This document shows positions 1 to 64,000 of a stretch of 64,000 nt of DNA, in pieces (the first letter of the stretch is position 1; the number at the start of each line of letters is the position of its first letter). Made by a program: the position numbers and the translations under genes. Below the pieces are notes generated by a model. It saw nothing but the letters and a program-made list of their open reading frames with translations. It was not told the DNA's origin and did not search any database. Origin of the DNA: a bacterium (GTDB lineage Bacteria > Patescibacteriota > Minisyncoccia > Phycocordibacterales > UBA2100); contig JAJXVV010000002.1 in the NCBI GenBank assembly GCA_021781955.1, positions 74,730 through 138,729 of the forward strand. Direction: 5' to 3'.

Positions 1-7
1 AACGCGG

Positions 8-268
8 TCACACGACCGAAAGAACTCGGGGAGCGGACGCTCTGGGCGTCGACGCCCTGAGCGCGGACACGCAATCACTGAAGTCTGCCGCGATCATCGT
101 CGCGCCCTTGGTCCGGATCCTGAACATGCACCCATTCACGGACGATACGTTCGCGAACGAACCCGAGCGCTCGTGTCCGAAATGGATCGCGCCGTATTGA
201 TCTCTCCACGTGGCCAAGCCGTTCATGTCGGCCCAGAGTTGCAGTAGTTTTTGTTGGGCGATAGTCAC
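8..268 (-). CDS. hypothetical small protein; possible HicA-like toxin, weak
   Basis: 86-aa ORF immediately downstream of and co-oriented with the 294..539 ORF. Vague HicA-like pattern only. Confidence 0.3.
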   Translation of the reverse strand: MTIAQQKLLQLWADMNGLATWRDQYGAIHFGHERSGSFANVSSVNGCMFRIRTKGATMIAADFSDCVSALRASTPRASAPRVLSVV

Positions 269-293
269 ATCCTGTCTCCTTTTCTGAAAGACT

Positions 294-539
294 TCATGCC
301 GCCGTCCGAAGCGCAGCCACTTCCGTTAGGCACTTCTCCAAGGCTTCGGCTGACCCGGTTATGGTTTTGCGGTCGCCATACTCCACTTCAACGACGAACG
401 ACCCGCCGTCGGCCCGGACCCTCAGCAGGGCCACCGTATGAGTGATCCCGATCCACATGCAGCCATCTCGATTGCGCGATGCGACCAATCCATATTTCTG
501 GGCCATCGTTTCGATCAGGCTTTTTTCAGCATCGTCCAC
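294..539 (-). CDS. hypothetical small protein; possible HicB/UPF0150-like RNase-H-fold antitoxin, weak
   Basis: 81-aa ORF. Segment GGSFVVEVEYGDRKTITGSAEALEKCLTEVAAL resembles the HicB N-domain pattern. Forms a pair with the 8..268 ORF. Confidence 0.35.
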   Translation of the reverse strand: MDDAEKSLIETMAQKYGLVASRNRDGCMWIGITHTVALLRVRADGGSFVVEVEYGDRKTITGSAEALEKCLTEVAALRTAA

Positions 540-660
540 CTGCGCCTCCTATCATTGCTTCAGTGGATACCAGCTATACATACCACGTCCGGGAAAAATT
601 TCATCTTTTTACATACTGGTCATTTTTCATCTGTAGAGGTACTATCGCGAGAGTTTCCAC

Positions 661-689
661 TTGACATGGTAGTGCTAGGATAGTATGAT
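661..689 (+). promoter_or_regulatory. sigma70-like promoter: TTGACA, 17-nt spacer, TATGAT
   Basis: TTGACA at 661-666 and TATGAT at 684-689 with a 17-nt spacer, in an AT-rich tract upstream of the 784 gene. Confidence 0.45.
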
Positions 690-783
690 GCTGATTAGCT
701 GCCAAAATGACGAACGTCGTTTTGGAGACAGCTCATTGACTCGCGTCCAGCCGCTCAAAGCGGTGTAGCGCATGGAGGATAGT

Positions 784-1440
784 ATGGCTAAGATCGTGAC
801 TCGCGGTCAGGCACTTGAACTGACTGCCCGGTTCGGCGTCGATACAAATTGGGATTCCATCGACGGCGATAAACTCCAAGCGGAGATTATCAGCCTTCCG
901 CGTGACGAACTCGGTCGCCGATTCACGGCGTTCGTGAAGAAGGGTTGTCGGCTCGTCATCAAAGGGCCGAGCGCGCTCGTCATCGACCGCTCGAAGCCCT
1001 TCGATCCGGTGAAGTTCATCGGACGAGGCTGGGAGGTCGCCGAGCAGGACGAGCGTTCGCTCGCGCTGACCGGCATCGACTTCTCCGATGTCCGCTTCGA
1101 AAGCGGCCACCAGGAAGGCGAAGGCGTTATCACCGGCGAGGTGAAGCTCGAGCGTCTGAAGGCGATGCCCGAGATTCGCCTTGACGCGAAGATCGGTCAG
1201 GCCCTCTACGAAGAGCCCGGGCAGGCGACGCTCCGCTTCATCTACGAGCACTTCGGTGTCTCGTGGTTTGAGTTGGGCGGAACCGTTCTGCGCGGCTTGG
1301 GCGGCGGCCGGTACTTCCTGTGCCTCGGTCGGCGCGACGACGGCTCGTGGCACTGGTACTACTTCTGGCTCGTCAGCGATCGCCTCCGCGACCGTGTCTC
1401 GCCGCTCCTCGCAAGCAGCCCTTGGGCCTCCGCGGCCTAA
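784..1440 (+). CDS. hypothetical protein
   Basis: Frame 772..1440 is open. SD GGAGGA at 774-779 sits 5 nt before ATG 784 (MAKIVTRG...). Non-repetitive composition. The antisense ORF 733..1524 is R/E-rich and looks spurious. Confidence 0.55.
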   Translation: MAKIVTRGQALELTARFGVDTNWDSIDGDKLQAEIISLPRDELGRRFTAFVKKGCRLVIKGPSALVIDRSKPFDPVKFIGRGWEVAEQDERSLALTGIDFSDVRFESGHQEGEGVITGEVKLERLKAMPEIRLDAKIGQALYEEPGQATLRFIYEHFGVSWFELGGTVLRGLGGGRYFLCLGRRDDGSWHWYYFWLVSDRLRDRVSPLLASSPWASAA

Positions 1441-1475
1441 GCCCTTGCCCTTGCGCACTTTGCGCTTTGCTCTTT

Positions 1476-1510
1476 CGGCCTCCGTGCTTGCACGGAGGCC
1501 GATTGCTTTT
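1476..1510 (+). terminator. rho-independent terminator
   Basis: Hairpin ggcctccgtgc-ttg-cacggaggcc followed by gattgctttt. Confidence 0.5.
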
Positions 1511-1662
1511 GATATGATACGCATGGCGCTAGGCGAATATGCGGGCGATCACGGTCTCCCGCTGCCGAGGCCGGTTTGGCACGGATCCAGAATGTTGCCG
1601 ATTACGGTTTGAGATGGAGTGGTGCATGGGGCACTACAAAAAGTGAAATAACTTGGTGTGGG

Positions 1663-1914
1663 ATGCTATGCGAGTTTCGCTCGCGGATACGATACAGCCC
1701 GAGACCTCCAATCGGGCAGTGGCATGGAAGGCATCTCATACGCAACCGCAACTCGGACGGCAACCTCTACGTTCGCTACCTCTACTGGAACGGCGACAGG
1801 TGGGACTGGAACAACAACTGGCTCGACAACGACTGGAATGGCAACAACCCCGCTGCGGTGCCCGCAACTCGTCTCACTTCTCACCCCGCTTCTTGGCGGG
1901 GTCGAGTTTTGTAA
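1663..1914 (+). CDS. short ORF carrying a DGR-like variable-repeat (VR) tail; possible target-gene remnant
   Basis: In-frame AAC/NNC codon tract at 1741-1860 (cgc AAC cgc AAC tcg GAC GGC AAC CTC TAC ... tgg AAC AAC AAC tgg CTC GAC AAC GAC tgg AAT GGC AAC AAC ccc). The ORF runs to the TAA at 1912-1914. The upstream start is uncertain: the track uses TTG at 1576; the first ATG is at 1663. Confidence 0.35.
   Translation: MLCEFRSRIRYSPRPPIGQWHGRHLIRNRNSDGNLYVRYLYWNGDRWDWNNNWLDNDWNGNNPAAVPATRLTSHPASWRGRVL
1741..1905 (+). repeat. DGR VR-like module: NNC-codon tract, GC-rich IMH-like segment, GC hairpin
   Basis: 10 AAC codons plus GAC/GGC/TAC/CTC/CGC/AAT variants in-frame. Followed by ccccgctgcggtgcccgc and the hairpin ccccgc-ttcttg-gcgggg at 1885-1902. 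Confidence 0.45.
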
Positions 1915-2116
1915 GCTGTCCGTTCCAACCGCCGAGCATCTTTCCGACTTCTTCGACGCGAACCGAAAGCACCGCGTATTTTTTGTTGTCCAGTGATTTC
2001 GTTTCCCAGAGCACCATCAGCAACACCTTCAAAGTGTCCGTTTTTCTAATTGCGAGACGCACATACGGCCGTTTCTCATCCCGTGCAAGAAAACTCGCAG
2101 ATGCTATCGTTTCCAT
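1874..2116 (-). CDS. Avd-like four-helix-bundle protein (DGR accessory variability determinant candidate), possibly truncated
   Basis: C-terminal 80 aa of ORF 1874..2305: ...FLARDEKRPYVRLAIRKTDTLKVLLMVLWETKSL...VEEVGKMLGGWNGQLTK matches the helix 3/4 pattern of TIGR02436/Avd-type proteins. The N-terminal half is not recognisable. Confidence 0.35.
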   Translation of the reverse strand: METIASASFLARDEKRPYVRLAIRKTDTLKVLLMVLWETKSLDNKKYAVLSVRVEEVGKMLGGWNGQLTKLDPAKKRGEK

Positions 2117-2301
2117 GATTTCCACGAACAATGTATCAACACGCTGACCAAGAGAATGTCTGTGCACTTTCGGTAAGGGAGCCGTCCATGTACCTCTCGT
2201 TTTCCGACCGGAGATCCCCCCGAAGGGGAACGAAAATTGCCTCGCCGTGAAGTCGGCGAGGCAGGGGGGCTGCGCAATTGGCGGCGCAGACAGAGCAGAG
2301 T

Positions 2302-2730
2302 TCAATATGATTGAACGCAGATCACGTTGCCGAACTGGTCCGTGCTTGGGAGTAGCCCGAATAGGGGATTACAGCCGCCCAAGTTGTCGAAGTACTGATT
2401 CGGGACGACGTAGGTCGGTCCGGGGAAAAAGTAAGTCTGGCCTGGGAAGGCGTACCCGTTGTTCCAGCCCCCATAGCCGCCTCCGTATCCACCTCCGTAT
2501 CCGCCGAAGCGATTGCCGCCGAAGTTGTGAAAACCGCCTCCAGGGAATCCTCCGTAGCGATGACCGAATCCTCCGCCGCCGTTGTGGAGCCCTCCTCCGC
2601 GGAAGCCTCCAGAGTGCTGGCCGAAGCCTCCTCCGCGGAAGCCGCCGCCCGGGTGGCCGAAAGCGTGGGCGGTGATCGGCTGCATAGTGGTGAGCACGAG
2701 GGCGACTGCCCATATAACGAACGTTCGCAT
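2302..2730 (-). CDS. secreted glycine/histidine-rich low-complexity protein
   Basis: Signal peptide MRTFVIWAVALVLTTMQPITAHA. GGGF(R/G)/GH repeats. Strong SD AGGAGG 9 nt upstream of the ATG. Confidence 0.6.
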   Translation of the reverse strand: MRTFVIWAVALVLTTMQPITAHAFGHPGGGFRGGGFGQHSGGFRGGGLHNGGGGFGHRYGGFPGGGFHNFGGNRFGGYGGGYGGGYGGWNNGYAFPGQTYFFPGPTYVVPNQYFDNLGGCNPLFGLLPSTDQFGNVICVQSY

Positions 2731-3028
2731 GTCACGTTTCCTCCTAGTTCAGGCGGGCCGGATATCAGCCCGTCTCTGGTCTCAAGGCTATTCCTATTGC
2801 TGCAACAGCGCAAGTACTGGGATCATCGGGAGTTTACGCCCGAGGCGAGCATGGGGTCGCGCGGTTGACAAGACGGCTCTTTTTGGTACTATGGGGAGGT
2901 CAAACATTCTCCAGCTTGGTTATCGTCTTGGGAGACCAAGGCCGCCTGCGAGCCGAATGGCGAACCCATCCCGAGATCGTTCGACGTTTATTTTCTAACA
3001 GCTCGTCCATCGAGCTCACATTCATTAC

Positions 3029-4249
3029 ATGGCAACCTATACACGACACAGCCGCGCGCCACGGGGCCGCTTCTCGGATCATGGGCGCTCGGGGCGTTCC
3101 TCGTTCTCGCGCCAGAAGGCGCGGAGCGCAGGGCGTGGCGGGCACAAGGGTCAGTTCATCCACCACTCCAAATTCATCAACAAAGGCGTTGACGAGGTCG
3201 TGAAGCCGTACGAGCCCACGCACTCGTTCGCTGATTTCGCGATAGATCATCGCATCAAGGCCAACATTGCGAAGAAGGGCTACGTGAAGCCGAGCGCCAT
3301 TCAAGATCAGGCGATCCCGGTCGTTCTGCAGGGCAAGGATGTCGTCGGCATCGCCAACACCGGCACCGGCAAGACGGGCGCCTTTCTCATCCCGCTCCTC
3401 GACAAAGTAATCAACGCGCGACACGAGCGCGTTCTCATCATGGTGCCGACCCGCGAGCTCGCGCAGCAGATAGAAGAGGAGTACAAAGGCTTTTCGCACG
3501 GTTCTGGATTCGCGTCGGTCTCGCTCGTGGGCGGCGCCAATATCAATCCGCAGATACGCGCACTGCGCCACGACCCGTACTTCGTCATCGGCACGCCCGG
3601 CCGCATCAAGGACCTGATACAGCAGCGCGCGCTCAACCTCTCCAAATTCCACACCGTCGTCCTCGACGAGGCCGACCGCATGCTCGATATGGGCTTCGTG
3701 CAGGATATGCGCTCCATCATCTCGCTCATGCCGAAGAAGCGTCACACGCTCTTTTTCTCCGCGACGCTCTCGCCGGAGGTCGAGCGGCTGCTCAAGGAGT
3801 TCGTCGCGGACCCGGTGCGCATTTCAGTGAAGACCGGCGACACCTCCAAGAGCGTCGATCAAGACATCGTGCGTATCGAGGGGCGTGAAAAGTTCGGCTT
3901 GCTGCAAGACCTGCTCTCGCTGCCGGAATTCGAGAAAGTGCTCGTCTTCGGCCGCACCAAGCACGGCGTCGAGCGGCTTGCAAAGGAGCTCACGCGGCAC
4001 GGTATTCCGTCGGCGTCCATTCACGGCAACAAATCCCAGAAACAGCGAGAACGAGCTCTCGGCGAGTTCAAGCAGCACAAAGTGCGCGTCTTGATCGCGA
4101 CCGACGTGGCTGCGCGCGGGCTCGACATCCCCAACGTCTCGCACGTCATCAACTACGACCAGCCCAATACCTACGAGGACTACGTCCATCGCATCGGCCG
4201 TACCGGCCGCGCGGGCAAGCGCGGCATCGCGCTCACGTTCGTCGAATAG
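3029..4249 (+). CDS. DEAD-box ATP-dependent RNA helicase
   Basis: Motifs AxxGxGKT, DEAD, SAT and HRIGRTGR. Basic N-terminal extension. Confidence 0.9.
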   Translation: MATYTRHSRAPRGRFSDHGRSGRSSFSRQKARSAGRGGHKGQFIHHSKFINKGVDEVVKPYEPTHSFADFAIDHRIKANIAKKGYVKPSAIQDQAIPVVLQGKDVVGIANTGTGKTGAFLIPLLDKVINARHERVLIMVPTRELAQQIEEEYKGFSHGSGFASVSLVGGANINPQIRALRHDPYFVIGTPGRIKDLIQQRALNLSKFHTVVLDEADRMLDMGFVQDMRSIISLMPKKRHTLFFSATLSPEVERLLKEFVADPVRISVKTGDTSKSVDQDIVRIEGREKFGLLQDLLSLPEFEKVLVFGRTKHGVERLAKELTRHGIPSASIHGNKSQKQRERALGEFKQHKVRVLIATDVAARGLDIPNVSHVINYDQPNTYEDYVHRIGRTGRAGKRGIALTFVE

Positions 4250-4275
4250 CTCGGTGCCGCTCACGACACGCTTTT

Positions 4276-4443
4276 ATGGCCAAGAGTTTCTTCAAGGACG
4301 GCAAGTGGGTGGACGATCCGCGCGCGACGGTCGTGTCGCTCTGCCGCTGCGGCAACAAATACATCAAGACGCGCGCCGGGCAGGCGCGCTGCTTGCGTTG
4401 TGTCGCCGCAGCGGCACGGGAAGCGCGGCACACCGCATCGTAA
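4276..4443 (+). CDS. small zinc-ribbon-like protein (55 aa)
   Basis: ATG 4276 to TAA 4441-4443. Four Cys: C-R-C ... C-L-R-C. Not in the ORF track (under 60 aa). Followed by a hairpin. Confidence 0.35.
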   Translation: MAKSFFKDGKWVDDPRATVVSLCRCGNKYIKTRAGQARCLRCVAAAAREARHTAS

Positions 4444-4477
4444 AAGAGCTCGCGCCAATCGCAAAAACGATACCCCG

Positions 4478-4512
4478 CCGCGGCTTTTGCCGCGACGGGG
4501 TGTTTGATGCGA
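4478..4512. terminator. bidirectional terminator-like hairpin
   Basis: ccccgccgcgg-cttttg-ccgcgacgggg, 10 of 11 bp paired, then gtttg. Lies between the small ORF and the convergent shikimate-kinase-like gene. Confidence 0.4.
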
Positions 4513-4522
4513 GAGAGATCAG

Positions 4523-5128
4523 TCACATGATCTCGCGCTCGAATTCGCCGAACATCTCGACGAGCTGTTCGTGAAGCTTGCCGCGCCGGATATCTTTGGC
4601 AAGCTGTCCGGCAATGGCCGGCCGATCGCGGTCAGTGCGGATCGTCTCGCGCGCCCACTTCTCGTACATCGATATGCGCTCGGCGTATACCAGTACGATG
4701 TTCTGCTCCGTCGTGTTCTCGGGCGGGCAATCCTTGAACACGACGCCGCGATCCGGTCTTTTCGCGTATCGCCGCAGGACCGTTGAAAGCGACGAGAGAA
4801 GGTGGATGATGAAGGCTCTCTGCCTGAGGAGCTCCATTACCTCCGTGTTGTAGACGATGCTGCCGCCGGGGGCGACGATCGTCGGCTCGGTGATCCCTTC
4901 GATCATTTCCCTCACGACGCGCCCTTCAAGCTCAATGAACGCTTCTGCCGACAGTTTCTCCGAAGCCTCTTGGAGCGTCGGGAAGCCGGACGCCTTGAGG
5001 ACGAGGTCGTCGGCGTCGATGAACGCCCATCCCAGCAGGCGAGCGAGCAATTTCCCGATCTTCGTCTTACCGGCGGTAAATATCCCGATAAGCACGATTA
5101 TCGGCGCCAGATGTTTTCTCTTGCGCAT
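4523..5128 (-). CDS. aroK: shikimate kinase-like P-loop kinase
   Basis: Walker A IGIFTAGKTKIGKLLA plus FIDADD. Start trimmed to Met47 (ATG ending 5128) because the longer N-terminus only reads through a palindromic repeat. Confidence 0.65.
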   Translation of the reverse strand: MRKRKHLAPIIVLIGIFTAGKTKIGKLLARLLGWAFIDADDLVLKASGFPTLQEASEKLSAEAFIELEGRVVREMIEGITEPTIVAPGGSIVYNTEVMELLRQRAFIIHLLSSLSTVLRRYAKRPDRGVVFKDCPPENTTEQNIVLVYAERISMYEKWARETIRTDRDRPAIAGQLAKDIRRGKLHEQLVEMFGEFEREIM

Positions 5129-5333
5129 ATTGGTCCTCCGCTCCGGTCTCCTTATCGCGACTGCCGCCCACTGTGCCATAGCGTCAAGTTTCTGTAAAAC
5201 GCCAGAGAGGACGGTCCTCTGGGACGAGGCGGACGGCATCCGAGAGCGGATCAGCAAGGTCGTCAAGCTATTCCGTTTCTTCCGCTCCCGTCGTTTCCTG
5301 ACGCGGCGAGAAGTGCCCGAACCGCATGGGCGA

Positions 5334-5579
5334 TCACTCGTTCGCGGCGCAGGTGGAGATGCCGAAGAGACGATAGAGCGGGCAGAGGTGTATGAAGCCG
5401 GTCACCACCATGACGACGGCGACGACGAGCGCTACGATGCCGAGCAATCCCGAGATCCACCCCATGGCGTACGCGATCACGAGCAGGGCCGCGATGATGT
5501 AACGCACGATGCTGTCGATCTTCCCCACGTTCTTTTTATTGTTCATATGCGCCCATTGTACTACCGCCTCGCCGGGCAT
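5334..5579 (-). CDS. DUF2892 (YgaP-like) small membrane protein
   Basis: C-terminal CPLYRLFGISTC motif and a TM helix. Probable start at MNNKKNV (5546). Confidence 0.6.
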   Translation of the reverse strand: MPGEAVVQWAHMNNKKNVGKIDSIVRYIIAALLVIAYAMGWISGLLGIVALVVAVVMVVTGFIHLCPLYRLFGISTCAANE

Positions 5580-5597
5580 GTATAGTAGAATAGGTGC

Positions 5598-6611
5598 ATG
5601 AGCCGCAGAGCGCTCGCCCGTGTCGCGTTCGTAATCGCGGTCGTTGCGGGTACGTTGCTCGTTCTCTCCGGCAAATCTGCCTCAACAGCAAGTCCGCAGT
5701 CGCGACTTGCGACCGATCTCTACCCGCTCTACCCGGGCGCACAGTGGGGAGAGGTCCAGCCGGCGACATCGCCGGATTTCGGCACGGTCGAGCTCGTCGA
5801 GTCATTGCCGTTCGACAACATCACCGATATCGCTTCGGTGACAGCGCCCTACACGCAGTATTACGATCAGAAACTCACACAGGCGGGCTGGACGCGCGAT
5901 CGGTCGCGCGAAGCGGGCGGTCCCGGAGCGGAGCTTGCCGTCTACACCAAGGGTGATCAGTTCATCGTCGTGCTGTTCTCGTCGGTATTCCATATACATT
6001 CGCCTGATGCGCCTGCGCAATGCCCGTGCGATACCACGCTCACCCTCATGAGCGGCACGCAAACCGGTCGAACCATCGCACAAGTACAAGCATCGCGCGC
6101 GTACGCCGATCATGCGGTCGGCTTCTCCATCGCGCTTCCGACGTTGCTCGCCTCGAGCTCGAACGACCTGCTCTTCAGCGTCGACCCTTCGTATGAGTAC
6201 ACGGAAAAGGGTCCGGGCCAATCCATTCCCGGAGTGAAATTCACTATTCCGAAGTCGCTCGCGTCCGGCACGAATCTCGCGCCCGACACGTACCTGAGCG
6301 TTGAGCATTTGCCGAAAGGGGCGGCATGCGACGCGTCCGCGTTCTTGGCGGATCCAGGCGCGACCTCGCACCCGCTCAGGGAGGGCGCGGTGTCGTACTC
6401 GGTCGCTTCTTCGACCGGCGCTGGCGTCGGCAATCGCTACGAGGAGTGGGTTTATGCTCGCACCGGTACGGATCCCTGCATCGCGGTGCGTTACTTCATT
6501 CATTACGCCGCCATCGAGAATTTCCCGCCGGGCGCAGTGCGCGAGTTCGATCATGCGTCCCTTCTCCAGACTTTTGACGCGATACGCCGCACGCTCCGTG
6601 TCGCGCAATAA
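5598..6611 (+). CDS. secreted/anchored hypothetical protein
   Basis: N-terminal TM/signal peptide MSRRALARVAFVIAVVAGTLLVLSG. No recognisable domain. Confidence 0.55.
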   Translation: MSRRALARVAFVIAVVAGTLLVLSGKSASTASPQSRLATDLYPLYPGAQWGEVQPATSPDFGTVELVESLPFDNITDIASVTAPYTQYYDQKLTQAGWTRDRSREAGGPGAELAVYTKGDQFIVVLFSSVFHIHSPDAPAQCPCDTTLTLMSGTQTGRTIAQVQASRAYADHAVGFSIALPTLLASSSNDLLFSVDPSYEYTEKGPGQSIPGVKFTIPKSLASGTNLAPDTYLSVEHLPKGAACDASAFLADPGATSHPLREGAVSYSVASSTGAGVGNRYEEWVYARTGTDPCIAVRYFIHYAAIENFPPGAVREFDHASLLQTFDAIRRTLRVAQ

Positions 6612-6622
6612 CCGATACGCGC

Positions 6623-7036
6623 ATGGACATCCCTCTCTGGAGCATCGTTACCTTGGCGACCGAACTCGTGGTGACCGCGAGCGTTCTCGCTATCATCTGG
6701 CGCGCGTACGCAACGGGCCGGTTCATGACGATGTTTGCCTGGTGGGTGCTTGGCTACGAATTCCTTTTCAATGTGAGCTATATGGCCTCGCGCGAAGCGC
6801 ATGCCGCCACGCGGACGCTCGATCCCTACCTAACGGGGCTCGCGATATTTCACGGCGTGTTCTCGCTCGTGATGTTCTTATCGCTCGTAATATTTTTCTT
6901 CGTTGCGTGGAGGCGCTATGGGCGCGGCGAGAATTTCTTCGCGATACATCCGCGCTTTACCGTATTGTTCGTGACGGCATGGTCCATCTCCATTCTCTCT
7001 GGAGTTCTGCTCTTCGTGCAGCTGTATTTGCTGTAG
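6623..7036 (+). CDS. hypothetical integral membrane protein
   Basis: 137 aa with 4 predicted TM helices. Confidence 0.55.
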   Translation: MDIPLWSIVTLATELVVTASVLAIIWRAYATGRFMTMFAWWVLGYEFLFNVSYMASREAHAATRTLDPYLTGLAIFHGVFSLVMFLSLVIFFFVAWRRYGRGENFFAIHPRFTVLFVTAWSISILSGVLLFVQLYLL

Positions 7037-7230
7037 CGGGGCGCCGGCGTGCGCGCTCGCGCTAGCCAGAAGGTCGATCGCTATGAAATTGGGGCCCCGC
7101 TACCTAGTCCGCCCGAGGGTTTCCGTGCCCTTGCGTGTCCTCATAACCTCTTTTGGGACGCGCGCAAGCGCGCGGCCGATATTCCCGCAGGGGCGCGATG
7201 CTGTGGTACAGTAACTGCATTGCAGAAGGT

Positions 7231-7944
7231 ATGAAATTGCCCCTCGATATATTCGAACCGCACAAAAGTGCGACCGGCGCACGGCTCAATTGGTTGCGCG
7301 CAGCGGTACTGGGCGCCAATGATGGCACTGTCTCGGTCGCGGCGCTCGTCGTCGGGGTCGCGGGCGCGTCGGATTTCGGCTCCCACACTCTCATCGTCGG
7401 CGTCGCGGGGCTTTTGGCCGGCGCGCTCTCGATGGCGGTGGGTGAGTACATTTCGGTCTCGAGCCAACGCGACATCGAGATTTCGCTCCTGGAAAAAGAG
7501 CGCGGTGAGCTCAAGCATGATCCAGAAGGCGAGCTCGAAGAGCTTACCGCTCTTTATGAAGAAAAGGGGCTCACGCGCGGGACGGCAGAGCAAGTGGCGA
7601 AGGAGCTTACCGAACACGACGCTTTCGCGGCGCACGTGGAGGCGGAGCTCCGCATCGACCCCGACGACCTCACGAATCCGTGGCATGCGGCGTTCGCCTC
7701 AGGCGCATCCTTTACCTTGGGCGCGCTTATCCCGCTCATCGCGATCGTCATGCCGCCTGCCGACATCCGCATCCCCGTTACCTTCGCAGCCGTGCTCGTC
7801 GCGCTCGTCATCACCGGTGTCTTGAGCGCGTGGGCAAGCGACACGCGCCCGCTTCCCGTGACGATGCGCGTGGTCTTGGGCGGCGTGTTGGCAATGATCA
7901 TCACGTTCGGCATCGGCCGCCTCTTCGGCGTCGCGAACCTGTAA
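7231..7944 (+). CDS. VIT1/CCC1 family (vacuolar iron transporter-like) membrane protein
   Basis: Motif NWLRAAVLGANDGTVSVAALVVGVAGAS. SD agaagg before ATG 7231. Confidence 0.7.
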   Translation: MKLPLDIFEPHKSATGARLNWLRAAVLGANDGTVSVAALVVGVAGASDFGSHTLIVGVAGLLAGALSMAVGEYISVSSQRDIEISLLEKERGELKHDPEGELEELTALYEEKGLTRGTAEQVAKELTEHDAFAAHVEAELRIDPDDLTNPWHAAFASGASFTLGALIPLIAIVMPPADIRIPVTFAAVLVALVITGVLSAWASDTRPLPVTMRVVLGGVLAMIITFGIGRLFGVANL

Positions 7945-7998
7945 CGACGGGAAATGCCGGCCCTAACCGGCCCGAGAGGGCGATCCTCCGTCGGTGAC

Positions 7999-8035
7999 TT
8001 ATCCACACTTTTCTACAGAGGACCGTCCTCTGGGG
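7999..8035 (+). repeat. DnaA-box-like TTATCCACA followed by the palindromic repeat element
   Basis: ttatccacac-ttttcta-CAGAGGACCGTCCTCTG-ggg, intergenic. Confidence 0.8.
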
Positions 8036-8161
8036 CGACGTTCGTGCCCTTTTCAGGGTACTTGCATAAAAAGCCATTTAGATGCATAAAGATGGCAACT
8101 AGCCATTTTTATCAGCGTTTAGTCAAGTCAATTAATAAAGCTTTAAGCCATATTTTAGCGT

Positions 8162-9919
8162 ATGAACCTCTCAAAATTCACGATCTTCGGGGTCGTTGCG
8201 GCCGCAGTGCTCTTGAGCGCTAACACGGCGTTCGCTCAGGCGAGCTACCTCTACAGCAGCGGCTCGTGCACGAATCTCGCCCAGGATCTCTCGTATGGGC
8301 AGCGCGGGACCGATGTTTCTGCTCTGCAGAGTTTCCTCGTGAGCCAAAATTACCCTGGCGGCGGCTCGTGGATGGTCACCGGCTATTTCGGCCAGGCGAC
8401 CGTGCAGGCGGTCCGCAACTTCCAGCAAGCGCACGGTTTGCCGATGACCGGCGCGGTCGACGCGTCGACGCGTGCGGCCATCAACAGCGCTTCGTGCGGC
8501 ACTTTTCCCGGTCTCGGGGGTACCGGCTACACGTACAATTACGATTACAGCTACCAGTGGCCGTACTCCGGCGCGAGCCCGTACACCAACAATTATAACT
8601 ACGGGTTCAACTACAACTACGGCTACAACAACTACAATCAGTGTGGCACCTATCCCTACTACTACCCGTGCTCCAATTACTCCTCCTACGGCACGGCGCC
8701 GCACATCACGTCGTTCTCGCCGACCATCGCCTCGCCGGGTTCGACGGTGACCGTGTACGGCACCAACTTCGATCTCTACAGCAACACGGTTTACGTGGGC
8801 GGTACGACGCTCTCCGGCATACCGTCGCAGAACGGTACGGCCATAACCTTCACGATGCCCGCGACCATGAGCGGGAGCGTTTCGGTCTCGGTCGGCAACG
8901 CGTATGGCACGAGCAACTCGCTCACGATCCAGATGAGCGGATCCGGTTATCCGTACAATTACAACTACCCGCCGTACAACTACCCGTGCGGCTACAACGG
9001 ATATGCTTGCCCGAATGCGCAAACGCCGGTCGTGACCTACCTCTCGCCGCAGCAAGGCGCGGTGGGCGCCTCGGTCACCGTGTACGGCTACGGCCTCAGC
9101 TCGACCGGTAATTCGGTGCATTTCGGCAATGGCATCATCGCCAACCTGATGTCGGTCGACGGTCGCTCGGTCTCGTTCGTCGTGCCCTCATCGCTCTCCG
9201 GTTACGGCTACCAGCCGATCGGCCTCGGCACGTACCAGGTATCCGTCACCAATAGCGACGGGCTTACGAGCAACGCGCTGCCGTTCACCATCACCTCGAC
9301 CTCGCAAGGCGGCAACGTGAGCATCACCAACGTGAGCGGCCCCTCGACCCTTGGCATCGGGGTGTCGGGCACGTGGAGCATCACGGTGCAGAACCCTTCG
9401 AGTTCGTACCTTTCGACCTCGGTCAATTGGGGCGACAGCGGCTACTACGCGCCGTCGACGCAGCAAGCGAACGTCTACTCCGGCTCCAACACGCTCACGT
9501 TCTCGCACGTCTATAGCGCAGGCGGCACCTACACCATCACCTTCACGGTAAGCAACGGGGCGGGGCAATCCGCGACCGCGACCGCGAGCGTCTCGGTATC
9601 CGGCACAGGCGGCCAGGGCGCGGTCACCATCAACTCCATCTCGCCGACCCAAGGCTCGATCGGTACGCAGGTCGCGATCTACGGCTCCGGCTTCGACGCG
9701 TACAACAATACGATCCATTTCGGCTCCGGCGGCACGATGCACGTACCGAGTCAAAACGGCGTCATCTATTACACAGTGCCGTCATACCTCTCGCCGTGCG
9801 ATGTCTCAAGCGGCGGCATCTGCCCGATGTACGCGCAGCAAGTTACCTCCGGCTCGTACCCGATCTACGTGACCAGTCCCAACGGCACGAGCAACACCCT
9901 CTCGTTCCAGGTGCAGTAA
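8162..9919 (+). CDS. secreted cell-surface protein: PG-binding domain, Y/N-rich linker, IPT/TIG-like repeats
   Basis: Signal peptide. PG_binding_1-like segment GQRGTDVSALQSFLV...VQAVRNFQQAHGLPMTG. Repeated SPTxxSPGSTVTVYGxxF units. Confidence 0.75.
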   Translation: MNLSKFTIFGVVAAAVLLSANTAFAQASYLYSSGSCTNLAQDLSYGQRGTDVSALQSFLVSQNYPGGGSWMVTGYFGQATVQAVRNFQQAHGLPMTGAVDASTRAAINSASCGTFPGLGGTGYTYNYDYSYQWPYSGASPYTNNYNYGFNYNYGYNNYNQCGTYPYYYPCSNYSSYGTAPHITSFSPTIASPGSTVTVYGTNFDLYSNTVYVGGTTLSGIPSQNGTAITFTMPATMSGSVSVSVGNAYGTSNSLTIQMSGSGYPYNYNYPPYNYPCGYNGYACPNAQTPVVTYLSPQQGAVGASVTVYGYGLSSTGNSVHFGNGIIANLMSVDGRSVSFVVPSSLSGYGYQPIGLGTYQVSVTNSDGLTSNALPFTITSTSQGGNVSITNVSGPSTLGIGVSGTWSITVQNPSSSYLSTSVNWGDSGYYAPSTQQANVYSGSNTLTFSHVYSAGGTYTITFTVSNGAGQSATATASVSVSGTGGQGAVTINSISPTQGSIGTQVAIYGSGFDAYNNTIHFGSGGTMHVPSQNGVIYYTVPSYLSPCDVSSGGICPMYAQQVTSGSYPIYVTSPNGTSNTLSFQVQ

Positions 9920-10015
9920 AAATGCCGGACGAAGCGCCCGAGAAGATGCTCGCGGGTTCCTGTCGATAGTGGATAGCGCGGCTCTGCGCATCTCTCGCCG
10001 CGGTACAATGGCGGC

Positions 10016-10186
10016 ATGGCGAAGAATGGTCCGAAAGGGAAGGGGCGCTCGGGTACGGTAAAGAGCCGCACGCAGGTATTGAGCGGGCGCAACAAGCGCT
10101 GGACGAAGATCGACGCGAAGACCGGCCGTTTCATGGATCAGATGGCGAAGAGAGGGCGCGCGTTCAAAGGCGTGAAAATGAAGTAG
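10016..10186 (+). CDS. small basic protein (56 aa), hypothetical
   Basis: ATG 10016 to TAG 10184-10186. K/R-rich. tacaat upstream. The overlapping antisense ORFs look spurious. Confidence 0.35.
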   Translation: MAKNGPKGKGRSGTVKSRTQVLSGRNKRWTKIDAKTGRFMDQMAKRGRAFKGVKMK

Positions 10187-10218
10187 CGCGTGAGCGTGCC
10201 GCGCGGTACCATACATGC

Positions 10219-11298
10219 ATGTTGCGCACCCCGTTCTACGATCCGGAGAGGTCGTATGAGGATAACTACGATGCGGGCCCGTTCGGTGCGCTCGCTGGGC
10301 TCGATACGTATCAGATGGACGGCGAACCGCAGGCCGATTTTCTCGGCCAGAGAGTGTACGCGCCGTTCGGCATTCCGGCCGGACCGCTCTTGAACAGTGC
10401 GTATTGTGCCGCCGCCTTCAAGAAGGGTTTTGATATCTGCGTGTACAAAACGGTGCGCAGCGACGCATTCCCGTGCCACCCGTTCCCCAACGTGCTCGCC
10501 ATCCATCCCGAGGGAGACCTCACGCTCGAAGCGCTCAAGCGCCCGCTCGTGACGGATGCCTCGTACACCGAGCCGCTTTCCATAACCAACTCCTTCGGCG
10601 TGCCGTCGAAAACCGCCGCCGCATGGCAAGAAGACGCGAAGAAGGCGGTCGAGGCCGCCGGCAAAGGCCAAGTGCTCGTGTTGAGCTTCATGGGGACGGT
10701 GCGACCCGGCCAGACGGAGCAGGAATTCATCGACGACTACGCGCTCGCGGCGCGAATGGCTGCGGAGACCGGCGCGAAAGTGCTCGAAACCAATCTCTCA
10801 TGCCCAAACATCGGCAATGAGGGTTTGGTGTGCTACAACCTCGACGTTACCGAGAAGGTCGTCAAAGCCATACGCAAGGAGATCGGTTCGACGCCGCTCG
10901 TTCTCAAGGTCGGTTACTACCAGAACGACGCGGATATGGAGCGCCTCGCGGAAGCGGTGAATGAGTACGCGGATTCGGTCGCCGGCATCAATACGCTACA
11001 GGCTGAGATACGCAATGCGGCAGGGGAACAGGCGCTGCCCGGCTCGCCAGCACGTTTGCGCAGCGGCGTGTGTGGCGCGGGCATTCGCTGGGCGGGACTC
11101 GGCTTCGTGGAGCGCATGCACGCGATACGGGAGAGGCGCGGATTCTCATTCTCGATCGAAGGTGTCGGCGGAGTGATGAACGCAGAGGATTACAAAACGT
11201 ATCGCGACCTCGGCGCTGATTCGGTCATGAGTGCGACGGGCGCGATGTGGGACCCATACCTGGCGAGGGAGATAAAGGAGGCGTACCCGCATGCATAG
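10219..11298 (+). CDS. dihydroorotate dehydrogenase family (class 1-like) oxidoreductase
   Basis: ETNLSCPN signature and TIM-barrel flavoprotein pattern. Confidence 0.7.
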   Translation: MLRTPFYDPERSYEDNYDAGPFGALAGLDTYQMDGEPQADFLGQRVYAPFGIPAGPLLNSAYCAAAFKKGFDICVYKTVRSDAFPCHPFPNVLAIHPEGDLTLEALKRPLVTDASYTEPLSITNSFGVPSKTAAAWQEDAKKAVEAAGKGQVLVLSFMGTVRPGQTEQEFIDDYALAARMAAETGAKVLETNLSCPNIGNEGLVCYNLDVTEKVVKAIRKEIGSTPLVLKVGYYQNDADMERLAEAVNEYADSVAGINTLQAEIRNAAGEQALPGSPARLRSGVCGAGIRWAGLGFVERMHAIRERRGFSFSIEGVGGVMNAEDYKTYRDLGADSVMSATGAMWDPYLAREIKEAYPHA

Positions 11299-12277
11299 CG
11301 AGATGCGAGAAAAGATCGCGCATGCGATCGGTGAGCGGGTTTTCCCGGGATGCGTTGTCGGTACCGTGAATAAGGGCGGTGAACGCGAAGTGCTTCCATT
11401 CGGTCGTTTTACGTACGAAGCCGATTCGCCGGACGTGCGAGCCGACACGGTCTACGATCTCGCGTCGGTGACGAAATCCATCCCTGTCGCTTCGCTTGCG
11501 CTCACGCTCATGGGCGAGGGAATTTTGCGGCCTGATGACTTGGTGCGCGGCCACCTGCCGGAGGTGCGGAATGATCATGGCGCGACCATCGAAGATCTGT
11601 TGACCTATCGCGTGAAAGGACCGCGTTTCTCGGCGCTTGCGAGCAAAACACCAGAAGCATTCACGCGTTACGTGCTTGAGCGCGGATTCGACGGGCCGCC
11701 AGGCGAGAGCGTGTATAGCAATATGCCAGCGTTCTTACTTGGAATGGTCGTGGAGAGAGTGTCGGGCGAGCCGCTTGAGCGGCTCGCCAGCTCTCGATTT
11801 TTCGGACCGTTCGGTATGCGCGACACCTCGTTCTTTCCCGTCGACGTGAGCCGTATCCCGCCGACCGAGGTCGTGCAGGGCAACGAAGTGCGCGGCATCG
11901 TCCACGACGAAAGTGCGCGCGTATTCTCGCGCGCGCGCCGAGCCGTCGGCCATGCGGGTCTTTTCTCCACCGCGCCCGATTTGTTGGCGTTCCTCGAACG
12001 CCTGCTTCAGGGCGACATGCCCGCCGTGCTTGAAGGCGCTCAAAAAGGGTGGGGCTGGCAGTCTTCTGGCACCTTTTTGGGTCGCGAAGTGCGACCGGGC
12101 GCGTTCGGCAAGACCGGTTTTACCGGCACCTCGGTTTCGGTTGACGTCGCGCGAGGCATCGCGCTTGTGATTCTGGCAAATCGCACGTATCCGATGCGCC
12201 CCCTTGACGCCGCTTCACCGCATTCGGCGATGAACGGATTTCGCGCGGACATCTCCGATCTCGTTTTTATCGAATAA
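11291..12277 (+). CDS. serine hydrolase, beta-lactamase/PBP-like family
   Basis: S-x-x-K motif DLASVTKS. Overlaps the upstream gene by 8 nt. Confidence 0.75.
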   Translation: MHSEMREKIAHAIGERVFPGCVVGTVNKGGEREVLPFGRFTYEADSPDVRADTVYDLASVTKSIPVASLALTLMGEGILRPDDLVRGHLPEVRNDHGATIEDLLTYRVKGPRFSALASKTPEAFTRYVLERGFDGPPGESVYSNMPAFLLGMVVERVSGEPLERLASSRFFGPFGMRDTSFFPVDVSRIPPTEVVQGNEVRGIVHDESARVFSRARRAVGHAGLFSTAPDLLAFLERLLQGDMPAVLEGAQKGWGWQSSGTFLGREVRPGAFGKTGFTGTSVSVDVARGIALVILANRTYPMRPLDAASPHSAMNGFRADISDLVFIE

Positions 12278-12284
12278 AAAAACA

Positions 12285-12313
12285 TTCCTCGTTCGTCGAG
12301 GAATGTTTAAGCC
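12285..12313. terminator. bidirectional rho-independent terminator
   Basis: Stem aacattcctcg / cgaggaatgtt of about 11-12 bp with loop ttcgt, flanked by an A-run and a T-run. Confidence 0.6.
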
Positions 12314-12528
12314 GGTCTTGAAGAGGGAGGTATGGTATTCGTGATCTCCTGTACCTGCCGATTGCACGTGCCAGCATTGAAACCGTCTTTATACGCAACA
12401 CTGCGTCCGCGGGGCTGCAGGTTTCGTGAGCCGTCCTCTTCGCCGATGTTCCATCGACGCCAGTTCTCGGGTTCTTTCTCACGATCATACGGGTTTGTGT
12501 AATACGCGCCGTACATGGCCGCCTCCAT
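12307..12528 (-). CDS. hypothetical small protein (73 aa)
   Basis: Non-repetitive composition (YGAYYTNPYDREKEPENWRRW...). Its stop lies within the terminator. Sits in the long glmS upstream region. Confidence 0.25.
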   Translation of the reverse strand: MEAAMYGAYYTNPYDREKEPENWRRWNIGEEDGSRNLQPRGRSVAYKDGFNAGTCNRQVQEITNTIPPSSRPA

Positions 12529-12621
12529 TTGCGATGGTTCCCATCCTAATTTATACGCTACCTCTCGCTCCAGGTACTGTCAACCCGTTTCCCGTTCAAA
12601 CGTGCTACAGTAGTCGTCTCT

Positions 12622-14448
12622 ATGTGCGGGATATTCGCGTACACGGGCAAGGGGAAGAAGGACGCCGGGAAGGTGCTTCTCGACGGTCTGCTGTCGCTTG
12701 AGTACCGCGGCTACGACTCGGCGGGCATCTTTACGCCGGAGAGCGGCGCGGTAAAGACGCCGGGCGCGGTCAAAGAGCTGCGCAAAAAGGTGTCGAAAGA
12801 TTTCTCCGGTAAAAGCGGCATCGCGCATTTGCGCTGGGCGACCCACGGCGAGCCGACCGCCAAGAACGCGCATCCGCATTCGGATTGTGGAGGGGAGCTC
12901 TGGCTCGTGCATAACGGCATCATCGAGAATTTCAAAGAGCTCAAGGAAAAGCTCGCCAAGCTCGGCCACACGTTCCGCTCTGATTCCGACACCGAAGTAT
13001 TAGCGCACCTGGTGGAGGAGTACCTGGGAAAGACGCGGGATTTCGAAAAGGCCGCGCTCAAAGCGCTCAACGACGTGCGCGGCACCTATGGCATCGCGCT
13101 TCAGTACAAAGGCGAGCCGGACAAGCTTATTGCCGCGCGCATGGGCTCCCCGATCGTCATCGGCCTGGGGAACGGCGAGCATTTCATCGCCTCCGACCCA
13201 TCGCCCATTCTGCCGCATACCAAGAAGGTCGTATTCCTCGAGGATGGCGAGGTGGCGGTGCTGACACCGCAGAAACACGTCATACGGAAGCTCGATTCAT
13301 CACAGGTGCGGCGCAATGCGACCGAGATAGAGTGGAGCGCCGAGCAGGCGCAGAAGGGCGGGTACGAGCACTTCATGCTCAAGGAGATCATGGAAGGACC
13401 CGAGGTGATCGAGAACACCTTGCGCGGCCGGCTCTTGCCGAGCAAGGGCGATGTGAAGTTGGGCGGCCTTGAGAGCGTCGCCAAGAAGCTTGCAAAGATC
13501 GAGCGCATCATCATCGTCGCGTGCGGTACGGCCTACTACGCGGGCTTAGTGGGCGAGTACATGCTCGAGGAACATGCGGGCATTCCGGTGGAGGTGGAAC
13601 TCGGCAGCGAGTTCCGCTATCGCCATCCGGTCCTCAACGAACGCACGGCCGTGCTCGCCATATCGCAGAGCGGCGAGACGCTCGACACGCTCGAGGCCGT
13701 GCGCGAGGGCAAACGCCGCGGTGCGCTCACGCTCGGCATCGTCAACACGGTCGGCTCGACCATTGCGCGTGAGACCGATGCGGGCGTCTACAATCATGCG
13801 GGTCCCGAGATCGGCGTCGCCTCGACCAAGGCGTTCGTCTCGCAGCTGACCGCGCTCGCGCTCCTCACGATATTCCTCGGCCGGCAGCGCGGCATGAGCC
13901 CGAAGGAAGGCAAGCGGATCGCCAGAGAGCTCGCTGCACTGCCCAAGAAGCTGCAGGCGATACTCGATCGTCACGGTGACATAGAAAAACTCGCGAAGCA
14001 GTACGGCTTTGCGCGGGATTTCCTGTATCTCGGCCGCCGGTACAATCTCCCGGTCGCGTTCGAAGGCGCGCTCAAGCTCAAGGAGATTTCCTACGTGCAC
14101 GCCGAAGGGTGCGGTGCCGGCGAGATGAAACACGGCCCCATAGCGATGATAGACGAACGATTCCCGACGGTCGCGCTCGCGCCCATGGACAGCATGTACG
14201 AGAAAATGATCTCCAACATCCACGAGATAAAAGCGCGCAGAGGGCCGGTCATCGTCGTGGCGACCGAGGGCGACAAAGAGGTAGGGAAGCTCGTCGAGGA
14301 CGTGCTCTATGTGCCGAAGACGATCGAAATGCTCGAGCCGATACTCAATGTTGTGCCGCTCCAGCTCTTCGCCTACTACTTCGCGCGCGCGAAGGGATTG
14401 AATGTCGATAGGCCGAGGAATTTAGCAAAATCCGTGACGGTCGAGTAA
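12622..14448 (+). CDS. glmS: glutamine--fructose-6-phosphate aminotransferase
   Basis: N-terminal MCGIFAY Ntn nucleophile, two SIS domains, and C-terminal ...KSVTVE. Confidence 0.95.
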   Translation: MCGIFAYTGKGKKDAGKVLLDGLLSLEYRGYDSAGIFTPESGAVKTPGAVKELRKKVSKDFSGKSGIAHLRWATHGEPTAKNAHPHSDCGGELWLVHNGIIENFKELKEKLAKLGHTFRSDSDTEVLAHLVEEYLGKTRDFEKAALKALNDVRGTYGIALQYKGEPDKLIAARMGSPIVIGLGNGEHFIASDPSPILPHTKKVVFLEDGEVAVLTPQKHVIRKLDSSQVRRNATEIEWSAEQAQKGGYEHFMLKEIMEGPEVIENTLRGRLLPSKGDVKLGGLESVAKKLAKIERIIIVACGTAYYAGLVGEYMLEEHAGIPVEVELGSEFRYRHPVLNERTAVLAISQSGETLDTLEAVREGKRRGALTLGIVNTVGSTIARETDAGVYNHAGPEIGVASTKAFVSQLTALALLTIFLGRQRGMSPKEGKRIARELAALPKKLQAILDRHGDIEKLAKQYGFARDFLYLGRRYNLPVAFEGALKLKEISYVHAEGCGAGEMKHGPIAMIDERFPTVALAPMDSMYEKMISNIHEIKARRGPVIVVATEGDKEVGKLVEDVLYVPKTIEMLEPILNVVPLQLFAYYFARAKGLNVDRPRNLAKSVTVE

Positions 14449-14457
14449 CTCGTCCAG

Positions 14458-15510
14458 CTAGATTTCCACGAGCTCTTCCCACGGCCTGCCGGCGACGCCG
14501 AAGTGCCCGTACGCGGCCGTTTCCCGGAATATCGGCCGGGTGAGCCCGAGCCGCTCAATAATGGCCTGCGGGCGGAAGTCGAAGTGCTTCGTCACCACGG
14601 ACGTGAGGTTCTTGCCCTTGTCGTCGAATGCTTCCACCATGACGGGCTCAACGCGTCCGATGGCGTAGGCGACGGAGACGAGCGCCTTCTTCGCGTGGCC
14701 GTTCGCGACGAGATTTTTCGCGGCGAAGCGGCACATGTACGCGGCAGAGCGGTCCACCTTGGTCGCATCCTTTCCTGAGAACGCGCCGCCGCCGTGCGGC
14801 ATGAGGCCGCCGTACGTGTCGACCATAATCTTGCGGCCGGTCAGCCCCGCATCGGCCGCGAAGCCGCCGATCTCGAATTTGCCCGTGGGGTTGACCAGTA
14901 TCTCGATGTTTTTCGTCGAGCCCAAGATCGGCGTAAAGAGGTGCTTGATGAGCTCTTTACGAATGTCCTCCTGCGAGATCTTCTTGTCATGCTGCGTCGA
15001 GGTGAGCGCGGTGATGACCTTGCCTTGGGAGATGGTGACTTGCGTCTTGCCATCGGGCTTGAGCCACTTGAGCGTGCCGTCGCGGCGCAGCTTTTCCAGA
15101 CGGCGCGCGAGCGCGTGCGCGAGCACCACGCCTTTGGGCAGGTACTCTTTCGTCTCATTGGTGGCGTAACCGTACATGATGCCCTGGTCGCCGGCGCCGC
15201 CCACGTCGACGCCTATCGCAATATCGGGCGACTGCTTCGCGATCGTGTTGAGGACTTTCAGTTTCTCCGTATAGCCGATATCGCGATACACCTTGCGCGC
15301 GATTTTCTCGAAATCGACCTTCGCCCTCGTCTTCACTTCGCCGCCGAGCATGAGGGTACCGTGGCTGCCGAAACTCTCGACCGCGACGCGCGAGAGCGGG
15401 TCTTGCGCGAGACAGGCGTCGAGTATCGCGTCGGATATCTGATCGCACACCTTGTCGGGGTGGCCGCTGGTAACGCTCTCGGTCGTGTATCTTTCTAAGA
15501 GGTGGAACAT
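14458..15510 (-). CDS. metK: S-adenosylmethionine synthetase
   Basis: Motifs GHPDKVCDQISD, GAGDQG and DTYGG; 350 aa. Confidence 0.95.
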   Translation of the reverse strand: MFHLLERYTTESVTSGHPDKVCDQISDAILDACLAQDPLSRVAVESFGSHGTLMLGGEVKTRAKVDFEKIARKVYRDIGYTEKLKVLNTIAKQSPDIAIGVDVGGAGDQGIMYGYATNETKEYLPKGVVLAHALARRLEKLRRDGTLKWLKPDGKTQVTISQGKVITALTSTQHDKKISQEDIRKELIKHLFTPILGSTKNIEILVNPTGKFEIGGFAADAGLTGRKIMVDTYGGLMPHGGGAFSGKDATKVDRSAAYMCRFAAKNLVANGHAKKALVSVAYAIGRVEPVMVEAFDDKGKNLTSVVTKHFDFRPQAIIERLGLTRPIFRETAAYGHFGVAGRPWEELVEI

Positions 15511-15518
15511 GTCGGCAA

Positions 15519-15548
15519 CAAAATATCTCCCTGAGGGAGATTATTGAT
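15519..15548 (-). terminator. riboswitch expression-platform terminator
   Basis: Minus-strand RNA aaucucccucagggagauau followed by uuuuguug, just before the metK ATG. Confidence 0.5.
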
Positions 15549-15549
15549 A

Positions 15550-15655
15550 ATGCGTATCATCCCACCAGGCTGGATGGAGCACCTTGTCTTTCTCGGATAG
15601 GTTGCCGGCGGGTCATCGAGCCAGTTCTCTTGCCGCGCTCTTGATACGATATTCA
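15550..15655 (-). ncRNA. SAM-I (S-box) riboswitch in the metK leader
   Basis: Minus-strand read cgUAUCAAGAG...AGAGAaCUGGCuCGAUGAcCC..CGGCAACC...AAGGUGCUccAuCC...GAUGAUACG matches the S-box core. P1 pairs cguauc with gauacg. Confidence 0.7.
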
Positions 15656-15695
15656 GTTGTAGGGGAATACTAGCACGCGCCCGCGGCCGCGCAAC

Positions 15696-16706
15696 TCACG
15701 CCAAGAAATGCACGCCGGCAATCTTCGCGATGAGAGCGGCGAGACGCTTGGGGTCGTGGCGCACGAGCGAGCTCTCGACTTTCGGCGTACCGGTCTTCGA
15801 GAGGGGAGCGAGCGAGGAGAGCAGGTTGCTGCCGAGGAGCGTTCGGCCTTCGGGCAGGTCCTCCCACGAGGTGAGGGTGTCGCCTTCGCGGGCGTACCGC
15901 TTCAGGAGCTGCGGCGAAGGTTTCTTGTCGTTGTAGATGACCACGTCCACCTTGCTGCGGAGGTATGTTTCAAGAAGCGCGGTGTAATCGGCGACGCTGT
16001 AGTTCTTGGTATGCTCGAGCTTCGTCATCAGGTTGCAGACGAATACCTTTTTCGCGTGGCTCTTGCGTATCGCCTCCGGTATCCCTTTGACGAGGAGGTT
16101 GGTGACCAGGCTCGCGTAGAAGTTGCCCGGGCCGATGACGATGACGTCGGCTTCGCGTATCGCATCGAGCGCTTTCGGGTTGGCGCGACCGGCCGGTTCG
16201 AGCCAGAGCTTTTTCAGCGCACCGTTGAGCTTCGTCATTTGTATCTTCTCCTCGCCGTGGACGACGCGCGCACCGACCTGCGCGACGAGGTCGACGCGAT
16301 CGAGCGTGACCGGTACGACGCGGCCATTGATGCGCAAGAGCGTGCTCGCGGTCTCCACGGCCGCATCGAACGAACCGGTCATTTTTTCCAGCGCGGAGAG
16401 AAAGAGGTTGCCGAACTTGTGCCCCGAGAGCCCGCCCTTGTCGAAACGGTAGTCCATGAGCGTGCGCATCTGCCGGCTTGAGGAAGAGAGCGCCACCAGA
16501 CAGCGCATGACGTCGCCAGGAGGAAGCACACCGAGCTCGTCGCGCAAACGTCCGGTCGAACCGCCGCTGTCGGACATCCCGACGATGGCGGTGAGCGCGA
16601 AGGGATACTTCTTGAGGCCGCGCAGCGCCGTGTAGGTGCCGGTGCCGCCGCCGATGACCACTACCCGCTTTTTGCGCCGCTCCCGTGCCATACCCATTCG
16701 GGCCAT
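15696..16706 (-). CDS. YvcK/CofD-like gluconeogenesis factor (UPF0052)
   Basis: Motifs VVVIGGGTGT and GMSDSGGSTGRLR. Confidence 0.8.
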   Translation of the reverse strand: MARMGMARERRKKRVVVIGGGTGTYTALRGLKKYPFALTAIVGMSDSGGSTGRLRDELGVLPPGDVMRCLVALSSSSRQMRTLMDYRFDKGGLSGHKFGNLFLSALEKMTGSFDAAVETASTLLRINGRVVPVTLDRVDLVAQVGARVVHGEEKIQMTKLNGALKKLWLEPAGRANPKALDAIREADVIVIGPGNFYASLVTNLLVKGIPEAIRKSHAKKVFVCNLMTKLEHTKNYSVADYTALLETYLRSKVDVVIYNDKKPSPQLLKRYAREGDTLTSWEDLPEGRTLLGSNLLSSLAPLSKTGTPKVESSLVRHDPKRLAALIAKIAGVHFLA

Positions 16707-16845
16707 ACTATCTAGAAAGTGGCCTGGCGTCCATGATCATTCCCAGCCTTGCTTGGCGGCACTCTTCCCGGTACCGGTGCGCGGGCAGGACGATGCGGTG
16801 ATCGGCCGCTCGCTCGAAGTGCCGATAGTGATACAGTAGGCCGCA

Positions 16846-17507
16846 TGGAGCGGGAGGAAGAACGACGGGTGCGTGCACGCAAGCTAGTCGCTTACCTGAA
16901 AAAGACTTACCCGAAGCCGAAGACCGAACTCGTGTACCGCACGCCGATGCAGCTCGTCGTGGCAGTCGTACTTTCCGCGCAGGCGACCGACAAACAGGTC
17001 AACAAGGTGACCGCGACGCTTTTTAAGAAATACAAGACCGCGAAAGATTTCGCGCGAGCGGATGCGCGCACGTTCGAGAGGGAACTATCATCGCTCTCAT
17101 TCTTCCGCAATAAGGCGAAAGCAGTACGAGCGGCCGCGAAAGTCATCGAAGATGACTTTCGCGGCAAGGTCCCGCGCACTGTCGCCGAACTCACGAAACT
17201 TCCCGGCGTCGGCTACAAGACCGCCAATGTGATCCTAGGAGAGCTCTATGACATCTGGGAAGGCATCCCGACCGACACACACGTGAAGCGGTTCGCGAAG
17301 CGTTTCGATCTCACCGATGAGAACGACCTCAAGAAAATATCGCATGACCTTGAACGTTTGATCCCTAAAAAAGACTGGAAGTACGTCAATAACGGTTTTG
17401 TCCTCTATGGCCGCTACGTCTGTTCGGCGCGTCCGCACGACTGCGCAGATCATCCACTCACCGGATTATGGTCTCAGGCCGCAAAACGCTGGCCGAAAAC
17501 ACGTTAG
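16846..17507 (+). CDS. nth: endonuclease III-like HhH-GPD DNA glycosylase
   Basis: HhH motif LTKLPGVGYKTANVI. Start trimmed to MEREEERR. C-terminus has only two of the four FeS Cys (CSARPHDCADH). Confidence 0.8.
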
Positions 17508-19711
17508 AGCCCCCGTTTGATTCGCCGCATTGTTTCCACGAGGTAGTTGATCCAGTACTGTTTCGTGAGTGGCTTATCCTGTGCGTGGAGGTAGCTCTCG
17601 GCGAAACCGCCAAAGCCTTTCTTGAAGAGCGATAGCCCTGCCCACGGATGCTCGGGGCGGCCCTCCGGCGAGATGCCCCAAAAGTTGTAGAGCGTGCAGC
17701 CGCGGCGTTTCGCTTCTTGTATCACGCGCCACTGCAAAAGATACGACGCGTTGATGTCGCGGAACGTCGGCACCGAGCCGCTGTGATGGTAGAAGGCCTG
17801 TCCATTGTAGAAGATGATGATCGCTGCGGCGATGGTCCGACCTTCGTAGCTGCCGAAAAAGAACGCCGCATGACCGTCCTTGGCGAAGAGCTCGAACTCG
17901 CGCCTCAGGTGCTCTTTGCGGAACGGCGTGAACTGCTGCCGCTCGACGGTGGCTTGATACACCTGCCAGAATTTCTCGATGTCGCCCGGATCGGTGCTTT
18001 GCGCGATTTCGACGCCTTTTCTCTCCATCTGTTTGATGAGGTAGCGGGTCGTCTTGCGCATATCTTTCAACAGGTCGTCCTCAGACTTGGTGAGGTCGAG
18101 CATCCAGGCAAGTTCGGGATGCATATGGATTGGCGCGTTGCGGAAACCGAGCGAACGGTAGTGCTGGGCGGGCTCCTCCGTCGCGGGAGAGAGGGGGCAG
18201 ATGCGTATGAACGCGCACTTCTCGCGCGCGCCGAGAGCCTCGGCTTTCTCCGCGATGAATTCGAACAATAGCGCCTCGTCGTTACCCGGCGTTATGAGCG
18301 GGCCGTGCGGGCACAATAAAAAAGAACCGCGTCGTGCCGCTATTTTCAGGAAAAGCGCGGCCGCGACGAGTCGCTGCTCGCGGTACACGCCGATGCGGAA
18401 TACGCCCACGCCTTCTTCCGCATGCAGCTGCCCCCACGTCCACGAGTGCAAAAAGCTGTGCGGTGCACGCATAGTGATGAAGGCCTCCCACGCCGCTTCG
18501 CTCGTTACCTCGGCAACGTGATATCCGGCGTTACGCGCCTGCAGCCATTCGCTTGCGAGATCGGCGATGCGGCGCGCCGCTCTCTCGGAGACGTTGCGGT
18601 GCGTTGGCAAGTTGACCATGAGGTCCGCGACGCGTTCGCCGTGCGGGCATTCGCCGCGATAATTCGTATGTGAAATATATTTTTGCGGGGAAATCGGCGC
18701 GTCGTACCAGATGTCGGACACGTACATACCGTTCTTGCGCAGATATTCGATGAGTTGGTCACGATCAAGGGCGAGGAGCGGGAAACGTATAGCAGAGGTC
18801 TTATCGAATTTGAGCGGGAGAGGCGAGCAGACGCCGAAACGTTCCGCGTACATGCGGGCGATGCGCTGACGATGCGCTTGCGTTCGCTCGAGCTGCTGGA
18901 ATTGCCGTGTGATGAGCCCGCAGTACCAGTCCGGCAGAATGCGGACGTCGCTCTTGAAGCCGTCGAACGGGCGCGAGAGAAGATGCGACGAACGCAGGAG
19001 CGCGTGGAACGGCTTGCCTAAGCCGAGAGGATAGAGCGTGCGTATCTTCCACGTGAGGATCGGGTAAAGCCGGTCTTTGAGTTGTTGCGAAATCGGTACG
19101 GGTACCGCGGGTGCGGGCATTCGATCGGCGTACCGTCCGTTGCGGACGATGAGCGCGCCGCCCGAGACCGCATCGATCACCTTGTCCTGGCTGAACGAGA
19201 GTGCTGTGAAGTCGCCGACGGTGCCAGCCTCGCGGCCGTCAGCGTAGCGCGTGCCGATGGCATGGGCGAGGTCTTCGATGAGCGGTATGCCGTGCTCCTC
19301 GCAGAGCTTCTCGATGGGTCCGATGTCGCAAGGAAAGCCCAGCGTGTTCTGCACGACGACCGCGACGATACCAGCGTGCTCCGTAAGCGCTCGCTCGAGC
19401 GACTCCGGCGGGAAGTTGAGCGAGTGATCGCCGATGTCGAGGTAGAGCGGCGCGTGCCCGCTCTCGGCCACCGCCTCGAAGACCGCGTAGCACGTGTAGC
19501 CGTTGACGACGACCTTGCCTTTATGCGGCAGCGCTTCGAGCGCGAGCCGCAATGCATCGCGGCCTTTGTAGGTGAGGACAACGCTTCCACCGTAGCGCTG
19601 GCTCAAGAGTTTCGTGAGCTGGCCGCGCACGCCTTTGCCGCCAGAGGCGACGAGCGTCTGCAGCGCCGTGCGCAGATCGTAGTTGGAACCGAGCGAGTTG
19701 AATACGGTCAT
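17504..19711 (-). CDS. fusion protein: DegT/DnrJ/EryC1-type PLP aminotransferase (N) plus FemAB-family peptidyltransferase (C)
   Basis: N-terminal 380 aa show the sugar-aminotransferase pattern with SFSQDK lysine. C-terminal 350 aa show the FemAB pattern. One uninterrupted 735-aa frame. Confidence 0.8.
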   Translation of the reverse strand: MTVFNSLGSNYDLRTALQTLVASGGKGVRGQLTKLLSQRYGGSVVLTYKGRDALRLALEALPHKGKVVVNGYTCYAVFEAVAESGHAPLYLDIGDHSLNFPPESLERALTEHAGIVAVVVQNTLGFPCDIGPIEKLCEEHGIPLIEDLAHAIGTRYADGREAGTVGDFTALSFSQDKVIDAVSGGALIVRNGRYADRMPAPAVPVPISQQLKDRLYPILTWKIRTLYPLGLGKPFHALLRSSHLLSRPFDGFKSDVRILPDWYCGLITRQFQQLERTQAHRQRIARMYAERFGVCSPLPLKFDKTSAIRFPLLALDRDQLIEYLRKNGMYVSDIWYDAPISPQKYISHTNYRGECPHGERVADLMVNLPTHRNVSERAARRIADLASEWLQARNAGYHVAEVTSEAAWEAFITMRAPHSFLHSWTWGQLHAEEGVGVFRIGVYREQRLVAAALFLKIAARRGSFLLCPHGPLITPGNDEALLFEFIAEKAEALGAREKCAFIRICPLSPATEEPAQHYRSLGFRNAPIHMHPELAWMLDLTKSEDDLLKDMRKTTRYLIKQMERKGVEIAQSTDPGDIEKFWQVYQATVERQQFTPFRKEHLRREFELFAKDGHAAFFFGSYEGRTIAAAIIIFYNGQAFYHHSGSVPTFRDINASYLLQWRVIQEAKRRGCTLYNFWGISPEGRPEHPWAGLSLFKKGFGGFAESYLHAQDKPLTKQYWINYLVETMRRIKRGL

Positions 19712-20400
19712 AACGCTTCCGATTCTCGCTGGACGAGATCGGCCACCTCTTTTACGTTCGTGATGTGCGGCGAGTGGCGCGCGTCGGGGATGACGACGAG
19801 GCGCGACCCGGCGATGCGCGCGTGCATGAGCCTGCCATCTTCGAGCGGCGTTGTCGTGTCATGCGCCCCCCAGACGATGAGCGTGGGACAGGCAATTGCC
19901 GCAATCCGCTCGCTCAAATCCGCCGCGACCAGGTTCGCCATCGTCTTGCGCATGTTGGGGGAGGCATTGGCGTAATCGCTCGCACGTATCGCGCGACGGA
20001 AGGTGCCCCGCAAGCGCTCGAAGCGCACGAAGCGGCCGAATATCTGGGCGAGGACGCGGAACGCGTCACGCTTCAATTTACGCACGCCGCGCGGCGGAAT
20101 GCCCGCGCTATCTTCGAGGATGAGGCGCGATACTTTGTCCGGGCGCGCGAGCGCGTAGGCGAGCGATATGCGGCCGCCGTTGGAGTGGCCGTACAAGATT
20201 ACCCTGTCATCGCCGACAATCTCGTCGAGCCAGGCGGCGTAGTCGTCGAGCGTCCATACGGGATCGCTGCCGTCGGTAAGGCCAGGTATGCGGAGGAACT
20301 CGTGCTCGATGCCGCGCGCGGACAATTCCTGCCGCAGCGCGTCCCATGTCGCGGTTTGATATGTCCAGCCATGGAGCATCAAAAGCCTCATAATCCCCAT
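19708..20400 (-). CDS. alpha/beta hydrolase
   Basis: GHSNGG nucleophile elbow. Start likely MGIMRLL or MRLL. 4-nt overlap with the downstream fusion gene. Confidence 0.8.
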   Translation of the reverse strand: MGIMRLLMLHGWTYQTATWDALRQELSARGIEHEFLRIPGLTDGSDPVWTLDDYAAWLDEIVGDDRVILYGHSNGGRISLAYALARPDKVSRLILEDSAGIPPRGVRKLKRDAFRVLAQIFGRFVRFERLRGTFRRAIRASDYANASPNMRKTMANLVAADLSERIAAIACPTLIVWGAHDTTTPLEDGRLMHARIAGSRLVVIPDARHSPHITNVKEVADLVQRESEAL

Positions 20401-21644
20401 TGTGCTCGCCGCTTTCGCCATATTTCCTCTCGTCGGCAGAGCTTTGCCGCGTCGGAAGGGTCGGCAAGCAGGTGCTCGACCACGCCCTCAAGAAAGCGCG
20501 CGCCCTTGAAAACGATGGTCTCACCGCCGCGAAGATTCGTGCGCAAGTATTCGAGCGCGTCCGCCGGCTTCTCCAGCGGAATAACCTCTTTGTTGACGAC
20601 GAGCGGCAGCGTGTAGCGAGTAACGCGCGGCCCGACGAACAGGATGCGTCGCACGTCCATGCCGTTGAGCAGGTGCGCCAGTTTCTCGTGCTCTTCCTTT
20701 TCTTGCGATCCCTGCTCGACAAAATCGCCGAGCACGAGCCAGAGCTCTTTTGCGGGGAATTTCTCGACCATCTTGAGAATGGCACGCGTTGAGGAGAAGT
20801 TGGCGTTGTACGTGCTGTCGATGAGAACCGTCGTCTTGATGCCTTTGAGGAGCGAACTGCGGCCGGGCGGTAGAGCGGCTTTCCAGAGTTCCGTGGTCGG
20901 CGTGACGCCGAAATACGTCGCGACCTCGGCGGATGCAGCGATGGAAGCCCATGTTTCTTCCGGCAACAGGTAGGGTACGCGGTATCGCGTGCCGCCGATG
21001 CCGAACTCAGTGCCGCTGATCGTGATATCCCATCGAACGTTCTCATCGGTTTTGCGTAGCGCGCGGACCTTGGCGTCGGCGCGCGGCACTTCGTCGCCGA
21101 TGAGCGGCTCGTCGGCGTTCACTATGACGAGCCGCTGCGCGCGTTCAGCGAAATAGCCGAATTCATGCGCGATGAGCCGGTCCACGGAAACGCCCCGCGC
21201 ACGAGCGGAGCGCTCGAAATTCATGCTGTGTGTGCGCGCCGACGAGAGCCACACGACGACCTCTGGTTCGAGGAGCGCGCTTAAGAATTCACCTTCGCCC
21301 GGACGGTCGCTGTCGGCCTCGACGACGTAGATGTTCTCGGGATACGGTCCCTTCCACGCATATATCGGCGCGAGCAGGAAAAACCAGAGCCACTCGATCG
21401 GCGCATAGCTCTTGCGCGTGAGGCCGAGGATGTCGAAGGGGATGCCGAAGGAGCTGTTGGCGTGGCGCGAGTAATGGGCACGCTCGCCGAGCTGCATCTC
21501 GATCAGCGTGAACGTGGTCGTTTTGCCGTTGGAGCCGGTCACGACGACGACGCGCGGATGCCAGCGCGCAAGACGGATACGCGCGAAAAAGCGGAAGTAG
21601 GCCGCGATGGGGAAGTAAAAGAAGTCCTTGATACGGCACACCAT
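20388..21644 (-). CDS. Mur ligase family protein (MurF-like central and C-terminal domains, no N-domain)
   Basis: VVVTGSNGKTTT P-loop directly at the N-terminus. 418 aa. Confidence 0.7.
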   Translation of the reverse strand: MVCRIKDFFYFPIAAYFRFFARIRLARWHPRVVVVTGSNGKTTTFTLIEMQLGERAHYSRHANSSFGIPFDILGLTRKSYAPIEWLWFFLLAPIYAWKGPYPENIYVVEADSDRPGEGEFLSALLEPEVVVWLSSARTHSMNFERSARARGVSVDRLIAHEFGYFAERAQRLVIVNADEPLIGDEVPRADAKVRALRKTDENVRWDITISGTEFGIGGTRYRVPYLLPEETWASIAASAEVATYFGVTPTTELWKAALPPGRSSLLKGIKTTVLIDSTYNANFSSTRAILKMVEKFPAKELWLVLGDFVEQGSQEKEEHEKLAHLLNGMDVRRILFVGPRVTRYTLPLVVNKEVIPLEKPADALEYLRTNLRGGETIVFKGARFLEGVVEHLLADPSDAAKLCRREEIWRKRRAQWGL

Positions 21645-21719
21645 TCAGCACAGAATACTCGATTTTCCACGATTTTCCACGCACTCGCCAGGCGGCTCTC
21701 GGAGCGGTACTATTGAACG

Positions 21720-22412
21720 ATGGATGGCAAACGCAGAGTAGCGGCATTCGACGTGGACGGTACCATATTCCGCTCATCCCTTTTGATACAAGTGGTCGAC
21801 CGTCTCATCGAGAAGCAGGTCTTCCCGAAGGAGGCGCGAGCGGTGTATGCGCGCGAGTATGAGCGCTGGCTCAATCGCGAAGGCGACTACCAGGAGTACA
21901 TCGACGCGGTCGTGCGGGCGTTCGTCGGGCATCTGAAGGGCGTGCATTACGCGGCGCTCGCCGATGCGGCGGAGGAGCTCGTTGACGAGCAGTGGAAGCG
22001 CACGTACCGCTATACGCGCGACCTCCTCAAAGAACTCAAGGATAAGGGATATTTCTTGCTCGCGGTCTCGCATTCGCCGAAAACGGTTCTCGACAAATTC
22101 TGTCCGCGCCTCGGTTTCGACAAGACCTACGGCATGATATACGAGCTCGGACCGCAGGACCGCTTCACGGGCGAGGTCGTCGACGCGCACCTCATCTACA
22201 ACAAGGCGGCGATTGTGCGCCGCGCCGTCGAGAAGGAGAACCTCACGCTCGCGCATTCGATCGGCGTCGGCGATACCGAGAGCGATATCCCGTTCCTCGA
22301 GCTCGTTGCCAAGCCGATCTGCTTCAATCCGAACCAGAAGCTTTACCGCACGGCGAAACGATCAGGCTGGAAAGTGATCGTCGAGCGAAAAGATGTGGTG
22401 TATGAGCTGTAG
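21720..22412 (+). CDS. HAD-superfamily hydrolase
   Basis: N-terminal motif I: FDVDGT... Confidence 0.8.
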   Translation: MDGKRRVAAFDVDGTIFRSSLLIQVVDRLIEKQVFPKEARAVYAREYERWLNREGDYQEYIDAVVRAFVGHLKGVHYAALADAAEELVDEQWKRTYRYTRDLLKELKDKGYFLLAVSHSPKTVLDKFCPRLGFDKTYGMIYELGPQDRFTGEVVDAHLIYNKAAIVRRAVEKENLTLAHSIGVGDTESDIPFLELVAKPICFNPNQKLYRTAKRSGWKVIVERKDVVYEL

Positions 22413-22456
22413 TACGCCGATCGTGCGCCCTTTCATCGAACGCCGATACCGGTGAC

Positions 22457-23335
22457 ATGCGCGCACGACGAGTCACGACATCGAATGAGGTGGACCGACG
22501 AACGGCTGGCGCTGTTCGTCTGAAAGAGCGCGCTGTCCGCTTCCGCCGTGCCGTGTGGGCGTACTACCGTATGCACGGTCGGCACGATCTCCTGTGGAGG
22601 AGGACCACAGATCCGTACCGCATCCTCGTTTCCGAAATGATGCTGCAGCAAACGCAAGTGCCGCGCGTGATACCGAAATACCGGTCGTTCATCAAAAGAT
22701 TCCCGACCGTCCGGCGCTTGGCGCAAGCCTCGCTCGCCGATGTTCTAAAAGAGTGGAGCGGATTAGGATACAACCGGCGTGGGAAGTTCCTGCATGACGC
22801 AGCGAAGGAGGTCGTCGGACGATACGGCGGGCGCGTCCCGCAGGACGCGCCCGCTCTCCGCGCGCTATCGGGGGTCGGCGAGTATACCGCTTCTGCCGTT
22901 CGCGCTTTCGCATTCAACAAGCGGGTCGCGATGCTTGAGACCAACATCCGTACCGCTCTCATTCATCATTTTCATACCACAGAGGACGGTCCTCTGGGGA
23001 AAGTTGGGGACAAGGGCTTGACGGAATTGATGGCGAAGATCGTCGAGGTCGAGAAACGACCGAGGGAATTCTACTGGGCGCTCATGGATTACGGCGCGCA
23101 TCTGAAAGCGAGCGGCGTACGGAACAATATTCGCAGCAAGCACTACGCGAAGCAATCGAGGTTCGAAGGCTCGCTCCGCCAAGTTCGCGGGGAGATCCTC
23201 CGCCAGCTCTCCAACGGAGGACCGTCCTCTGCAATATGCAGAGGACGGTCCTCTGCGCGGATGCGGGAGGCGCTCAGCGGGTTGGAGCGGGACGGTCTTA
23301 TCAAAAAGGAGAAAGGGAAATGGCACATCGCCTAA
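22457..23335 (+). CDS. MutY-like HhH-GPD adenine glycosylase homolog lacking the FeS Cys cluster
   Basis: MutY-like start WAYYRMHGRHDLLWRR and HhH LRALSGVGEYTASAV. No C-x6-C-x2-C-x5-C. Contains three in-frame copies of the palindromic repeat. Confidence 0.7.
   Translation: MRARRVTTSNEVDRRTAGAVRLKERAVRFRRAVWAYYRMHGRHDLLWRRTTDPYRILVSEMMLQQTQVPRVIPKYRSFIKRFPTVRRLAQASLADVLKEWSGLGYNRRGKFLHDAAKEVVGRYGGRVPQDAPALRALSGVGEYTASAVRAFAFNKRVAMLETNIRTALIHHFHTTEDGPLGKVGDKGLTELMAKIVEVEKRPREFYWALMDYGAHLKASGVRNNIRSKHYAKQSRFEGSLRQVRGEILRQLSNGGPSSAICRGRSSARMREALSGLERDGLIKKEKGKWHIA
22980..22999. repeat. palindromic repeat copy inside the MutY-like CDS
   Basis: CAGAGGACGGTCCTCTG-ggg, translated in-frame as TEDGPLG. 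Confidence 0.85.
23215..23255. repeat. two inverted copies of the palindromic repeat inside the MutY-like CDS
   Basis: cGGAGGACCGTCCTCTG-caatatg-CAGAGGACGGTCCTCTG, translated in-frame as NGGPSSAICRGRSSA. Confidence 0.85.
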
Positions 23336-23372
23336 AAGCGAAGCGGCAAGTGGCCACGATTCACGCGTGACC

Positions 23373-25289
23373 TCAAACGCTCACAATGACAGGGATTACG
23401 ATCGGGCGTTTCATTGTTTTTTGCAGCAAGAAGCGGGAAACGGAATCCGCGAGATCGTCGCGCGCGACATCGAGATCGGCTGAGCGCGGGTTGCGGAGCG
23501 AGGTTTCCACCGATTTGCGGATGATGAGGCGCGTCTGGTCCATGAGCTCCTTGTTGTCGCGCAGGTAGACGAAACCGCGCGAGATGATGTCGGGCGATTT
23601 GTGAAGTTTGCCCGTGCGGCGATCGACCGTGGCGACGACGACGCAGAAGCCCTCCTGGCCGAGCGCTTTCCGGTCGCGCATGAGCACATCGGAAAGTTCG
23701 CTCACGACGTGGCCTTCGACGACGCGCAGCTCGAAGGGCGCCCTGACCGGCAATTTGCTGATCTTCTCGCCGTTCTTTATCTCGATGACGGAGGAGTTGT
23801 CAGGGACACAGACGTGTTTGGGATCGACGCCCATCTCGACGGCGAGGTCGGCATGCACGCGCAGCATGTAGTGGTAGCCGTGGACGGGTACGAAGAAGTT
23901 GGGTTTGATCTGGCGATGGATCCATGCCGCTTCCTCGCGATTGCCGTGGCCGGAAGCGTGCACGTCGCTCGCGTGGTACGTGATGATGTGCGCGCCCTGG
24001 CGCGAGAGGTTGTCCTTGAGCTTTTGTACCGCGCGCTCGTTGCCGGGGATGACGGAAGAGGAAAGCACGACCGTGTCGGTCGGCTGCAGTTGGATGTACT
24101 TGTGGGATTTGTTGCCGATGCGCGCGAGCGAGGCGAACTCGTCGCCCTGCGCGCCGGTCGCGAGGATGAGGACGCGTTCGGGCGGATACTCGCCCATGTT
24201 CTCGACCGCGATGACCGTATCGTCCTTGTACTTTACGAGCCCGAGCTCTCGCGCTATCTCGATGTTGGTGCGCATCGAGCGGCCGTCGATGACGACCTTC
24301 TTGCCGTAGGTCTCGGCGAAGCCGATGATACGGATCAAGCGTTCAAGGTGCGAGGCGAACATCGCGATGATGAGACGGCCTTTCGAATCTTTGATGATAC
24401 CCTCGAGCGTGCGGTAGACGTTCACCTCGGGGATGGAGAATCCTGGCTGCCAGACGTTCGTGCTGTCCATGAGGAGCGCGAGTACCTTGCGATGCGCGAA
24501 GATGCCGAACTCGCGCTTCTCCTCGTCGGACGGCTCGCCGTCCACGTGCGAGAGCTTGATGTCGCCAGTGAAGACGACGTCGCCCCACGGCGTTTCAATG
24601 ATAATGCCCATCGAATCTGGGACCGTGTGCGTCACGCCGAAGAAGCGAATGGTCGCTGCGCCGAGCTTGAGCACTTCATTCTTCTCGACCTCGCGTATTT
24701 GCACGGGTTGTGCAGAAGCGAATTCCTCCTGGCGTTTCTGTATCATGCGGCCGGTGAGACGGCGCGTATAGATGACGGGGTTGCCGATGCGGTCGAGGAT
24801 GTAGGGGATGCCGCCGATGTGGTCGAGGTGGCCGTGCGAGATGAGGAGTCCGCGTATTTTGTCGCGGCGCTCTTCGAGGTAGCCCGTGTTCGGGAGGATG
24901 TAGTCGATGCCCGGCGTTTCGTCCTCGCTGAACTGGAAGCCGCAATCGAGGATGAAGATGTCGTTGCCGACCTCGATCGCGGTCATGTTGCGGCCGATCT
25001 CCTCGACGCCGCCCAAGGGGATGATGCGCACGGTGTCAGCGGCGGGCGGCGGAATGACGCCGCCCGGCTTTTTGTCGCGCGGGGTTTGATGTTCGACGTG
25101 CGCTTTGCCGCGCCGACGGGGCGGATGATTGCTCTGCCACGGCGCGCGGCGGCGTTTTTGCGGCGGGCGCTGGGGGCGGCCCCGATGGGGCGTGCCGTGC
25201 CGCTCGCGAGCGGCATGCGGGCGGCTTGTCCCGCCGCCAAGGCGGGCTGAGTCGCCGTGCGAGCGGGAATTGTCTGATGATGGTTCCAT
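23373..25289 (-). CDS. rnj: ribonuclease J (metallo-beta-lactamase/beta-CASP)
   Basis: HGHLDHIGGIPYIL and the beta-CASP region. Basic low-complexity N-terminal extension. Start set at Met30 to avoid overlap with the upstream gene. Confidence 0.85.
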   Translation of the reverse strand: MEPSSDNSRSHGDSARLGGGTSRPHAARERHGTPHRGRPQRPPQKRRRAPWQSNHPPRRRGKAHVEHQTPRDKKPGGVIPPPAADTVRIIPLGGVEEIGRNMTAIEVGNDIFILDCGFQFSEDETPGIDYILPNTGYLEERRDKIRGLLISHGHLDHIGGIPYILDRIGNPVIYTRRLTGRMIQKRQEEFASAQPVQIREVEKNEVLKLGAATIRFFGVTHTVPDSMGIIIETPWGDVVFTGDIKLSHVDGEPSDEEKREFGIFAHRKVLALLMDSTNVWQPGFSIPEVNVYRTLEGIIKDSKGRLIIAMFASHLERLIRIIGFAETYGKKVVIDGRSMRTNIEIARELGLVKYKDDTVIAVENMGEYPPERVLILATGAQGDEFASLARIGNKSHKYIQLQPTDTVVLSSSVIPGNERAVQKLKDNLSRQGAHIITYHASDVHASGHGNREEAAWIHRQIKPNFFVPVHGYHYMLRVHADLAVEMGVDPKHVCVPDNSSVIEIKNGEKISKLPVRAPFELRVVEGHVVSELSDVLMRDRKALGQEGFCVVVATVDRRTGKLHKSPDIISRGFVYLRDNKELMDQTRLIIRKSVETSLRNPRSADLDVARDDLADSVSRFLLQKTMKRPIVIPVIVSV

Positions 25290-25303
25290 ACGGAAAGTGA
25301 TGT

Positions 25304-27148
25304 TTAGTAAGTAACGGTTGATAATTGATTGCCTTTCGCGAACACGCTCCAGACGTATTCGGTCTCTTCGTACCACTGGTACACGTCGAGGAAACGATCC
25401 GATGGCTGCGAGAGCACGCCGAGTTCGACGCCTTGCAAATCCTTCGGTACGACGTAGATGAACTGCGGAGCGTACAGGAATACCGCAGGATGGTCTTTCT
25501 CGATGTCCGCAGCGAACTGGACGTAAAGCTTGTCGCGAGCGGAGCTGTCGGTCGCGGCACGGGCCTGCGAGAGGAGCGCGTCGACCTGAGAATTCGCATA
25601 CATCGAGAGGTTGAGGCCCGGGTCATTGCGCTGGCTCGAGTGCCAGAAGGCGAAGAGGTCCGGCGATCGGCCGACGACCTCGCCGAAGAGCAGTACGTCG
25701 TAGTTGCGCGGGCGAATGACGTTGGTGTTCAGGTCGGAGATGGGGTAGATCTGCACGTTGGCCTGGACGCCGATCGCTTGCCACTCGGCAGCGACCTGTT
25801 TTGCGGTCGCGACGAGTTCCGGCTGGTCGGCGGTCGCTATCGTGAGCGAGAGCGTCTCCTTGCCTTTCGTCCAAACGTTGTTCGTCTGATCGAAGGCCCA
25901 GCCGCCTTTTTGCAGCAGCGCGCGCGCGGCGTCGTAGTTGCTCTGATCGGGCGTGGTCGAAGCAGCGATCGTCACGCGCGGGAGGGCCATCGGTTCGGCG
26001 GGCGTGGTGTCGCCCAAAACGCCGGGCGGTACGGGTCCCTGCAAGACGGTCCCAAAGCCATCGAGTACGCTTTGCACAAGCTGTTTTTTGTCCACTGCCG
26101 CGTCGAGCGCCGCTCGCACGGAGCCGTCGGCGAGCGCCGCGTCGTGGTTCTGATTGAAGAAGAGCGCGAAGGTGCGGGGAAGCGCGACGCGCACGACATT
26201 GACGTCGTTGCGCTTGAGATCGGGCAGGTTCTCAGGAGAAACGCCGGCGATCGCATCGATCTGATGCGCGTTGAATGCTTTGATCATGTCGTCCTCGCTC
26301 GTGTAGAAGAGGAACGTGATGCGCGAGAGGTGCGGCTGTCCGAACGTGAAGTCGGCGAACGGCACGAGATCGTAGCGCGTCGGCGAGCCGGTCGAATCGG
26401 TGCTGACGCTCGCGATCTTGTACGGACCGCTTCCGATGGGGTGCGTGTTGGCAGGCGCGAAGGGAAATTCTTCCGCAGGCACGTCCTTCCAGATGTGCGC
26501 GGGCAAGATGCCCATCGTCGCGTTCTCCATAAAGGGCGCGTACGCATGCGGCAGCGTGAAGACCACTGTTTCAGGATCGGGCGACGAGACCTGCACGCCT
26601 TGCCAGTCGGCGCGTCGGGGACTGTTGATGCCGGGGTTCTGCGCCGCCTGCACCGTGAATATGACGTCGGCGGCGGTGACCGGCGTGCCGTCCTGGAAGG
26701 TCGCGCCCGGACGCAAATGGAAGGTGTAGGTCGTCCCGTCGGGCGATATGTCGTAGCTCTGCGCGAGATCGGGCACATAGCTGCCGTCGGGAGTGGCGCG
26801 CATGAGCCCGGAGTAAACGAGTTGCGTTAGATCCTCATCCGCCTGCGAGAGCGTCAAGACCGGATTGATGAAGCGCACGGGCGCGAGCTCTCCTTCAACG
26901 AGCGTACCGCCCTGCGCAGGCACCTGCACCGACACCGCGATGTCGAGGCCGATCACAAGTACAAGCGTCGAAAGCGTGAGCAGTGCCGTGAGCCCGTAGA
27001 GCGCGAGACGATCGCCCGGCGAGAATGAGTTCAAAAGTCGCGCGACCGAGCTCAGGCGGCCGAACGGGCGTTCGCGGGAGAGCCGCTCTTTGAGGGCTTT
27101 CGCTTTCTGCAGATAGGAGGTGGGATCAAGGCTCATAACGCAACGCAT
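25304..27148 (-). CDS. ABC transporter substrate-binding protein, family 5 (peptide/nickel type), membrane-anchored
   Basis: 614 aa with an N-terminal TM segment and SBP_bac_5-like pattern. Confidence 0.75.
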   Translation of the reverse strand: MRCVMSLDPTSYLQKAKALKERLSRERPFGRLSSVARLLNSFSPGDRLALYGLTALLTLSTLVLVIGLDIAVSVQVPAQGGTLVEGELAPVRFINPVLTLSQADEDLTQLVYSGLMRATPDGSYVPDLAQSYDISPDGTTYTFHLRPGATFQDGTPVTAADVIFTVQAAQNPGINSPRRADWQGVQVSSPDPETVVFTLPHAYAPFMENATMGILPAHIWKDVPAEEFPFAPANTHPIGSGPYKIASVSTDSTGSPTRYDLVPFADFTFGQPHLSRITFLFYTSEDDMIKAFNAHQIDAIAGVSPENLPDLKRNDVNVVRVALPRTFALFFNQNHDAALADGSVRAALDAAVDKKQLVQSVLDGFGTVLQGPVPPGVLGDTTPAEPMALPRVTIAASTTPDQSNYDAARALLQKGGWAFDQTNNVWTKGKETLSLTIATADQPELVATAKQVAAEWQAIGVQANVQIYPISDLNTNVIRPRNYDVLLFGEVVGRSPDLFAFWHSSQRNDPGLNLSMYANSQVDALLSQARAATDSSARDKLYVQFAADIEKDHPAVFLYAPQFIYVVPKDLQGVELGVLSQPSDRFLDVYQWYEETEYVWSVFAKGNQLSTVTY

Positions 27149-27190
27149 GCATGCGTCGCGCCCCGCATCGTTGGATACAGGGCTGAAGCA

Positions 27191-27442
27191 TTAACTAATA
27201 AGAAGATTGACGAGTGCTGAGAGGGCGAACAAGATGCCGAGGATAATACTGACCCAGAAGAGGGTTTTCTCCAGGCCACGGCGCGTATGGAAGCCGGACG
27301 TGAAGTTGTCCGCGCCGAAAGCGCCCCCGAGCGACGCGCCCGTGCGCTGTAAGAGTATCGCTCCGATGAGCAAGACCGACAGCACGATCTGTATGTAGGG
27401 GAGCGTCCCTTGGAGAGAAACCATCGCGCGTGAGTGTAGCAT
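27191..27442 (-). CDS. secG: preprotein translocase subunit SecG
   Basis: Two TM helices with a G-rich loop (LLQRTGASLGGAFGADNFTSGF). Confidence 0.7.
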   Translation of the reverse strand: MLHSRAMVSLQGTLPYIQIVLSVLLIGAILLQRTGASLGGAFGADNFTSGFHTRRGLEKTLFWVSIILGILFALSALVNLLIS

Positions 27443-27465
27443 GGTCGGTTTTTCACCGCAAGCAC

Positions 27466-27494
27466 TTGACCGAAGCGGCCTCGCCCATTTATAT
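27466..27494 (+). promoter_or_regulatory. sigma70-like promoter upstream of groES: TTGACC, 17-nt spacer, TTATAT
   Basis: Hexamers at 27466-27471 and 27489-27494. No CIRCE inverted repeat found. Confidence 0.45.
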
Positions 27495-27538
27495 TGATGC
27501 TCCACATTTACTAGCTCACTCATTACATCTCATTTCTC

Positions 27539-27856
27539 ATGAAAAAAGAAGCAAAAGCGGCCAAGCTCACTTTCAAGCCAGCCGGCGACCGCGTACTCGT
27601 CAAGCCACTCGAACAAGCGGATGAAAAAACCGCTTCTGGCATCATCATTCCAGATACTGCGCGCAAAGAAAAGCCCGAGCGCGGCACGATCGTCGCGATA
27701 GGCGAGGGCAAGCGCACCGACAAGGGCGAGCTGCTCCCGGTGCGCTTTCAGGTCGGCGACGAGGTTATGTTCTCAAAGTACGGTTTCGACGAGGTCATCA
27801 TCGACGACGTCGAGTACTACGTGGTCTCGGACTCCAATATACTCGGCACCTTTTAA
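27539..27856 (+). CDS. groES: co-chaperonin GroES
   Basis: PAGDRVLVKP...IIIPD...GTIVAIG. Confidence 0.95.
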   Translation: MKKEAKAAKLTFKPAGDRVLVKPLEQADEKTASGIIIPDTARKEKPERGTIVAIGEGKRTDKGELLPVRFQVGDEVMFSKYGFDEVIIDDVEYYVVSDSNILGTF

Positions 27857-27883
27857 TTAACCGTTCCATCACATCTCACTCAC

Positions 27884-29530
27884 ATGGCAAAGAAAGTATT
27901 GTTCGATCAGGAAGTGCGTGGCGCTTTGAAGCGCGGCGTCGACGTCGTCGCCGGCGCGGTGCGCGTGACGCTCGGTCCAAAGGGGCGTAATGTCGCGCTC
28001 GGCAAGAGCTGGGGCGGCCCGACCATCACCAACGACGGCGTGTCCATCGCGAAGGAGATCACGCTCCAGGACAAGTTCGAGGACATGGGCGCCTCTATCG
28101 TGAAGGAAGTTGCCACCAAGACCAACGACAAGGCTGGTGACGGTACCACGACCGCGGTTGTGCTTACGCAGGCGATCATCGCGGAGGGGATGAAGCGCAC
28201 AGCGCTCGGGGCGAACGCGATGATGGTGCGCCACGGCATCGAAGCGGCCGCGAAGGACGCCGTTGAAGAGCTCAAGAAAATGTCGCGCGAGATCAAGGGT
28301 AAGCAGGATATCCGCCAGGTCGCAACGATCTCCGCAGAGAGCGAGGAGCTCGGTAAAAGCATCGCCGACATCGTGGAGAAGGTGGGGAAGGATGGCGTCG
28401 TGACCGTCGAGGAATCGCAGTCCATCGGCATCGAGACCGACTACGTGGAGGGCATGGAGTTCGACAAGGGCTACGTCTCCGCATACCTCATTACCAACGC
28501 CGAGCGCATGGAGGCCGAGGCGAAGGACGCTCCGATTCTCGTCACTGACAAGAAGATCTCTACGGTCAAAGATATCCTGCCCTTGCTTGAAAAGGTGGCG
28601 CAGAGCGGCAAGCGCGACCTCGTCATTATCGCCGACGACGTGGACGGCGAAGCGCTCGCGACCTTCATCGTCAACAAGCTGAAGGGCGGTTTCAACGTGC
28701 TCGCGGTCAAGGCGCCGGGCTACGGCGACCGCAAGAAAGAGATGCTTGCGGACATCGCGATCACGGTAGGCGCGCAGGTCATCTCCGATGATCTCGGCAC
28801 CTCGCTTGAGAAAGCCGAACTCTCGATGCTCGGCCGGGCCAACCGCGTCGTTGCCACGAAAGACTCGACCGTCATCGTCGGCGGCAAGGGCAAGAAGGCC
28901 GCGCTCGAAGAGCGCGTGCAGCAGTTGCACAAGCAGGCGGAACTCACCGATTCCAAATACGACAGGGAGAAGCTTGAAGAGCGGATAGCCAAGCTCTCGG
29001 GCGGCGTTGCGGTCATCCGCGTCGGCGCCGCGACCGAAACCGAGATGAAGTACCTCAAGGACAAGATCGAGGACGCGGTCAATGCGACCAAGGCCGCTAT
29101 CGCCGAAGGCATCGTGCCGGGCGGGGGAGCAGCGCTTGCGAAGGTCGCCGATAAGCTCAACAAAAAGATCGATCCGAAAGCGCACGACGAGTACACCGTG
29201 GGTTACCGCGTGCTTATTTCTGCGCTTTCCGCGCCGCTCTTGCAGATCGCGCAGAACGCGGGGCGTGAGGATGCTGCGGTCGTCTTGCAGGAAGTGGTGA
29301 AGAAGGGCGGCGCATATGGGTTCGATGCCTCCGCCGAGAGCACCGAACCGACTATCGTCGACATGTACGAGGCCGGCATCATCGATCCAGTCAAGGTGAC
29401 GCGCTCTGGCGTCGAGAACGCAGCCTCTGCCGCCGCAGTGCTCCTCACCACGGAAGCGGCGGTCGCCGATATCCCGGAAGAAAAGAAAGCCGCCCCCGGT
29501 ATGCCTAGCGGCATGGATGGGATGGAATAA
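27884..29530 (+). CDS. groEL: chaperonin GroEL
   Basis: MAKKVLFD..., GPKGRNV, C-terminal GGM-like tail (MPSGMDGME). Confidence 0.97.
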   Translation: MAKKVLFDQEVRGALKRGVDVVAGAVRVTLGPKGRNVALGKSWGGPTITNDGVSIAKEITLQDKFEDMGASIVKEVATKTNDKAGDGTTTAVVLTQAIIAEGMKRTALGANAMMVRHGIEAAAKDAVEELKKMSREIKGKQDIRQVATISAESEELGKSIADIVEKVGKDGVVTVEESQSIGIETDYVEGMEFDKGYVSAYLITNAERMEAEAKDAPILVTDKKISTVKDILPLLEKVAQSGKRDLVIIADDVDGEALATFIVNKLKGGFNVLAVKAPGYGDRKKEMLADIAITVGAQVISDDLGTSLEKAELSMLGRANRVVATKDSTVIVGGKGKKAALEERVQQLHKQAELTDSKYDREKLEERIAKLSGGVAVIRVGAATETEMKYLKDKIEDAVNATKAAIAEGIVPGGGAALAKVADKLNKKIDPKAHDEYTVGYRVLISALSAPLLQIAQNAGREDAAVVLQEVVKKGGAYGFDASAESTEPTIVDMYEAGIIDPVKVTRSGVENAASAAAVLLTTEAAVADIPEEKKAAPGMPSGMDGME

Positions 29531-29594
29531 GTCCAGAAGCGGCGGCACACGCTTGCCGCGGCCTTGGGGTAAGGCGTGAGAAGTGGATTCCACA

Positions 29595-29631
29595 GCGCGG
29601 GCCAGCCTTGGGCTGGCCCGCGCCGTTTTCG
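29595..29631 (+). terminator. rho-independent terminator of the groESL operon
   Basis: Perfect hairpin gcgcgggccagcc-ttg-ggctggcccgcgc followed by cgttttcg. Confidence 0.6.
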
Positions 29632-29646
29632 CGGTACCATACCGAC

Positions 29647-31785
29647 ATGGTTGTGCGCCTACGCCCGGGGTTCCTTGCGGCATCGATACTTGTGTGCGGC
29701 CTGCTGACGCCCGTCGTCTTGTCCGCGCAAACGACGCCGTCTCTGGACTCTGGTCCTGGCGCCAACAGCGAGTGTCCAAAACCAAATGCGGACCAAGGGT
29801 ACAACTCGCAATACTCATGCGGCGAAACGTACCCTGACCAAGGCCTCGAAAAGGTGAATTTATACGGGTGTCCGTGTTCCAACTCGCTGGTGAGGGGCGT
29901 GTGTACCGCCGTGGATTATTGCAAAGGTGAGTCGTGCAAGATAGGGAGCACGTGGGACTCGTGTACCAAACAAAACGGCGTCAGCGGGAGCGCGACGCCG
30001 GGACAGACCTCTTCGCCGACGACGCCCGTAACGTCGCCTCAGCAAAGTGCGAGCCTGTTTCCAAGCGTGCAAACGCCGTCCAATACGATACCGAATATCG
30101 ATACCACGAATGCCGCGACCCCGAACGGCCAGAACGTCCCGCCTTCGCAAGGGTTTTCGTCGTCACCCGACCTCTTTCAATCCGGGCAGTTCACCGCAGC
30201 CGATCTCGGAAAGTATGAGACCGTGCGAACGACCCCGACGGGTGCGGGGTCCGCGAGCGGCTCGATCACGCCGCAGAGCATGACGGATTCGCAGTTCCAA
30301 CTCACGCCCGTTCCAACCGATAGCATTACCCCAACGCCCGTGCGAACGGCCGTCATTGGCGATCAATCCTATGGCGGAAGCAGCGGAGAGTTTACCGGTG
30401 CGCCGGACGCCTCTGCCCCGCAAGCGCCGTGCGCGTCTCTCGCGTCGTACTCATGTTTCTCAAGCGCCGCATCGCAGGTCGGTGGCGCGGTCTCGTATGC
30501 GGCCGATCAGCTGTTCGGCGTGCAAAGCGCGTCGGCTAAGGCCGGGACCGTGTCGCAGGCGTACTGTCTCGCGAACGCCGATTCGTGTCTCGCGCAGGAT
30601 TCGGGGCAAGCCTCGTTCTACGATTCTCGCCTTGGCGGCATCAATTCGAGCGGGCTTGGGCGCACGGCCAACGGCGAAGTGCCCAACATGAACGACACCA
30701 CGTTCGCCTCGCAGCGCTTGCCGCTCAACACGGTCGCACAGGTGTGCAACAACGACTCGGGGGATTGCACGTATGCTCGCGTCAACGACACTGGCGCGTT
30801 CGATCAGCCGAAATATGGTAACCGCATCGCCGACCTGACGCCAGGTACCGCGAGCGAGATCAATGTGCAAGGGCTTGCGAATATCACGATTACGCCGATC
30901 GGCATTTACTCGAGCGGCGCGATGGCCAAACAGGTGACCGACAATCTCAACAGCGGCTCCTCGCTCGGGGATGCGGTCTCGCAAGCTTCCGAATCGACCG
31001 GCGATCGAGCTATCTATACCGTGCTAACGAGCGCAGAGACGTTGCCGTTGAGCACCGATACGCTGCGTGGTTTTACCGGCTACTCGCCTGCGTCGATGAC
31101 GATCGCCGACAACCAGACCAACTGGAACCAAACATCGGCAGGCACCATCACGCCCGAGGCTCCTGTCGTCGTGCCGGATTCGTTCGCCGCGTACGGCCAG
31201 CCGTCCGCGACTCTCGGCACCATTTCGAACATCGACTGGAGCAATCCGCCGTACAGCGCCGCGCCGACGGTCTCTTCGTCACAGCCGATCGCCGACGCCT
31301 TTGCGCCCTTTGCCGGCGACACGAGCGGGCTCTCGCCGATCAGCTCGACACAGCCCGACAGTCGGCAACTCGGCTCTGAGGTGACTCCCGCATACTCGAA
31401 CGCAGGGTACGGCGGCATCGCTCCCGCCACGGAGCCGCCGCCTGGGACCGTCCCGACGCAGGAGAGCATGCCGAGTACGTCGGGGGCGTCGACGCTCACG
31501 GCCGCCCAGCAGAGCGCGATCGCCGAAGTGCAATCGATTGGTCGTAATCTGCAACCCGGCATGAACGGACAAGACGTCGTCGCACTGCAAGATTTCCTCA
31601 AGGAGCAGGGCTTCTTCCCGCAGAACGTGGCCTCGACCGGCTACTACGGCTCTGTTACCCAAGCGGCGGTCGCGGCATGGCAACAGTCGATTGATCTTGC
31701 TGGCGCGACAGGTGCCGGCTATAGCGCTAAGGAGTACGGCTATTTCGGCCCAATCTCTCGCGTCTACGTGAGCACGCTGCGGTAG
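29647..31785 (+). CDS. large secreted S/T/G-rich protein with C-terminal peptidoglycan-binding domain
   Basis: Signal/TM MVVRLRPGFLAASILVCGLLTPVVLSAQ. C-terminal PG_binding_1-like GMNGQDVVALQDFLKEQGFF...YYGSVTQAAVAAWQQ. Start trimmed because the longer frame overlaps the terminator. Confidence 0.7.
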   Translation: MVVRLRPGFLAASILVCGLLTPVVLSAQTTPSLDSGPGANSECPKPNADQGYNSQYSCGETYPDQGLEKVNLYGCPCSNSLVRGVCTAVDYCKGESCKIGSTWDSCTKQNGVSGSATPGQTSSPTTPVTSPQQSASLFPSVQTPSNTIPNIDTTNAATPNGQNVPPSQGFSSSPDLFQSGQFTAADLGKYETVRTTPTGAGSASGSITPQSMTDSQFQLTPVPTDSITPTPVRTAVIGDQSYGGSSGEFTGAPDASAPQAPCASLASYSCFSSAASQVGGAVSYAADQLFGVQSASAKAGTVSQAYCLANADSCLAQDSGQASFYDSRLGGINSSGLGRTANGEVPNMNDTTFASQRLPLNTVAQVCNNDSGDCTYARVNDTGAFDQPKYGNRIADLTPGTASEINVQGLANITITPIGIYSSGAMAKQVTDNLNSGSSLGDAVSQASESTGDRAIYTVLTSAETLPLSTDTLRGFTGYSPASMTIADNQTNWNQTSAGTITPEAPVVVPDSFAAYGQPSATLGTISNIDWSNPPYSAAPTVSSSQPIADAFAPFAGDTSGLSPISSTQPDSRQLGSEVTPAYSNAGYGGIAPATEPPPGTVPTQESMPSTSGASTLTAAQQSAIAEVQSIGRNLQPGMNGQDVVALQDFLKEQGFFPQNVASTGYYGSVTQAAVAAWQQSIDLAGATGAGYSAKEYGYFGPISRVYVSTLR

Positions 31786-31795
31786 GTCTTGCGCT

Positions 31796-33142
31796 ATGAT
31801 GGCGGCGATGGAACGGGTTGGAGGCACCGCGATGCGCGCGGGGTTCGTGCTGGCACTGGTCGTTGCGCTCGCCTGTGTCTCGTTCGTCGTCAATGCGCAG
31901 ACGACGCCAGCCTCGAGCGGAGGTTCAACCCCATCGACAGGCAGCACGTCCGCGAGCCCCAGCAACGATGCCTCGGCCGACAAACAATGTCCTGCGGAGA
32001 CGGCGACCGCGAAGTACAGCAAGAACGAACCGGAGGATCAGCCGTATTCGGAGTATCATGCAGTGAACGGAACAGCCGTCAAGACCGTGATACAAAACCT
32101 TTACGGGAAACCGTGCAATTACTCGATGTCCCAGCAGCAGGTGGTAAAAGGGAAATGTGTCGCGGCGAATGATTGTCGCTGCCGGGATGTGATGCTCATG
32201 GGTGGAACGTTCGTTTCTTGTTCACAGACACCCGGTGTTTCGTCTGGCGTCAGCGCATCGGTCACGACCCCGCAACCCACGCAAACCGGTCCCGTGTACG
32301 TATCGACCGATGGATCGACAGAGTTGCCCGGAATGATGAGCAACCTCCCGGGCTTGAATCCGATAACTCCAATGGACGGATCCAGCGACGGAAGTACGGT
32401 CGGTGATATGAGTGGGAAGGAGAATACCGCCAATGCAGGTGGGTCACAGTATAGCGAAACGACGCCAGCCAATGCGCCGGTTACGACCTCGTTCGGCGGG
32501 TCCACGCAGGCGATCAATAGCTACGCGAATAGTTCCGATTCCGGCAGTGCCGCAACGCCGGGAGACTCAAGCGGCAGCAGCGCGGGAGGTATGAGCGGCG
32601 TGGGCGATGAAGCGGCCTACCAAAACCTCAACCAGCAGGCACAAATGTATCAACAAAATCCCGTGACTACCGGCTGTGCTGCCGACTCGGCGTTCTGCCA
32701 GAAGACGATGGCCGGCGTCGATAACGGCACTATTCGTCTATCCACGAACATCGAAGACAGGCGGTTTGCTGCAGCGCCCATGGTCCAGAACGATCAGCCA
32801 CTCATCCAATTCCCGCTGTCCCCCACGATGAACAACGGATACCTCAACTCCATTTCATTCGACACGCCGAATTATACGTTCCTCGGCCCGACTGCTGCTG
32901 CAGCGCCGTCGAACACGACGTTCTCTTCAGTGGATCAGACTAACGCGCTCGCGTCGGCGATACCACAAAACATCTCGGTGTCCGATTACTATTACCCGCA
33001 AAGCGAAGGGCCGACTCCAGTGAGTGGCGCATTGAGTGGTTCGTATGGCGTATTTCCGAGCGGCGGGGGACCATCGTTTTTCAACGTCATCACATCCCCG
33101 TTGGCGTTCCTTGGTAACTGGTTTGCGGGCCTGTTCAAATAG
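31796..33142 (+). CDS. secreted S/T/G/N-rich low-complexity protein
   Basis: Signal peptide MRAGFVLALVVALACVSFVVNAQ (start may be internal at 31832). No known domain. Confidence 0.6.
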   Translation: MMAAMERVGGTAMRAGFVLALVVALACVSFVVNAQTTPASSGGSTPSTGSTSASPSNDASADKQCPAETATAKYSKNEPEDQPYSEYHAVNGTAVKTVIQNLYGKPCNYSMSQQQVVKGKCVAANDCRCRDVMLMGGTFVSCSQTPGVSSGVSASVTTPQPTQTGPVYVSTDGSTELPGMMSNLPGLNPITPMDGSSDGSTVGDMSGKENTANAGGSQYSETTPANAPVTTSFGGSTQAINSYANSSDSGSAATPGDSSGSSAGGMSGVGDEAAYQNLNQQAQMYQQNPVTTGCAADSAFCQKTMAGVDNGTIRLSTNIEDRRFAAAPMVQNDQPLIQFPLSPTMNNGYLNSISFDTPNYTFLGPTAAAAPSNTTFSSVDQTNALASAIPQNISVSDYYYPQSEGPTPVSGALSGSYGVFPSGGGPSFFNVITSPLAFLGNWFAGLFK

Positions 33143-33157
33143 CGTTATGCTTGCCGT

Positions 33158-33718
33158 ATGATACCTACCTATATCATCCTCGCGATCGCCGCGCTCATCA
33201 TCGTGTGGCTCGTCGCGGCCTACAACCGGTTTGTCACGCTCTCGCAGCGGGTGAAAGAAGCGTGGGCGGACATCGACGTACAGCTCAAGCGCCGCTATGA
33301 CCTCATTCCGAACCTTGTCGAGACGGTGAAAGGCTACGCTGCGCACGAAAGCGGCACGCTCGAAAAGGTGACCGAGATGCGCACGGCGGCAATGCAAGCG
33401 ACAGCGCCGGCCGACAAAGCAAAGGCGGAGAACATGCTCTCCGGCGCGCTCAAATCGCTCTTCGCCGTCTCGGAGAATTATCCCAACCTGAAGGCGAATG
33501 AGAATTTCCTCGCGCTCCAGACCGAACTCTCCGACACCGAGAACAGGCTGCAAGCCGCGCGTCGTTTCTACAATGGCGTCGTGATGGACCTTAACACCAA
33601 ACTGCAATCGTTCCCGTCGAACGTCGTCGGCAACACGTTTGGTTTTAAGCCGTCCGACTTCTTCCAGCTCGGCGACGCGGATGCCGCAGCCAAAGAGCCG
33701 GTGAAAGTGCAGTTCTAA
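33158..33718 (+). CDS. lemA: LemA family protein
   Basis: N-terminal TM helix and LemA motif pattern. Confidence 0.85.
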   Translation: MIPTYIILAIAALIIVWLVAAYNRFVTLSQRVKEAWADIDVQLKRRYDLIPNLVETVKGYAAHESGTLEKVTEMRTAAMQATAPADKAKAENMLSGALKSLFAVSENYPNLKANENFLALQTELSDTENRLQAARRFYNGVVMDLNTKLQSFPSNVVGNTFGFKPSDFFQLGDADAAAKEPVKVQF

Positions 33719-34618
33719 ATGGCAACGCTCTACACGCAACAAAGCCGCAACGTCCTGCGCACGTGGGTGCTCATGGGGACGTTCCTTGTGTTCGTTGTGC
33801 TCGTTGGTTGGTTCGCATCGTACTATTTCAATTCCAACGTCATTCTCTACGCTGCGGTAGCGCTCGCGCTCGTGATGAACGTGTCGGCGTATTGGTTCTC
33901 GGATAAGGTCGCGATCGCGCAAGCACATGCGGTGCCCGCCGACGCGGCGCAGTATCCGGAACTCCACCGCATCGTGGAGAATCTCGCAATCACCGCGGGG
34001 CTTCCGAAGCCGCGCATCTTCCTCATCGAGGACCCGGCCCCCAACGCCTTCGCCGCCGGCCGTGACAAAAACCATGCGGTCATCGCGGTCACGAGCGGTC
34101 TCTTGCAGATGATGAACAAAAGCGAGCTTGAAGGCGTGCTCGCGCATGAGCTTTCGCACATCGGCAATCGCGATATCCTCGTGATGACGATCGCGGTCGT
34201 CCTGGTCGGCGTGCTCTCCATGCTCGCCAATATCTTTTTGCGGGTGAGCTTCTGGGGCGGTGGACGCAACAACGAGCGGGAAGGAGGCAACGTATTCGTG
34301 CTCATCGCCGGCGTCATTGCCATCGTGCTTGCTCCCATCGCGGCACAGCTGATCCAGCTCGCCATCTCGCGCAAGCGCGAATTCTTGGCCGACGCTTCCG
34401 GCGCGCTCCTCACGCGCTATCCTGAAGGGCTCGAGTCGGCGCTGCAGAAGCTCGGCAGCTACCAGGCGCCGATGCGCACCGCTTCCACGACGACCGCACA
34501 CCTCTACATCTCGAATCCGTTCGGCGCACATCCGGCTGGTCAGTGGGTGCAGAAACTATTCTCGACGCATCCTCCCATTCCCGAGCGCATCGCGGCGCTT
34601 GAGGGCATGAACCTCTGA
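33719..34618 (+). CDS. htpX: zinc metalloprotease HtpX (M48)
   Basis: HELSHIGNRD (HExxH) and four TM helices. Confidence 0.9.
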   Translation: MATLYTQQSRNVLRTWVLMGTFLVFVVLVGWFASYYFNSNVILYAAVALALVMNVSAYWFSDKVAIAQAHAVPADAAQYPELHRIVENLAITAGLPKPRIFLIEDPAPNAFAAGRDKNHAVIAVTSGLLQMMNKSELEGVLAHELSHIGNRDILVMTIAVVLVGVLSMLANIFLRVSFWGGGRNNEREGGNVFVLIAGVIAIVLAPIAAQLIQLAISRKREFLADASGALLTRYPEGLESALQKLGSYQAPMRTASTTTAHLYISNPFGAHPAGQWVQKLFSTHPPIPERIAALEGMNL

Positions 34619-34619
34619 C

Positions 34620-35282
34620 ATGTTCTGGAAACGCCCATCCAACGATCGCGACTGGGCGCCGCAACTCAAGCTTTTGCCGCACGTCGTCTTCGAGCGTGAC
34701 GATATCGTGCGCGTCGAGCACGTGCGCAACGTTACGTACCGCGCCGATACCGGCTTCGACGTCTCGTATAGCGACATTCGCTACGACCTTCGGGCTATCC
34801 GCGCCGTGCGGCTCTTCATACTCCCGTTCCTGGGTTTCGGTATCGCGCACTTGTTCATGCGCTTCGACTTCGAACAGGGCGCGTCGCTCGCGGTATCCAT
34901 TGAGGCACGCAAGCAGCGCGGCGAGAAGTTCAGCCTCAAGTGCCTCGTCCCTGGGCATTTCGAGATCACGTACGTGCTCGCCGATCCCCGCGACGGTTTA
35001 TTGCTGCAGACCGATATCGCGCAGCAGGACGTCCGCGTGTTCGACCTCGCTCTTACTGCTGCGCAGGCGCGCGCGACGCTCGTTGATATGCTGCGCTATG
35101 CCGAACAGCTCGAAACGCGCCCTCGTTTTTACCATCCCTTCGTCCGCGCGTGCGGCATCAATACCGCCCGGCACCTGCGTGCCGCAGGCGTGCCCTTGCC
35201 GCGCACCAGTCTCCACTACGTGTTGCCTGAGCGATTCGATATGGTCTTGCGGCGCCGCAACGTCCTCGCGGCCTCGCATTGA
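34620..35282 (+). CDS. hypothetical protein
   Basis: Start overlaps the htpX stop (tgacATG). Co-transcribed with lemA-htpX. Confidence 0.5.
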   Translation: MFWKRPSNDRDWAPQLKLLPHVVFERDDIVRVEHVRNVTYRADTGFDVSYSDIRYDLRAIRAVRLFILPFLGFGIAHLFMRFDFEQGASLAVSIEARKQRGEKFSLKCLVPGHFEITYVLADPRDGLLLQTDIAQQDVRVFDLALTAAQARATLVDMLRYAEQLETRPRFYHPFVRACGINTARHLRAAGVPLPRTSLHYVLPERFDMVLRRRNVLAASH

Positions 35283-35321
35283 GAACCTCTCACGTTCGCT
35301 TCACGGTTCCGCGCATACGCT

Positions 35322-35591
35322 GTGCGCATGACGTGGGAGTTCAAAGGCGCGAATACCTGGATGGAGAGCAATCTGCAGCGACTGTTCCCAAGATCGCACA
35401 CGGCGGACGATGGCGGGCCGTGGGTGCTCGGGGCGCTTGATTTTGCGATGCGGCGCAAATTCATCGATGAGCATGAGATCCCGCCGACCGGGCAGAAGAA
35501 GTCGTCTCGCGCGCTGCGCATACGATCGGCGATGGACGCGGTCGGATCGGCGTTCTTGCACGACGTTCGATATCCCGTATTGGTCGCGTGA
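35322..35591 (+). CDS. hypothetical small protein
   Basis: 89-aa ORF with non-repetitive composition. Convergent with the histidine kinase gene. Confidence 0.3.
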   Translation: MRMTWEFKGANTWMESNLQRLFPRSHTADDGGPWVLGALDFAMRRKFIDEHEIPPTGQKKSSRALRIRSAMDAVGSAFLHDVRYPVLVA

Positions 35592-35594
35592 CGT

Positions 35595-36587
35595 TCACGC
35601 GGCTCTGCTCCGCGTTCGCGGTATGGATATGATCACCCTTGTTCCCTTGCCGACATCGCTTGCGATGCGGATTCTGCCCTCGTGCAGCTCGATGAGTTCT
35701 TTGACGATGGCGAGCCCCAAGCCAGAACCGCCATGGCGGGCATTGTTGGTGATACTGCCCTTATAGAATGGATCGAGGATGTGCGGGAGGTCCTGTGGAC
35801 TTATGCCGCTCCCCGTGTCGCAAATGTGCAGGTGCGCGGTACGCTGCGAGGCCTTCAGGTCGATCGTGATCGATCCGCCTGCGGGGGTGTGGACGATGGC
35901 GTTGCGTATCACGTTGGCCGCGATCTGTTCGAGCGCCACGCGATTGCCCCGCACGATGACGCCGAGCGCGAGGTTCGCGTGCAATTTCACGCGCCGTGAG
36001 TCCGCGAGCGGGCCACACTCGCGTATAGCGAGCGCGATAGCCTCGGAGAACGTGATGTCGAGGAATGGTATCGTGTGCTTGCCAAGGCTTGCCGAAGAGA
36101 TGAGCAGGAGATTGTTGATGATGTCGGCCATTTTTGCCGATTCGTCCGAGACGTGCTCTACGACGGCGAGCAAGTCCTCGCGGGACACGCCTTTCGGGCG
36201 CCGCAGCGCGAGCTCGGTCTCGGTGCGTACGAGCGTGAGCGGCGTGCGCAGCTCGTGGGCGGCGTTCGCGAGGAAGCGCTGCTGCGAACGGAACATCGTG
36301 TTGAGCGGCTTGAGCGAGCGCCACGCCATCACGTAGCTCGCGAGCGCGATCCACAGCGCGATACCGAATGCGACCTCGTAGTTGAAGGGCAGTAGATCGT
36401 TGCCGGTGTTTTGTATGATCGCGTCCACCTGCGCTGCGACCGCAGGCGATGCGTACCTGTCGATCTCGCGCTTGACGTACCAGGTTTGGAGATAATTACC
36501 GAACCACCCCGTCGCGATGAGCACGACGAGGATGGTCAGTCCGTAGAAAATGGTGAGGCGAAGTTGCGCCCTGCTGAAAATGTTCAT
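35595..36587 (-). CDS. sensor histidine kinase
   Basis: H-box AAHELRTPLT and HATPase motifs (N, G1, G2). Two TM helices. Confidence 0.85.
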   Translation of the reverse strand: MNIFSRAQLRLTIFYGLTILVVLIATGWFGNYLQTWYVKREIDRYASPAVAAQVDAIIQNTGNDLLPFNYEVAFGIALWIALASYVMAWRSLKPLNTMFRSQQRFLANAAHELRTPLTLVRTETELALRRPKGVSREDLLAVVEHVSDESAKMADIINNLLLISSASLGKHTIPFLDITFSEAIALAIRECGPLADSRRVKLHANLALGVIVRGNRVALEQIAANVIRNAIVHTPAGGSITIDLKASQRTAHLHICDTGSGISPQDLPHILDPFYKGSITNNARHGGSGLGLAIVKELIELHEGRIRIASDVGKGTRVIISIPRTRSRAA

Positions 36588-37264
36588 GGGCCATCGCCGC
36601 GGAACTTGTAACCGGCGCCGCGCACGGTTTCAAAGAGTCCGCGCGTTCCGCGATCGATCTTGCGCCGGAGATTCTTAATGTGCACATCGATTGTGTTGCT
36701 GAGCGACAAGTCATTGAAATCCCAGAGCTTGTCGTGCAATTCGTCGCGGGTGACGACCTCGTTTGGGTGCGAGAGGAAGTATTCAGCGAGCATGAACTCT
36801 TTGTGCGTGAGTGACACGGCTTCGCCGTCCACCCGCACCTCCTGTGAGCGGCGGTCGAGCGAGATGCCGTCCGATTCCAGGACATCGGGCTTCGTTTCGC
36901 TCGGTCGCCGGAGAATGGAACGCGCGCGCGCCAGTAACTCGTCGAAGGAGAACGGCTTGACGAGATAATCGTCGGCCCCGCTGTTCAGGAGGCGGACTTT
37001 GTCGTCCACCATGTCGCGCGCCGTGAGAATGAGGATCGGAACCGTTACCCCTGCTTGTCGGGCGCTCGCGCACACCGCAAGGCCGTCTTTGCCCGGCAGC
37101 ATGTAGTCGAGGATTATGAGCGCATAATCGTCGCGGTGCATGAGGATGCGGTGTTCGGCCTTTATACCGTCCGTAACGTAGTCGACCGCGAACCCTTCTT
37201 GCTCGAATGCTTTTTGGAGCATTTGCGCGAGCCTCTCTTCATCCTCGACGACGAGCAATTTCAT
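36584..37264 (-). CDS. OmpR-family response regulator
   Basis: Receiver domain with LILDYMLPGKDG, plus a winged-helix C-terminus. Confidence 0.9.
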   Translation of the reverse strand: MKLLVVEDEERLAQMLQKAFEQEGFAVDYVTDGIKAEHRILMHRDDYALIILDYMLPGKDGLAVCASARQAGVTVPILILTARDMVDDKVRLLNSGADDYLVKPFSFDELLARARSILRRPSETKPDVLESDGISLDRRSQEVRVDGEAVSLTHKEFMLAEYFLSHPNEVVTRDELHDKLWDFNDLSLSNTIDVHIKNLRRKIDRGTRGLFETVRGAGYKFRGDGP

Positions 37265-37751
37265 ATGCCTGCACGCCTACGCGCTAACTATTACATAGGA
37301 GAGCTTCGCACGCCATGCATGAACGCTGCATGAAGGTGCATGGCCGAGGCTTCACAGGAACGTCATGTGGGGGTATGGTAACGAGTAGAGGGTCCATGAC
37401 GTATGGAGGGAGGGTCCCATGGTGGAGTGCATCTCACTTTCCGCTTATCGGGAAAAACGCGCCTTTGATGAGGTGAGACAGCAGCGGCTGCTTATCGAGG
37501 CGCGTCGCGCGTACCATCCGCCGCCATCGCCGCAGGAGAGCGAGCCGCAACGCTATGTCTTGCATAGTGCTCGGAAGTTCCGCGAAGGGGAAACGAAAAT
37601 CATCGACGGACATTTTGCCTCTCCCACGACAGATCATGGTGAGCTGCAGACGGAAGGAAACGAGTGATCTTTATCGGGATGATGAACAAACGGGGCGACC
37701 GACCGGCCGCCCCTCGTCTTTTCAGGGCAGTCGCAGTACAATCCACTCTGT

Positions 37752-38141
37752 ATGTTGCTGCGCATGTGCATGGCCAAGATCCATCGAGCCACCGTCACGG
37801 AGGCCGATCTCAACTACATCGGCTCCATCACAATCGACAAGGCGCTCCTCAAGGCGAGCGGCATCAAGCCGTACCAGTACGTGCTCATCAACAATCTTTC
37901 CAACGGCGCAAGCTGGCAGACGTACGTCATCGAAGGCAAGCGCGGCGAGATTTGTCTCAATGGTCCGCCGGCACGGCTTTTCCATCCAGGCGACAAGGTC
38001 ATCATCCTCGCCGAGGCGTGGGTGGAGCCGGATGAGCTCGCAAGGAGCGAACCGACGGTCGTATTCGTCGACAGCAAGAACCGTGTTACCTCGATCAAAA
38101 AGCATCCCACCGCAGCGCAAGGCAAGCGGGAACAGAAGTAG
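37752..38141 (+). CDS. panD: aspartate 1-decarboxylase
   Basis: KIHRATVTEADLNYIGSITID with the pro-enzyme Gly-Ser cleavage site. Confidence 0.9.
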   Translation: MLLRMCMAKIHRATVTEADLNYIGSITIDKALLKASGIKPYQYVLINNLSNGASWQTYVIEGKRGEICLNGPPARLFHPGDKVIILAEAWVEPDELARSEPTVVFVDSKNRVTSIKKHPTAAQGKREQK

Positions 38142-38191
38142 GGGAACGAGCGCCGCGCCGAGCGCGTATTGTGTGGTATATTCGAGCGCAC

Positions 38192-38286
38192 GGAGGGTTC
38201 GCATAGTGGTCTAGTGCGCCGCTTTGGAGAAGCGGTATACCGCAAGGTATCGAGGGTTCGAATCCCTCACCCTCCGCTCGTAGTAT
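38192..38286 (+). tRNA. tRNA-Ser (GGA), class II with long variable arm
   Basis: Acceptor ggagggt/accctcc. Anticodon stem ccgct/agcgg with loop ttGGAga. T-loop ggttcgaatcc. Confidence 0.8.
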
Positions 38287-38295
38287 CGGTTATCG

Positions 38296-38326
38296 GGCTT
38301 ATGTCGAGCCCTTGTTTTTAGCCATT
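38296..38326 (+). terminator. rho-independent terminator
   Basis: gggct-tatgtcg-agccc followed by ttgttttta. Confidence 0.55.
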
Positions 38327-38493
38327 TTGTAATTTGGTTCGAATCCCTTTACGGCCGCCCGAAGACTTTTGTATCGGACAGACCCGAAGGCCTTATTCTA
38401 GGCCATTATTACGCAGCACAATTTCAAGAAATCTAGTCTACCGCGAAGGGTAGTGGAGATTGCGAAATCCGATCCAAACGGATAGCGCGGGCT

Positions 38494-38522
38494 TTTTGTG
38501 ATGACGGACGCTGCGGTATAAT
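38494..38522 (+). promoter_or_regulatory. promoter with TATAAT -10 about 7 nt before the PAP2 ATG (leaderless-type)
   Basis: tttttgtga ... ggTATAATctcgacATG, with TATAAT at 38517-38522. Confidence 0.4.
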
Positions 38523-38528
38523 CTCGAC

Positions 38529-38987
38529 ATGAACGCCCTCTTCATCTTCTTGGCCCAATACCTTTTCATACTGCCGATCATTGTCCTCGGCGTATACTTT
38601 CTTTCGCGAAAATGGCCCGCGCAAAAACGGATGGCGCTTTTCGCGGTCCCGGCAGGACTTCTGACCTACGTTCTCGGCCTCATCGGCAACTATTCCTACT
38701 ACGATCCTCGGCCATTCGTAGTCGGGCACTTTACGCCGCTCATCGCGCACGCCGCGGATAACGGGTTCCCCTCGGACCACACGCTCCTCGTCTCTTCGCT
38801 TGCGGCGGTCGGCATGTACTGGAACAAGTGGCTCGGCATCACATTGTGGGCTATCGCGATCCTTGTCGCGGTATCGCGCGTGTATGTCGGGCTGCATCAT
38901 CCGCTCGATGTGATCGCAAGTATGGTGTTCGCGATAATCGCGACGGCGTTGTGGCGTATATCATGGCGAAGAGAACAGGTACGGTAG
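38529..38987 (+). CDS. PAP2-family phosphatase (undecaprenyl-diphosphatase-like)
   Basis: PSDH and SRVYVGLHHPLDV motifs with TM helices. Confidence 0.75.
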   Translation: MNALFIFLAQYLFILPIIVLGVYFLSRKWPAQKRMALFAVPAGLLTYVLGLIGNYSYYDPRPFVVGHFTPLIAHAADNGFPSDHTLLVSSLAAVGMYWNKWLGITLWAIAILVAVSRVYVGLHHPLDVIASMVFAIIATALWRISWRREQVR

Positions 38988-39124
38988 CCGAACCACAAGC
39001 GTTCATCGCGAGAGGCGTTACCGATCGCAATGCTCTCGTGAAGGCGTTCAATCTGGCCACGGTCAACGACTACGATAGGGCAGGTGATTGACATGGAGTC
39101 AAGTATGAGCTATAGTGGCTCCGT

Positions 39125-39757
39125 ATGAATATGAACGCAAAAAGGGGTCTTATCACCTTATCCATAGCTCTGTTCACGGCGATGCCGGTACTCGCGTTCG
39201 CTCAAGTGGATAACGAAGGCGCTGAAGGTAACTGCAATGACGAGATGTCGGAGTCGATGGGGTGCGGGAATTCGAGCTCAGGTTCCTACGTCGCGCCGTC
39301 CGCCTATTCCTACGCATCGCCTTCGACCTCCTATGCGCCGTCGAGCTACCACTCGGCTTCAGCGTATCCTTCTACCTCGTACACGCCAACGTATCAGACC
39401 TACCGGCCGTCGTATCAGACGTATCAGCCGACCTCATACTCGAGTTACGGAACACCCGCGTCATATTCGTCTTATCCGTACACGACCGGTAGCTACCAAA
39501 TCCAAGGCCAAACTCATGGCCAGTACGGGATACCGACGTCGTACCAGCCGTCGTACTACGGAACATCGATGAATGCAGCTCCGATAGTGACACCGCAGTA
39601 CTATCTTACGCAGCCGCCCAGCACGCGGTCGGTTCCGACCGGTACCTATTCGGGCGGACAACAGTTGTGCCAGTGGTCCGACTATCCGACCCCCACATCT
39701 TGCGGCAGCGATCCACAGCAATGGCTCTACGACCCGTACTCGGGCCAGTGGTACTAG
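39125..39757 (+). CDS. secreted S/Y/T/P-rich low-complexity protein
   Basis: Signal peptide. SYxxPS/TSY repeats. Confidence 0.55.
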   Translation: MNMNAKRGLITLSIALFTAMPVLAFAQVDNEGAEGNCNDEMSESMGCGNSSSGSYVAPSAYSYASPSTSYAPSSYHSASAYPSTSYTPTYQTYRPSYQTYQPTSYSSYGTPASYSSYPYTTGSYQIQGQTHGQYGIPTSYQPSYYGTSMNAAPIVTPQYYLTQPPSTRSVPTGTYSGGQQLCQWSDYPTPTSCGSDPQQWLYDPYSGQWY

Positions 39758-39871
39758 ACCGAGGTTTGATAGCAGCTTCAGTGAAAGATTGCCCACGATA
39801 GAAGTGTAAGAAAGATACCTCACCCCCGTCATTGGGGGCGGGAGTGGTTATCAGTTGCCAATTTTTTTACT

Positions 39872-40534
39872 ATGTTGAAGAAAAGTATCGCAGTAGTAGG
39901 GGTCATTAGCATGCTCGCCATGGCGGGCGTGGCGTTCGCGCAGTCCACGACGACCGGCACCCCGGCATCCCAGCCGATGGTGCTCGACGTGAACGCCTCG
40001 GGCAAGGTACTCTTGCGCGGCACGGTCAGCGCGGTCTCCGCGACCTCAATCACGGTTAATAGCTACGGCGGCGCCTGGACGATCAACGTCCCGGCTTCGG
40101 CGCAGGTTTTGCCGCAGGGTATCGCGCTCTCGAGCTTCGCGCAGGGCGACTTCGTGGGCGTGCAGGGCACCATCGATTCGAGCGCCGGCTGGACCGTCGA
40201 CGCGACCTTGGTACGCGACTGGACGCAGCGCCAGGCTATCAGCCAGCAGGTGCAGCAGAACGTTCGGAACATCAGGGCGACCGTTCAGTCGGGCCCGCGC
40301 AACTACGCCGGTACCCTGAGCAATCTCTCGGGTGGGGCGTTCACGCTCACGACCTCCGCAGGCGCGACGTACTCCGTCTCGCTCACCAGCAACGCCGAGA
40401 TAGTGCAGAAGAACTACCGCACGCTCCCTCTCTCGCAGGTGCAGAACGGCGACTCGGTGCGCGCGTGGGGCACGGCGGCGAGCTCCTCCATCACGGCATC
40501 CGTGTTCCGCGATCTATCCATTCCGCGACAATAG
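39872..40534 (+). CDS. secreted hypothetical protein
   Basis: Signal peptide MLKKSIAVVGVISMLAMAGVAFAQ. Possible internal repeat. Confidence 0.55.
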   Translation: MLKKSIAVVGVISMLAMAGVAFAQSTTTGTPASQPMVLDVNASGKVLLRGTVSAVSATSITVNSYGGAWTINVPASAQVLPQGIALSSFAQGDFVGVQGTIDSSAGWTVDATLVRDWTQRQAISQQVQQNVRNIRATVQSGPRNYAGTLSNLSGGAFTLTTSAGATYSVSLTSNAEIVQKNYRTLPLSQVQNGDSVRAWGTAASSSITASVFRDLSIPRQ

Positions 40535-40600
40535 CGCGGTCGGTCGTATGAAGAAAACCGCCCCGGCTGAAAAGCTGAGGCGGTTTTCGCGTGCACGCTA

Positions 40601-41503
40601 TCAGGGGAATCGCTTCGCGAACGCTGCGGTCGTCGTCGGCGCGTTGATGGCGCTCAGTTCGTAGAGGTGGTCGGACGATTGCGTGGCGCCGCTCCAGTAA
40701 TCGCCGCGCGCGCTCAGAAAACCGGCCTGCTTCACGAGCGCGATGATGTCCGCGTTGTACTGTCCGAAGGGGTAGGCGAACTCCGTGATCGGCACGTTGA
40801 GTTTTTGCTCGAGCAGCGTCTTGCTGCCGTCAATCTCTCCCCAGAGCTTTTTCGGGTCGGTTATCTTGGTGAGGAATGGGTGCGATATCGAGTGGTCGCC
40901 AATCGTCATGCCGGAAGCGACGACTTCTTGCAATTCGCTCCAGCTGAAAAAGCCGCGATGGCCGACCGCGTTGGTGAAGATGAAGAAGGTCGCCGTCATG
41001 CGATGCGCCTTGAGGATGGGGAAAGCGTACTCGTATTGATCGTGCCAACCGTCGTCGAGCGAGATGATGATGGGATTCGTCGGCAGGGGGGTCGAGGATG
41101 CGAAATAGAGCTCGAGGTCGTGAAAGCCGATCACATGGTAGCCGGAGTTTTGCAGGTGCGACAGTTCCGCGTCGAAGATTTCCGGCGTCATCGCGATCGC
41201 GCGTACGGCAGCGCTGTCATCGGGGTAACTCGGACGGACGATGTGATAGACGAGAATCGGGACGACGACCGTTTTCGTCGAGCTCGCCGATGGCTGCGGC
41301 GCGGGGCCGGTGGGCTCTTCGGCGTACTCGCTCTCGTTCGGCGCGCCAAAATCGATCAGGTGGTACGGACCCAGGCGATCGAGCAGAATGAGCGCACTGA
41401 ACGAGAGCGCGAGGATGCCGAGCATGATCATGTATGTTCTCGCGCGCATATCGATACCGTATCCTACCGTATGAATGGCTCGACGCATACTTGCCGCCCG
41501 CAC
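40601..41503 (-). CDS. polysaccharide deacetylase (NodB/CE4)
   Basis: LDDGWHDQ and HSISHP motifs. N-terminal TM. Confidence 0.8.
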   Translation of the reverse strand: MRAASMRRAIHTVGYGIDMRARTYMIMLGILALSFSALILLDRLGPYHLIDFGAPNESEYAEEPTGPAPQPSASSTKTVVVPILVYHIVRPSYPDDSAAVRAIAMTPEIFDAELSHLQNSGYHVIGFHDLELYFASSTPLPTNPIIISLDDGWHDQYEYAFPILKAHRMTATFFIFTNAVGHRGFFSWSELQEVVASGMTIGDHSISHPFLTKITDPKKLWGEIDGSKTLLEQKLNVPITEFAYPFGQYNADIIALVKQAGFLSARGDYWSGATQSSDHLYELSAINAPTTTAAFAKRFP

Positions 41504-41520
41504 CGTTTATACTGTCCTAT

Positions 41521-41793
41521 ATGCAAGAGGTATTGGTGGGCGTGTTTGGCCGGGTGCAGATGGTCATGTTCCGCGATTTCGCGCAGCGCAAGGCGCGCAA
41601 ACTCAAGCTCGTGGGGTATGTCCGCAATTTGCGGGACGGTTCCGTGGAAGTGCTCGCGCAGGGCGAGAAGGTGATCCTTGAGCGTTATCTCGAGAAGCTG
41701 CACAAAGGCCCGATCCTGGCGCACGTGGAGCGCGTTGAGGTGATTTGGCGCGATCCGACCGCTCGATACGACGCATTCACGCTCATTCGTTGA
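41521..41793 (+). CDS. acyP: acylphosphatase
   Basis: VFGRVQMVMFR and GYVRNLRDGSVEV. Start trimmed to ATG 41521. Confidence 0.8.
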   Translation: MQEVLVGVFGRVQMVMFRDFAQRKARKLKLVGYVRNLRDGSVEVLAQGEKVILERYLEKLHKGPILAHVERVEVIWRDPTARYDAFTLIR

Positions 41794-41796
41794 GCT

Positions 41797-42498
41797 TCAC
41801 GCCCCAGCGCGCCGCGCACGCGAGGCGAGGTCCTCGAACGCTTCCTTCAGGTGGTCGACGGTGAACGCCGGCCACAGCACGTTGGAGAATATGAGCTGCG
41901 TGCCGCGCATCTGCCAAGGCAAGAGCAGGTCCGACCAGTGCGGATCACCCTCGACGCCCGTGCGGATGAGGAGGTCAACGTCGGGTACGTGCGCGGTCCA
42001 CAGGTGCGCGCGTATCGAGGCTTCGTCGATGGCGCCGTCGCGCGCCGCCTCCTGGGCGGCGCGCACCAGTTCGGTCGTTCCGCTGTAGCCGAAGAGCACG
42101 GTAAATGTCTGCGTATGAGCTTTGTTGCGCGCGGCAGCTTGGCGCGACAGTTCGATCAGATCGGCATCATCGGTGAAGTCGCGCCACGCGCCGCAGAGAT
42201 GGAAGTCGGCGCTTTCGTCGGGACGTGACGCCTGGTAGCGCAGCTCTTCCTTGAGCAGTTTGAAAAGATTCTCAACCTCCTGCGCAGAGCGCTTGCGCAG
42301 ATTGGACTCCGAGGCGGCCCACAGCACGACGTGCTCGACGCCGAACCGGAGTGCGGCTTCTGCTATCGTGCGGGCGTTCCTGAGCCCCGTGACATGCCCC
42401 TGCACGACGGGATACCCATGCTGCCGCGCCCACCGTCGATTGCCGTCGGGGATGATGACGAGGCATCGCGGAACGGCTGCGGTACCGCGTGCGCTCAT
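41797..42498 (-). CDS. uppS: undecaprenyl-diphosphate synthase
   Basis: IIPDGNRRWA and the cis-IPPS pattern. Confidence 0.9.
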   Translation of the reverse strand: MSARGTAAVPRCLVIIPDGNRRWARQHGYPVVQGHVTGLRNARTIAEAALRFGVEHVVLWAASESNLRKRSAQEVENLFKLLKEELRYQASRPDESADFHLCGAWRDFTDDADLIELSRQAAARNKAHTQTFTVLFGYSGTTELVRAAQEAARDGAIDEASIRAHLWTAHVPDVDLLIRTGVEGDPHWSDLLLPWQMRGTQLIFSNVLWPAFTVDHLKEAFEDLASRARRAGA

Positions 42499-43637
42499 AC
42501 GTCATCGGCAGCGCTGTGCGTGTGCGCGTGCAGCCCGTCCGCGCCGCCCGTGCCCCGCAGGTGTTCGAGCGTGTACGTCGCGATGAAGGTCGTGATCGGG
42601 ACGCCGAGGACGAGCCCGATTGAGCCGATGAGGATGCGCACGAGCTCGGTCGCGAATATCTCGTTGTTGATCGTATAGGCGATGCCGTATGTCGCGCTCG
42701 AGACCACGAGAAGGAGCGGGAGCGCCGCGCCTACGTAGGCGATGGCGAGCGTGTTGACGAGAGCCCCGATGTGCTCGCGGCCGATACGTATCGCTCGACG
42801 GTACACGTGCGCCCGGGTCATGTGCGATCCGGCGCGGTAGAGCTCCTCGACCGCGATGGCCTGACCGATAGCGATATCATAGAGCACGCCCAAGAGACCG
42901 ATCATGATGCCGCCGAAGAGGAGCGCGACGAGGTCGATCGTGCCGTGCGTGTTAAAGTTGAGGTACACGTCTTCCTCGCTGTTGTAACCGCTCAACTGCG
43001 CGGCGTGCACGGCCCAGTAGGCGAGCGCGCCCGTCACGAGCACGGTGCCGAGCATGCCGAGCACGGCGGCGCTCGTCGTTTTGTTGAAGCCGTGCGTGAT
43101 GTACGAGCCGACGATAATGATGAGCGCGGTCGTACCGACGGTGATCCACAGCACTGGATAGCCGCCGAGTATGCCGGGTACGAGCACGTAAAAAATAAGT
43201 ACGAGGCTGCCGAGGAGCGAAACGAAGCCGCGCACCCCCTGCAAGCCGCCGAAGACGACGACGAGCACGAGGAAGGCGACCGCGAGCGCTTCGAGGATGT
43301 TGAGCCGGTAGGGATCGGAGACCGTATAGTAGTCGGTGCCATCGAGCGCATTGCTCGTGTGCCGCAAGTAGAACGTGTCGCCGACCTTGAGTTGCGTGTA
43401 GTCGTTCTCGAACGTCACGCTCTGTCCTTTCTCCGCGCCGTCGAGCACCGTCGCGGTGAGTATCTGCGACTCCTCTTGTGTACCGGTGCCAGCGATCTCG
43501 GTCGAGGTCGCCGCCGATGCGGCGGTGACCTGCGCGAGCTCTATCGTCTGCGTGTCGGGCGTCACCTGTGCCTGTGCAGCGGCGAAGGCAGGGAGCGCCA
43601 ACACGGGGATGGCGAAGAGGAATAGCAGGTTCCGCAT
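42495..43637 (-). CDS. YibE/F-family membrane protein
   Basis: Signal peptide, then a polytopic YibE/F-like core. Confidence 0.7.
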   Translation of the reverse strand: MRNLLFLFAIPVLALPAFAAAQAQVTPDTQTIELAQVTAASAATSTEIAGTGTQEESQILTATVLDGAEKGQSVTFENDYTQLKVGDTFYLRHTSNALDGTDYYTVSDPYRLNILEALAVAFLVLVVVFGGLQGVRGFVSLLGSLVLIFYVLVPGILGGYPVLWITVGTTALIIIVGSYITHGFNKTTSAAVLGMLGTVLVTGALAYWAVHAAQLSGYNSEEDVYLNFNTHGTIDLVALLFGGIMIGLLGVLYDIAIGQAIAVEELYRAGSHMTRAHVYRRAIRIGREHIGALVNTLAIAYVGAALPLLLVVSSATYGIAYTINNEIFATELVRILIGSIGLVLGVPITTFIATYTLEHLRGTGGADGLHAHTHSAADDV

Positions 43638-43712
43638 CTGGATAGTATACGCTGTCGCGTGATACCATAAAACTATGGGTCATCGTTACCAGCAAGCTTT
43701 TAGCGTTACCGT

Positions 43713-43880
43713 ATGAGAAAACAAATGCTCCGCGAGATCGCGGGATTTGCCTCGGGGCTCGTCGCGGCCGATTTTTTGTGCGGCTGGTGGCTCTCGTGGA
43801 TCGCGATGGCCGCTCCCGCGTGCCTCTCATACGTGAGTTTTCACCCGGCGCTTTTTTCCTCGCCGCCCCGCCGCAGCTAG
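43713..43880 (+). CDS. possible small hydrophobic leader peptide upstream of the P-type ATPase
   Basis: 55-aa ORF MRKQMLREIAGFASGLVAADFLCGWWLSWIAMAAP... Weak. Confidence 0.2.
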   Translation: MRKQMLREIAGFASGLVAADFLCGWWLSWIAMAAPACLSYVSFHPALFSSPPRRS

Positions 43881-43886
43881 CAAGGT

Positions 43887-46250
43887 ATGCCGCAGGGACT
43901 CACGACCGGCTCGGCAGAGGCGTACATCGTTGCGCACGGCTATAACGAGATAGTTGAACGGAAACAGTCGCTCCTCACGAAGCTGGCGAAGCGTGCCGTC
44001 TCGCCGATCAGCCTCATGCTCCTCTTGGCGGCCGACCTTTCGTATTGGAGCGGCAAAGACTTCGACGCAGGGTTCATCCTCGCGCTGCTCGTCGTCAACA
44101 TCGGCGTCACTATTTTGCAGGAGCGCAAGGCAGATACCGCGATCGAGAAACTCAACGAACATCTCGCGACGACGGTGAAGACCATGCGCGATGGCGCGTG
44201 GAAAAAGCTCCCGTCGCGCCTGCTGGTGCCGCACGATGTCATCGAGCTGCGCTCGGGCGACGTCGTGCCTGCCGACGCGCTCGTGCGCGAAGCCAATCGC
44301 GCTTCGGCAAACGAGGCCGCGCTCACCGGCGAGTCGCTGCCCAAGGAAAAAGGGCAGGGAGACACGCTCTACTCCGGTTCGTTCGTCGCGTCCGGTATTA
44401 TCACGGCCGAGGTGTCGGCGACCGGCAGCGGCACGTACTTCGGTTCGACCGTCGCCAAGGTCGACGCGCGCGAGAAGCGCAGCTCGCTCGAGCGCGAGAT
44501 GCTCCGCATTTCGCAGTTCCTTTCGGTGCTCGCGATGCTCGCCGTGCTGCTCCTTTCCGTTATCCTGTACGCCGCGCACGCGCCTTTCGTCGAGATAGTG
44601 CGGCTCGATCTCTCGCTCGTTATTGCGGGCATTCCCATCGACTTGCCGACCGTGATGACGCTCATTATCGCCTTCGGCGTCGTTGCGCTCGCGCGCAAGG
44701 GCGCGATCGTCCGGCGCCTCGCCTCGCTCGAAGAGCTCGCCAATACCGACTACCTGCTTACCGACAAGACCGGCACGCTCACCGAGAATAAAATAGCCAT
44801 CCAGAACGTCATTGTGTACGCGCAGGCTGCGGAAAACGATGTCATGCGCCTCGCGGGGATCGTCGCGCAACATGAGGCGGATTTCGCGCTCGACAAGGCG
44901 ATACTCGAGCGTGCCGGTGCGATACCGCAGTCCCTTTCGTTCATACCGTCGGACTCTACGCGGAAACGCGCGACCGCGAGCTACGAAGAGAGCGGCCGCA
45001 TCGTCACGCTCTCGCTCGGCGCACCGCAAGTGATCGCGGGTTTATGCGCGCTTTCGCCCGAGGCGAAAGCGCGCTTTGACGTTGACGTGTCCAACCTCGC
45101 CGAGGGTGGCTATCGCGCGCTCGCGCTCGCGCGAGCGGGCGGCGAGCGTGAAGAGGGAATGGAACTCGTCGCAGTTTTCGCACTTTCCGACACGCTGCGC
45201 GCCGATGCGGGCGACGTCGTGCGGTTCTTGGAGGAGAATGGCGTTGGTGTCACGATGAACACCGGCGACAACCGCGCCATCGCACGCGAGATCGCGGAGA
45301 AGCTCAACGTTCGCGGTTCGCGCATCATTACGTCGCAAGATAAGCCAGCGCAAGGCTGGAGCGGGCTCGCCAAGGATGATTTTCGCGACGCGCGTTCTTT
45401 TGCCGAGATATTGCCTGAGGACAAGTACGAACTGGTACGTTCGGCGGAACGTTTTTACACGGTCGCCGTGAACGGCGACGGCGTCAACGACCTGCCAGCC
45501 GTGAAGGCGGCAGATGTCGGTTTCGCGGTCAAGGAGGCCGTTGATGCGCTGAAAGGCGCCGCTGATATCGTGCTCCTCACGGACGGTATCGCGGTCATGC
45601 GCGACGCCTTCATCGAAGGTCGCAAGATATTCATGCGTCTTTACACGTACTCGGTGTATCGCATTTCGGAGAGCTTCCGGCTCATTGTGACGATCGCGTT
45701 CCTCGGCTTTTTCTCGGGCACGTACCCGCTCTCGCCGCTACAGCTCATCCTCATCGCGATATTGAACGACCTGCCCATCATCTCGCTCGCAGGCAATCGT
45801 GTGAAAGTGGCGAACCGTCCGGCGCGGCTGAACGTGATCCGGCAGTTCGGGTCGAGCACGCTCTTCGGTCTTGTCGGTGTCGTCAACAGCTTGCTCCTCT
45901 ACTTCCTGGCGCTCAACTTCTTGCGCCTGCCGCTTTCGGTGGTGCAGACGCTCTTTTTCCTCAAGCTCACCATTTCCGGGCACATGCTCATCTATGTTGC
46001 ACACACCGAGGAGCGCTGGTGGCGCTATCTGCCGAGTTCGGCCGTCATCATCGCGACCTCGGCGACACAGGCCATCGCGACTCTCTTCGCGATAACGGGA
46101 TGGCTCATGCCCGCGCCGATATCCTGGCCGCTCGCGGTCTTCGTGTGGGCGTGGGCGTTCTTCTTCATGCAGATCACCGAAGCCACCAAGCTTGCGCGCG
46201 AGCGCCTCTCCGCACCGTCGACTCCGACCACTCAACCCGCGACTGTCTAG
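43887..46250 (+). CDS. P-type cation-transporting ATPase (P2/P3-like)
   Basis: DKTGTLT, TGES and VNGDGVNDLPAVKAADVGFAV motifs. Confidence 0.9.
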   Translation: MPQGLTTGSAEAYIVAHGYNEIVERKQSLLTKLAKRAVSPISLMLLLAADLSYWSGKDFDAGFILALLVVNIGVTILQERKADTAIEKLNEHLATTVKTMRDGAWKKLPSRLLVPHDVIELRSGDVVPADALVREANRASANEAALTGESLPKEKGQGDTLYSGSFVASGIITAEVSATGSGTYFGSTVAKVDAREKRSSLEREMLRISQFLSVLAMLAVLLLSVILYAAHAPFVEIVRLDLSLVIAGIPIDLPTVMTLIIAFGVVALARKGAIVRRLASLEELANTDYLLTDKTGTLTENKIAIQNVIVYAQAAENDVMRLAGIVAQHEADFALDKAILERAGAIPQSLSFIPSDSTRKRATASYEESGRIVTLSLGAPQVIAGLCALSPEAKARFDVDVSNLAEGGYRALALARAGGEREEGMELVAVFALSDTLRADAGDVVRFLEENGVGVTMNTGDNRAIAREIAEKLNVRGSRIITSQDKPAQGWSGLAKDDFRDARSFAEILPEDKYELVRSAERFYTVAVNGDGVNDLPAVKAADVGFAVKEAVDALKGAADIVLLTDGIAVMRDAFIEGRKIFMRLYTYSVYRISESFRLIVTIAFLGFFSGTYPLSPLQLILIAILNDLPIISLAGNRVKVANRPARLNVIRQFGSSTLFGLVGVVNSLLLYFLALNFLRLPLSVVQTLFFLKLTISGHMLIYVAHTEERWWRYLPSSAVIIATSATQAIATLFAITGWLMPAPISWPLAVFVWAWAFFFMQITEATKLARERLSAPSTPTTQPATV

Positions 46251-46253
46251 CGG

Positions 46254-46358
46254 TTATCCACAGCGAGGTACAGAGGACCGTCCTCTGGGGGAAGAGTCAG
46301 TACGTTTCGTCGAAGGTGAATTATCCACAGATTTGTACAGAGGACCGTCCTCTGGGGA
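46254..46358 (+). repeat. tandem pair of units: DnaA-box-like TTATCCACA plus palindromic repeat
   Basis: Unit 1 at 46254-46291 and unit 2 at 46321-46358: ttatccacag-N7-taCAGAGGACCGTCCTCTGgggg. Confidence 0.85.
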
Positions 46359-46429
46359 GCGCGCGTTCGAATGACCTGTGCACATGAGCGCCTGGACGCG
46401 CACTCGCGCGCGGCTATGATAGAGGGACT

Positions 46430-46897
46430 ATGACGCTGATAGGCATCGCTCCGATCATCGCCGCAGGTATCGCGTCGGTCGTTCTCGCGTGGTTGTGGTA
46501 CGCGCCGTTCGTGTTCGGCGGCATCTGGATGCGCGCGGCCAATGTCACGCCGGAAATGGCGGAAAAGGGGAAGAAGCGCATGCACCTCAACTCGCTCGTC
46601 GCGCTCGTGGGCAGCATGCTCATCGCGTGGGTGATGGGATACGTCGGGACGCTCCTCAACGTGTACGACTGGTTCGGCGCGATCGAACTCGGCTTTTGGT
46701 GCTGGCTCGGCTTCACTGCCGCCCCGATGCTCGGCCTGGTGCTGTGGGAGCAGCGGCCGTTGCGGTACTACTTCATCGTCGCTGGGTACTGGCTCGTTGC
46801 GTTCATCGTGATGGCGCTCGTTTTGGTCGTTGGCACGCAGCTCATGTCCGGAGGCTTCTCGCAGTACGAGACCGGCGTGGTCACGACGTCGTCTTAG
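46430..46897 (+). CDS. DUF1761-like membrane protein
   Basis: Four TM helices with WYAPFVFGGIWM. Confidence 0.55.
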   Translation: MTLIGIAPIIAAGIASVVLAWLWYAPFVFGGIWMRAANVTPEMAEKGKKRMHLNSLVALVGSMLIAWVMGYVGTLLNVYDWFGAIELGFWCWLGFTAAPMLGLVLWEQRPLRYYFIVAGYWLVAFIVMALVLVVGTQLMSGGFSQYETGVVTTSS

Positions 46898-46910
46898 GCG
46901 GCTTCCTTCT

Positions 46911-47381
46911 ATGCGTACCCTCCGCGCGATCGCGTTCTATTCGGTGCTCGTGCTTGTCGTGGTCGGCTCGTTCGTCGGATGGTGGATATCATTGTCGCCA
47001 CTGCGCTCGAGCGGCGGGCTTTCGGGCGGCCTGCAAGAGGTCACGCTCGACGGGCAGCTCATCCATGTGACGGTCGCCGATACGCCGGCGGCACGCGCGC
47101 AAGGCCTCGGTGGTCGCGGTGGTTTGGCCTACGACGAAGGCATGCTCTTCGTCTTCGATCAGGACGGCAAGTATTCCTTTTGGATGAAGGACATGTTCTT
47201 CTCGATCGACATGCTCTGGCTCGACGCGGATGGCCGCATCGTCTACATGGCGCAGAGCGTATCGCCGCAAACATACCCGGAAACCTTTACGCCCGACACG
47301 CCTGCGCGCTATGTGCTTGAATTGCCAGCCGGCTACGCGGCGGCAAATCACGTACAGGTAGGCGATCAAGTGCAAATGTAG
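46911..47381 (+). CDS. DUF192 (COG1430) protein
   Basis: Signal peptide; GMLFVFD...FWMKDMFFSIDMLWLDADGRIV. Confidence 0.65.
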   Translation: MRTLRAIAFYSVLVLVVVGSFVGWWISLSPLRSSGGLSGGLQEVTLDGQLIHVTVADTPAARAQGLGGRGGLAYDEGMLFVFDQDGKYSFWMKDMFFSIDMLWLDADGRIVYMAQSVSPQTYPETFTPDTPARYVLELPAGYAAANHVQVGDQVQM

Positions 47382-47401
47382 GCTTTTCATGGCATAATGC
47401 G

Positions 47402-47738
47402 CGCCTGCGTTAGGCAGTCGCTCCGACCTGGCGTCGGAGAGGAAAGTCCGGACACGCACTTCGACGCTCGTCGGAGTAGCAGGGTAGCGGGTAACGCCCG
47501 CCTGGGTGATCCAAGGGATGCGAACAGAGACGCCCGAGCCGAGAGGCAAGGGACTCCGCGAGGAGTAGCTCATGCGGGAACGCATGAGGTGCAACGGCAA
47601 AATTCCTACCCGCGTGCAAGGCCGTGTCCAGCTGTCATTCTCAATTGAAATGACCGCTGGAAGTGCCGCTCGAGGTGAACGGCGACGTTCATCCCAGATA
47701 AATGATTGCCCTCGACAGAATCCGGCTTACAAATGCAG
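47402..47738 (+). ncRNA. rnpB: RNase P RNA, bacterial type A
   Basis: GAGGAAAGUCCGGAC, AGGGUAGCGGGUAACGCCCGCCUGGG and ACAGAAUCCGGCUUA. -10 cataat at 47392-47397. Confidence 0.8.
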
Positions 47739-47740
47739 AT

Positions 47741-47770
47741 GCAAAACCCGCCTCTCGGCGGGCTTTGTTT
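47741..47770 (+). terminator. rho-independent terminator after rnpB
   Basis: cccgcc-tctc-ggcggg followed by ctttgttttt. Confidence 0.6.
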
Positions 47771-47788
47771 TTATGGCACAATAGGCCG

Positions 47789-49489
47789 ATGCCTCGGCCG
47801 ATACGCACCGGACTGCAGTTCCTTGCGCGCGAAACGCGTGGGATGCACCAGGCCGCGTACCTCCTCGCCGCCTTCTCGCTTGCGTCGCAATTCTTGGCGC
47901 TCGCGCGCGACCGCACTTTCGCGGCTGTTTTCGGCGCGGGCCACACGCTCGACATCTACTACGCCGCGTTCCGCACGCCGGATTTTCTTTTTAGCACGGT
48001 AGCGAGCCTTTTCTCGCTCTACGCGCTCTTGCCGATCCTCTCGCGCATTGAACAAGAGGGCGAAGGAAGAGTCGCGCTCTTTTTGCGCCATTTGCTCGTC
48101 ATCTTTTTTGCGGGCATGTCGTCGATCGCGTTCGTTCTCTTCCTGTTCGTGCCGAAGTTGGCACCCCTCATGGCGCCCGGCATCGCGAGCGATCCGAACA
48201 CGGCCGGACAGCTCATGATGATGATGCGCATCCTCCTCTTGCAGCCGATACTCTTGGGCGCGTCGAATACGGTCGCCTCGCTCACGCAGATGCGGCACCG
48301 TTTCGTGCTGTATTCGGTCTCGCCGCTCCTCTACAACCTCGGCATCATCTTCGGCGCGGTCGTGCTCTATCCGACCTTCGGCATCGCAGGCTTGGGTTGG
48401 GGCGTCGTCTTGGGCGCCGCGATGCATCTCCTCGTGCAGGTGCCGTACTTCGTCTCCGAAAAAGCGGTCGGGACGATCTCGTGGAGCGAGATGGTGCGCT
48501 CCACGTGGGAAATACTCAAGCTCTCGGTGCCGCGCACGCTCGCGCTTGCCTCCACGCAGATATCGCTCCTCGTCATCGTCGCGCTCGCCTCGCTTCTCGC
48601 GGCAGGTTCCATCGCAATCTTCAACTTCGCCTACAACTTGCAGGCGGTGCCCTTTACCATCATCGGCGTCTCATATTCGGTCGCCGCGTTCCCGACGCTC
48701 GCGCGCCTCCACGCCTCGGGTTCCAAGCAGGAGTTCAGCGCGTACGTGGAAGCGGCCGTGCGCCACATTATCTTTTGGTCCATTCCCGCGACCGTGTTCG
48801 TGATCGTGTTTCGCGCGCAGATCGTGCGCCTTATCCTCGGCGCCGGCGCATTCGATTGGAACGCGACGCGCCTCACCGCAGCGGCGCTCGCGCTCTTCAT
48901 TCTCTCGCTCTTGGGGCAGTCGCTCACGCTCCTTATCGCGCGCGCTTACTACGCGGTCGGCAACACGCGCAAGCCGTTCTACTTCGGACTTGCGGACATA
49001 ACGCTTTCCATCCTCTCCTCAGTCGGCCTTGTATTCCTCTTCACGCACAACCTGTTCATTCGCGATCTCGTCGAATCGCTCTTGCGCGTCGACGACGTGC
49101 CGGGTACGACCGTGCTCATGCTCGCCCTCGGCTACGCGTGTGGCTCGATCGCGGAGGCGCTCGTCGGCTATCACTACTTCGCGCGCGACTTCGGCATCTC
49201 GCGCGCGCACGTGCGACGGCTCGTGTTCCAGAGCTTTGCCGCCTCAATGCTCGGCGGCGCGCTCGCGTACCAGACGCTCTCGCTCATGCCCTCGATACTC
49301 TTGCTGCACACGCTCGGCATCGCGCTCGAAGGGCTCGCGGCTGGCGTGGTGGGTGCCGCAGGACTCTTCTTCGTGCTATTGCTGCTCGGTAATCGTGAGC
49401 TCAAAGAGGCAATCGCCTCGCTCAAGCGCCGCTTTGCCGACATCCCGCAAATCGCCGTTGAGCCGACCGACGTCGCTTCGGCGCAGTAG
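47789..49489 (+). CDS. murJ: lipid II flippase MurJ
   Basis: 14-TM MOP family. N-terminus LASQFLALARDRTFAAVFGAG. Start at ATG 47789. Confidence 0.85.
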   Translation: MPRPIRTGLQFLARETRGMHQAAYLLAAFSLASQFLALARDRTFAAVFGAGHTLDIYYAAFRTPDFLFSTVASLFSLYALLPILSRIEQEGEGRVALFLRHLLVIFFAGMSSIAFVLFLFVPKLAPLMAPGIASDPNTAGQLMMMMRILLLQPILLGASNTVASLTQMRHRFVLYSVSPLLYNLGIIFGAVVLYPTFGIAGLGWGVVLGAAMHLLVQVPYFVSEKAVGTISWSEMVRSTWEILKLSVPRTLALASTQISLLVIVALASLLAAGSIAIFNFAYNLQAVPFTIIGVSYSVAAFPTLARLHASGSKQEFSAYVEAAVRHIIFWSIPATVFVIVFRAQIVRLILGAGAFDWNATRLTAAALALFILSLLGQSLTLLIARAYYAVGNTRKPFYFGLADITLSILSSVGLVFLFTHNLFIRDLVESLLRVDDVPGTTVLMLALGYACGSIAEALVGYHYFARDFGISRAHVRRLVFQSFAASMLGGALAYQTLSLMPSILLLHTLGIALEGLAAGVVGAAGLFFVLLLLGNRELKEAIASLKRRFADIPQIAVEPTDVASAQ

Positions 49490-49538
49490 CGCGCGGCCGG
49501 GTGCTAAATGTGCCGAAAAATGCTAGATTTCGCGTGTC

Positions 49539-51317
49539 ATGCAGCACATCCGCAACTTTTCCATCATCGCGCACATCGACCACGGCAAATCGACGCTCGC
49601 CGACCGCATGCTCGAGCTGACCGGCACGATCGAGGCGCGCCGCATGCAGGAGCAGGTGCTCGACCGGATGGAGCTTGAACGCGAGCGCGGCATCACCATC
49701 AAGATGGCTCCGGTACGCATGCTCTGGAAGAAGGGCGGCACGGAATACACGCTCGATCTCATCGACACGCCCGGGCACGTCGACTTCTCGTACGAAGTTT
49801 CGCGCGCGCTCACTGCCGTCGAAGGCGTGGTGCTCTTGGTGGACGCGACGCAAGGCGTGCAGGCGCAAACGCTCTCGGTCTTGGGCGTCGCCAAGGAGCT
49901 CGGCCGGGTGATCATTCCGGTCATCTCGAAAATAGACTCGCCCAATGCGCGCGCTGCCGACGTGAAGAGCGAGCTCGCGTTGCTCCTTGGCATCGAGGAG
50001 TCGACCATCTTGAGCGTCTCGGGCAAAACAGGCGAGGGCGTAGCACACCTGCTCGACACCATCGTCGAGCTCGTGCCCGCGCCGCAGCCGACCAATGCGC
50101 AGCAAGGTCTCATTTTCGATTTCGGCTACTCCGATCATCGCGGCATCATCGTGTACCTGCGCATCTTTGGCGGCGCGTTCCATAAGGGCGATACACTCAG
50201 GTTCGTCGCGGCCGACGCGGACTTCGTCGCGCTCGAGGTCGGCACGCTTTCGCCGACGGAGCGGCCGGCGGCTGAACTCGGTGAAGGAGAGATCGGCTAC
50301 ATCGTGACCGGGATCAAGAAGCCGGGCATCGCGTCGGTCGGTGATACGGTGACGAGCGCGCGGCAGCCCGCCAAAGCGCTTTCCGGCTACCTGGCGCCGA
50401 CGCCGGTCATTTGGGCGAGCGTGTATCCGGAGAGCCAGGATGACCTGCCGATATTGCGGCAATCGCTCGAGAAGCTGCGCCTTTCGGATTCCTCGCTTTC
50501 GTACGAAGAGGAATCATCGGGCATTATGGGCAGAGGATTTCGCTGCGGGTTCCTCGGCATGTTGCACCTTGAGATCATCATCGAGCGATTGCGCCGCGAA
50601 TTCGCCCTCGAGCTCGTGGTCACGCAGCCGACGACCGTGTACGAGATCACGCGCATGCAGGGCACAGTAGAAGAGATATTCTCTCCCGCCAAATTCCCCG
50701 ACGACAGCACGGTCAAGCTCGTGCGAGAAATGTGGGCCGACATCACCCTCATCACCCCGAGCGATTACATGGGCGGTATTTCGCAGCTCTTGTACGATCA
50801 TGAGGCAAACGTGGAGGCGACGCAGACCATGCCCGACGGCAAGCTCGAGCTTACGGCCGAGATGCCGCTGCGCGAGCTCATGCGCGGCTTTTTCGACAAG
50901 CTCAAGAGCGTGTCCTCGGGCTTCGCGTCGCTCGGGTACACCCTGAAGGGGTTGCGCGAGGCGCACGTGGTGCGGCTCGACATCCTCGTCGCCGAAGAGC
51001 CGGTGCCTGCTTTCGCGCGCATCGTTTCCGCTCGGCGCCTGCAGCACGAAGCGGAGCAGTTGGTGGAGAAGCTTGAGTCGCTCTTGCCGCGCCAGCTCTT
51101 CGAGCTCAAGATCCAAGCCAGGTCAGGCGGCCGCATTCTGGCTGCGCGCCGCAAGTCGGCGTTGCGGAAGGATGTGACGCAGCACATGTATGGCGGCGAT
51201 ATCACCCGCAAAATGAAGCTGCGCGAAAAGCAGAAAAAGGGAAAGAAGCGGATGCTCGCGCGCGGCAAGGTAGACATCCCGCACGATGTCTTCCTCAAAG
51301 TGGTGCGCGAATCCTAG
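49539..51317 (+). CDS. lepA: elongation factor 4
   Basis: FSIIAHIDHGKSTL and DTPGHVDF G-motifs, plus the LepA C-terminal domain. Confidence 0.95.
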   Translation: MQHIRNFSIIAHIDHGKSTLADRMLELTGTIEARRMQEQVLDRMELERERGITIKMAPVRMLWKKGGTEYTLDLIDTPGHVDFSYEVSRALTAVEGVVLLVDATQGVQAQTLSVLGVAKELGRVIIPVISKIDSPNARAADVKSELALLLGIEESTILSVSGKTGEGVAHLLDTIVELVPAPQPTNAQQGLIFDFGYSDHRGIIVYLRIFGGAFHKGDTLRFVAADADFVALEVGTLSPTERPAAELGEGEIGYIVTGIKKPGIASVGDTVTSARQPAKALSGYLAPTPVIWASVYPESQDDLPILRQSLEKLRLSDSSLSYEEESSGIMGRGFRCGFLGMLHLEIIIERLRREFALELVVTQPTTVYEITRMQGTVEEIFSPAKFPDDSTVKLVREMWADITLITPSDYMGGISQLLYDHEANVEATQTMPDGKLELTAEMPLRELMRGFFDKLKSVSSGFASLGYTLKGLREAHVVRLDILVAEEPVPAFARIVSARRLQHEAEQLVEKLESLLPRQLFELKIQARSGGRILAARRKSALRKDVTQHMYGGDITRKMKLREKQKKGKKRMLARGKVDIPHDVFLKVVRES

Positions 51318-51343
51318 AAACCCGCGGATCCTTTTTGCGAAGG

Positions 51344-51472
51344 CTACTGCGTGAAGAGGTTCACGATACCAGGCGCGAAGAGGAGGATCATCGAGAGCGT
51401 TACGCACACCGCGATAATCGCCCACAGGACGTTGATGATCTTTTTGGTGCGCTTATGGAAGAGGAAGCTCAT
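51344..51472 (-). CDS. possible 42-aa small membrane protein
   Basis: MSFLFHKRTKKIINVLWAIIAVCVTLSMILLFAPGIVNLFTQ. Below the ORF-track cutoff. Confidence 0.25.
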   Translation of the reverse strand: MSFLFHKRTKKIINVLWAIIAVCVTLSMILLFAPGIVNLFTQ

Positions 51473-51501
51473 GCGCGCAGTATAAATGATAGGATAGCAC
51501 T

Positions 51502-51873
51502 ATGGCAATACGCCATCGCAACGACCCTGTACGACTCTTCGGCCGGAGACTCTTGCTGCTCGGTCTTTTCGTGCTGGTCATTGCGGGTGGTGCGGGCGTG
51601 TGGCGCGCTTTTTGGGAAGAGCAGGAATCGACCACGCTCAACGCGCAAGCGCAAGTGCGCCTCGCCAATCTAGAGCTGCAGCAAACGCAGCTCAGCGCGA
51701 AGGTCTCCGATTTGGAGACTGAGCGCGGCCAGGAGGCCGTCTTGCGTGATCAGTACGCGCTCGCGGCGCAGGGAGAGCATCTCGTCGTCATCGTCGACTC
51801 GACCGCGACGCAACCGGAAGCGACCTCCTCGGCTTTCGCCGCATGGCTGCACAATACCTTCCCGTGGTGGTGA
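51502..51873 (+). CDS. FtsB/DivIC-like septum formation initiator
   Basis: N-terminal TM, then a coiled coil (LANLELQQTQLSAKVSDLETE). Confidence 0.55.
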   Translation: MAIRHRNDPVRLFGRRLLLLGLFVLVIAGGAGVWRAFWEEQESTTLNAQAQVRLANLELQQTQLSAKVSDLETERGQEAVLRDQYALAAQGEHLVVIVDSTATQPEATSSAFAAWLHNTFPWW

Positions 51874-51906
51874 GACGTGGATAAGTCTGGTACATTTTGT
51901 GGCGAA

Positions 51907-51977
51907 GCGGGATTAGTTTAGTGGCAGAACGATTGCTTCCCAAGCAATAGATACGGGTTCGATTCCCGTATCCCGCA
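51907..51977 (+). tRNA. tRNA-Gly (CCC)
   Basis: Acceptor gcgggat/atcccgc. Anticodon stem attgc/gcaat with loop ttCCCaa. Confidence 0.8.
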
Positions 51978-52095
51978 CACGAGTCAGCAACCCATGCATA
52001 GGTGCATGAGGCCTCGAGCTTCAGCGAGGTTGGTTCGCCGGAGGAGTTGGGCGAGCTCTATGATGTGCTGCAAGCGGGGCGGGGATACGGCCTGA

Positions 52096-52413
52096 TTATA
52101 AGTACGCCTCGCCGTAGGTGCGAACGGCGTCCATGATGCCCTTGAGCGCGAGGCCTTTCTTTGTGAGTTCGTAACGCCCGCATGCCGGCTGTCCCTGGGA
52201 TTCGCGTTTCGATACGAGTTTCTCGCGCTCGAGCGTCTTGAGTTTCTTGGCGAGGGTGCGTGTCGAGACCGAAAGCGATCGCTCAAACTCGCTGAAACGC
52301 TTCGGACCAACCAAGAGGTCACGGATGATGAGCATCGAACATGAGTCGCCGAGCAGGACGACGGTCTTCTCGACCGGACAGCTACCCGCTTTCATAGATA
52401 TCCACACTAGCAT
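52096..52413 (-). CDS. HxlR-family transcriptional regulator
   Basis: CPVEKTVVLLGDSCSMLIIRDLLVGPKRFSEF winged-HTH pattern. Confidence 0.85.
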   Translation of the reverse strand: MLVWISMKAGSCPVEKTVVLLGDSCSMLIIRDLLVGPKRFSEFERSLSVSTRTLAKKLKTLEREKLVSKRESQGQPACGRYELTKKGLALKGIMDAVRTYGEAYL

Positions 52414-52423
52414 AAAAACTCGT

Positions 52424-52440
52424 ACTTTACAAAGTAAAGT
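52424..52440. promoter_or_regulatory. 17-bp inverted repeat ACTTTAC-AAA-GTAAAGT, putative HxlR operator
   Basis: Perfect palindrome in the divergent intergenic region between the hxlR-like and FMN reductase genes. Confidence 0.45.
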
Positions 52441-52482
52441 CTATGCCCTACACTGGGGTTCTATTCATTCACACACATCGCT

Positions 52483-53067
52483 ATGACGAATGTTTTGAAG
52501 GTAAAAGTTATCGTAGGATCGACGCGCCAGGGTCGCTTTAGCGACAAGCCGGCCGCGTGGATCGCTGGGCTCGCAGGCAAACGAGCGGACATCGACGTCG
52601 AGATTCTCGATCTCAAAGACTACGCGATGCCGTTCTATGACGGCGCAATGCCCCCGAGCCTGATCAAAGGCGGCGAATATCCCGACCCGCAGGTGAAGCG
52701 ATGGGCGCAGAAGATCGGGGAAGCCGACGCGTTCATCGTCGTCACCCCGGAATACAATCGCGGTCCGTCAGCGGTATTGAAGAATGCGCTCGACAGCGTG
52801 AGCCAGGAGTGGAACAACAAACCGGTAGCGTTCGTTGCGCATGGCTCTGCCCTTGGCGTTCGTGCCATCGAGCAGTTGCGCATGAACGCGATCGAGCTGC
52901 GCATGGCGCCGGTACGGGATATCGTCGCGCTGCCGGGGAGCTGGACGTTCCCGGAGGGAGGTACGAAAGCCGGCGCGTTCGCGGAGCATGACGCGACGGG
53001 CAACACGATGCTCGACACGCTCGTGTGGTGGGGTAACGCGCTCAAGACGGCCCGCGCGAGCAAGTAA
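52483..53067 (+). CDS. NADPH-dependent FMN reductase
   Basis: Flavodoxin-like fold with GSTRQGRFS ... VVTPEYNRG. Confidence 0.85.
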   Translation: MTNVLKVKVIVGSTRQGRFSDKPAAWIAGLAGKRADIDVEILDLKDYAMPFYDGAMPPSLIKGGEYPDPQVKRWAQKIGEADAFIVVTPEYNRGPSAVLKNALDSVSQEWNNKPVAFVAHGSALGVRAIEQLRMNAIELRMAPVRDIVALPGSWTFPEGGTKAGAFAEHDATGNTMLDTLVWWGNALKTARASK

Positions 53068-53102
53068 TGCTAGAATAAGGTATCAGTAATTAACACAAGC
53101 GT

Positions 53103-53342
53103 ATGAGCGACAAACAAGTCACCATTTATTCGACTCCGACGTGCCACTTCTGCCACATGGCGAAGGATTTCTTCGCGACGAACAACGTCAAATTCTCCGA
53201 CTACAACGTGGCGACCGATCTCGAGAAACGGAAGGAGATGGTCGAGAAGAGCGGCCAGATGGGGGTGCCGGTCATCACGGTCGGCGACGAGCTCATCGTT
53301 GGGTTCGACGAGGATCGTTTGCGCGAGCTTTTGGTCGCGTAG
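53103..53342 (+). CDS. glutaredoxin-like protein (NrdH/YruB type)
   Basis: TIYSTPTCHFCHMAKDFF with CxxC; 79 aa. Confidence 0.8.
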   Translation: MSDKQVTIYSTPTCHFCHMAKDFFATNNVKFSDYNVATDLEKRKEMVEKSGQMGVPVITVGDELIVGFDEDRLRELLVA

Positions 53343-53421
53343 ACGAGATCACGGTTTTTTCTCAAGGCGGCGCGTGCTACGATTGCACGCGCCGCCTTCT
53401 TGTGGGGCACAGGATGCTGCG

Positions 53422-53493
53422 GCCCTCGTAGCTCAATGGATAGAGCAGCCCCGTCCTAAGGGGTTGATGTGGGTTCGATTCCTGCCGAGGGCA
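53422..53493 (+). tRNA. tRNA-Arg (CCU)
   Basis: Acceptor gccctcg/cgagggc. Anticodon loop gtCCTaa. Confidence 0.8.
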
Positions 53494-53495
53494 AA

Positions 53496-53834
53496 ATGGA
53501 TGCTAGTATGAGCGGCATGGACGAACAACCGTCACTACGCGAAATCTACCGGCTCGCGCGGGAGAACAACATGATGCTGCACTCGATGCGGCGCCGCGCG
53601 TTCTTTACCGGTATTGTGAAGGTCATCTTCTACATCCTCATCCTCGTCATCGCACCGCTCTATGTGTACTCCACCTACCTGCAGCCGTTCATAGCAAACC
53701 TGCAACAAACGATGAACCAAGTGCAGGGAACCAATGCGCAAGCACAAGCGCAGTTGAATGGCTTCGAGCACATTGTCAAACAATTGGCCTCGAGCATTCC
53801 GACCATCCCCAGTATCTCGCAACCGAAGCAGTGA
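53496..53834 (+). CDS. hypothetical membrane protein
   Basis: ATG directly after tRNA-Arg. One TM helix and a Q/A-rich tail. Confidence 0.45.
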   Translation: MDASMSGMDEQPSLREIYRLARENNMMLHSMRRRAFFTGIVKVIFYILILVIAPLYVYSTYLQPFIANLQQTMNQVQGTNAQAQAQLNGFEHIVKQLASSIPTIPSISQPKQ

Positions 53835-53854
53835 TTTGGTATAGTAATCCCGCT

Positions 53855-53927
53855 GCCCAGATAGCTCAGGTAGTAGAGCATTCCCCTGAAGAGGGAAGGG
53901 TCGTCAGTGCAAATCTGACTCTGGGCA
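53855..53927 (+). tRNA. tRNA-Phe (GAA)
   Basis: gcccaga...ttccc-ctGAAga-gggaa...tctgggca, with CC encoded after. Confidence 0.85.
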
Positions 53928-54262
53928 CCGGCAAAACAAGAGGCCCCGCACGGGGCCTCGAGAGTTGAACGGGGAAGTTCATCGTCTTGAAACGAAGAAG
54001 ATGCGCCGATTTGCGAGGTTGCGACGGTCGCCTCGCTCTTTCGCGGGTACGCGTTCGCCGGGGGCAAAGACGCGCTCATCCCGCTGCTTTCTCAATAATT
54101 CCCTGGTCCGTTCCGAGATGAACGCGCCAGCCCAAGGATCAAAACTCAAAACGTAAGTCGCCGCGCCCATTGCCGGTCTCCGTTGCTGCGCAGAAGAAGC
54201 ATACCTTCTATCCGCTATCCCAAAACTAGCAAAGATGAAGAAATGCGCAACCCGTTTGCGCA

Positions 54263-54838
54263 TTAGAGCCCGAGGGTGAAGGTCATGACGCTCGGTTTGG
54301 GCGTGAGCCAGCCTTTGGTGTTGAGCTTTATCTCGCGGTCGCGGCCGAGCTCTTTGTAACGCAGCGGCTTGCCGGCGAGCGCCGTGTCGAGGAGCTTTTT
54401 CGTGATCTCGACATCCTTGAGGCAGTACGCGCGCACCTTCTCGACCTCGCCGGCACGCCACCAGCGCAGCGATTGTATGCCGTCGGCTATCTTGCTTTCG
54501 CCAAGCGTCGCCTCGGCGAGCGTATCGAGCTTGAGCCGCCGTCCCAGGACCGCCTGCACCTCTTTCATGAGATCGAGGCTTTTTATCTTGCTCAGGTCGC
54601 CCGGATAGTACTTGTTGAGGAGCGGCACGTCGAAGTGGTCGGAATTGTAGCCGACGAGCACGTCGGTGCGTTCGAGGATATGCCAGAGCTTCGGCAGATC
54701 GGCCACGAGGTAGCTTGAGTATGAATCGCTCTCGGAGTCGTGAACGCCGACGAGCGCTATTTCGAGGTCGGTCGTGCCGGAAACGCCCTCATCGCCCAAC
54801 CAGTTAGCCGTCTCGATGTCGAAGGTCACGATACGCAT
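54263..54838 (-). CDS. RNase-H-like 3'-5' exonuclease family protein
   Basis: N-terminal FDIET acidic motif. Confidence 0.6.
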   Translation of the reverse strand: MRIVTFDIETANWLGDEGVSGTTDLEIALVGVHDSESDSYSSYLVADLPKLWHILERTDVLVGYNSDHFDVPLLNKYYPGDLSKIKSLDLMKEVQAVLGRRLKLDTLAEATLGESKIADGIQSLRWWRAGEVEKVRAYCLKDVEITKKLLDTALAGKPLRYKELGRDREIKLNTKGWLTPKPSVMTFTLGL

Positions 54839-54847
54839 ACGCCGTGG

Positions 54848-56110
54848 CTAGCCGAGGGAGGAGAATACGTGGTCGGCGATCTGGTCGACGGGGAGCGTGC
54901 GCTCGTGGCCCGTCTCGAGGTTCTTGATCGTGTAGCGGCCCGATTCGCGCTCTTTGCTGCCGACGGCGATGATGAAGGGGATGCCCATTGCGTCGGCCTG
55001 GCGGATCTGGTCGCCGATGCGCTTGTCGGAGAAGTTGACCGCTACCGTGACGTCGTCGCGGCGCAGGCTCTGTGCGAGGTGTGTCGCATGGGCAGTCGCT
55101 TCTTGCTCGACGATGCAGATCATGAGTTCGGTCGCGGGCGCGTAGCGCGGCAAAAGATTGTGTGCCTCGAGGAAATCGCGCGCCGTGACGTCGCCCATCC
55201 CGAAGCCGACCGCCGGGATAGACGCGCCCCCGAAGAGCGAGAGGAGGTTGTCGTAGCGACCGCCGCCGAAAAGCGAACGACGGTTGCGCGGGTCAGTGTC
55301 GTACACCTCGAAGACCATGCCGGTGTAGTAGTCGAAGCCGCGCGTCACCGACGTGTCGACGACCATGTTGCCCACGCCCATGCTCTCGAGCGCGGAGCGG
55401 AGGTCCTCGAGGTATTTCGTGGAGGTGAGGCGCTCGAGTTCTTCAACGAGCTTCACCGCCTTTTCCTCGTGCGCGATGAGATCGGTCAGACGTTTCTCGA
55501 AGTCGTCGATCTTCGCGCGACGGTCGAGGAGGCGGGTGACGTCGGCGGCGTACTCCTTGGCGATACCGACGGAGCGGTAGATGGATTCGAGTATCCGGCG
55601 ATCGGAAACGTGTATCTCGAAGTCGCGTTCTTCGGCGCCCAGGCTGCGCATGATGCCGTGCGCGACCGCGATCACCTCGGCGTCGGCCTCGATGCCCTCG
55701 GCACCCACGAGGTCCACGTTGAGCTGCCAGTGCTCGCGCAAGCGGCCGCGTTGCGGACGTTCGTAGCGGAAGACATTGGGTATCGAGTACCAGCGTACCG
55801 GCAAGGGCAATTCGCGCTGACGTGCCGCGATCATGCGGGCGAGCGTGGGCGTCATTTCTGGGCGCAGCGTCACCTCGCGGCCCCCGCGGTCGAGGAAGGA
55901 GTAGGTCTGCTCGTTGACGATCTCTTCGGAGGTCTTCGATCGGTAGAGTTCTGCCGGCTCAAGCACCGATGCGGTGTACTCCTCGTAACCGAAGAGCTCG
56001 CACACGCGCTCCATGTGCTCGAAGAGGTAGCGCTGGAAGAACTGATCCTCGGGATAGAAATCCCTGACCCCCTTGTAGCTCTCGGTCGGAAGCGCATCGC
56101 CTTTCGCCAT
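54848..56110 (-). CDS. hisS: histidine--tRNA ligase
   Basis: Class II motifs, GVRDFYPED and the HisS anticodon-binding domain. Start trimmed to MAKGDALP (ATG ending 56110). Confidence 0.9.
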   Translation of the reverse strand: MAKGDALPTESYKGVRDFYPEDQFFQRYLFEHMERVCELFGYEEYTASVLEPAELYRSKTSEEIVNEQTYSFLDRGGREVTLRPEMTPTLARMIAARQRELPLPVRWYSIPNVFRYERPQRGRLREHWQLNVDLVGAEGIEADAEVIAVAHGIMRSLGAEERDFEIHVSDRRILESIYRSVGIAKEYAADVTRLLDRRAKIDDFEKRLTDLIAHEEKAVKLVEELERLTSTKYLEDLRSALESMGVGNMVVDTSVTRGFDYYTGMVFEVYDTDPRNRRSLFGGGRYDNLLSLFGGASIPAVGFGMGDVTARDFLEAHNLLPRYAPATELMICIVEQEATAHATHLAQSLRRDDVTVAVNFSDKRIGDQIRQADAMGIPFIIAVGSKERESGRYTIKNLETGHERTLPVDQIADHVFSSLG

Positions 56111-56132
56111 CTCGGTATTATACTCATCCTTT

Positions 56133-56531
56133 ATGCGAACGGTAGGCGCACAAGTCGTCGTGAAAGAGGCGGGCCCGGAGGTGGGAAAAGGCCTTTTCGC
56201 CGCTGCGCCCATCGAGAAGGGCGCCTTCATCGCGGAATACACCGGTACGAAGATCACGACCAAGGTCGCCGATACGCTGAAGACGCGCTACCTCTTCGAA
56301 CTCGATGAGGATTGGACCATCGACGGCGAGGACGAGAGCAACGTGGCGCGCTGGATCAATCACTGCTGCGAACCAAACGCGGAGGCGGAGACCCATGATG
56401 GGCACATATTCATCTTCGCCACGCGGCGCATCGCGGCAGGGAAGGAGATAACCATCGACTACGGCGACGAGTACTATGACGAGTTTATTCGGCCGGTCGG
56501 GTGCAAGTGCAAAGCGAAACGGCACCGCTAA
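56133..56531 (+). CDS. SET-domain protein
   Basis: NHCCEPN ... GKEITIDYG, followed by a post-SET Cys cluster CKCKAKRH. Confidence 0.8.
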   Translation: MRTVGAQVVVKEAGPEVGKGLFAAAPIEKGAFIAEYTGTKITTKVADTLKTRYLFELDEDWTIDGEDESNVARWINHCCEPNAEAETHDGHIFIFATRRIAAGKEITIDYGDEYYDEFIRPVGCKCKAKRHR

Positions 56532-56576
56532 GTCGAAGTTGTCGCCCACAAATCGTCTTGGTATACTTCAGACACT

Positions 56577-57254
56577 ATGCAGCGCAAGCAAGAAGTGTGG
56601 GTTGTCGCTATCTTCGCCGTTGTCGTGGTCGTTGCGGCGATAGGCGCGGCGTTCCTCTCGGGCAACGCGGGCAGCACGTCCAACTTCAAGGCGACGACCG
56701 TGCCGGCCGTCACCTCGGCCGACCACATACGCGGTAACGCGAGCAGTACCGTGTCGCTCATCGAGTACGGCGATTTTGAGTGTCCCGCCTGCGGCGCGTA
56801 TCAGCCGCTCATTCAGCAGCTCTTGCAGCAGTACGGCGACAGGGTCGAGTTCGCGTTCCGCAACTTCCCGCTCTACCAGATACACCCGGACGCGATGATC
56901 AGCGCGCAGGCGGCAGAGGCGGCCGGCTTGCAGGGCAAGTACTGGGAGATGCACGATCTCCTGTACCAAAAGCAGAACGAGTGGACGGCCGCCTCGCCTG
57001 ATACGGTCGTGAGCAAGTATTTCGACGGCTACGCGCAGTCGCTCGGGCTCAACGTCGCACGATTCGACGCTGACATCCAATCAGCCGCAGTGAAACAGAA
57101 GGTTCAGGATGACCTCGGGACCGGCAACGCCGCGCAGGTCGATCATACACCGACGTTCTTTATCAACCTCACGCAGATACCGAATCCCACAAGCTATGCC
57201 GCCTTCACCCAAGCCATCGACGCTGCCCTCGCCTCGTCGACCGCTGTTAAATAA
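56577..57254 (+). CDS. DsbA-like thioredoxin-fold oxidoreductase
   Basis: N-terminal TM; EYGDFECPACGAY CxxC. Confidence 0.8.
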   Translation: MQRKQEVWVVAIFAVVVVVAAIGAAFLSGNAGSTSNFKATTVPAVTSADHIRGNASSTVSLIEYGDFECPACGAYQPLIQQLLQQYGDRVEFAFRNFPLYQIHPDAMISAQAAEAAGLQGKYWEMHDLLYQKQNEWTAASPDTVVSKYFDGYAQSLGLNVARFDADIQSAAVKQKVQDDLGTGNAAQVDHTPTFFINLTQIPNPTSYAAFTQAIDAALASSTAVK

Positions 57255-57675
57255 GCTCCTGCTCGCGATAGCCGGCTTCTCGTTCGTCGGTTTCGCCGAC
57301 TCCGCCTACCTCACGGCCGATCACTACCTCGCACTGCCGCTGCCGTGTTCGATACTGCACGGATGCGACATCGTGCTGCGGTCCGCCTACTCGATGATAG
57401 GTCCCATTCCGGTCGCGATGACGGGTGTGGCGTTCTATCTCGTCGTGCTGTTCTTCGTGCTGTACCTCTACACGGCCGATACGCTCGAAAAGCGCCTCGT
57501 CTACGCGCTCGCCGGTCTCGGCACAATCGGGTTCGCGATGTCTGCCATCTTTGAGTCAATCCAAATCTACCTCATTCACGCGCTTTGCCAGTATTGCGCC
57601 CTTTCCGCGCTCAGCTCGGCTCTCATTTTCATCTCCGCGCTCTGGCTCTCCCGCGCAGCACGGAAGGGCGCATAA
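57196..57675 (+). CDS. vitamin K epoxide reductase (VKOR) family protein
   Basis: LPCSILHGCDIVLRS active-site Cys pair, TM helices, C-terminal CQYC. Frame is +1 relative to the DsbA-like ORF; overlaps it by about 59 nt. Confidence 0.7.
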   Translation: MPPSPKPSTLPSPRRPLLNKLLLAIAGFSFVGFADSAYLTADHYLALPLPCSILHGCDIVLRSAYSMIGPIPVAMTGVAFYLVVLFFVLYLYTADTLEKRLVYALAGLGTIGFAMSAIFESIQIYLIHALCQYCALSALSSALIFISALWLSRAARKGA

Positions 57676-57705
57676 CGCTCGCAACCGCTTATCCCCACTT
57701 TCACC

Positions 57706-57725
57706 CAGAGGACCGTCCTCTGTAT
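57706..57725. repeat. palindromic repeat copy preceded by a degenerate DnaA-box-like motif
   Basis: cttatccccac-tttcac-cCAGAGGACCGTCCTCTG. Confidence 0.8.
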
Positions 57726-57986
57726 TAGTGCGCACGGTCGTGCTATAAGCATGAACGGTGGCGCGTTGGCGCATCGCAACATGGAGTTGAGAATGAGATC
57801 GGGAAACGGAAAAATATCGCTTCTTGAATGGGTCATCATCGTGGCTTTTATGGCAGGGGTCATGTATGGCCTGGTCATGAAGCCTCGCCTTCTCAAGACG
57901 CAAGACGCCTTATTGGCACACTCGTACCAGCAACGATAGTGTTGCCGAATTGACAAGTAGCCCGGACCTCGCGCCCGGGCTTTTCT

Positions 57987-59648
57987 TTACACGCTGCGCG
58001 TGACCATGCTCCGCTCGATGTCCTGGAGCGTGCCGCCGACTTTTTTGCCAGGGTTCAAGATGCCGAGCGGGTCGAATGCCTGCTTCACCTGCGCGAAGAG
58101 ATCGAGCATTTCTGGCGAGAATTGATACGACAGAAAGGGCGTGCGGACGATGCCGTCGTTGTGCTCTCCGGTGATGGCGCCGCCGTACTTGCGTACGAGA
58201 TCGTAGATCCTCGGCATGAGGTCCATGATCATCGAATGCGTCTTAGGCTGGCTCATATCGACGAGCGGGAAAATGTGGAAGTTACCGTCACCGATGTGGC
58301 CGGTAACCGCGTAGGTGAAGGAGTAGCCGTTCAGGAGCTTGTAGAGCTCGGGAAGGAACTGCGGGTAATCCTTCGGATGCACGACGAAATCATCCATGAT
58401 CGGCGCCGCGGTCAAACCCTTCATGCGTTTGCGCAGAAGCGCGAACGCTTCGCGGCGCATTTTCCAATACTTGGCCGATTCGATCTCGCTGCGCGCGATC
58501 TTCGTGCGTACCGGCAGTCCTTCGAGCGCGGCGGCGGTCTCCTCCACTTTGCGGAGCGCCTCATCCGGCGTGTCTTCAGCGAACTCCGCGAGCAGGAAGA
58601 GCTTGGGGATGCCGCCGGTCGCGACCATCGTCATCTCGGGGATGAAAGAGAAGCCGAGCCGGGCCGCCTGCGCGAGGCCCATTTGCCGCAACATTTGCGG
58701 CATGAACTTCACCGCGAGCATGAGCGTTTTGTCGTCGTAGGATTCAAAGGATTCCGGCTTGCATGCGAGCACGCGCGTAACCACTTCAGGCAGGATATCC
58801 ATGTCGGAGAGAAATATCACGAGCATGGCGCGATGCTCCTTGAGCTTTACGAGGCCGAGCTTTGCGGCGGTGACGATTGCGAGCGTGCCTTGCGAGCCTG
58901 TCACGAGCTGCGAGAGGTCGAAGGTGTTGCGTTTTTTATCGATGACGTTCCAGAGCGCGTAGCCGGCGGAATTCTTCGTCACGGTGGGGCGCGCTGCCTC
59001 TATTTCATGTTCGTGCGCACCGATGAGCGCATGCACCTTGCGGTAGATGTCGCCCTCGAGGTCCTGCTGCGTCTCTTTGGCGGCAAGCTCGTTTTCGGAG
59101 AGCGCTCGCAGGGTCGCGTGCGTGCCGTCGGCAAGCACGACCTCAAGCTCGCGGACGTAGTCGTTCGTCTTGCCGAAGTTGAGCGTGAGTTCGCCGCCGG
59201 AATTATTTGAAACGATCCCGCCGATGGCGCACAGCTCGCGCGAGGCGGGGTAGGAGGGTAGCAGCATGCCGCGCTTCGCCATGGTCTCTTTCTCGAAATC
59301 GCGGTAGTACAGGCCCGGCTCCGCCTTCGCCCAGTCGTCGCCCACCTCGAGCATGCGGTTCATGTATTTCGGGAAGACGAGCATGACGGAGTCGGTGAGG
59401 TCGCCGCCGGTCATGTCGGTACCGGCGCTCCTTGCCGCAAGACTGACTTGTTCGCCGCGCGCTCGAGCTTCGCCTATCACGCGTATGACCGCCGACACGT
59501 CGTCGGCGCTCTTTGGGAAAACGACGAGCGAGGGGAGACGCTCGAAGATGCTCGTGTCGTGCGAGTACGCGCTGCGTGTCGCAAGGTCGTCCGCGACATC
59601 GCCGCGTATAACGGCCTTTATGCGCTGTGCGAGGCTAGGCATGCGCAA
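57987..59648 (-). CDS. FAD-linked oxidase (GlcD / D-lactate dehydrogenase family)
   Basis: FAD_binding_4 N-terminal pattern and FAD-oxidase C-terminal domain. Confidence 0.85.
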   Translation of the reverse strand: MRMPSLAQRIKAVIRGDVADDLATRSAYSHDTSIFERLPSLVVFPKSADDVSAVIRVIGEARARGEQVSLAARSAGTDMTGGDLTDSVMLVFPKYMNRMLEVGDDWAKAEPGLYYRDFEKETMAKRGMLLPSYPASRELCAIGGIVSNNSGGELTLNFGKTNDYVRELEVVLADGTHATLRALSENELAAKETQQDLEGDIYRKVHALIGAHEHEIEAARPTVTKNSAGYALWNVIDKKRNTFDLSQLVTGSQGTLAIVTAAKLGLVKLKEHRAMLVIFLSDMDILPEVVTRVLACKPESFESYDDKTLMLAVKFMPQMLRQMGLAQAARLGFSFIPEMTMVATGGIPKLFLLAEFAEDTPDEALRKVEETAAALEGLPVRTKIARSEIESAKYWKMRREAFALLRKRMKGLTAAPIMDDFVVHPKDYPQFLPELYKLLNGYSFTYAVTGHIGDGNFHIFPLVDMSQPKTHSMIMDLMPRIYDLVRKYGGAITGEHNDGIVRTPFLSYQFSPEMLDLFAQVKQAFDPLGILNPGKKVGGTLQDIERSMVTRSV

Positions 59649-59703
59649 AGTATACCGTGCCCACCGATGCGGAAGGCGGGTTTTCCACGCTATAATATGG
59701 GAT

Positions 59704-60537
59704 ATGTCCCACGAAAGGCGGCGACATCGCGTTAGGCACGTACGTCATTTTGGCACTAGCTATCAATCGTCGTTATTCCAGCGGCTGTTGGTTCTCGTGC
59801 TCGGACCGCTCGCGATCGTTGCAGCGGTCTATGTGCTCGTACACGTTCTTCCCGCCGGGCAGGAAGCATCGGAGTCCTCACTTTCACCCGATACCATCGC
59901 GATGGCGACCTTCGACACGATGACGCGTCTCGCGATCGCCTACGTTCTCGCGATCGCCTGCGCGGTACCGCTCGCGATATCCGCCACGATGAATCGGACG
60001 ACAGAAGCGATCTTGCTGCCCATTTTCGATATCCTCGAATCGGTGCCGATATTGGCGCTCTTTCCGGTCGTCATTATGGTTTTCGTCAACTATTTCCACT
60101 CGCTCGACGGCGCCGCGGTATTCATCCTCTTCATGACGATGCTCTGGAACATCGTCTTCCCGCTCATCGGCGGCCTGCAGATCATCCCCGGCGATGTCAT
60201 TGCCGCCGCGAAAGTGTTCGGCGTGGAAGGGTTCGCGTTCGTGCGCCGCGTCCTGCTGCCAGCACTCGTGCCGCAAATGGTGACCGGTTCAATCCTCGCT
60301 ATGGCGCAGGGCTGGAACATCATCATCGTGGCGGAAGTGCTGCATACGTACATTCCCGGCGGCACTTCGGCGCAAGATCTCTTCGGCATCGGCTCGATCC
60401 TGGTCGACGCCTCCGCGAATGCACAGAACGGTGTCTTTCTCGAGGCGGTGTTCGCGCTCGTCGTTGTGATCGGGTTGCTCAATTTGCTCGTCTGGCAACG
60501 GTTGCTGCACATCTCACAGCGGTTCCGTTTTGAATGA
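59704..60537 (+). CDS. ABC transporter permease (NitT/TauT-type)
   Basis: Six TM helices and an EAA-like loop. Start trimmed to ATG 59704 to avoid overlap with the convergent oxidase gene. Confidence 0.8.
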   Translation: MSHERRRHRVRHVRHFGTSYQSSLFQRLLVLVLGPLAIVAAVYVLVHVLPAGQEASESSLSPDTIAMATFDTMTRLAIAYVLAIACAVPLAISATMNRTTEAILLPIFDILESVPILALFPVVIMVFVNYFHSLDGAAVFILFMTMLWNIVFPLIGGLQIIPGDVIAAAKVFGVEGFAFVRRVLLPALVPQMVTGSILAMAQGWNIIIVAEVLHTYIPGGTSAQDLFGIGSILVDASANAQNGVFLEAVFALVVVIGLLNLLVWQRLLHISQRFRFE

Positions 60538-61246
60538 TATGAGCGCGGTCATCGAACTCAAGGGGGTGGGGAAGACGTATCCGGGCGAACAGCATCCGGC
60601 ATTGCGCGATGTGTCGTTCTCGGTAGGACAGGGCGAGTTCGTGTGTCTGGTCGGGGCATCCGGTTGCGGCAAATCGACCATTCTCAAGATAATCGCCGGG
60701 CTCGAGGAGCCCACGACCGGTACGCTTACCAAGCCTGCGGCGGTCTCGATGGCGTTTCAATCGGGTGCGCTTTACCCGTGGCTCACTGTGTTCGAGAACG
60801 CGGCCTTCGGTCTTCGCGGCAAGGGTATGCGGGAGCGCGAGCTTGCGGCGGCGGTCGAGGATAAGCTCAAGCTCGTCAATATACTTCCGTTCCACGACAA
60901 ATATCCATCGGACCTCTCGGGCGGACAGCGCCAGCGCGTGGGCATCGCGCGCGCGCTTTCGGTCAATCCGGCGGTCCTTCTGCTCGACGAGCCGTTCTCC
61001 GCACTCGATCCAAGGACGACCGAAGAGCTCCATGAGGACCTCATATCGATATGGCGAGAGACGAAGAAAACGATCCTTATGGTCTCGCACCTCATCGAAG
61101 AAGCGGTGTCGCTAGCCGATCGGGTGATACTCATGCGCGACGGGAGCGTCGATTCCGAGTATCCCATCGCGCTTTCGTACCCGCGCCGCGAAAATGAAGG
61201 CTTCCACCACGACGTTATGAAGATACGTCGAGAGTTCTTCAGGTGA
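60530..61246 (+). CDS. ABC transporter ATP-binding protein
   Basis: Walker A GASGCGKST, signature LSGGQRQR, Walker B LLLDEPFSALD. Confidence 0.9.
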   Translation: MNDMSAVIELKGVGKTYPGEQHPALRDVSFSVGQGEFVCLVGASGCGKSTILKIIAGLEEPTTGTLTKPAAVSMAFQSGALYPWLTVFENAAFGLRGKGMRERELAAAVEDKLKLVNILPFHDKYPSDLSGGQRQRVGIARALSVNPAVLLLDEPFSALDPRTTEELHEDLISIWRETKKTILMVSHLIEEAVSLADRVILMRDGSVDSEYPIALSYPRRENEGFHHDVMKIRREFFR

Positions 61247-61301
61247 CGCGCCCGTTCACGGTGTATACTGTAAACACTTAGCAGCCTAACGCACGTTTTG
61301 T

Positions 61302-61640
61302 ATGGAGGAAAAAATGAGATCGGAAATGAATGAGCACGGCAATCATTGCGATCATTGCAACGGCATGTGGGGCCACCGCAGCAATCGCGGTTGGCACCTC
61401 GTCGCGAAAATACTTATCCTTGCCATCGTCTTTTGGCTCGGCATGCAGCTGGGCGAATTGCGCGCGTATACCTTTGGCGGGTTCGGGCCGGGCATGATGG
61501 GCGGCTGGGGATACGGCGGCATGATGGATGGAGGAGGCTATTACGGCAACGGTTACTACGGTGGCGGCTATGGCCAGGGACAGGGTACCGGGAATACCCA
61601 GGTTGCCCCGAAGACTTCCGGCACCTCGACCGGCCAGTGA
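61302..61640 (+). CDS. small membrane protein with His/Cys N-terminus and Gly/Tyr-rich tail
   Basis: SD GGAGG upstream. HGNHCDHCNGMWGH, one TM helix, GGxY repeats. Confidence 0.6.
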   Translation: MEEKMRSEMNEHGNHCDHCNGMWGHRSNRGWHLVAKILILAIVFWLGMQLGELRAYTFGGFGPGMMGGWGYGGMMDGGGYYGNGYYGGGYGQGQGTGNTQVAPKTSGTSTGQ

Positions 61641-61650
61641 CGAGAGGGAT

Positions 61651-62445
61651 TCAACGTGCATGGTGCGCGCGCTCCGAAAGGAGCGCGCGCAGTAGTTTGT
61701 AGATCGTATATAGCACGATGGCGAGCGCGGCATAGAAAAGTATCGGCATTTGGAATACGTAGAGCAGTGCTCGCAACACACCCGTCCGCACCTTTTCGAG
61801 CGTGCCGCCGGGCGAGGCGGAGCCCGCAGCGGCGAGGTTGGTGGTCGAGGCGCCTAATACCTCCGGCATGAGGGGCGCCGGACCGGCTGCGGCGGCAGTC
61901 CGCTTCGCGTCGGCGACGAGCGCTGCAGAAAGATGCCGGCTCCCGGCCGCGCGCCAGTTCTCGGTGGTCGAAGCGATGGCTTGGAAGATGCTCTGCACGA
62001 CCGGCGATGATGAAGCGACCGCGTTCTGTACGATGGCCGCGTACCGCGCGATAGGCGAAGGCGGTGCCGCTTTGACGGTCACGCTCACGGTGCCGGTCGA
62101 GGCCTGCGCGAGCGCTCCGCTCGGACCGCTCACGTTCTCGAGCGCGGCGGAGAAAGAGTGCTCTCCGATGCTCGCCGTCCAATCCGCGCTCACGATCTGC
62201 GTTTCTCCCGGAGCGAGCGAAAAATGCACGGTTTGCAGCGGGCCTGAGTCGACGTTGAACTGCACGTCGCCGCTCAGGGGCGACGCGCCGCTATCGTAGA
62301 GCACCGTGTACACCTTGACCGCGTCGCCCGCCATCGGCGCCTGTTCCGAAAGCCAAAGCGACCCCGGCGCAAAGCCCGCGGCCGAGGCCGCGCACGCGAA
62401 CGTAGGCGCAAATAGCAAGGCGAACACGGCGGCCCAATTCCTCAT
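61651..62445 (-). CDS. secreted protein with C-terminal TM anchor
   Basis: Signal peptide MRNWAAVFALLFAPTFACAASA. C-terminal hydrophobic helix LLYVFQMPILFYAALAIVLYTIY. Confidence 0.55.
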   Translation of the reverse strand: MRNWAAVFALLFAPTFACAASAAGFAPGSLWLSEQAPMAGDAVKVYTVLYDSGASPLSGDVQFNVDSGPLQTVHFSLAPGETQIVSADWTASIGEHSFSAALENVSGPSGALAQASTGTVSVTVKAAPPSPIARYAAIVQNAVASSSPVVQSIFQAIASTTENWRAAGSRHLSAALVADAKRTAAAAGPAPLMPEVLGASTTNLAAAGSASPGGTLEKVRTGVLRALLYVFQMPILFYAALAIVLYTIYKLLRALLSERAHHAR

Positions 62446-62620
62446 GAATGAAGTATAGCCCTTGTGCACACGTAATCCACTCATTTCTTGTCTTGACGTC
62501 AAGGCAGTAGCGGGCGTAGTGTGCCGGTATCGAATATGACGCCCAGCGCCATTTCGGTCACGTGTTGTTCATCAGCAATGTGCGCATTATACATAAGAGT
62601 TAATCATAACAAGACCCCGT

Positions 62621-64000
62621 ATGAATATCGTATGGAGCGGGCGCACTCTCATTATCAGCCTCGCAGCGGCAACTCTCCTGAGCATGGCCGCGTTTTTCAT
62701 TTGTGTTCCGCTTGCACACGCCGATACGGAGACGATCAATTTTGAGTCCGGTTACACCTTAAATAGTGTCAATGGCCAGAATGGTTGGAACTCTACCGGG
62801 CCTTACGACCAAAGCGTTGTTGACACATCTGCGTTCGGAAGTCCGTCTGGTTTTGGAACGAAAGCATTTCGTATCTCGAATGCGGTGACCTCGGGCTCGT
62901 TCGGTGACCAGACCTTTGCGCCGCCATTGACCGACGCGGTCGGCGAGATGGATGCGACGGACGGGACATTTTCGGAGGGAATCAGGCAGAACCATTACGA
63001 ACTCCAGTTCGACTTCACGTCGGCAACCTCTACCTACCAATCCGGACTTGCTGTCTCGATCTCTCCTGACCGAGGCGATGGTTCCCGGATGGCGTACATC
63101 CGTCTCGAGGACCATGCTGATGGCGTGCATGTCTACTTTGATGATGTGCAGGGGACGAGTAATCCGGCGAATTTCGTCGAGACCGATCTTGCGACACTTG
63201 ACCGCACGACCGTCCACACGATCAAGATGACGTTCGATCCCGCAGATGGTCCATCGAACGATGTTGTCAAAGTCTACATCGACGGCGCGCTCGTTCACGT
63301 AGGTACGAGTTGGGAGAATTATTATCGCTACGATTCTGAAGCGCATGCCGAACAAAGTCCACGTATCGTAAAAACGGTTATCTTCCGCGCTGGCGGTACC
63401 GCCGCACCATCCACGTTAGGTGACGGGTTCCTTTTCGACAACATAACTCTGACTTCAGAGGATGTGTCAAAAGTGACAACTGGCGTAGCGACGGGCATCA
63501 CGCGTTCCGACGCGACTCTCAACGGGGCCGTTGGTCCGTTCAATGCGATGAAGGAATCTTTCTGGGTCTCGACAAGCACTTTCGCGACATCGAGCTCGAA
63601 CATACCGGCGAACGTGTATTCGACGCCGGTATTGCCGGCCGCAGGTGGAGGTGCGACGTTTTCCGATCCGCTCTCGCTCGTAACAACGAACGGTATCGTT
63701 ACGGGCGGCGTGAACCAAAACATGCCCGCCATTACGCCAGGTACCACGTATTACTACGTGGCGTGGGCGGATATCGGTGGCATATGGTATCCGGGTGATG
63801 TTCACGCGGTTACGACCGCGCCGGATGCCCCGACCCTCTTGACCCCAGCGAGCGGAACAACGCTCGAGACCAACAGTTTCGACTTTACGTGGAATGCGGT
63901 GACCGACGCGCTGCCCGTGACATACCAGTTCCAATCGTCGTTGAATCCTGCCGCGACGGGCGGTGTGCTCACTAGCGGTCTGTGGACGTCCGGAACGCTC
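62621..64000 (+). CDS. large secreted protein, 3'-truncated by window end
   Basis: ATG 62621. Signal peptide MNIVWSGRTLIISLAAATLLSMAAFFICVPLAHA. Open frame to the window end. Confidence 0.6.
   Translation, partial: MNIVWSGRTLIISLAAATLLSMAAFFICVPLAHADTETINFESGYTLNSVNGQNGWNSTGPYDQSVVDTSAFGSPSGFGTKAFRISNAVTSGSFGDQTFAPPLTDAVGEMDATDGTFSEGIRQNHYELQFDFTSATSTYQSGLAVSISPDRGDGSRMAYIRLEDHADGVHVYFDDVQGTSNPANFVETDLATLDRTTVHTIKMTFDPADGPSNDVVKVYIDGALVHVGTSWENYYRYDSEAHAEQSPRIVKTVIFRAGGTAAPSTLGDGFLFDNITLTSEDVSKVTTGVATGITRSDATLNGAVGPFNAMKESFWVSTSTFATSSSNIPANVYSTPVLPAAGGGATFSDPLSLVTTNGIVTGGVNQNMPAITPGTTYYYVAWADIGGIWYPGDVHAVTTAPDAPTLLTPASGTTLETNSFDFTWNAVTDALPVTYQFQSSLNPAATGGVLTSGLWTSGTL

Follow-up and report, generated by a model that had tools for sequence, protein, structure and literature searches.

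A probably inert template repeat and truncated avd gene beside a complete diversity-generating retroelement of a Patescibacteria genome

The window, meaning the whole 64-kb stretch of DNA analysed, harbours close to its start a partial diversity-generating retroelement (DGR), module 2, which comprises a target gene with the variable repeat VR2, a structured leader RNA, the template repeat TR2 and avd2, a fragment of the accessory gene avd. A complete DGR (module 1, 189-type) with the reverse transcriptase (RT) RT1, the template repeat TR1 and the variable repeat VR1 is located outside of the window. Coordinates refer to the window, with upstream features numbered on the extended locus L001.

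784..1440, plus strand: DGR target gene encoding 218 aa, member of a second ('218-type') target subfamily
1286..1414, plus strand: VR2, the true variable repeat in the window, at the 3' end of 784..1440
1475..1502, plus strand: intrinsic terminator of the 218-aa gene, a 12-bp stem followed by TTGCTTTT
1510..1518, plus strand: extended -10-like box, TGATATGAT, putative promoter of the TR RNA
1525..1740, plus strand: chimeric structured leader RNA of ~215 nt, directly 5' of TR2
1744..1867, plus strand: TR2, 124-nt copy of a 189-type template repeat, the AAC-rich tract
1883..1912, plus strand: stem-loop and U-tract after the TR, intrinsic terminator of the TR RNA
1874..2178, minus strand: avd2, 5'-truncated Avd gene fragment of 305 nt, approximately the 3' two-thirds of avd
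2179..2305, minus strand: non-homologous 5' extension of the avd2 ORF, without similarity to module 1 and not avd
2238-2263, minus strand: terminator of the glycine-rich gene, a terminator-like site inside this extension
L001 4583-4706: VR1, variable repeat at the 3' end of the 189-aa target
L001 5039-5162: TR1, template repeat of the upstream cassette
L001 5561-6577 (window -3656..-2640): RT1, DGR reverse transcriptase outside of the window

A sequence-only reading of this stretch had proposed a DGR with RT and template upstream of the window or, alternatively, a decayed remnant, and had recommended extending the contig in search of an RT with YxDD. Both parts held up: the locus is DGR-derived, with a complete DGR found upon contig extension 2.6-5 kb upstream of window position 1, and the local copy is a remnant that has no RT, a truncated avd and a non-cognate pair of TR2 and VR2. 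The upstream cassette consists, in this order, of the gene for a 189-aa target with VR1, leader 1, TR1, avd1 and the RT gene, and the window is identical over 11,440 nt to the ENA contig k141_294587, where the upstream genes are bAvd on the minus and RVT_1 on the plus strand. RT1 possesses the motifs LGNLTSQ and YADD, which conform to the [ILV]GxxxSQ and YxDD signatures of DGR-clade RTs, and matches Pfam RVT_1 (E=1e-21). Its best match in the PDB is the 328-aa 'Reverse transcriptase' 8ub7 (E=2.6e-47), which we take to be bRT of the Bordetella phage BPP-1 DGR, with a group II intron RT at 1.2e-22. TR1 and VR1 differ at 21 of 34 adenine sites and at no non-adenine site inside the repeat; the hallmark of a DGR is a VR at the 3' end of an ORF that differs from the TR solely at template adenines. 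Variants of the target protein from another genome (P0001 versus P0121) equally differ almost only at residues encoded with TR adenines. Avd1 covers positions 1-102 of the Avd profile and passes the Pfam cutoff at 42.1 bits. The architecture of the upstream cassette, TR followed by reverse-strand avd and RT, is B3, a known Patescibacteria type. Within the 64-kb window no RT is encoded, as had been stated (tblastn with RT1, best E=0.42), and the nearest RT lies 5.4 kb upstream of TR2; the accompanying claim that the window holds no second copy overlooked the related repeat at 1286-1414, the genuine VR2.

The tract that had drawn attention, about ten AAC codons amid NNC codons at 1741-1860, was counted correctly: in the frame of position 1576 its 40 codons comprise 10 AAC, 5 GAC, 3 each of GGC, TAC, CTC and CGC and 1 AAT, and the next-richest 40-codon stretch in all six frames of the 64 kb contains 6 AAC. 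This count and the 96% identity to TR1 rule out chance or low-complexity asparagine coding. A search for a near-identical copy differing only at adenines had been suggested; TR2 is 96.1% identical to TR1, with 0.96 of the non-adenine and 0.93 of the adenine positions conserved. Identity to the TR of L007, a related cassette from another genome, is 97.7%. From VR1, TR2 differs at adenines and at three non-adenine sites where TR1 shows no difference, the TR2-specific bases being G at window 1804, T at 1839 and C at 1842. The terminal 20 nt of TR2 are the same as in TR1 and VR1, and this segment, CCCCGCTGCGGTGCCCGCAA (1848-1867), occurs a single time in the window even with three mismatches allowed (0 expected by chance). 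TR2 has retained its adenines, a VR differing from it at adenines exists, and it is positioned between leader and avd, with the conserved leader immediately ahead of it and the terminator behind, as in 59+ loci. Given the 96% identity to TR1 and the retention of the adenines, the tract 1744-1867 is almost certainly a template repeat and not a variable repeat. The TR2/VR pattern with adenine positions masked had no match in a genome-contig collection not including this genome, nor had the TR2-specific 3' end in a scan of metagenome contigs.

Comparison with ~66 related loci from Paceibacteria-class MAGs (60 sequences in the leader alignment, 59 loci for the hairpin after the TR) places TR2 in a conserved RNA context. 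The leader 5' of the TR, found in 77 loci by nhmmer, is a strongly covarying RNA absent from Rfam: of the 52 pairs in the RNAalifold fold of 60 loci 46 show compensatory changes, 95.7% of the alignment cells are paired as compared with 76% in shuffles and 37-51% with the 3' partners slid, and an Rfam search over 1400-2400 at E<=10 gave only chance hairpin matches to miRNA and lncRNA models. A TGnTAnAAT-like box (consensus TGATAnAAT) occupies columns 46-54 of the alignment. Leader 2 is of the 218-type up to ~1606 and of the 189-type from ~1607: window 1440-1606 is 97% identical to L094, whereupon identity drops to ~60%, and window 1598-1740 is 97.2% identical to leader 1. Helix H2, which spans the junction, has three broken pairs; the other leader helices are whole.

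The GC hairpin that had been reported at 1885-1902 is real and slightly larger, extending over 1883-1902 with 8 bp and a tetraloop (ACCCCGCU-UCUU-GGCGGGGU) and a U-rich tail. Its designation as a VR 3'-end element had to be abandoned: all 59 related loci compared have after the TR a counterpart of this hairpin, in which the stem covaries and TTTTGTTTT follows, and the invariable U-tract marks it as an intrinsic terminator. Termination precedes avd and RT in all 59, so that the TR RNA is a separate transcript by design. Putative Avd-binding stem-loops just 3' of the TR have been described (bioRxiv 10.1101/2023.10.23.563531), by analogy with which the stem-loop is possibly a candidate for Avd binding.

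Identity between the 218-aa target and its 189-aa counterpart in module 1 is 30%, and for the C-terminal domain of the former a C-type-lectin-like structure is predicted; its form starting at 784 is matched in the databases, and a 222-aa form (772..1440) has no exact match there. VR2 differs at 19 of 30 adenine and 3 of 99 non-adenine sites from the TR of the complete DGR L095, which belongs to another genome, and at 16 of 24 adenine and 1 of 74 non-adenine sites from the TR of L094, a sister genome, so that 1286-1414 is a variable repeat whose cognate TRs are known from other genomes. Compared with the adjacent TR2, on the other hand, VR2 differs at 23 of 33 adenine and 36 of 99 non-adenine sites, with a one-codon indel and different 3' terminal sequences. 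Due to these non-adenine mismatches and different 3' ends TR2 cannot rewrite VR2, which is frozen; the two lack the cognate relationship and common 3' end/IMH of an adjacent pair in a functional module. VR2 as the decayed partner of TR2 is ruled out, as the 218-type TRs of L094 and L095 explain VR2 with 1-3 non-adenine mismatches. A 218-type TR is found neither in the window nor in the 9.2 kb upstream, and in the absence of its cognate TR VR2 is orphaned.

The convergent ORF 1874..2305 on the minus strand had been considered Avd-like in its C-terminal half. Its C-terminal 100 residues indeed match Avd, and the match is limited to these; the ORF is a 5'-truncated avd, the first 42 codons being unrelated sequence that crosses the terminator of the neighbouring gene. 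The suggested HMM comparison recovers the family (NCBIfam DivGenRetAVD, NF033474, E=1.3e-13, profile positions 20-102 of 104; Pfam bAvd, PF22296, E=2.8e-9), with scores below the curated cutoffs (51.1 versus 80 bits and 37.8 versus 40, respectively) and thus short of a full-length Avd. A PDB sequence search with avd2 gave no meaningful match. Amino-acid identity of avd2 to residues 24-118 of Avd1 is 95.8% and nucleotide identity to avd1 86.7%, with 32 synonymous versus 6 non-synonymous codon differences, a ratio indicative at the sequence level of strong purifying selection on avd2. The fragment lacks the native start as well as helix 1 and the poly-C tract. As homology to module 1 stops at 2178 and the ORF crosses a terminator hairpin, a full gene with a divergent N-terminus is ruled out. 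A separate observation concerns the avd coding start, where a conserved poly-G tract (poly-C; L001 5539-5550 in module 1) is out of frame in about two-thirds of the assemblies.

Module 2 is very probably a chimera with an orphaned VR2, and it is probably non-functional at present. The TR unit, self-contained and non-coding, would consist of the extended -10 box, the ~215-nt structured leader, the 124-nt TR and the terminator stem-loop; in an intact cassette RT and Avd would bind its RNA, reverse transcription would introduce errors opposite adenines, and the cDNA would overwrite the matching VR at the 3' end of the putatively lectin-like target gene. In module 2, we infer that recombination between two DGR cassettes fused the 218-type target, VR2 and pre-leader at ~1606/1607 to a 189-type leader core, TR and 3' avd, and that the 5' end of avd, plus any RT once located beyond, was deleted at 2178, which would leave TR2 and avd2 as inert leftovers. 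A recent tandem duplication of module 1 is ruled out as origin, with an avd nucleotide identity of 87% that is no closer than that of the L007 cassette. The explanation as a whole, an inert relic of TR2 and avd2 beside a complete upstream DGR, is the one towards which we lean. Against it stands that the TR2 unit is intact in the promoter box, the leader (except for the three H2 pairs), every AAC codon and the terminator, and that the conservation of leader 2 and TR2 far exceeds that of the synonymous sites of avd. The conservation of leader 2, TR2 and avd2 is compatible with recent inactivation and also with continuing function.

Other explanations of the locus differ widely in probability. 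The sequence-only reading favoured an already-diversified VR, forming the 3' end of a short coding target, ORF 1576/1663..1914, and the frame is indeed open across the tract, with NNC interspersed with AAC codons and an 83-aa ORF called also by a gene caller. However, the tract has kept 93% of the TR1 adenines, the differences between VR1 and the tract are those at adenines and the three other sites, and these NNC codons occur likewise in the L001, L007 and L011 TRs, which identifies them as scaffold codons and not mutated AAC. Furthermore, the ORF, for which a protein-family search had been proposed, has no family match, homologue or domain, is the only member of its cluster and overlies with its upstream half the leader RNA that covaries across 60 loci; it is spurious and no target gene, and this reading is already refuted, with practically no probability left. 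A metagenome assembly chimera at the repeated leader might equally produce a mismatched VR2/TR2 arrangement, as leader 1 and leader 2 have long exact stretches in common, two Logan contigs end at window 1655 and the upstream cassette coincides with a break in the NCBI contig. Such an artefact is very improbable: at 1606/1607 the two leader types share only ~13 nt, too short a common stretch for k-mer joins, the junction is present in at least five independent assemblies (two ENA, two Logan, one NCBI), the Logan contigs run 49 nt beyond it, and TR2 and avd2, with 4-13% of their positions different from copy 1, run on into unique chromosomal sequence of 62 kb. A scan of metagenome contigs gave no match to the chimeric junction.

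More serious, albeit unlikely, is a two-template DGR in which the upstream RT and Avd1 would make use of TR2 in trans as a second, functional template. The target of TR2 would be VR1, with an alternative diversification pattern, or an unseen VR elsewhere, and by virtue of the common terminal 20 nt TR2 cDNA could home to VR1. The intact TR2 unit suits this reading, as do the conservation of leader and TR at 96-97% compared with 87% of the avd nucleotides, the end of the TR RNA ahead of avd and RT in every locus compared and the record of DGRs with several TRs (PMC6642488). In addition, L066 contains a satellite without an RT, in which leader and TR are accompanied by an avd stump of 22 aa; this TR and the satellite's own VR form a cognate pair (15 of 15 mismatches at adenines), which implies that RT and Avd are able to work in trans within the family. 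Nevertheless, VR1 in the population here has the TR1 state at all three non-adenine positions diagnostic versus TR2 and was last written from TR1, a VR with the TR2 signature is absent from the ~74 kb of genome examined, H2 of the chimeric leader is impaired, and an extra TR-like copy of the own TR within ±10 kb is found among the ~66 related loci at this locus only. The inspection covered ~74 kb, and elsewhere the genome could contain a 218-type TR or a VR that matches TR2. A wider proposal, rather doubtful when taken jointly, is that the template would be a free-standing ncRNA gene of ~390 nt with promoter, 5' leader, TR and terminator; RT and Avd could recruit it in trans, with TR2 and the L066 satellite serving as exchangeable cartridges, VR1 would have in TR2 a second, live template, the 5' leader would assume the priming and stop functions of the Bordetella phage 3' Sp, and the conserved poly-C tract in avd would turn the whole system on and off.

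With TR2 and avd2 regarded as inert leftovers, the locus is a relic of a known system and a clear natural example of recombination and decay of DGR cassettes, in which a TR of one subtype placed behind the target of the other subtype has left the VR of this target frozen. With respect to annotation, an AAC-rich tract beside avd in a CPR genome is to be read as TR, not VR; the real VR here is in the neighbouring ORF. A DGR goes unseen where a window or contig stops at the repeated cassette. Testable leads towards the mechanism of Patescibacteria DGRs are the homopolymer in the avd start and the covarying leader RNA that precedes the TR.

The order TR-(avd)-RT is architecture B3, which accounts for 90% of CPR DGRs (Wu et al. 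2018, PMC5758913). Their layout, a target with a 3' VR, a TR ~460 nt downstream, reverse-strand avd and RT, is the same in the ~66 loci, and the GroEL of the host is closest to that of Candidatus Kaiserbacteria. The window copy, in contrast, is partial, with leader, TR and the 3' two-thirds of avd and no RT, and is fused to a target of the other subtype, which places its TR beside a non-cognate VR. In the scheme of Roux et al. 2021 (PMC8144416) the DGR probably falls into clade 2.

The Bordetella phage BPP-1 DGR (mtd-VR, avd, TR, Sp, brt) is alike in the adenine-specific TR-to-VR differences, the four-helix-bundle accessory protein Avd, the variable protein, here predicted to be lectin-like, the RT, with RT1 nearest in sequence to PDB 8ub7, and the stem-loop just 3' of the TR (10.1101/2023.10.23.563531). 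Unlike in BPP-1, avd is here encoded on the opposite strand, the TR RNA stops ~15 nt past the TR, at an intrinsic terminator, where that of BPP-1 continues into the 140-nt Sp and RT, and the large structured segment (~215 nt, 52 pairs) is located 5' of the TR.

DGRs with more than one TR are known, for example in Stenotrophomonas sp. SKA14 with two TRs (Yan et al. 2019, PMC6642488). Comparably, two TR copies lie here within 6 kb of one RT, and L066 has two TRs, each with its own cognate VR, whereas the second TR here is without a cognate VR in the sequence examined. Orphan target genes and VRs after loss of the core DGR have been reported for Treponema denticola isolates (Nimkulrat et al. 2016, PMC4891356), which VR2 resembles in differing almost only at adenines from foreign TRs and in having no cognate TR. 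In distinction to T. denticola, the cognate TR has here been replaced in situ by a TR of the other subtype, and a complete DGR of that other subtype is located 5 kb away.

A complete DGR lies immediately upstream of the window. A look-up by exact protein sequence (the 218-aa product of 784..1440) returned 14 contigs; ENA contig k141_294587 (L001, 160 kb) is identical to the window across the entire 11,440-nt overlap, window position x corresponding to L001 position x+9217, and NCBI contig DAICBI010000024.1 (GCA_027428535.1) shows 1 base difference in 14,249. The sequence-only reading had considered that an RT and a template might lie upstream, and the extended contig carries both in the following order (module 1, L001 coordinates).

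4142-4711, gene of the 189-aa target
4583-4706, VR1, within the target gene
about 4785-5037, conserved leader RNA directly 5' of the TR (window counterpart 1525-1740)
5039-5162, TR1
5178-5197, hairpin
5184 to about 5540, minus strand, avd1
5539-5550, poly-G tract of 12 nt (window -3678..-3667, outside the window)
5561-6577, RT (window -3656..-2640)

The RT contains the LGNLTSQ and YADD motifs, matches Pfam RVT_1 and has 8ub7 as by far the closest solved structure (E=2.6e-47, group II intron RT only 1.2e-22), an entry labelled 'Reverse transcriptase', 328 aa, in the search output, which we take to be the Bordetella phage bRT. Within the 124-nt repeat, every mismatch between TR1 and VR1 falls on an adenine (21 of the 34 adenine sites, 0 non-adenine positions). 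P0121, a target encoded in another genome, shares 90% identity with its counterpart P0001, and nearly all of their differences are at residues encoded by TR adenines. Because of these RT features, the adenine-only differences and the P0121 pattern, a canonical DGR is present in the genome just outside the window, and its TR1/VR1 pair is presumably still being rewritten.

The features that had drawn attention to the window copy all exist and are far from chance. The codons of 1741-1860, read in frame with ORF 1576..1914, include 10 AAC out of 40, together with 5 GAC, 3 each of GGC, TAC, CTC and CGC, and 1 AAT, with a maximum elsewhere of 6 AAC per 40-codon stretch over all six frames of the 64 kb. 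The second-richest stretch (8513-8640, plus strand, 6 AAC in 40 codons) lies within a 585-aa ORF with PG_binding/TIG domains. A 20-mer of the GC-rich segment (1848-1867) is single-copy in the window even at 3 mismatches, and the hairpin at 1883-1902 (stem of 8 bp, loop UCUU) is followed by CGAGUUUUGU. The minus-strand ORF 1874..2305 is Avd-like as proposed, but only across its last ~100 residues (NCBIfam DivGenRetAVD, E=1.3e-13, profile positions 20-102 of 104; Pfam bAvd, E=2.8e-9; both under the curated cutoff).

What the tract represents had to be revised. Window 1403-2178 aligns to L001 4695-5473, with 97.2% identity in the leader core (1598-1740), 96.1% in the TR segment (1741-1868) and 86.7% over 300 nt of avd, and the tract retains TR1 at 0.96 of non-A positions and 0.93 of adenines. 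The NNC codons had been taken for mutated AAC, a notion rejected as they are scaffold codons common to the TRs of L001 and of two related loci, L007 and L011. Moreover, at three non-A positions VR1 matches TR1 but is mismatched to the tract. Identity to TR1, adenine retention, common scaffold codons and the VR1 mismatches thus demonstrate that the tract is a template copy, TR2, and not an already-diversified VR; the same three mismatches show that VR1 was last written from TR1. The ORF over TR2, previously considered the target gene, is spurious, giving no protein-family match in family profile searches and having an upstream half that is RNA with covarying helices.

The actual VR of the window lies further upstream. 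ORF 784..1440 has a 3' end similar to TR2, with mismatches at 23/33 A sites and 36/99 non-A sites plus an indel; TR2 is unable to template it. The 218-aa product falls in a second subfamily of targets (218-type), which has 254 matches in Patescibacteria. Locus L095, which holds a complete DGR, encodes two paralogues (67% and 66% identity) and its TR (14810-14938) fits two VRs with adenine-only mismatches (21/21 and 23/23), while L094 encodes an orthologue (81% identity) with a TR 300 nt downstream of the gene. Compared with the L095 TR, window 1286-1414 has mismatches at 19/30 A sites and 3/99 non-A sites, and compared with the L094 TR at 16/24 and 1/74, respectively; it is thus a classic VR (VR2) whose template is of the 218 type, and no such template was found in the window or the 9.2 kb upstream.

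These relationships point to a chimeric origin of the window copy (module 2). Identity to L094 is 97% over window 1440-1606 and falls to about 60% between GCCGATTACG and the following G (1606/1607) because the window changes to a 189-type leader core; at the right edge, homology to avd1 ends at 2178. Given these two breaks, module 2 is a chimera composed of a left part with the 218-type target and VR2, the target's terminator and the pre-leader, and a right part with a leader core of the 189 type followed by TR2, its terminator and the 3'-terminal 305 nt of avd. Truncated avd2 is without helix 1, with Avd1 (read from TTG at L001 5537) spanning profile positions 1-102, and the mechanical ORF past the avd2 homology crosses the terminator (2263-2238, minus strand) of a glycine-rich gene. 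A fresh duplication of module 1 was rejected, avd2 being 86.7% identical to avd1 versus 88.7% to the L007 avd. That an assembly artefact joined the two parts is unlikely, as the leader types have only about 13 nt in common at the junction, which is present in at least five independent assemblies and is passed by 49 nt in two Logan contigs. The 142-aa glycine-rich protein (2302-2730, minus strand), whose terminator abuts the truncated avd, has a signal-peptide-like N-terminus and GGGF/GGY repeats and gave no family match.

The template is embedded in a conserved RNA. By nhmmer the leader, about 215-250 nt from the target's terminator to the TR, is a conserved region of 77 loci, and it has no Rfam match; a published RNA survey covered only 40 nt upstream of the TR. 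In an alignment of 60 sequences an extended -10-like box, TGnTAnAAT, is conserved (TGATATGAT at window 1510-1518), and RNAalifold predicts 52 pairs, 46 of them with compensatory double changes. Covariation is very strong: 95.7% of cells on the predicted structure are paired (shuffles 76.0%, 3' partners slid 37-51%), double-change cells number 673 versus 170 in shuffles, and 0/500 shuffles match any observed measure. A long-range 12-bp helix (window 1656-1667 with 1729-1740) terminates 2-3 nt before the TR and might plausibly stop cDNA synthesis. Downstream of the TR, the covarying hairpin stem followed by a TTTTGTTTT-like tract in 59/59 loci looks like an intrinsic terminator; it may also serve as the Avd-binding stem-loop that has been proposed directly 3' of the TR for many DGRs, CPR included (10.1101/2023.10.23.563531). 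With -10-like box, structured leader and terminator hairpin, the template therefore seems to form an ncRNA gene in its own right, about 390 nt long. This whole unit is kept in TR2, the sole defect being 3 broken pairs in the junction-spanning helix H2; the defect is mild, since at least 2 H2a pairs are broken in 12/60 sequences.

Between the avd and RT starts, 68/81 related loci carry a poly-G tract, 8-14 nt long with a mode of 10, at the equivalent position, within the avd 5' coding region (product ...TPPP/RLLPLLQK). An ORF that begins upstream of the tract, reads through it and reaches at least 100 codons exists in only 23/65 loci (about one third), and assemblies of the same population disagree on the tract's length (12 G versus 11 G), the NCBI contig stopping there. 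The tract could control Avd by phase variation or transcriptional slippage, or could be a homopolymer assembly error; a search of PMC open-access and bioRxiv literature found no paper linking DGRs with homopolymer switching.

Elsewhere in the window, a 17-nt palindrome, CAGAGGACSGTCCTCTG, occurs in 8 copies (0 expected by chance) and may be an operator or REP-like element. TTATCCACA, the DnaA-box consensus, lies 12-13 nt upstream of three copies (8016, 46271, 46338), and TTATCCCCA precedes a fourth (57706). The RNAs listed pass the Rfam gathering threshold.

5205, 8016, 22980, 23215, 23239, 46271, 46338 and 57706, plus strand, starts of the palindrome
15551-15650, minus strand, SAM riboswitch
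47402-47745, plus strand, bacterial RNase P class A RNA
38192, 51907, 53422 and 53855, four tRNAs

With respect to function, module 2 is without an RT, as noticed earlier (tblastn in the window, best E 0.42), and we consider it somewhat more probable than not that it is an inert relic with VR2 frozen. Use of TR2 in trans seems rather unlikely overall, although on VR1 it would be possible because the ends of TR2 and VR1 are equal. The intact TR2 unit, the strong conservation of leader and TR and the avd2 codon differences (32 synonymous versus 6 non-synonymous) speak against the relic reading, since they are compatible with recent inactivation but also with continuing use. A precedent is offered by locus L066 of a related genome, where an RT-less satellite (VR, leader, TR and a 22-aa avd stump; 6585-7222) lies 2.4 kb upstream of its own complete cassette (9000-10939). 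As satellite TR and VR are cognate (mismatches at A, 15/15) without an RT of their own, RT and Avd can probably act in trans on a separate TR unit.

RT relatives (58-91% identity), taken from 80 GTDB species genomes, carry mostly labels of Patescibacteria-group lineages (Paceibacterota, Nomura-, Wildermuth-, Yanofsky-, Kaiser-, Saccharibacteria), and the GroEL encoded in the window has its nearest match in Candidatus Kaiserbacteria. L001 alone among about 66 loci carries, within ±10 kb, a further TR-like copy of its own TR. Two other cassettes of the family are visibly decaying: in L012 (10659-10817, 11187-12242) the leader breaks off after about 130 nt, beside an IS110-family transposase, and in L094 (11016-11113) AT-rich foreign DNA truncates the TR after 98 nt, avd and RT not being found within 10 kb. 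Near-identical cassettes occur in L007 (9991-14740; MAG labelled Paceibacterota), adjoining cytochrome oxidase genes (COX1-4, UbiA), and in L011 (14868-19185; JGI metagenome contig), adjoining histidinol dehydrogenase, EPSP synthase and DUF2948 genes, both close to integrase or resolvase genes, which suggests mobile cassettes or binning problems.

Cumulatively, the locus holds a genuine DGR element whose type is already known from Patescibacteria, the local copy being a chimeric RT-less remnant next to an orphaned VR with the complete element just upstream of the window. DGRs with several TRs (PMC6642488) and orphan VRs after loss of the core DGR (PMC4891356) have already been recorded. The stereotyped layout of the about 66 loci (VR, TR about 450-500 nt downstream, reverse-strand avd, RT) corresponds to architecture B3, TR-(avd)-RT, which is reported to account for 90% of CPR DGRs (PMC5758913), and DGR clade 2 is confined to Patescibacteria (PMC8144416).

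Follow-up and report, generated by a model that had tools for sequence, protein, structure and literature searches.

A dispersed 17-bp palindrome in a Patescibacteria genome as a likely REP-type hairpin repeat tied to RAYT-like Y1 enzymes

Results

The window, that is the whole stretch of 64 kb that was analysed, belongs to a Patescibacteria genome (Kaiserbacteria-like, 60% GC), and the homologues of its glycosylase are named Kaiserbacteria or Paceibacterota. The palindrome CAGAGGAC(C/G)GTCCTCTG occurs here at six places, in six exact and two near-exact copies (Table 1). The latter carry one mismatch each, at 5205 (GAGAGG...) and at 23215; the first can be read alternatively as CCAGAG[AG]GAC with a 2-nt bulge. 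In shuffled sequences the expectation was 0.00 for exact copies and 0.07 when up to three mismatches were allowed. A first, sequence-only reading had described eight copies in 64 kb and judged them beyond chance, and both statements held, as did the presence of two orientations (central base C in five copies and G in three, on the + strand). The tail of GGG(G) ascribed to most copies was recovered as GG(G) 3′ of five of the eight. The 8-mer half-site was confined to the palindromes and had no occurrence elsewhere in the window; a DNA uptake sequence was ruled out because this arm is never found alone. The 7-mer half-site was found twice outside the palindromes against about eight expected. This is background, and it covers the half-site near 12430 upstream of glmS (12433-12439) that the first reading had noted. 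The palindrome is the sole recurring hairpin of the window. Separately, GGACCGTCC at 31445 is a short palindrome in coding sequence, unrelated to the repeat.

The copies were the same in the contigs of ERZ27236874, ERZ27236866, GCA_027352215.1 and Logan SRR13178628, and this agreement between independent assemblies answers the suspicion of an artefact. The variation between strains that had been proposed as a check did not appear: near-identical strains showed no presence/absence polymorphism of the copies. Only the 17-mer (plus a 9-mer box, see below) was common to the copies, with variable flanks and spacer. Immediately 5′ of the palindrome the eight copies read CTA, GTA, GTA, ACC, CCA, CAA, ATG and CCA. 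An unpaired GTAG/GTGG (or CGTC) tag 5′ of the stem at 0-2 nt, by which classical REPs are defined, was absent at all of them, the best approximation being (G/C)TAC in three. In other lineages the flanks lengthen the palindrome instead (GTA..TAC, ACCA..TGGT). An IS200/IS605 or PATE element, with a block of at least 100 bp and distinct left and right ends, was rejected, the 17-mer and the 9-mer box being all that the copies have in common. Rfam at gathering level recognised no known RNA at the copies, and a literature search with the palindrome sequence returned only one unrelated cell-biology paper on a mitotic kinase.

Table 1. Positions of the palindrome copies and of the DnaA-box-like 9-mers in the window
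Feature	Position	Strand	Sequence remarks	Context
REP variant	5204..5223	-	GAGAGGACGGTCCTCTG on +; 1 mismatch or 2-nt bulge; without box	YgaP-like gene 3′ end (5334-5579, -) / shikimate kinase start (4523-5128, -)
DnaA-box 9-mer, perfect	7999..8007	+	TTATCCACA	8 nt 5′ of REP 8016
REP, exact	8016..8032	+	central C, then GGG	VIT1 (7198-7944, +) / TIG/PG-binding gene (8162-9919, +)
REP, exact	22980..22996	-	central G on +	within MutY-like HhH-GPD gene
DnaA-box 9-mer, degenerate	23005..23013	-	TTGTCCCCA, 2 mismatches	8 nt from REP 22980, central-C orientation
REP, 1 mismatch	23215..23231	+	CGGAGG...; central C	left arm of inverted doublet, HhH-GPD gene
REP, exact	23239..23255	-	central G on +	right arm of inverted doublet
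DnaA-box 9-mer, perfect	46254..46262	+	TTATCCACA	8 nt 5′ of REP 46271
REP, exact	46271..46287	+	central C, then GGGG	21 nt past P-type ATPase stop (43887-46250)
DnaA-box 9-mer, perfect	46321..46329	+	TTATCCACA	8 nt 5′ of REP 46338
REP, exact	46338..46354	+	central C, then GGG	76 nt 5′ of DUF1761 gene (46430-46897)
DnaA-box 9-mer, variant	57689..57697	+	TTATCCCCA	8 nt 5′ of REP 57706
REP, exact	57706..57722	+	central C	31 nt past VKOR stop (57196-57675); 29 nt from copy end to called 62-aa ORF (57751-57939)

Five of the eight copies are intergenic, in the approximately 8% of the DNA that is non-coding. Each of the five lies 21-113 nt 3′ of a stop codon, and in all of them the central C faces the downstream gene. 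The copies at 46271 and 46338 form a direct tandem with a period of 67 nt. A majority of extragenic sites among many dispersed copies, eight in 64 kb, is as expected of REPs. The functions of the adjoining genes are unrelated and form no coherent set, and dnaA is not among the annotated genes of the window. The statement that most copies are intergenic thus applies to these five, while the three others are inside a called 292-aa HhH-GPD gene (22457-23335), where they fall into two loops of the encoded MutY-like glycosylase that are hypervariable and tolerate indels. The copy at 22980 encodes TEDGPLG in the first of these loops and the inverted doublet encodes GGPSSAICRGRSSA in the second; in the relative L135 a different palindrome is found in the same glycosylase loop. 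No net gain of length relative to the homologues was visible, and a simple insertion into the glycosylase is therefore not demonstrated. An earlier survey records intragenic REPs, and REP dimers, in DNA-repair genes (PMC3733652). Of 37 sites in 31 low-GC CPR loci, 19 were located outside ORFs of at least 100 aa, versus 12.5% of the bases.

Folding of the single strand gave every copy a 7-bp stem and a 3-nt loop, within the ranges quoted for REP hairpins (stem of 7-20 bp, loop of 2-5 nt; PMC6006769). A hairpin is therefore feasible, and the earlier objection that a 1-nt loop would make it unlikely falls away. Taken alone, one copy makes a weak hairpin of about -6 kcal/mol as DNA. The inverted doublet 23215/23239 folds as one long hairpin of approximately 19 pairs (-28 kcal/mol, z = -8.5).

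The exact 17-mer was matched 52 times in 596 Gb of genomes, which is at or below the chance expectation of about 69. Eighteen of the 52 matches fall in five Patescibacteria-like MAGs, outside of which the counts were near chance. Singleton matches in Firmicutes, Atribacterota and others display covarying outer stems; they were discounted as covariation because the total is at or below chance and because terminator hairpins bias such matches. Viral contigs gave a single match to the 17-mer and none to the composite of box and hairpin. The syntenic relatives L134 and L135 carry no copies.

The ORFs located within 1.5 kb of the motif were clustered over 120 loci. One family recurred, a Y1 transposase found at eight independent loci. 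A Y1_Tnp gene of 208-248 aa is bracketed by the same 17-mer at six or more loci elsewhere in the Patescibacteria (L025, L030, L093, L100, L109 and L022; L106 was read on one side), and the bracketing copies form an inverted pair at four of the five loci where both were read. The seven enzymes all scored above the Pfam Y1_Tnp cut-off; in NCBIfam, REP_Tyr_transpos was the sole match of all seven, but under its cut-off (43 vs 80 bits). The NHxHLL, YIHxNP and SS motifs are invariant in the Patescibacteria enzymes. An AlphaFold model of the enzyme (pLDDT 88.7) had E. coli TnpA_REP in complex with a REP hairpin as its top PDB match (4ER8, E = 2e-6), the similarity to 4ER8 at the sequence level being weak (E = 0.14). 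Hence the enzymes of the relatives combine the HUH motif and the catalytic tyrosine with a predicted TnpA_REP-like fold. One database source calls a homologue 'REP element-mobilizing transposase RayT'. The family comprises 1,364 clusters at 50% identity (E <= 1e-30), and its annotation says no more than 'transposase'. In L109, L127, L130 and L136 the RAYT (REP-associated tyrosine transposase) gene has a promoter region of its own that the 5′ REP overlaps. An activator-site reading based on the spacings from palindrome to -35/-10 at other CPR loci was dropped because one L025 'promoter' is the antisense of RAYT coding sequence.

Other RAYT genes have other palindromes at their sides: P0139 is flanked by the unrelated TACCCCATAGG-N5-CCTATGGGGTA, P0220 by AGAAAGGACGGTCCTTTCT and P0225 by ACCAAGGAGAGTCCTTGGT. 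P0220 and P0225 are 56% identical and share a syntenic gene neighbourhood, with different palindromes. Vertical inheritance of the enzyme gene is thus combined with a lineage-specific repeat. RAYTs with no more than 33-50% identity go with the same 17-mer, and a 62%-identical RAYT carries an unrelated palindrome; the co-divergence of REP and enzyme is therefore not simple. In the window extended by about 8 kb on each side (80 kb), tblastn and a six-frame HMM search detected no RAYT gene, and thus not the enzyme that would serve the repeat in this genome. A screen of 390 homologues, by GC-rich composition or by match of the source fingerprint, yielded no candidate for it.

We also found, next to the hairpin, a 9-mer that the sequence-only reading had missed. 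At four of the eight copies the central-C strand carries TTATCC(A/C)CA at a distance of exactly 8 nt 5′ from the hairpin, in three cases as a perfect DnaA box (consensus TTATNCACA). The three perfect boxes compare with about 0.2 estimated from composition; they are all those of the window, and all are REP-associated at this distance. The boxes of the window are single, without clustering. The variant at 57689 departs from the DnaA consensus at position 7, which is conserved; the same variant precedes the 5′ REPs of the L136 RAYT gene, at distances of 9 and 15 nt. The degenerate box at 23005 is weak evidence because it is within coding sequence. The 8-nt spacer varies in sequence, box and hairpin being conserved. 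The same layout was observed at two other loci: L116 reads REP, 3 nt, box, 7 nt, REP, and L130 has a first gap of 12 nt in place of the 3 nt. In the syntenic L130 and L136 boxes follow 4-5 nt 3′ of the 3′ hairpin of the RAYT gene. Most REP copies of other Patescibacteria have no box. A test of box-to-hairpin proximity gave p = 5e-7, a value confounded because both are intergenic features. The 9-mer at its fixed 8-nt offset is a real second component of the repeat, recurring in three lineages, and could be a DnaA-binding site or a cleavage or target motif of the RAYT.

Discussion

These data make it likely that the 17-mer is a REP-type hairpin repeat, from a Patescibacteria-wide family tied to a RAYT-like HUH/Y1 enzyme. 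From the sequence alone a REP/MITE-like unit or an operator had been proposed, with a leaning to the operator; the first proposal is supported, because the same 17-mer brackets RAYT-like Y1 genes, and the second is not. The motif is probably bound by a protein, for which the RAYT, working on hairpins in single-stranded DNA, is the most likely candidate. By homology, a RAYT encoded elsewhere in the genome would bind the single-stranded hairpin, for instance at the replication fork, and would cut and rejoin it through the catalytic tyrosine; such cutting and rejoining would spread and homogenise the REP units. The perfect 17-mer beside differing flanks, the 8-nt spacer included, fits a selected binding site as well as recent mobility.

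An extension that we hold to be doubtful makes a functional unit of the DnaA box and the hairpin, either as a DnaA-binding module co-opted by the host for titration or promoter regulation, or as a site where DnaA-assisted melting would aid extrusion for the RAYT. It overlaps the REP reading and does not replace it. In its favour are the constant position of the three perfect boxes and of the variants with one and two mismatches, 8 nt 5′ of the REP on the central-C strand, the conservation of box and hairpin around a variable spacer, and the related geometry in L116, L130 and L136, including the boxes beside the RAYT hairpins. Moreover, TTATCCACA equals the universal high-affinity DnaA box, and a Y1 subclass with a DnaA_C-like domain has been reported (Quentin et al. 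2018, PMC6006769). The extension is weakened by the lack of a box at most REP copies of other Patescibacteria, by the absence of a DnaA_C domain in the seven RAYTs tested, by the confounded proximity test and by the departure of TTATCCCCA from a conserved position of the consensus. We think it rather unlikely that REP hairpin and DnaA box constitute one module of fixed spacing and strand, in which DnaA, bound beside the hairpin, would help opening of the duplex for the RAYT, or the dispersed units would buffer DnaA or control promoters in these tiny genomes.

A primary role at the RNA level, as transcription terminators or as 3′ hairpins that stabilise mRNA, is improbable. REPs act in this way in enterobacteria (PMC3733652), and the five intergenic copies all follow stop codons. 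However, no copy is followed by a T-tract, so that the GC-rich hairpin plus T-tract of an intrinsic terminator is not found, and a terminator scan of the window was negative at the copies. The weakness of the single hairpin and the three copies inside a gene also argue against this role, and a terminator would leave the identity of the repeat across phylum-level lineages and the bracketing of RAYT genes unexplained. Least probable is an operator or centromere-like site kept by selection for a symmetric dimer that binds double-stranded DNA, be it a transcription factor or a protein of the ParB/KorB kind. This would fit the perfect conservation of the core beside variable flanks and the perfect dyad with an odd centre, which is like that of KorB operators; several copies also lie 5′ of genes, with the central C of all five intergenic ones turned downstream. 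Against it, three copies are within coding sequence, inverted doublets are formed, orthologous RAYT loci carry unrelated palindromes, sites are missing in syntenic relatives, the adjoining genes form no coherent set, and it is the Y1 transposase alone, no regulator or ParB, that recurs as a neighbour.

Most descriptions of REP/RAYT systems concern Proteobacteria, with a few other phyla besides, and our full-text literature search retrieved no report of such a system from the Candidate Phyla Radiation. The REP reading has several consequences for these hard-to-culture organisms. For this enzyme family the DNA sequence itself reveals the cognate hairpin, which gives biochemistry a defined pair of substrate and enzyme. 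The repeat also provides a strain-typing marker and accounts for the odd peptides EDGPL and RGRSS that occur in frame in CPR proteins. If functional, the DnaA box at fixed offset would tie REP biology to replication initiation; a true DnaA-REP module would connect the replication initiator, directly and physically, to a transposase system that has been domesticated and acts on single strands.

Comparison with known systems

Like the Y1 subclass 2.1/TIRYT (Quentin et al. 2018, PMC6006769), the present system links Y1 transposases to DNA recognition of the DnaA type. In that subclass the protein has a Bac_DnaA_C-like domain and the flanking repeats are unlike DnaA boxes, whereas here the seven enzymes tested are devoid of such a domain and the perfect box is in the DNA. 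The copies in the glycosylase resemble the intragenic REPs and Rickettsia palindromic elements of Di Nocera et al. 2013 (PMC3733652), which are in-frame units or dimers in permissive protein loops, notably of DNA-repair genes; as a difference, the MutY-like glycosylase shows no visible gain of length.

With IS200/IS605 elements (IS608, ISDra2) and PATE, the Patescibacteria system shares a Y1 HUH enzyme recognising hairpins on one strand, and a conserved short motif on the same strand at fixed distance 5′ of the left and 3′ of the right hairpin, which the boxes of L136 resemble in position. It differs in that its gene is found in synteny between genomes rather than in multiple copies, that the repeats alone form units of at most 40 nt without distinct left and right ends, and that a non-conserved spacer separates box from hairpin.

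Pseudomonas REPIN-RAYT systems reportedly have inverted REP doublets as their units, a vertically inherited RAYT and repeats proper to each lineage. Inverted doublets occur here too, and so does a vertical RAYT with a lineage-specific repeat, as seen from the synteny of L130 and L136. In contrast, singles and direct tandems outnumber doublets in our case, with eight copies in the 80 kb read, and one core is common to RAYTs only 33-50% identical.

The E. coli REP/BIME system with TnpA_REP (RayT, 4ER8) likewise consists of short dispersed hairpin palindromes, mostly extragenic and often in inverted doublets, and of a Y1 HUH gene bracketed by repeats; 4ER8 is the best match of the fold predicted for the Patescibacteria enzyme. 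The E. coli REP is an imperfect palindrome of 35-40 nt, whereas the unit here is a perfect 17-mer with a stem of 7-8 bp and without the 5′ GTAG tag, and the enzyme is 60-80 residues longer than TnpA_REP and below the NCBIfam cut-off. The linkers of E. coli BIMEs carry IHF sites; the Patescibacteria repeat differs from the BIME by its DnaA-box 9-mer at a fixed offset from the hairpin.

Dispersal of the palindrome

We found six exact copies of the palindrome CAGAGGAC(C/G)GTCCTCTG (the 17-mer) and two copies with one mismatch in the window (see table). Shuffling of the window with dinucleotides preserved gave 0.00 exact copies and 0.07 copies with up to three mismatches, which bears out the sequence-only reading that so many exact copies exceed chance. 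The 8-base arm is confined to these copies, and a hairpin scan of the window returned the 17-mer as the sole recurring hairpin with a perfect stem of at least 8 bp. An assembly artefact, which that reading had named as a possible source of the repeats, was excluded because the copies were identical in independently assembled contigs of several samples and in one NCBI MAG. A hairpin had been considered improbable on account of its 1-nt loop; however, in the fold of a single strand 7 bp form the stem and 3 nt the loop, and the inverted doublet 23215/23239 forms one long hairpin (about 19 pairs, −28 kcal/mol, z = −8.5). A secondary role of the copies at the RNA level is possible. Transcription termination is unlikely to be their primary role because no T-tract follows them.

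Searching 596 Gb of genomes, in which each species was represented by one, yielded 52 exact matches versus about 69 expected for random sequence. Five Patescibacteria-like MAGs account for 18 of the 52 (Vogelbacteria, 8; two Saccharibacteria, 5 and 2; Nomurabacteria, 1; an unclassified 'bacterium', 2). Scanning of metagenomes added many low-GC contigs resembling Patescibacteria (CPR), in which the 17-mer core is lengthened by lineage-specific palindromic flanks, e.g. GTA..TAC, ACCA..TGGT, ATG..CAT and TACA..TGTA.

Coordinates of the repeats, boxes and other features
Feature	Locus	Position (strand)	Remark
Exact 17-mer	window	8016	between VIT1 and TIG/PG-binding gene
Exact 17-mer	window	22980, 23239	in MutY-like HhH-GPD gene
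Exact 17-mer	window	46271, 46338	between P-type ATPase and DUF1761 genes
Exact 17-mer	window	57706	between VKOR and called 62-aa ORF
17-mer, one mismatch	window	5205	between YgaP-like and shikimate kinase genes
17-mer, one mismatch	window	23215	in MutY-like HhH-GPD gene
TTATCCCCA	window	57689	
Weak TTGTCCCCA	window	23013	
One-mismatch box TTATCCATA	window	39158-39166 (+)	inverted pair with next
One-mismatch box TTATCCACT	window	39205-39213 (−)	40 nt apart
AT-rich stretch, ~100 nt	window	8060-8160	
Cumulative GC skew minimum	window	8000-10000	
Perfect TTATCCACA	L130	5633, 10723, 14833, 17671	gene strand
Perfect TTATCCACA	L136	7203, 10699, 18111	gene strand
REPs within RAYT gene	L030	4122-4157	encode QRTVL/EDRPL
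REPs within RAYT gene	L130	10169	encode KGRSF
Y1 homologue	L028	1391-1915	E = 4e-39
17-mer core	L028	3430, 3697	longer common flank
58-nt palindromic repeat	L135	10491-10548, 18882-18939	second copy 95% identical
bAvd-like ORF	window	1874-2305 (−)	Pfam 37.8 bits, cut-off 40
RVT_1 reverse transcriptase, second bAvd gene	L125	15371-16764	some 2.6-4 kb ahead of the window's first base
SAM riboswitch	window	15551-15650 (−)	upstream of metK
Class A RNase P RNA	window	47402-47745 (+)	129 bits, low for family (gathering score 100); mechanical ORFs overlap

A RAYT-like gene bracketed by the 17-mer in relatives

When every ORF lying no more than 1.5 kb from the motif was clustered across loci, a single neighbour family recurred, at eight independent loci. 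In 7/7 cases its protein exceeded the cut-off of Pfam Y1_Tnp (IS200-like HUH transposase), and its only NCBIfam match was 'REP-associated tyrosine transposase' (RAYT), with a score under the curated cut-off; one source names one member RayT. The family comprises 1,364 clusters at 50% identity (E ≤ 1e-30), with NHxHLL, YIHxNP and, further downstream, an SS motif as invariant features. The AlphaFold model of the enzyme (pLDDT 88.7) matched best the E. coli TnpA_REP with bound REP hairpin (4ER8), followed by the IS608 and ISDra2 transposases.

The exact 17-mer stands on both sides of the Y1 gene in L025, L030, L093, L100 and L109, and in all but one of these five loci the two copies have opposite central bases and so form an inverted pair. 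The gene of L022 is flanked by close variants and by one exact 17-mer at its 3′ end; in L106, whose contig terminates within the gene, the exact 17-mer was seen 5′, this being the side covered. These data indicate that the 17-mer is very probably a REP-type repeat, the bracketed Y1 genes being the signature of a REP/RAYT system. Of the two natures proposed from the sequence alone, a REP/MITE-like unit and the operator of a dimeric protein, only the first is thus favoured. Binding of a duplex regulator or a ParB-like protein to the copies is unlikely, since no gene of either type recurs beside them, some copies are intragenic or in doublets, orthologous loci carry unrelated palindromes, and syntenic relatives are devoid of sites. 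A search of the window and of about 8 kb of flanking DNA at each end found no RAYT gene.

Starting from the proteins, we found lineage-specific palindromes: P0139 is flanked by TACCCCATAGG-N5-CCTATGGGGTA (4 copies in 2 kb), P0220 by AGAAAGGACGGTCCTTTCT-type units and P0225 by ACCAAGGAGAGTCCTTGGT. The last two proteins are 56% identical and their genes lie in a common neighbourhood (RecA-FtsK ... gene ... L10-L12), which speaks for vertical inheritance of the RAYT-like gene over hopping.

P0312, the most GC-rich member found, carries ADGFH instead of the HUH motif (PNHFH) and may be an inactive relic. A homologue in an Oscillospiraceae MAG (L028), which has two copies of the 17-mer core at a distance of about 1.5 kb, shows that the Y1 family is not strictly limited to Patescibacteria. 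REP units or doublets also occur within RAYT genes themselves, where they are placed in a variable loop.

A DnaA box at a fixed offset

Each of the window's three perfect copies of TTATCCACA, by its sequence the universal high-affinity DnaA box, sits exactly 8 nt 5′ of a REP copy (composite unit TTATCCNCA-N8-17-mer). The same offset was observed for one TTATCCCCA and one weak TTGTCCCCA. Window boxes beside copies lie without exception on the central-C strand, and the 8-nt spacer varies in sequence. The order is REP, 3 nt, box, 7 nt, REP in L116, and REP, 12 nt, box, 7 nt, REP in the Nomurabacteria locus L130. In L130 and the syntenic L136, a perfect box follows the 3′ hairpin of the RAYT gene by 4-5 nt, and L136 has TTATCCCCA ahead of the 5′ REPs. 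Because the box is missing beside most REP copies of other lineages, it would be dispensable for recognition by the enzyme. Cleavage and target motifs lie at fixed distances from IS608 hairpins; the box is a candidate for such a motif or for a predicted DnaA-binding module. For a subclass of Y1 enzymes that have a DnaA_C-like domain, Quentin et al. 2018 (PMC6006769) describe flanking repeats unlike DnaA boxes. Here the situation is reversed, the box being in the DNA and the domain absent from all seven enzymes tested.

The two 20-kb Nomurabacteria-like loci L130 and L136 contain seven perfect TTATCCACA (about 0.2 per locus expected, an estimate). Several are located 5-8 nt upstream of −35-like hexamers, and the sequence may serve more generally as a promoter-upstream element of these genomes. 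The window has an inverted pair of one-mismatch boxes in its lowest-GC part, and an AT-rich stretch that follows the 8016 REP and its box. The region of the GC skew minimum was not called an origin because neither a dnaA gene nor a box cluster is present.

Placement of the copies and host genes

The window genome (60% GC) belongs to the Patescibacteria, and its neighbourhood is syntenic with Kaiserbacteria contigs; homologues of its glycosylase carry the names Candidatus Kaiserbacteria or Paceibacterota. Exact-protein look-ups supplied the gene calls and located the window on a metagenome contig of 160 kb. The sequence-only reading placed most copies between genes, which holds for five of the eight; the other three are inside a 292-aa MutY-like HhH-GPD gene. 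Since non-coding DNA makes up about 8% of the total, five intergenic copies reflect a non-random placement. The intragenic copies encode TEDGPLG and GGPSSAICRGRSSA, segments which, when 21 homologues are aligned, prove to be the two hypervariable loops rich in indels. Neither full peptide occurs in any of the glycosylase homologues listed. Insertion and origin in place are both possible, because the REP segments bring no net length gain versus the homologues. REPs inside genes and REP dimers in repair genes are already on record (PMC3733652). In the Kaiserbacteria relative L135, the first variable loop of the orthologous gene, where the window has copy 22980, holds a different palindromic repeat of 58 nt; palindromes seem to have landed in this loop repeatedly.

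The window also contains parts of a diversity-generating retroelement, with further parts on L125, the contig extending it leftward, as well as a SAM riboswitch and an RNase P RNA.

Comparison with known systems

TnpA_REP and IS608 TnpA recognise hairpins on single-stranded DNA and cut and rejoin them through a tyrosine. By homology with both (PMC6006769), the RAYT-like enzyme would recognise the 17-mer hairpin in single-stranded DNA, and its tyrosine would cut and then rejoin it, leading to dispersal and homogenisation of the REP units. Homology makes recognition, cutting, rejoining and spread of the units by a RAYT the most likely course. A full-text literature search returned no account of REP/RAYT in CPR bacteria. 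The 17-mer would work like a REP and has a RAYT-like enzyme partner in relatives. However, classical REPs are, by a rule quoted for them, defined by a GTAG/GTGG tag, which the 17-mer copies lack. The 17-mer is further distinguished from them by being perfect and common to enzymes with only 33-50% identity and, in the window, by the DnaA box at a fixed offset.

Follow-up and report, generated by a model that had tools for sequence, protein, structure and literature searches.

MurF (EC 6.3.2.10), the UDP-MurNAc-tripeptide:D-Ala-D-Ala ligase, is defined by its UDP-binding N-domain; its structures (T. maritima 3ZL8, A. baumannii 4QF5, E. coli 1GG4) further comprise an ATP-binding central domain with a P-loop and a Mur_ligase_C domain. 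FemX of W. viridescens (FemX_Wv; 1NE9/4II9), a UDP-MurNAc-pentapeptide:L-Ala transferase with an armless double-GNAT fold, binds the UDP diphosphate of UDP-MurNAc-pentapeptide through K36 and R211. Aminotransferases of the DegT/DnrJ/EryC1 class—ArnB, QdtB, DesV, PseC, WbpE and the inosose aminotransferases—are built on a fold-type I PLP domain with an SFxxxK lysine and an EDxAH motif. Relatives of these three kinds of enzyme are encoded, together with an alpha/beta hydrolase, in a four-enzyme cassette that is kept in order across ultra-small Patescibacteria (CPR) and of which we found no description in the literature.

The window operon and its fusion protein

The window (the whole stretch of DNA analyzed; 64,000 nt), which stems from a Candidatus Kaiserbacteria-like member of the Patescibacteria, carries three overlapping minus-strand genes whose open reading frames, lengths and overlaps are as described in the first-pass annotation: a short MurF-type Mur ligase (20388–21644; 418 aa), an alpha/beta-fold serine hydrolase (19708–20400; 230 aa, or 237 aa for a longer ORF to 20421) and a DegT-FemAB fusion (17504–19711; 735 aa). 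Hydrolase stop and fusion start have the ATGA at 19708–19711 in common. At the other junction, a hydrolase start at 20391 (ATGA) or 20400 overlaps the ligase stop TGA (20388–20390); the candidate start is 20400, with 20391 and 20421 as alternatives. A divergent intergenic region of 75 bp (21645..21719) separates the operon from a HAD-hydrolase gene and is the operon's only candidate promoter/operator region; it contains a tandem repeat of GTGGAAAATC (two copies, 21661–21680), and a promoter scan returned nothing above chance. A gene for an SBP_bac_5 oligopeptide-binding protein lies close to the operon in the window, as it does in two of the other loci.

Within the fusion, residues 1 to ~393 (18533..19711, minus strand) form a DegT/DnrJ/EryC1-type PLP aminotransferase domain and residues ~397–735, plus the stop codon, a FemABX-type aminoacyl-tRNA-dependent transferase domain (17504..18523, minus strand). 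DegT and Fem are usually encoded by separate genes with short overlaps in Patescibacteria, as would be expected if loss of the degT stop codon, or a misassembly joining degT to fem, had created the 735-aa frame. Against such an artifact or pseudogene, the identical protein occurs on 13 contigs assembled independently from different samples, full-length homologs form more than 55 clusters at 90% identity (themselves at 52–67% identity), and distant DegT-Fem fusions exist at 30–41% identity. Moreover, the fused clade is monophyletic with domains conserved on either side of the junction, which the AF2 model places inside a confidently modeled linker. An artifact is thus exceedingly improbable and for practical purposes refuted: the fusion is real, as had been proposed. 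Of the 150 best representatives at 50% identity, about 28 carry it, and it arose at least three times. The earlier description of the architecture as unusual applies against characterized bacteria only; in Patescibacteria, with >55 fusion clusters and the gene order kept in 37/39 loci (see below), it is standard.

Domain make-up and catalytic residues

Pfam scans, one of the checks proposed in the first-pass annotation, supported its DegT, FemAB, alpha/beta hydrolase and Mur ligase assignments. In the ligase, Mur_ligase_C (PF02875) scored 44.1 bits and Mur_ligase_M (PF08245) 24.7 bits, the latter barely above the cut-off of 24, and domain scans found no further C-terminal domain beyond these two. 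The P-loop TGSNGKTT occupies residues 36–43 (nt 21516–21539), with TGSNGKT invariant across short-ligase homologs, and is preceded by a conserved 28-residue N-terminal helix (residues 2–28) that corresponds, in the alignment, to the final helix of MurF domain 1 (MurF residues ~72–100). The protein therefore does not start directly at the P-loop, as had been stated, but the accompanying claim that it lacks the MurF N-domain was borne out apart from this last helix: the remainder of the UDP-MurNAc-binding domain is absent throughout the family, distant members included. Compared with MurF, the short ligase has in addition a hydrophobic helix (residues 82–96) and a basic C-terminal tail (CRRExVWxxRRxQWGL), both of them conserved. 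The best-scoring NCBIfam model was murF (TIGR01143), at 116.5 bits, well below its cut-off of 288.6, and all seven matches of the short-ligase profile to PDB sequences were MurF. Likewise, a Foldseek search of the PDB with the AF2 model (pLDDT 91.7) ranked MurF structures 1 to 10 (6e-21 to 6e-17), other Mur ligases appearing from 1e-14. In some lineages, MurE is N-domain-less as well and carries a similar N-terminal helix.

The hydrolase matches Abhydrolase_1/6 and Hydrolase_4 in Pfam and combines an HG oxyanion motif (residues 10–11) with the nucleophile elbow GHSNGG (residues 71–76; nt 20173–20190) and the triad partners Asp181 and His209; triad and oxyanion motifs are conserved among 58 homologs. 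Basic residues are abundant in its cap region. The nearest PDB sequences are esterases and a proline iminopeptidase (~1e-12), and no equivalog cut-off was reached in an NCBIfam scan.

DegT_DnrJ_EryC1 spans residues 46–384 of the fusion (145 bits; cut-off 19.8). This domain shares with the characterized aminotransferases the EDxAH-type motif (IEDLAH, residues 145–150) and the PLP lysine, K177 in SFSQDK (nt 19181–19198), K177 and D147 being nearly invariant among homologs, and its fold resembles ArnB, DesV, QdtB and PseC (Foldseek, TM ~0.75). Peculiar to the cassette enzymes are an invariant, family-specific N-terminal motif, FNSLGSNY (residues 4–11), and an unmatched C-terminal half. Matches to PDB sequences, all sugar or inosose aminotransferases, extend over residues ~37–198 only; equivalog models (PseC, LegC, DesI, WecE, ArnB and others) match the N-terminal half only, the best at 94.7 bits vs. 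cut-offs of 360–650. Residues ~207–295, predicted to form four long helices (207–229, 232–241, 261–272 and 274–295), are covered by no PDB sequence match and no equivalog model.

For the second half of the fusion, FemAB scored 127.5 bits (cut-off 24) at residues ~450–721, with Acetyltransf_6 over the same region. The profile of this domain matched the PDB sequences of FemX from S. aureus (6SNR; 6e-33) and W. viridescens (2e-21), and its predicted structure, a double-GNAT fold without the coiled-coil arm, superimposes on FemX_Wv with a TM score of 0.82 (Foldseek; rmsd 3.2). F696-K697 correspond to F304-K305 of FemX, the catalytic lysine being kept, and the equivalents of F304, K305 and Y254, which serve catalysis or bind the tRNA end in FemX_Wv, are invariant among 43 family members. 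The position of K36 holds an arginine in 42 of the 43 when aligned with MAFFT, but a histidine in the HMMER alignment. Two features set the cassette enzymes apart from FemX: they are encoded directly after DegT or fused to it, and phosphate-binding Arg211 of FemX_Wv is replaced by an invariant phenylalanine.

Gene order and mur neighbors across Patescibacteria

Each of the eight loci examined first has genes for the short Mur ligase, the hydrolase, DegT and Fem in this order. So do 37 of the 39 metagenomic loci with 4.2 kb or more of downstream sequence, as well as deep-branching loci at 30–38% identity, and the hydrolase gene always lies between ligase and DegT. In relatives, where the first-pass annotation had proposed to examine synteny and fusion conservation, the gene order is thus maintained and the fusion recurs. 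At one locus (L083) the cassette sits within a dcw cluster, murE-murC-murB-murD-murI-[short ligase-hydrolase-degT-fem]-mraY-ftsW-murG-ftsA-ftsZ, among whose genes there is no other murF. Elsewhere, ddl comes directly after the ligase gene, in L033 (overlapping it by 4 nt) and in L065, or lies divergently upstream of it (two loci), and murC, murD or murE adjoin the cassette in seven loci. Single loci have an LD-carboxypeptidase gene inserted in the cassette or a class IV aminotransferase gene beside it. A second, tandem Fem gene follows downstream in three loci, as expected for interpeptide-bridge enzymes. A gene for tRNA-Ala(GGC) occurs within a few kilobases of the cassette in 6/38 loci, a weak hint at the Fem donor.

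Judged by sequence and fold, the short ligase is most likely the phylum's MurF. Given the murF slot that it occupies in the dcw cluster of L083 and the adjoining ddl genes of L033 and L065, we read it as the MurF of its lineage rather than as the new amide-forming step that had been suggested. In line with this, essentially complete peptidoglycan pathways have been reported for CPR genomes (PMC7143001), provided that the short ligase is what was counted as MurF. The first-pass annotation had itself named ordinary murF/femX genes in a dcw cluster as evidence against its reading; L083 and the ddl adjacency in L033 and L065 present such a setting in part, whereas the operon in the window lies outside any dcw cluster within that stretch.

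Proposed function and comparison with known systems

On balance, murF(short)-hydrolase-degT-femX is probably a late cytoplasmic peptidoglycan precursor operon that follows the course proposed here, and the operon in the window would be the Kaiserbacteria version of this phylum-wide Patescibacteria operon, with its last two genes fused. The short ligase would add D-Ala-D-Ala, made by Ddl, to UDP-MurNAc-tripeptide. The Fem domain may then use an aminoacyl-tRNA, possibly Ala-tRNA, to attach a branch residue to the diamino acid in position 3 of the UDP-MurNAc-peptide, at the free amine of that residue; Weissella FemX, which puts a branch residue on UDP-MurNAc-peptide, serves as the model for this step. 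DegT and the hydrolase, both with intact catalytic residues, would be accessory enzymes that work on this precursor or on its branch. Our favored guess is a PLP step immediately before or after Fem transfer that either makes the acceptor amine or converts or epimerizes a branch residue with a free alpha-amino group, while the hydrolase might trim or proofread an ester or amide. That DegT acts on the muropeptide is conjecture, because UDP-MurNAc-pentapeptide offers no carbonyl for an aminotransferase and neither an oxidoreductase nor a dehydratase is conserved near the cassette. Also counted against the peptidoglycan reading are the characterized relatives of DegT, all of which act on keto-sugars or inososes, the exchange of Arg211 for Phe, the missing MurF N-domain, the murF score below cut-off and the location of the window locus outside dcw.

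An alternative, close to the reading of the first-pass annotation, is a route in which DegT aminates a nucleotide-linked keto-sugar and the fused or adjacent Fem enzyme aminoacylates the new amine from aminoacyl-tRNA. The resulting N-aminoacyl amino sugar would modify glycan strands, a secondary wall polymer or a glycoconjugate, and the operon would only be co-regulated with murF. Indeed, the neighbors of DegT by sequence and fold are all nucleotide-sugar or inosose aminotransferases, the Arg211 of FemX is replaced by Phe, and the repeated DegT-Fem fusion, with its three or more origins, suggests consecutive steps in which an amine is made and then acylated. Furthermore, Fem-fold enzymes that acylate amino sugars do exist: Sbb17 and Sba18, known with streptothrisamine in the PDB, and Orf11, which is aminoacyl-tRNA-dependent (PMC12945691). 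Yet Sbb17 is the weaker match to the Fem domain (1e-9 by sequence), which is nearest to the peptidoglycan FemX enzymes. A search of the neighborhoods of ~80 loci revealed no conserved 4,6-dehydratase, other dehydratase, sugar oxidoreductase, glycosyltransferase or flippase, so that a partner making the keto-sugar, unlike for the described DegT/DnrJ/EryC1 sugar aminotransferases, is not encoded near the cassette. The trio directly follows murF and at L083 lies within dcw just before mraY, and tandem second Fem genes suit the synthesis of peptide bridges. We therefore consider the amino-sugar route unlikely.

Still less probable, in our estimation, is a salvage module in which the aminotransferase works together with the hydrolase, as an esterase or S33-like peptidase, on muropeptides or amino acids scavenged from the host—for instance by peptide trimming or D/L or keto interconversion—to feed MurF and FemX where building blocks cannot be made. 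The resemblance of the hydrolase to proline iminopeptidases and esterases is compatible with this, as are the inserted LD-carboxypeptidase, an enzyme of peptidoglycan recycling, the SBP_bac_5 genes near three cassettes and the adjoining class IV aminotransferase. However, LdcA is inserted at one locus only, we know of no DegT-family enzyme that acts on free amino acids or peptides, and the recurrent DegT-Fem fusion would be left unexplained.

If the peptidoglycan precursor reading is extended, Patescibacteria may, tentatively, build a chemically distinct precursor through an undescribed post-MurF step (a FemX-coupled PLP enzyme plus a serine hydrolase), with N-domain-less MurF and MurE recognizing their UDP substrates anew, perhaps in a multi-enzyme complex. 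Such a step would act on the UDP-MurNAc-peptide or the tRNA-derived branch and could make the acceptor amine in situ, or transaminate or epimerize the branch residue.

Among known systems, DhpH of the dehydrophos pathway has the same two-part layout as the window fusion, a PLP domain upstream (DhpH-N, reportedly PLP-dependent) and a Fem-like, Leu-tRNA-dependent transferase downstream, the product of the PLP half being the amine that is then acylated. Its C-terminal part, DhpH-C, is the tRNA-dependent domain (PMC12945691). The two are likened by description; DhpH is part of a secondary-metabolite cluster of Streptomyces and handles a small phosphonate substrate, whereas the cassette is a core, phylum-wide, mur-linked operon. 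Sbb17, Sba18 and Orf11, with a Fem-like fold acylating the amino-sugar amine of streptothrisamine, likewise have an antibiotic pathway as their context. The UDP-binding N-domain is also absent from MurT, the Mur ligase that forms the lipid II amidation complex with GatD; however, MurT appeared only at rank 22 and lower in the fold search with the short ligase, and the cassette encodes no glutaminase partner. Thus, the kind of operon—one for cell-wall precursors—is known, and what stands out is the phylum-wide addition to it of an aminotransferase and a hydrolase for which no role has been described.

The operon and its genomic surroundings

Three minus-strand genes encode a short Mur ligase (20388–21644(−), 418 aa), an alpha/beta hydrolase (19708–20400 or 19708–20421(−), 230 or 237 aa) and a DegT–FemAB fusion protein (17504–19711(−), 735 aa), and ORF calling bore out the coordinates claimed for them in the first-pass annotation. 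Pfam assigned Mur_ligase_M (a borderline match) and Mur_ligase_C to the ligase, Abhydrolase_1/6 to the hydrolase, and DegT_DnrJ_EryC1 (residues 46–384), followed by FemAB and Acetyltransf_6, to the fusion. An ATGA at 19708–19711 combines the hydrolase stop with the fusion start, and the ligase stop (TGA, 20388–20390) is overlapped by candidate hydrolase starts at 20391 and 20400. None of the three proteins reached an NCBIfam equivalog cut-off; the top models were murF for the ligase, BioH-like esterases for the hydrolase, and PseC/LegC/DesI together with FemX for the fusion. No paralogue of any of the four activities turned up in the window or the first loci.

Scanning for an operon promoter and terminator returned no signal above chance. 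A perfect tandem, GTGGAAAATC GTGGAAAATC, is located at 21661–21680 on the minus strand, preceding the short murF start by 17 nt, inside a 75-bp divergent region common to the operon and a HAD-hydrolase gene; the window holds no further exact copies of it.

The window as a whole represents housekeeping DNA of a Kaiserbacteria-like member of the Patescibacteria (glmS, metK, a YvcK/CofD-like gene, nth, RNase J, groES/EL, MurJ, LepA). Just downstream of the operon, glmS, metK and the CofD/YvcK-family gene lie together (12622–16706), and as YvcK/GlmR in Bacillus is a UDP-GlcNAc-binding regulator of GlmS, this region could be a neighbourhood of cell-wall precursor supply. Further wall-related genes encode a MurJ flippase (47702–49489(+)), two large PG_binding_1 proteins (8162–9919(+) and 29608–31785(+)), one of which has a DPBB_1 domain match on record, and a beta-lactamase-family protein (PF00144; 11291–12277(+)). 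The cassette is flanked by two HhH-GPD (Nth-like) DNA glycosylase genes (16749–17507(+) and 22457–23335(+)), the former of which converges on the fusion with a 4-nt overlap of their stops; such a pair also surrounds the cassette in the Kaiserbacteria locus L004.

The DegT–FemAB fusion is real and inherited, as indicated by its occurrence across independent assemblies, its homologues and its housekeeping surroundings. The identical 735-aa protein is present on 13 contigs, and more than 55 clusters contain full-length homologues at 52–67% identity, the named ones being labelled Candidatus Kaiserbacteria, Parcubacteria or Patescibacteria. Remoter full-length fusions share 30–41% identity. Together, these contigs, clusters and remote fusions effectively rule out a lost stop codon or an assembly error. 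A DegT/Fem search of 1.84 billion representatives retrieved 1,103 proteins at E ≤ 1e-30 (50%-identity representatives), with ~28 full-length fusions among the best 150 matches. The pTM of 0.69 of the AlphaFold2 model of the fusion suggests that the orientation of the two domains relative to each other is uncertain.

The short ligase and its missing N-domain

The short ligase is most likely the MurF of its lineage. Its family profile, run against PDB sequences, matched MurF only, and the ten top PDB fold matches of its AlphaFold2 model (pLDDT 91.7) were all MurF, with MurC, MurD, MurE, MurT and Mpl ranking below. Residues 20–74 align with MurF residues 72–129, so that domain 1 of MurF is reduced to its last helix. 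The protein had been described as beginning directly at the P-loop; its TGSNGKTT motif actually occupies residues 36–43 and is preceded by a conserved helix, and even in the remotest family members the P-loop falls at residues 25–39.

Genomic context points the same way. In the related locus L083, the cassette is embedded in a dcw-type cluster (murE(+glmU-N), murC, murB, murD, murI, short ligase, hydrolase, degT, fem, mraY, ftsW, murG, (ftsQ), ftsA, ftsZ) that has no other murF, and murC, murD or murE adjoins the cassette in seven more loci. The short ligase is putatively the sole MurF, and its reading as a MurF fits the essentially complete peptidoglycan pathways stated for genomes of the Patescibacteria (CPR; PMC7143001). 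Assignments to MurT, CapB, FolC or a cyanophycin-synthetase-like enzyme were rejected, as these ranked below MurF or gave fragmentary matches only. Likewise, the idea that the cassette substitutes for Ddl/Alr in making D-Ala-D-Ala was rejected, since ddl is present: it directly follows the short ligase in L033 (4-nt overlap), with a like pairing in L065, and lies divergently upstream in L061 and L064. glmS and a glucosamine-6-P isomerase-like gene are further members of the L083 cluster, one ORF of which (L083:3442–5535(+), 697 aa) joins a full MurE to the N-terminal uridyltransferase half of GlmU.

In four loci, short MurE genes (384–404 aa) converge on the cassette (L038:4319–5533(−), L068:14180–15349(−), L072:6219–7373(−) and L076:7816–8970(−)). 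Their match to the murE model starts at about profile position 70–89, and their N-terminus (MIRK(I/L)KN...) resembles that of the short MurF (MLRKIKN...). Both ligases seem to have lost the UDP-binding N-domain, with an N-terminal helix of similar kind either acquired or retained. These four MurE genes carry EDPR(S/T)E, with a DAP-type Arg; in MurE genes adjoining some cassettes the Arg of the DNPR-type motif is retained (as EDPR), a sign that the third residue is of the DAP type.

Cassette order and catalytic residues

The order ligase–hydrolase–DegT–Fem was found in all eight of the first loci. A metagenome scan with the ligase alignment returned 80 loci, and this order was shared by 37 of the 39 related loci retrieved in which the DNA extended 4.2 kb or more downstream; the exceptions, L033 and L075, have no such trio beside murF. 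The short ligase alone accounts for at least 1,323 clusters at 90% identity, all those listed being ~410–440 aa long and already labelled MurF by JGI; public annotation of the cassette is piecemeal ('Mur ligase family protein', 'cyanophycin synthetase', 'alpha/beta hydrolase', 'FemA/FemB family protein'). DegT and Fem are mostly separate genes with short overlaps; the fused form occurs in the Kaiserbacteria clade, L085 and the L005/L089/L090 lineages, the latter with a second Fem gene downstream of the fusion. In a neighbour-joining tree built on the DegT part, fusion occurred independently at least three times. Beyond the cassette, the neighbours that recur have housekeeping roles (type IV pilus ATPases, holB, gyrB/gyrA, H+-PPase). 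Additionally, five unrelated loci (L035, L052, L063, L085 and L091) carry an IS200-type Y1 transposase-like gene within a few kb.

All three partners of the ligase look catalytically competent from their conserved residues and motifs. The Fem part adopts the fold of FemX of Weissella viridescens (TM 0.82) and, like it, has no coiled-coil arm; the equivalents of F304, K305 and Y254 are invariant, the K36 position is Arg in 42 of 43 Fem sequences in a MAFFT alignment (His in a HMMER alignment), and that of R211 is an invariant Phe. In the DegT part, the PLP lysine (K177) and an EDLAH motif are retained, and the N-terminal motif FNSLGSNY is particular to this family; by sequence, only the N-terminal half of this part matches known aminotransferases of sugars and inososes, and its fold resembles ArnB, DesV, QdtB and PseC. 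The hydrolase, akin to small esterases and proline iminopeptidase, retains its HG motif, GHSxGG, Asp and His.

A proposed role in precursor synthesis

The best-supported reading places the operon in late cytoplasmic peptidoglycan-precursor synthesis, where the short MurF would add D-Ala-D-Ala and the FemX-type Fem a tRNA-borne branch residue. No dedicated tRNA gene consistently accompanies the cassette; tRNA-Ala(GGC) lies within a few kb in 6 of 38 loci (L005, L008, L031, L043, L068 and L072; ~1 expected by chance), a weak excess that gives a faint hint of Ala-tRNA as the Fem donor or may reflect merely the shared ancestry of these loci. The fixed place of DegT and the hydrolase between murF and femX, together with the recurrence of DegT–Fem fusion, argues for direct coupling of the PLP and Fem steps. 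Counting against DegT acting on UDP-MurNAc-pentapeptide itself, this molecule offers no carbonyl. The main rival has DegT aminating a nucleotide sugar and Fem acylating the new amine, a pairing of reactions with precedents in Sbb17/Orf11 and in DhpH, a PLP–Fem fusion whose PLP-dependent part is DhpH-N; however, no keto-sugar-forming enzyme is conserved near the cassette. Less well supported as a rival is a role in salvage, in favour of which stands an LD-carboxypeptidase gene (Peptidase_S66, LdcA-like; L052:11966–12937(+)) inserted between the cassette hydrolase and DegT genes of one locus, LdcA-like enzymes being peptidoglycan-recycling enzymes.

Patescibacteria account for much of bacterial diversity, and we know of no determination of their cell-wall chemistry. 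If confirmed, the role in precursor synthesis would offer a way to test ideas about the wall structure of CPR, the needs that these episymbionts must meet from their hosts, and lineage-specific antibiotic targets; should DegT and the hydrolase prove to belong to a sugar pathway of another kind, only conserved synteny would be left of the finding. MurF, FemX and DegT enzymes are well known, and the murF–femX core of the cassette is ordinary; out of the ordinary are its phylum-wide addition of an aminotransferase and a hydrolase and the loss of the ligase N-domain. The literature searched yielded no account of the cassette, an N-domain-less MurF in CPR or a DegT–FemX fusion. A MurF can apparently do without the domain that is held to bind the UDP moiety, and the retention of one gene order throughout the phylum suggests that peptidoglycan-precursor synthesis here includes two additional enzymatic steps, for which model bacteria have no equivalent.
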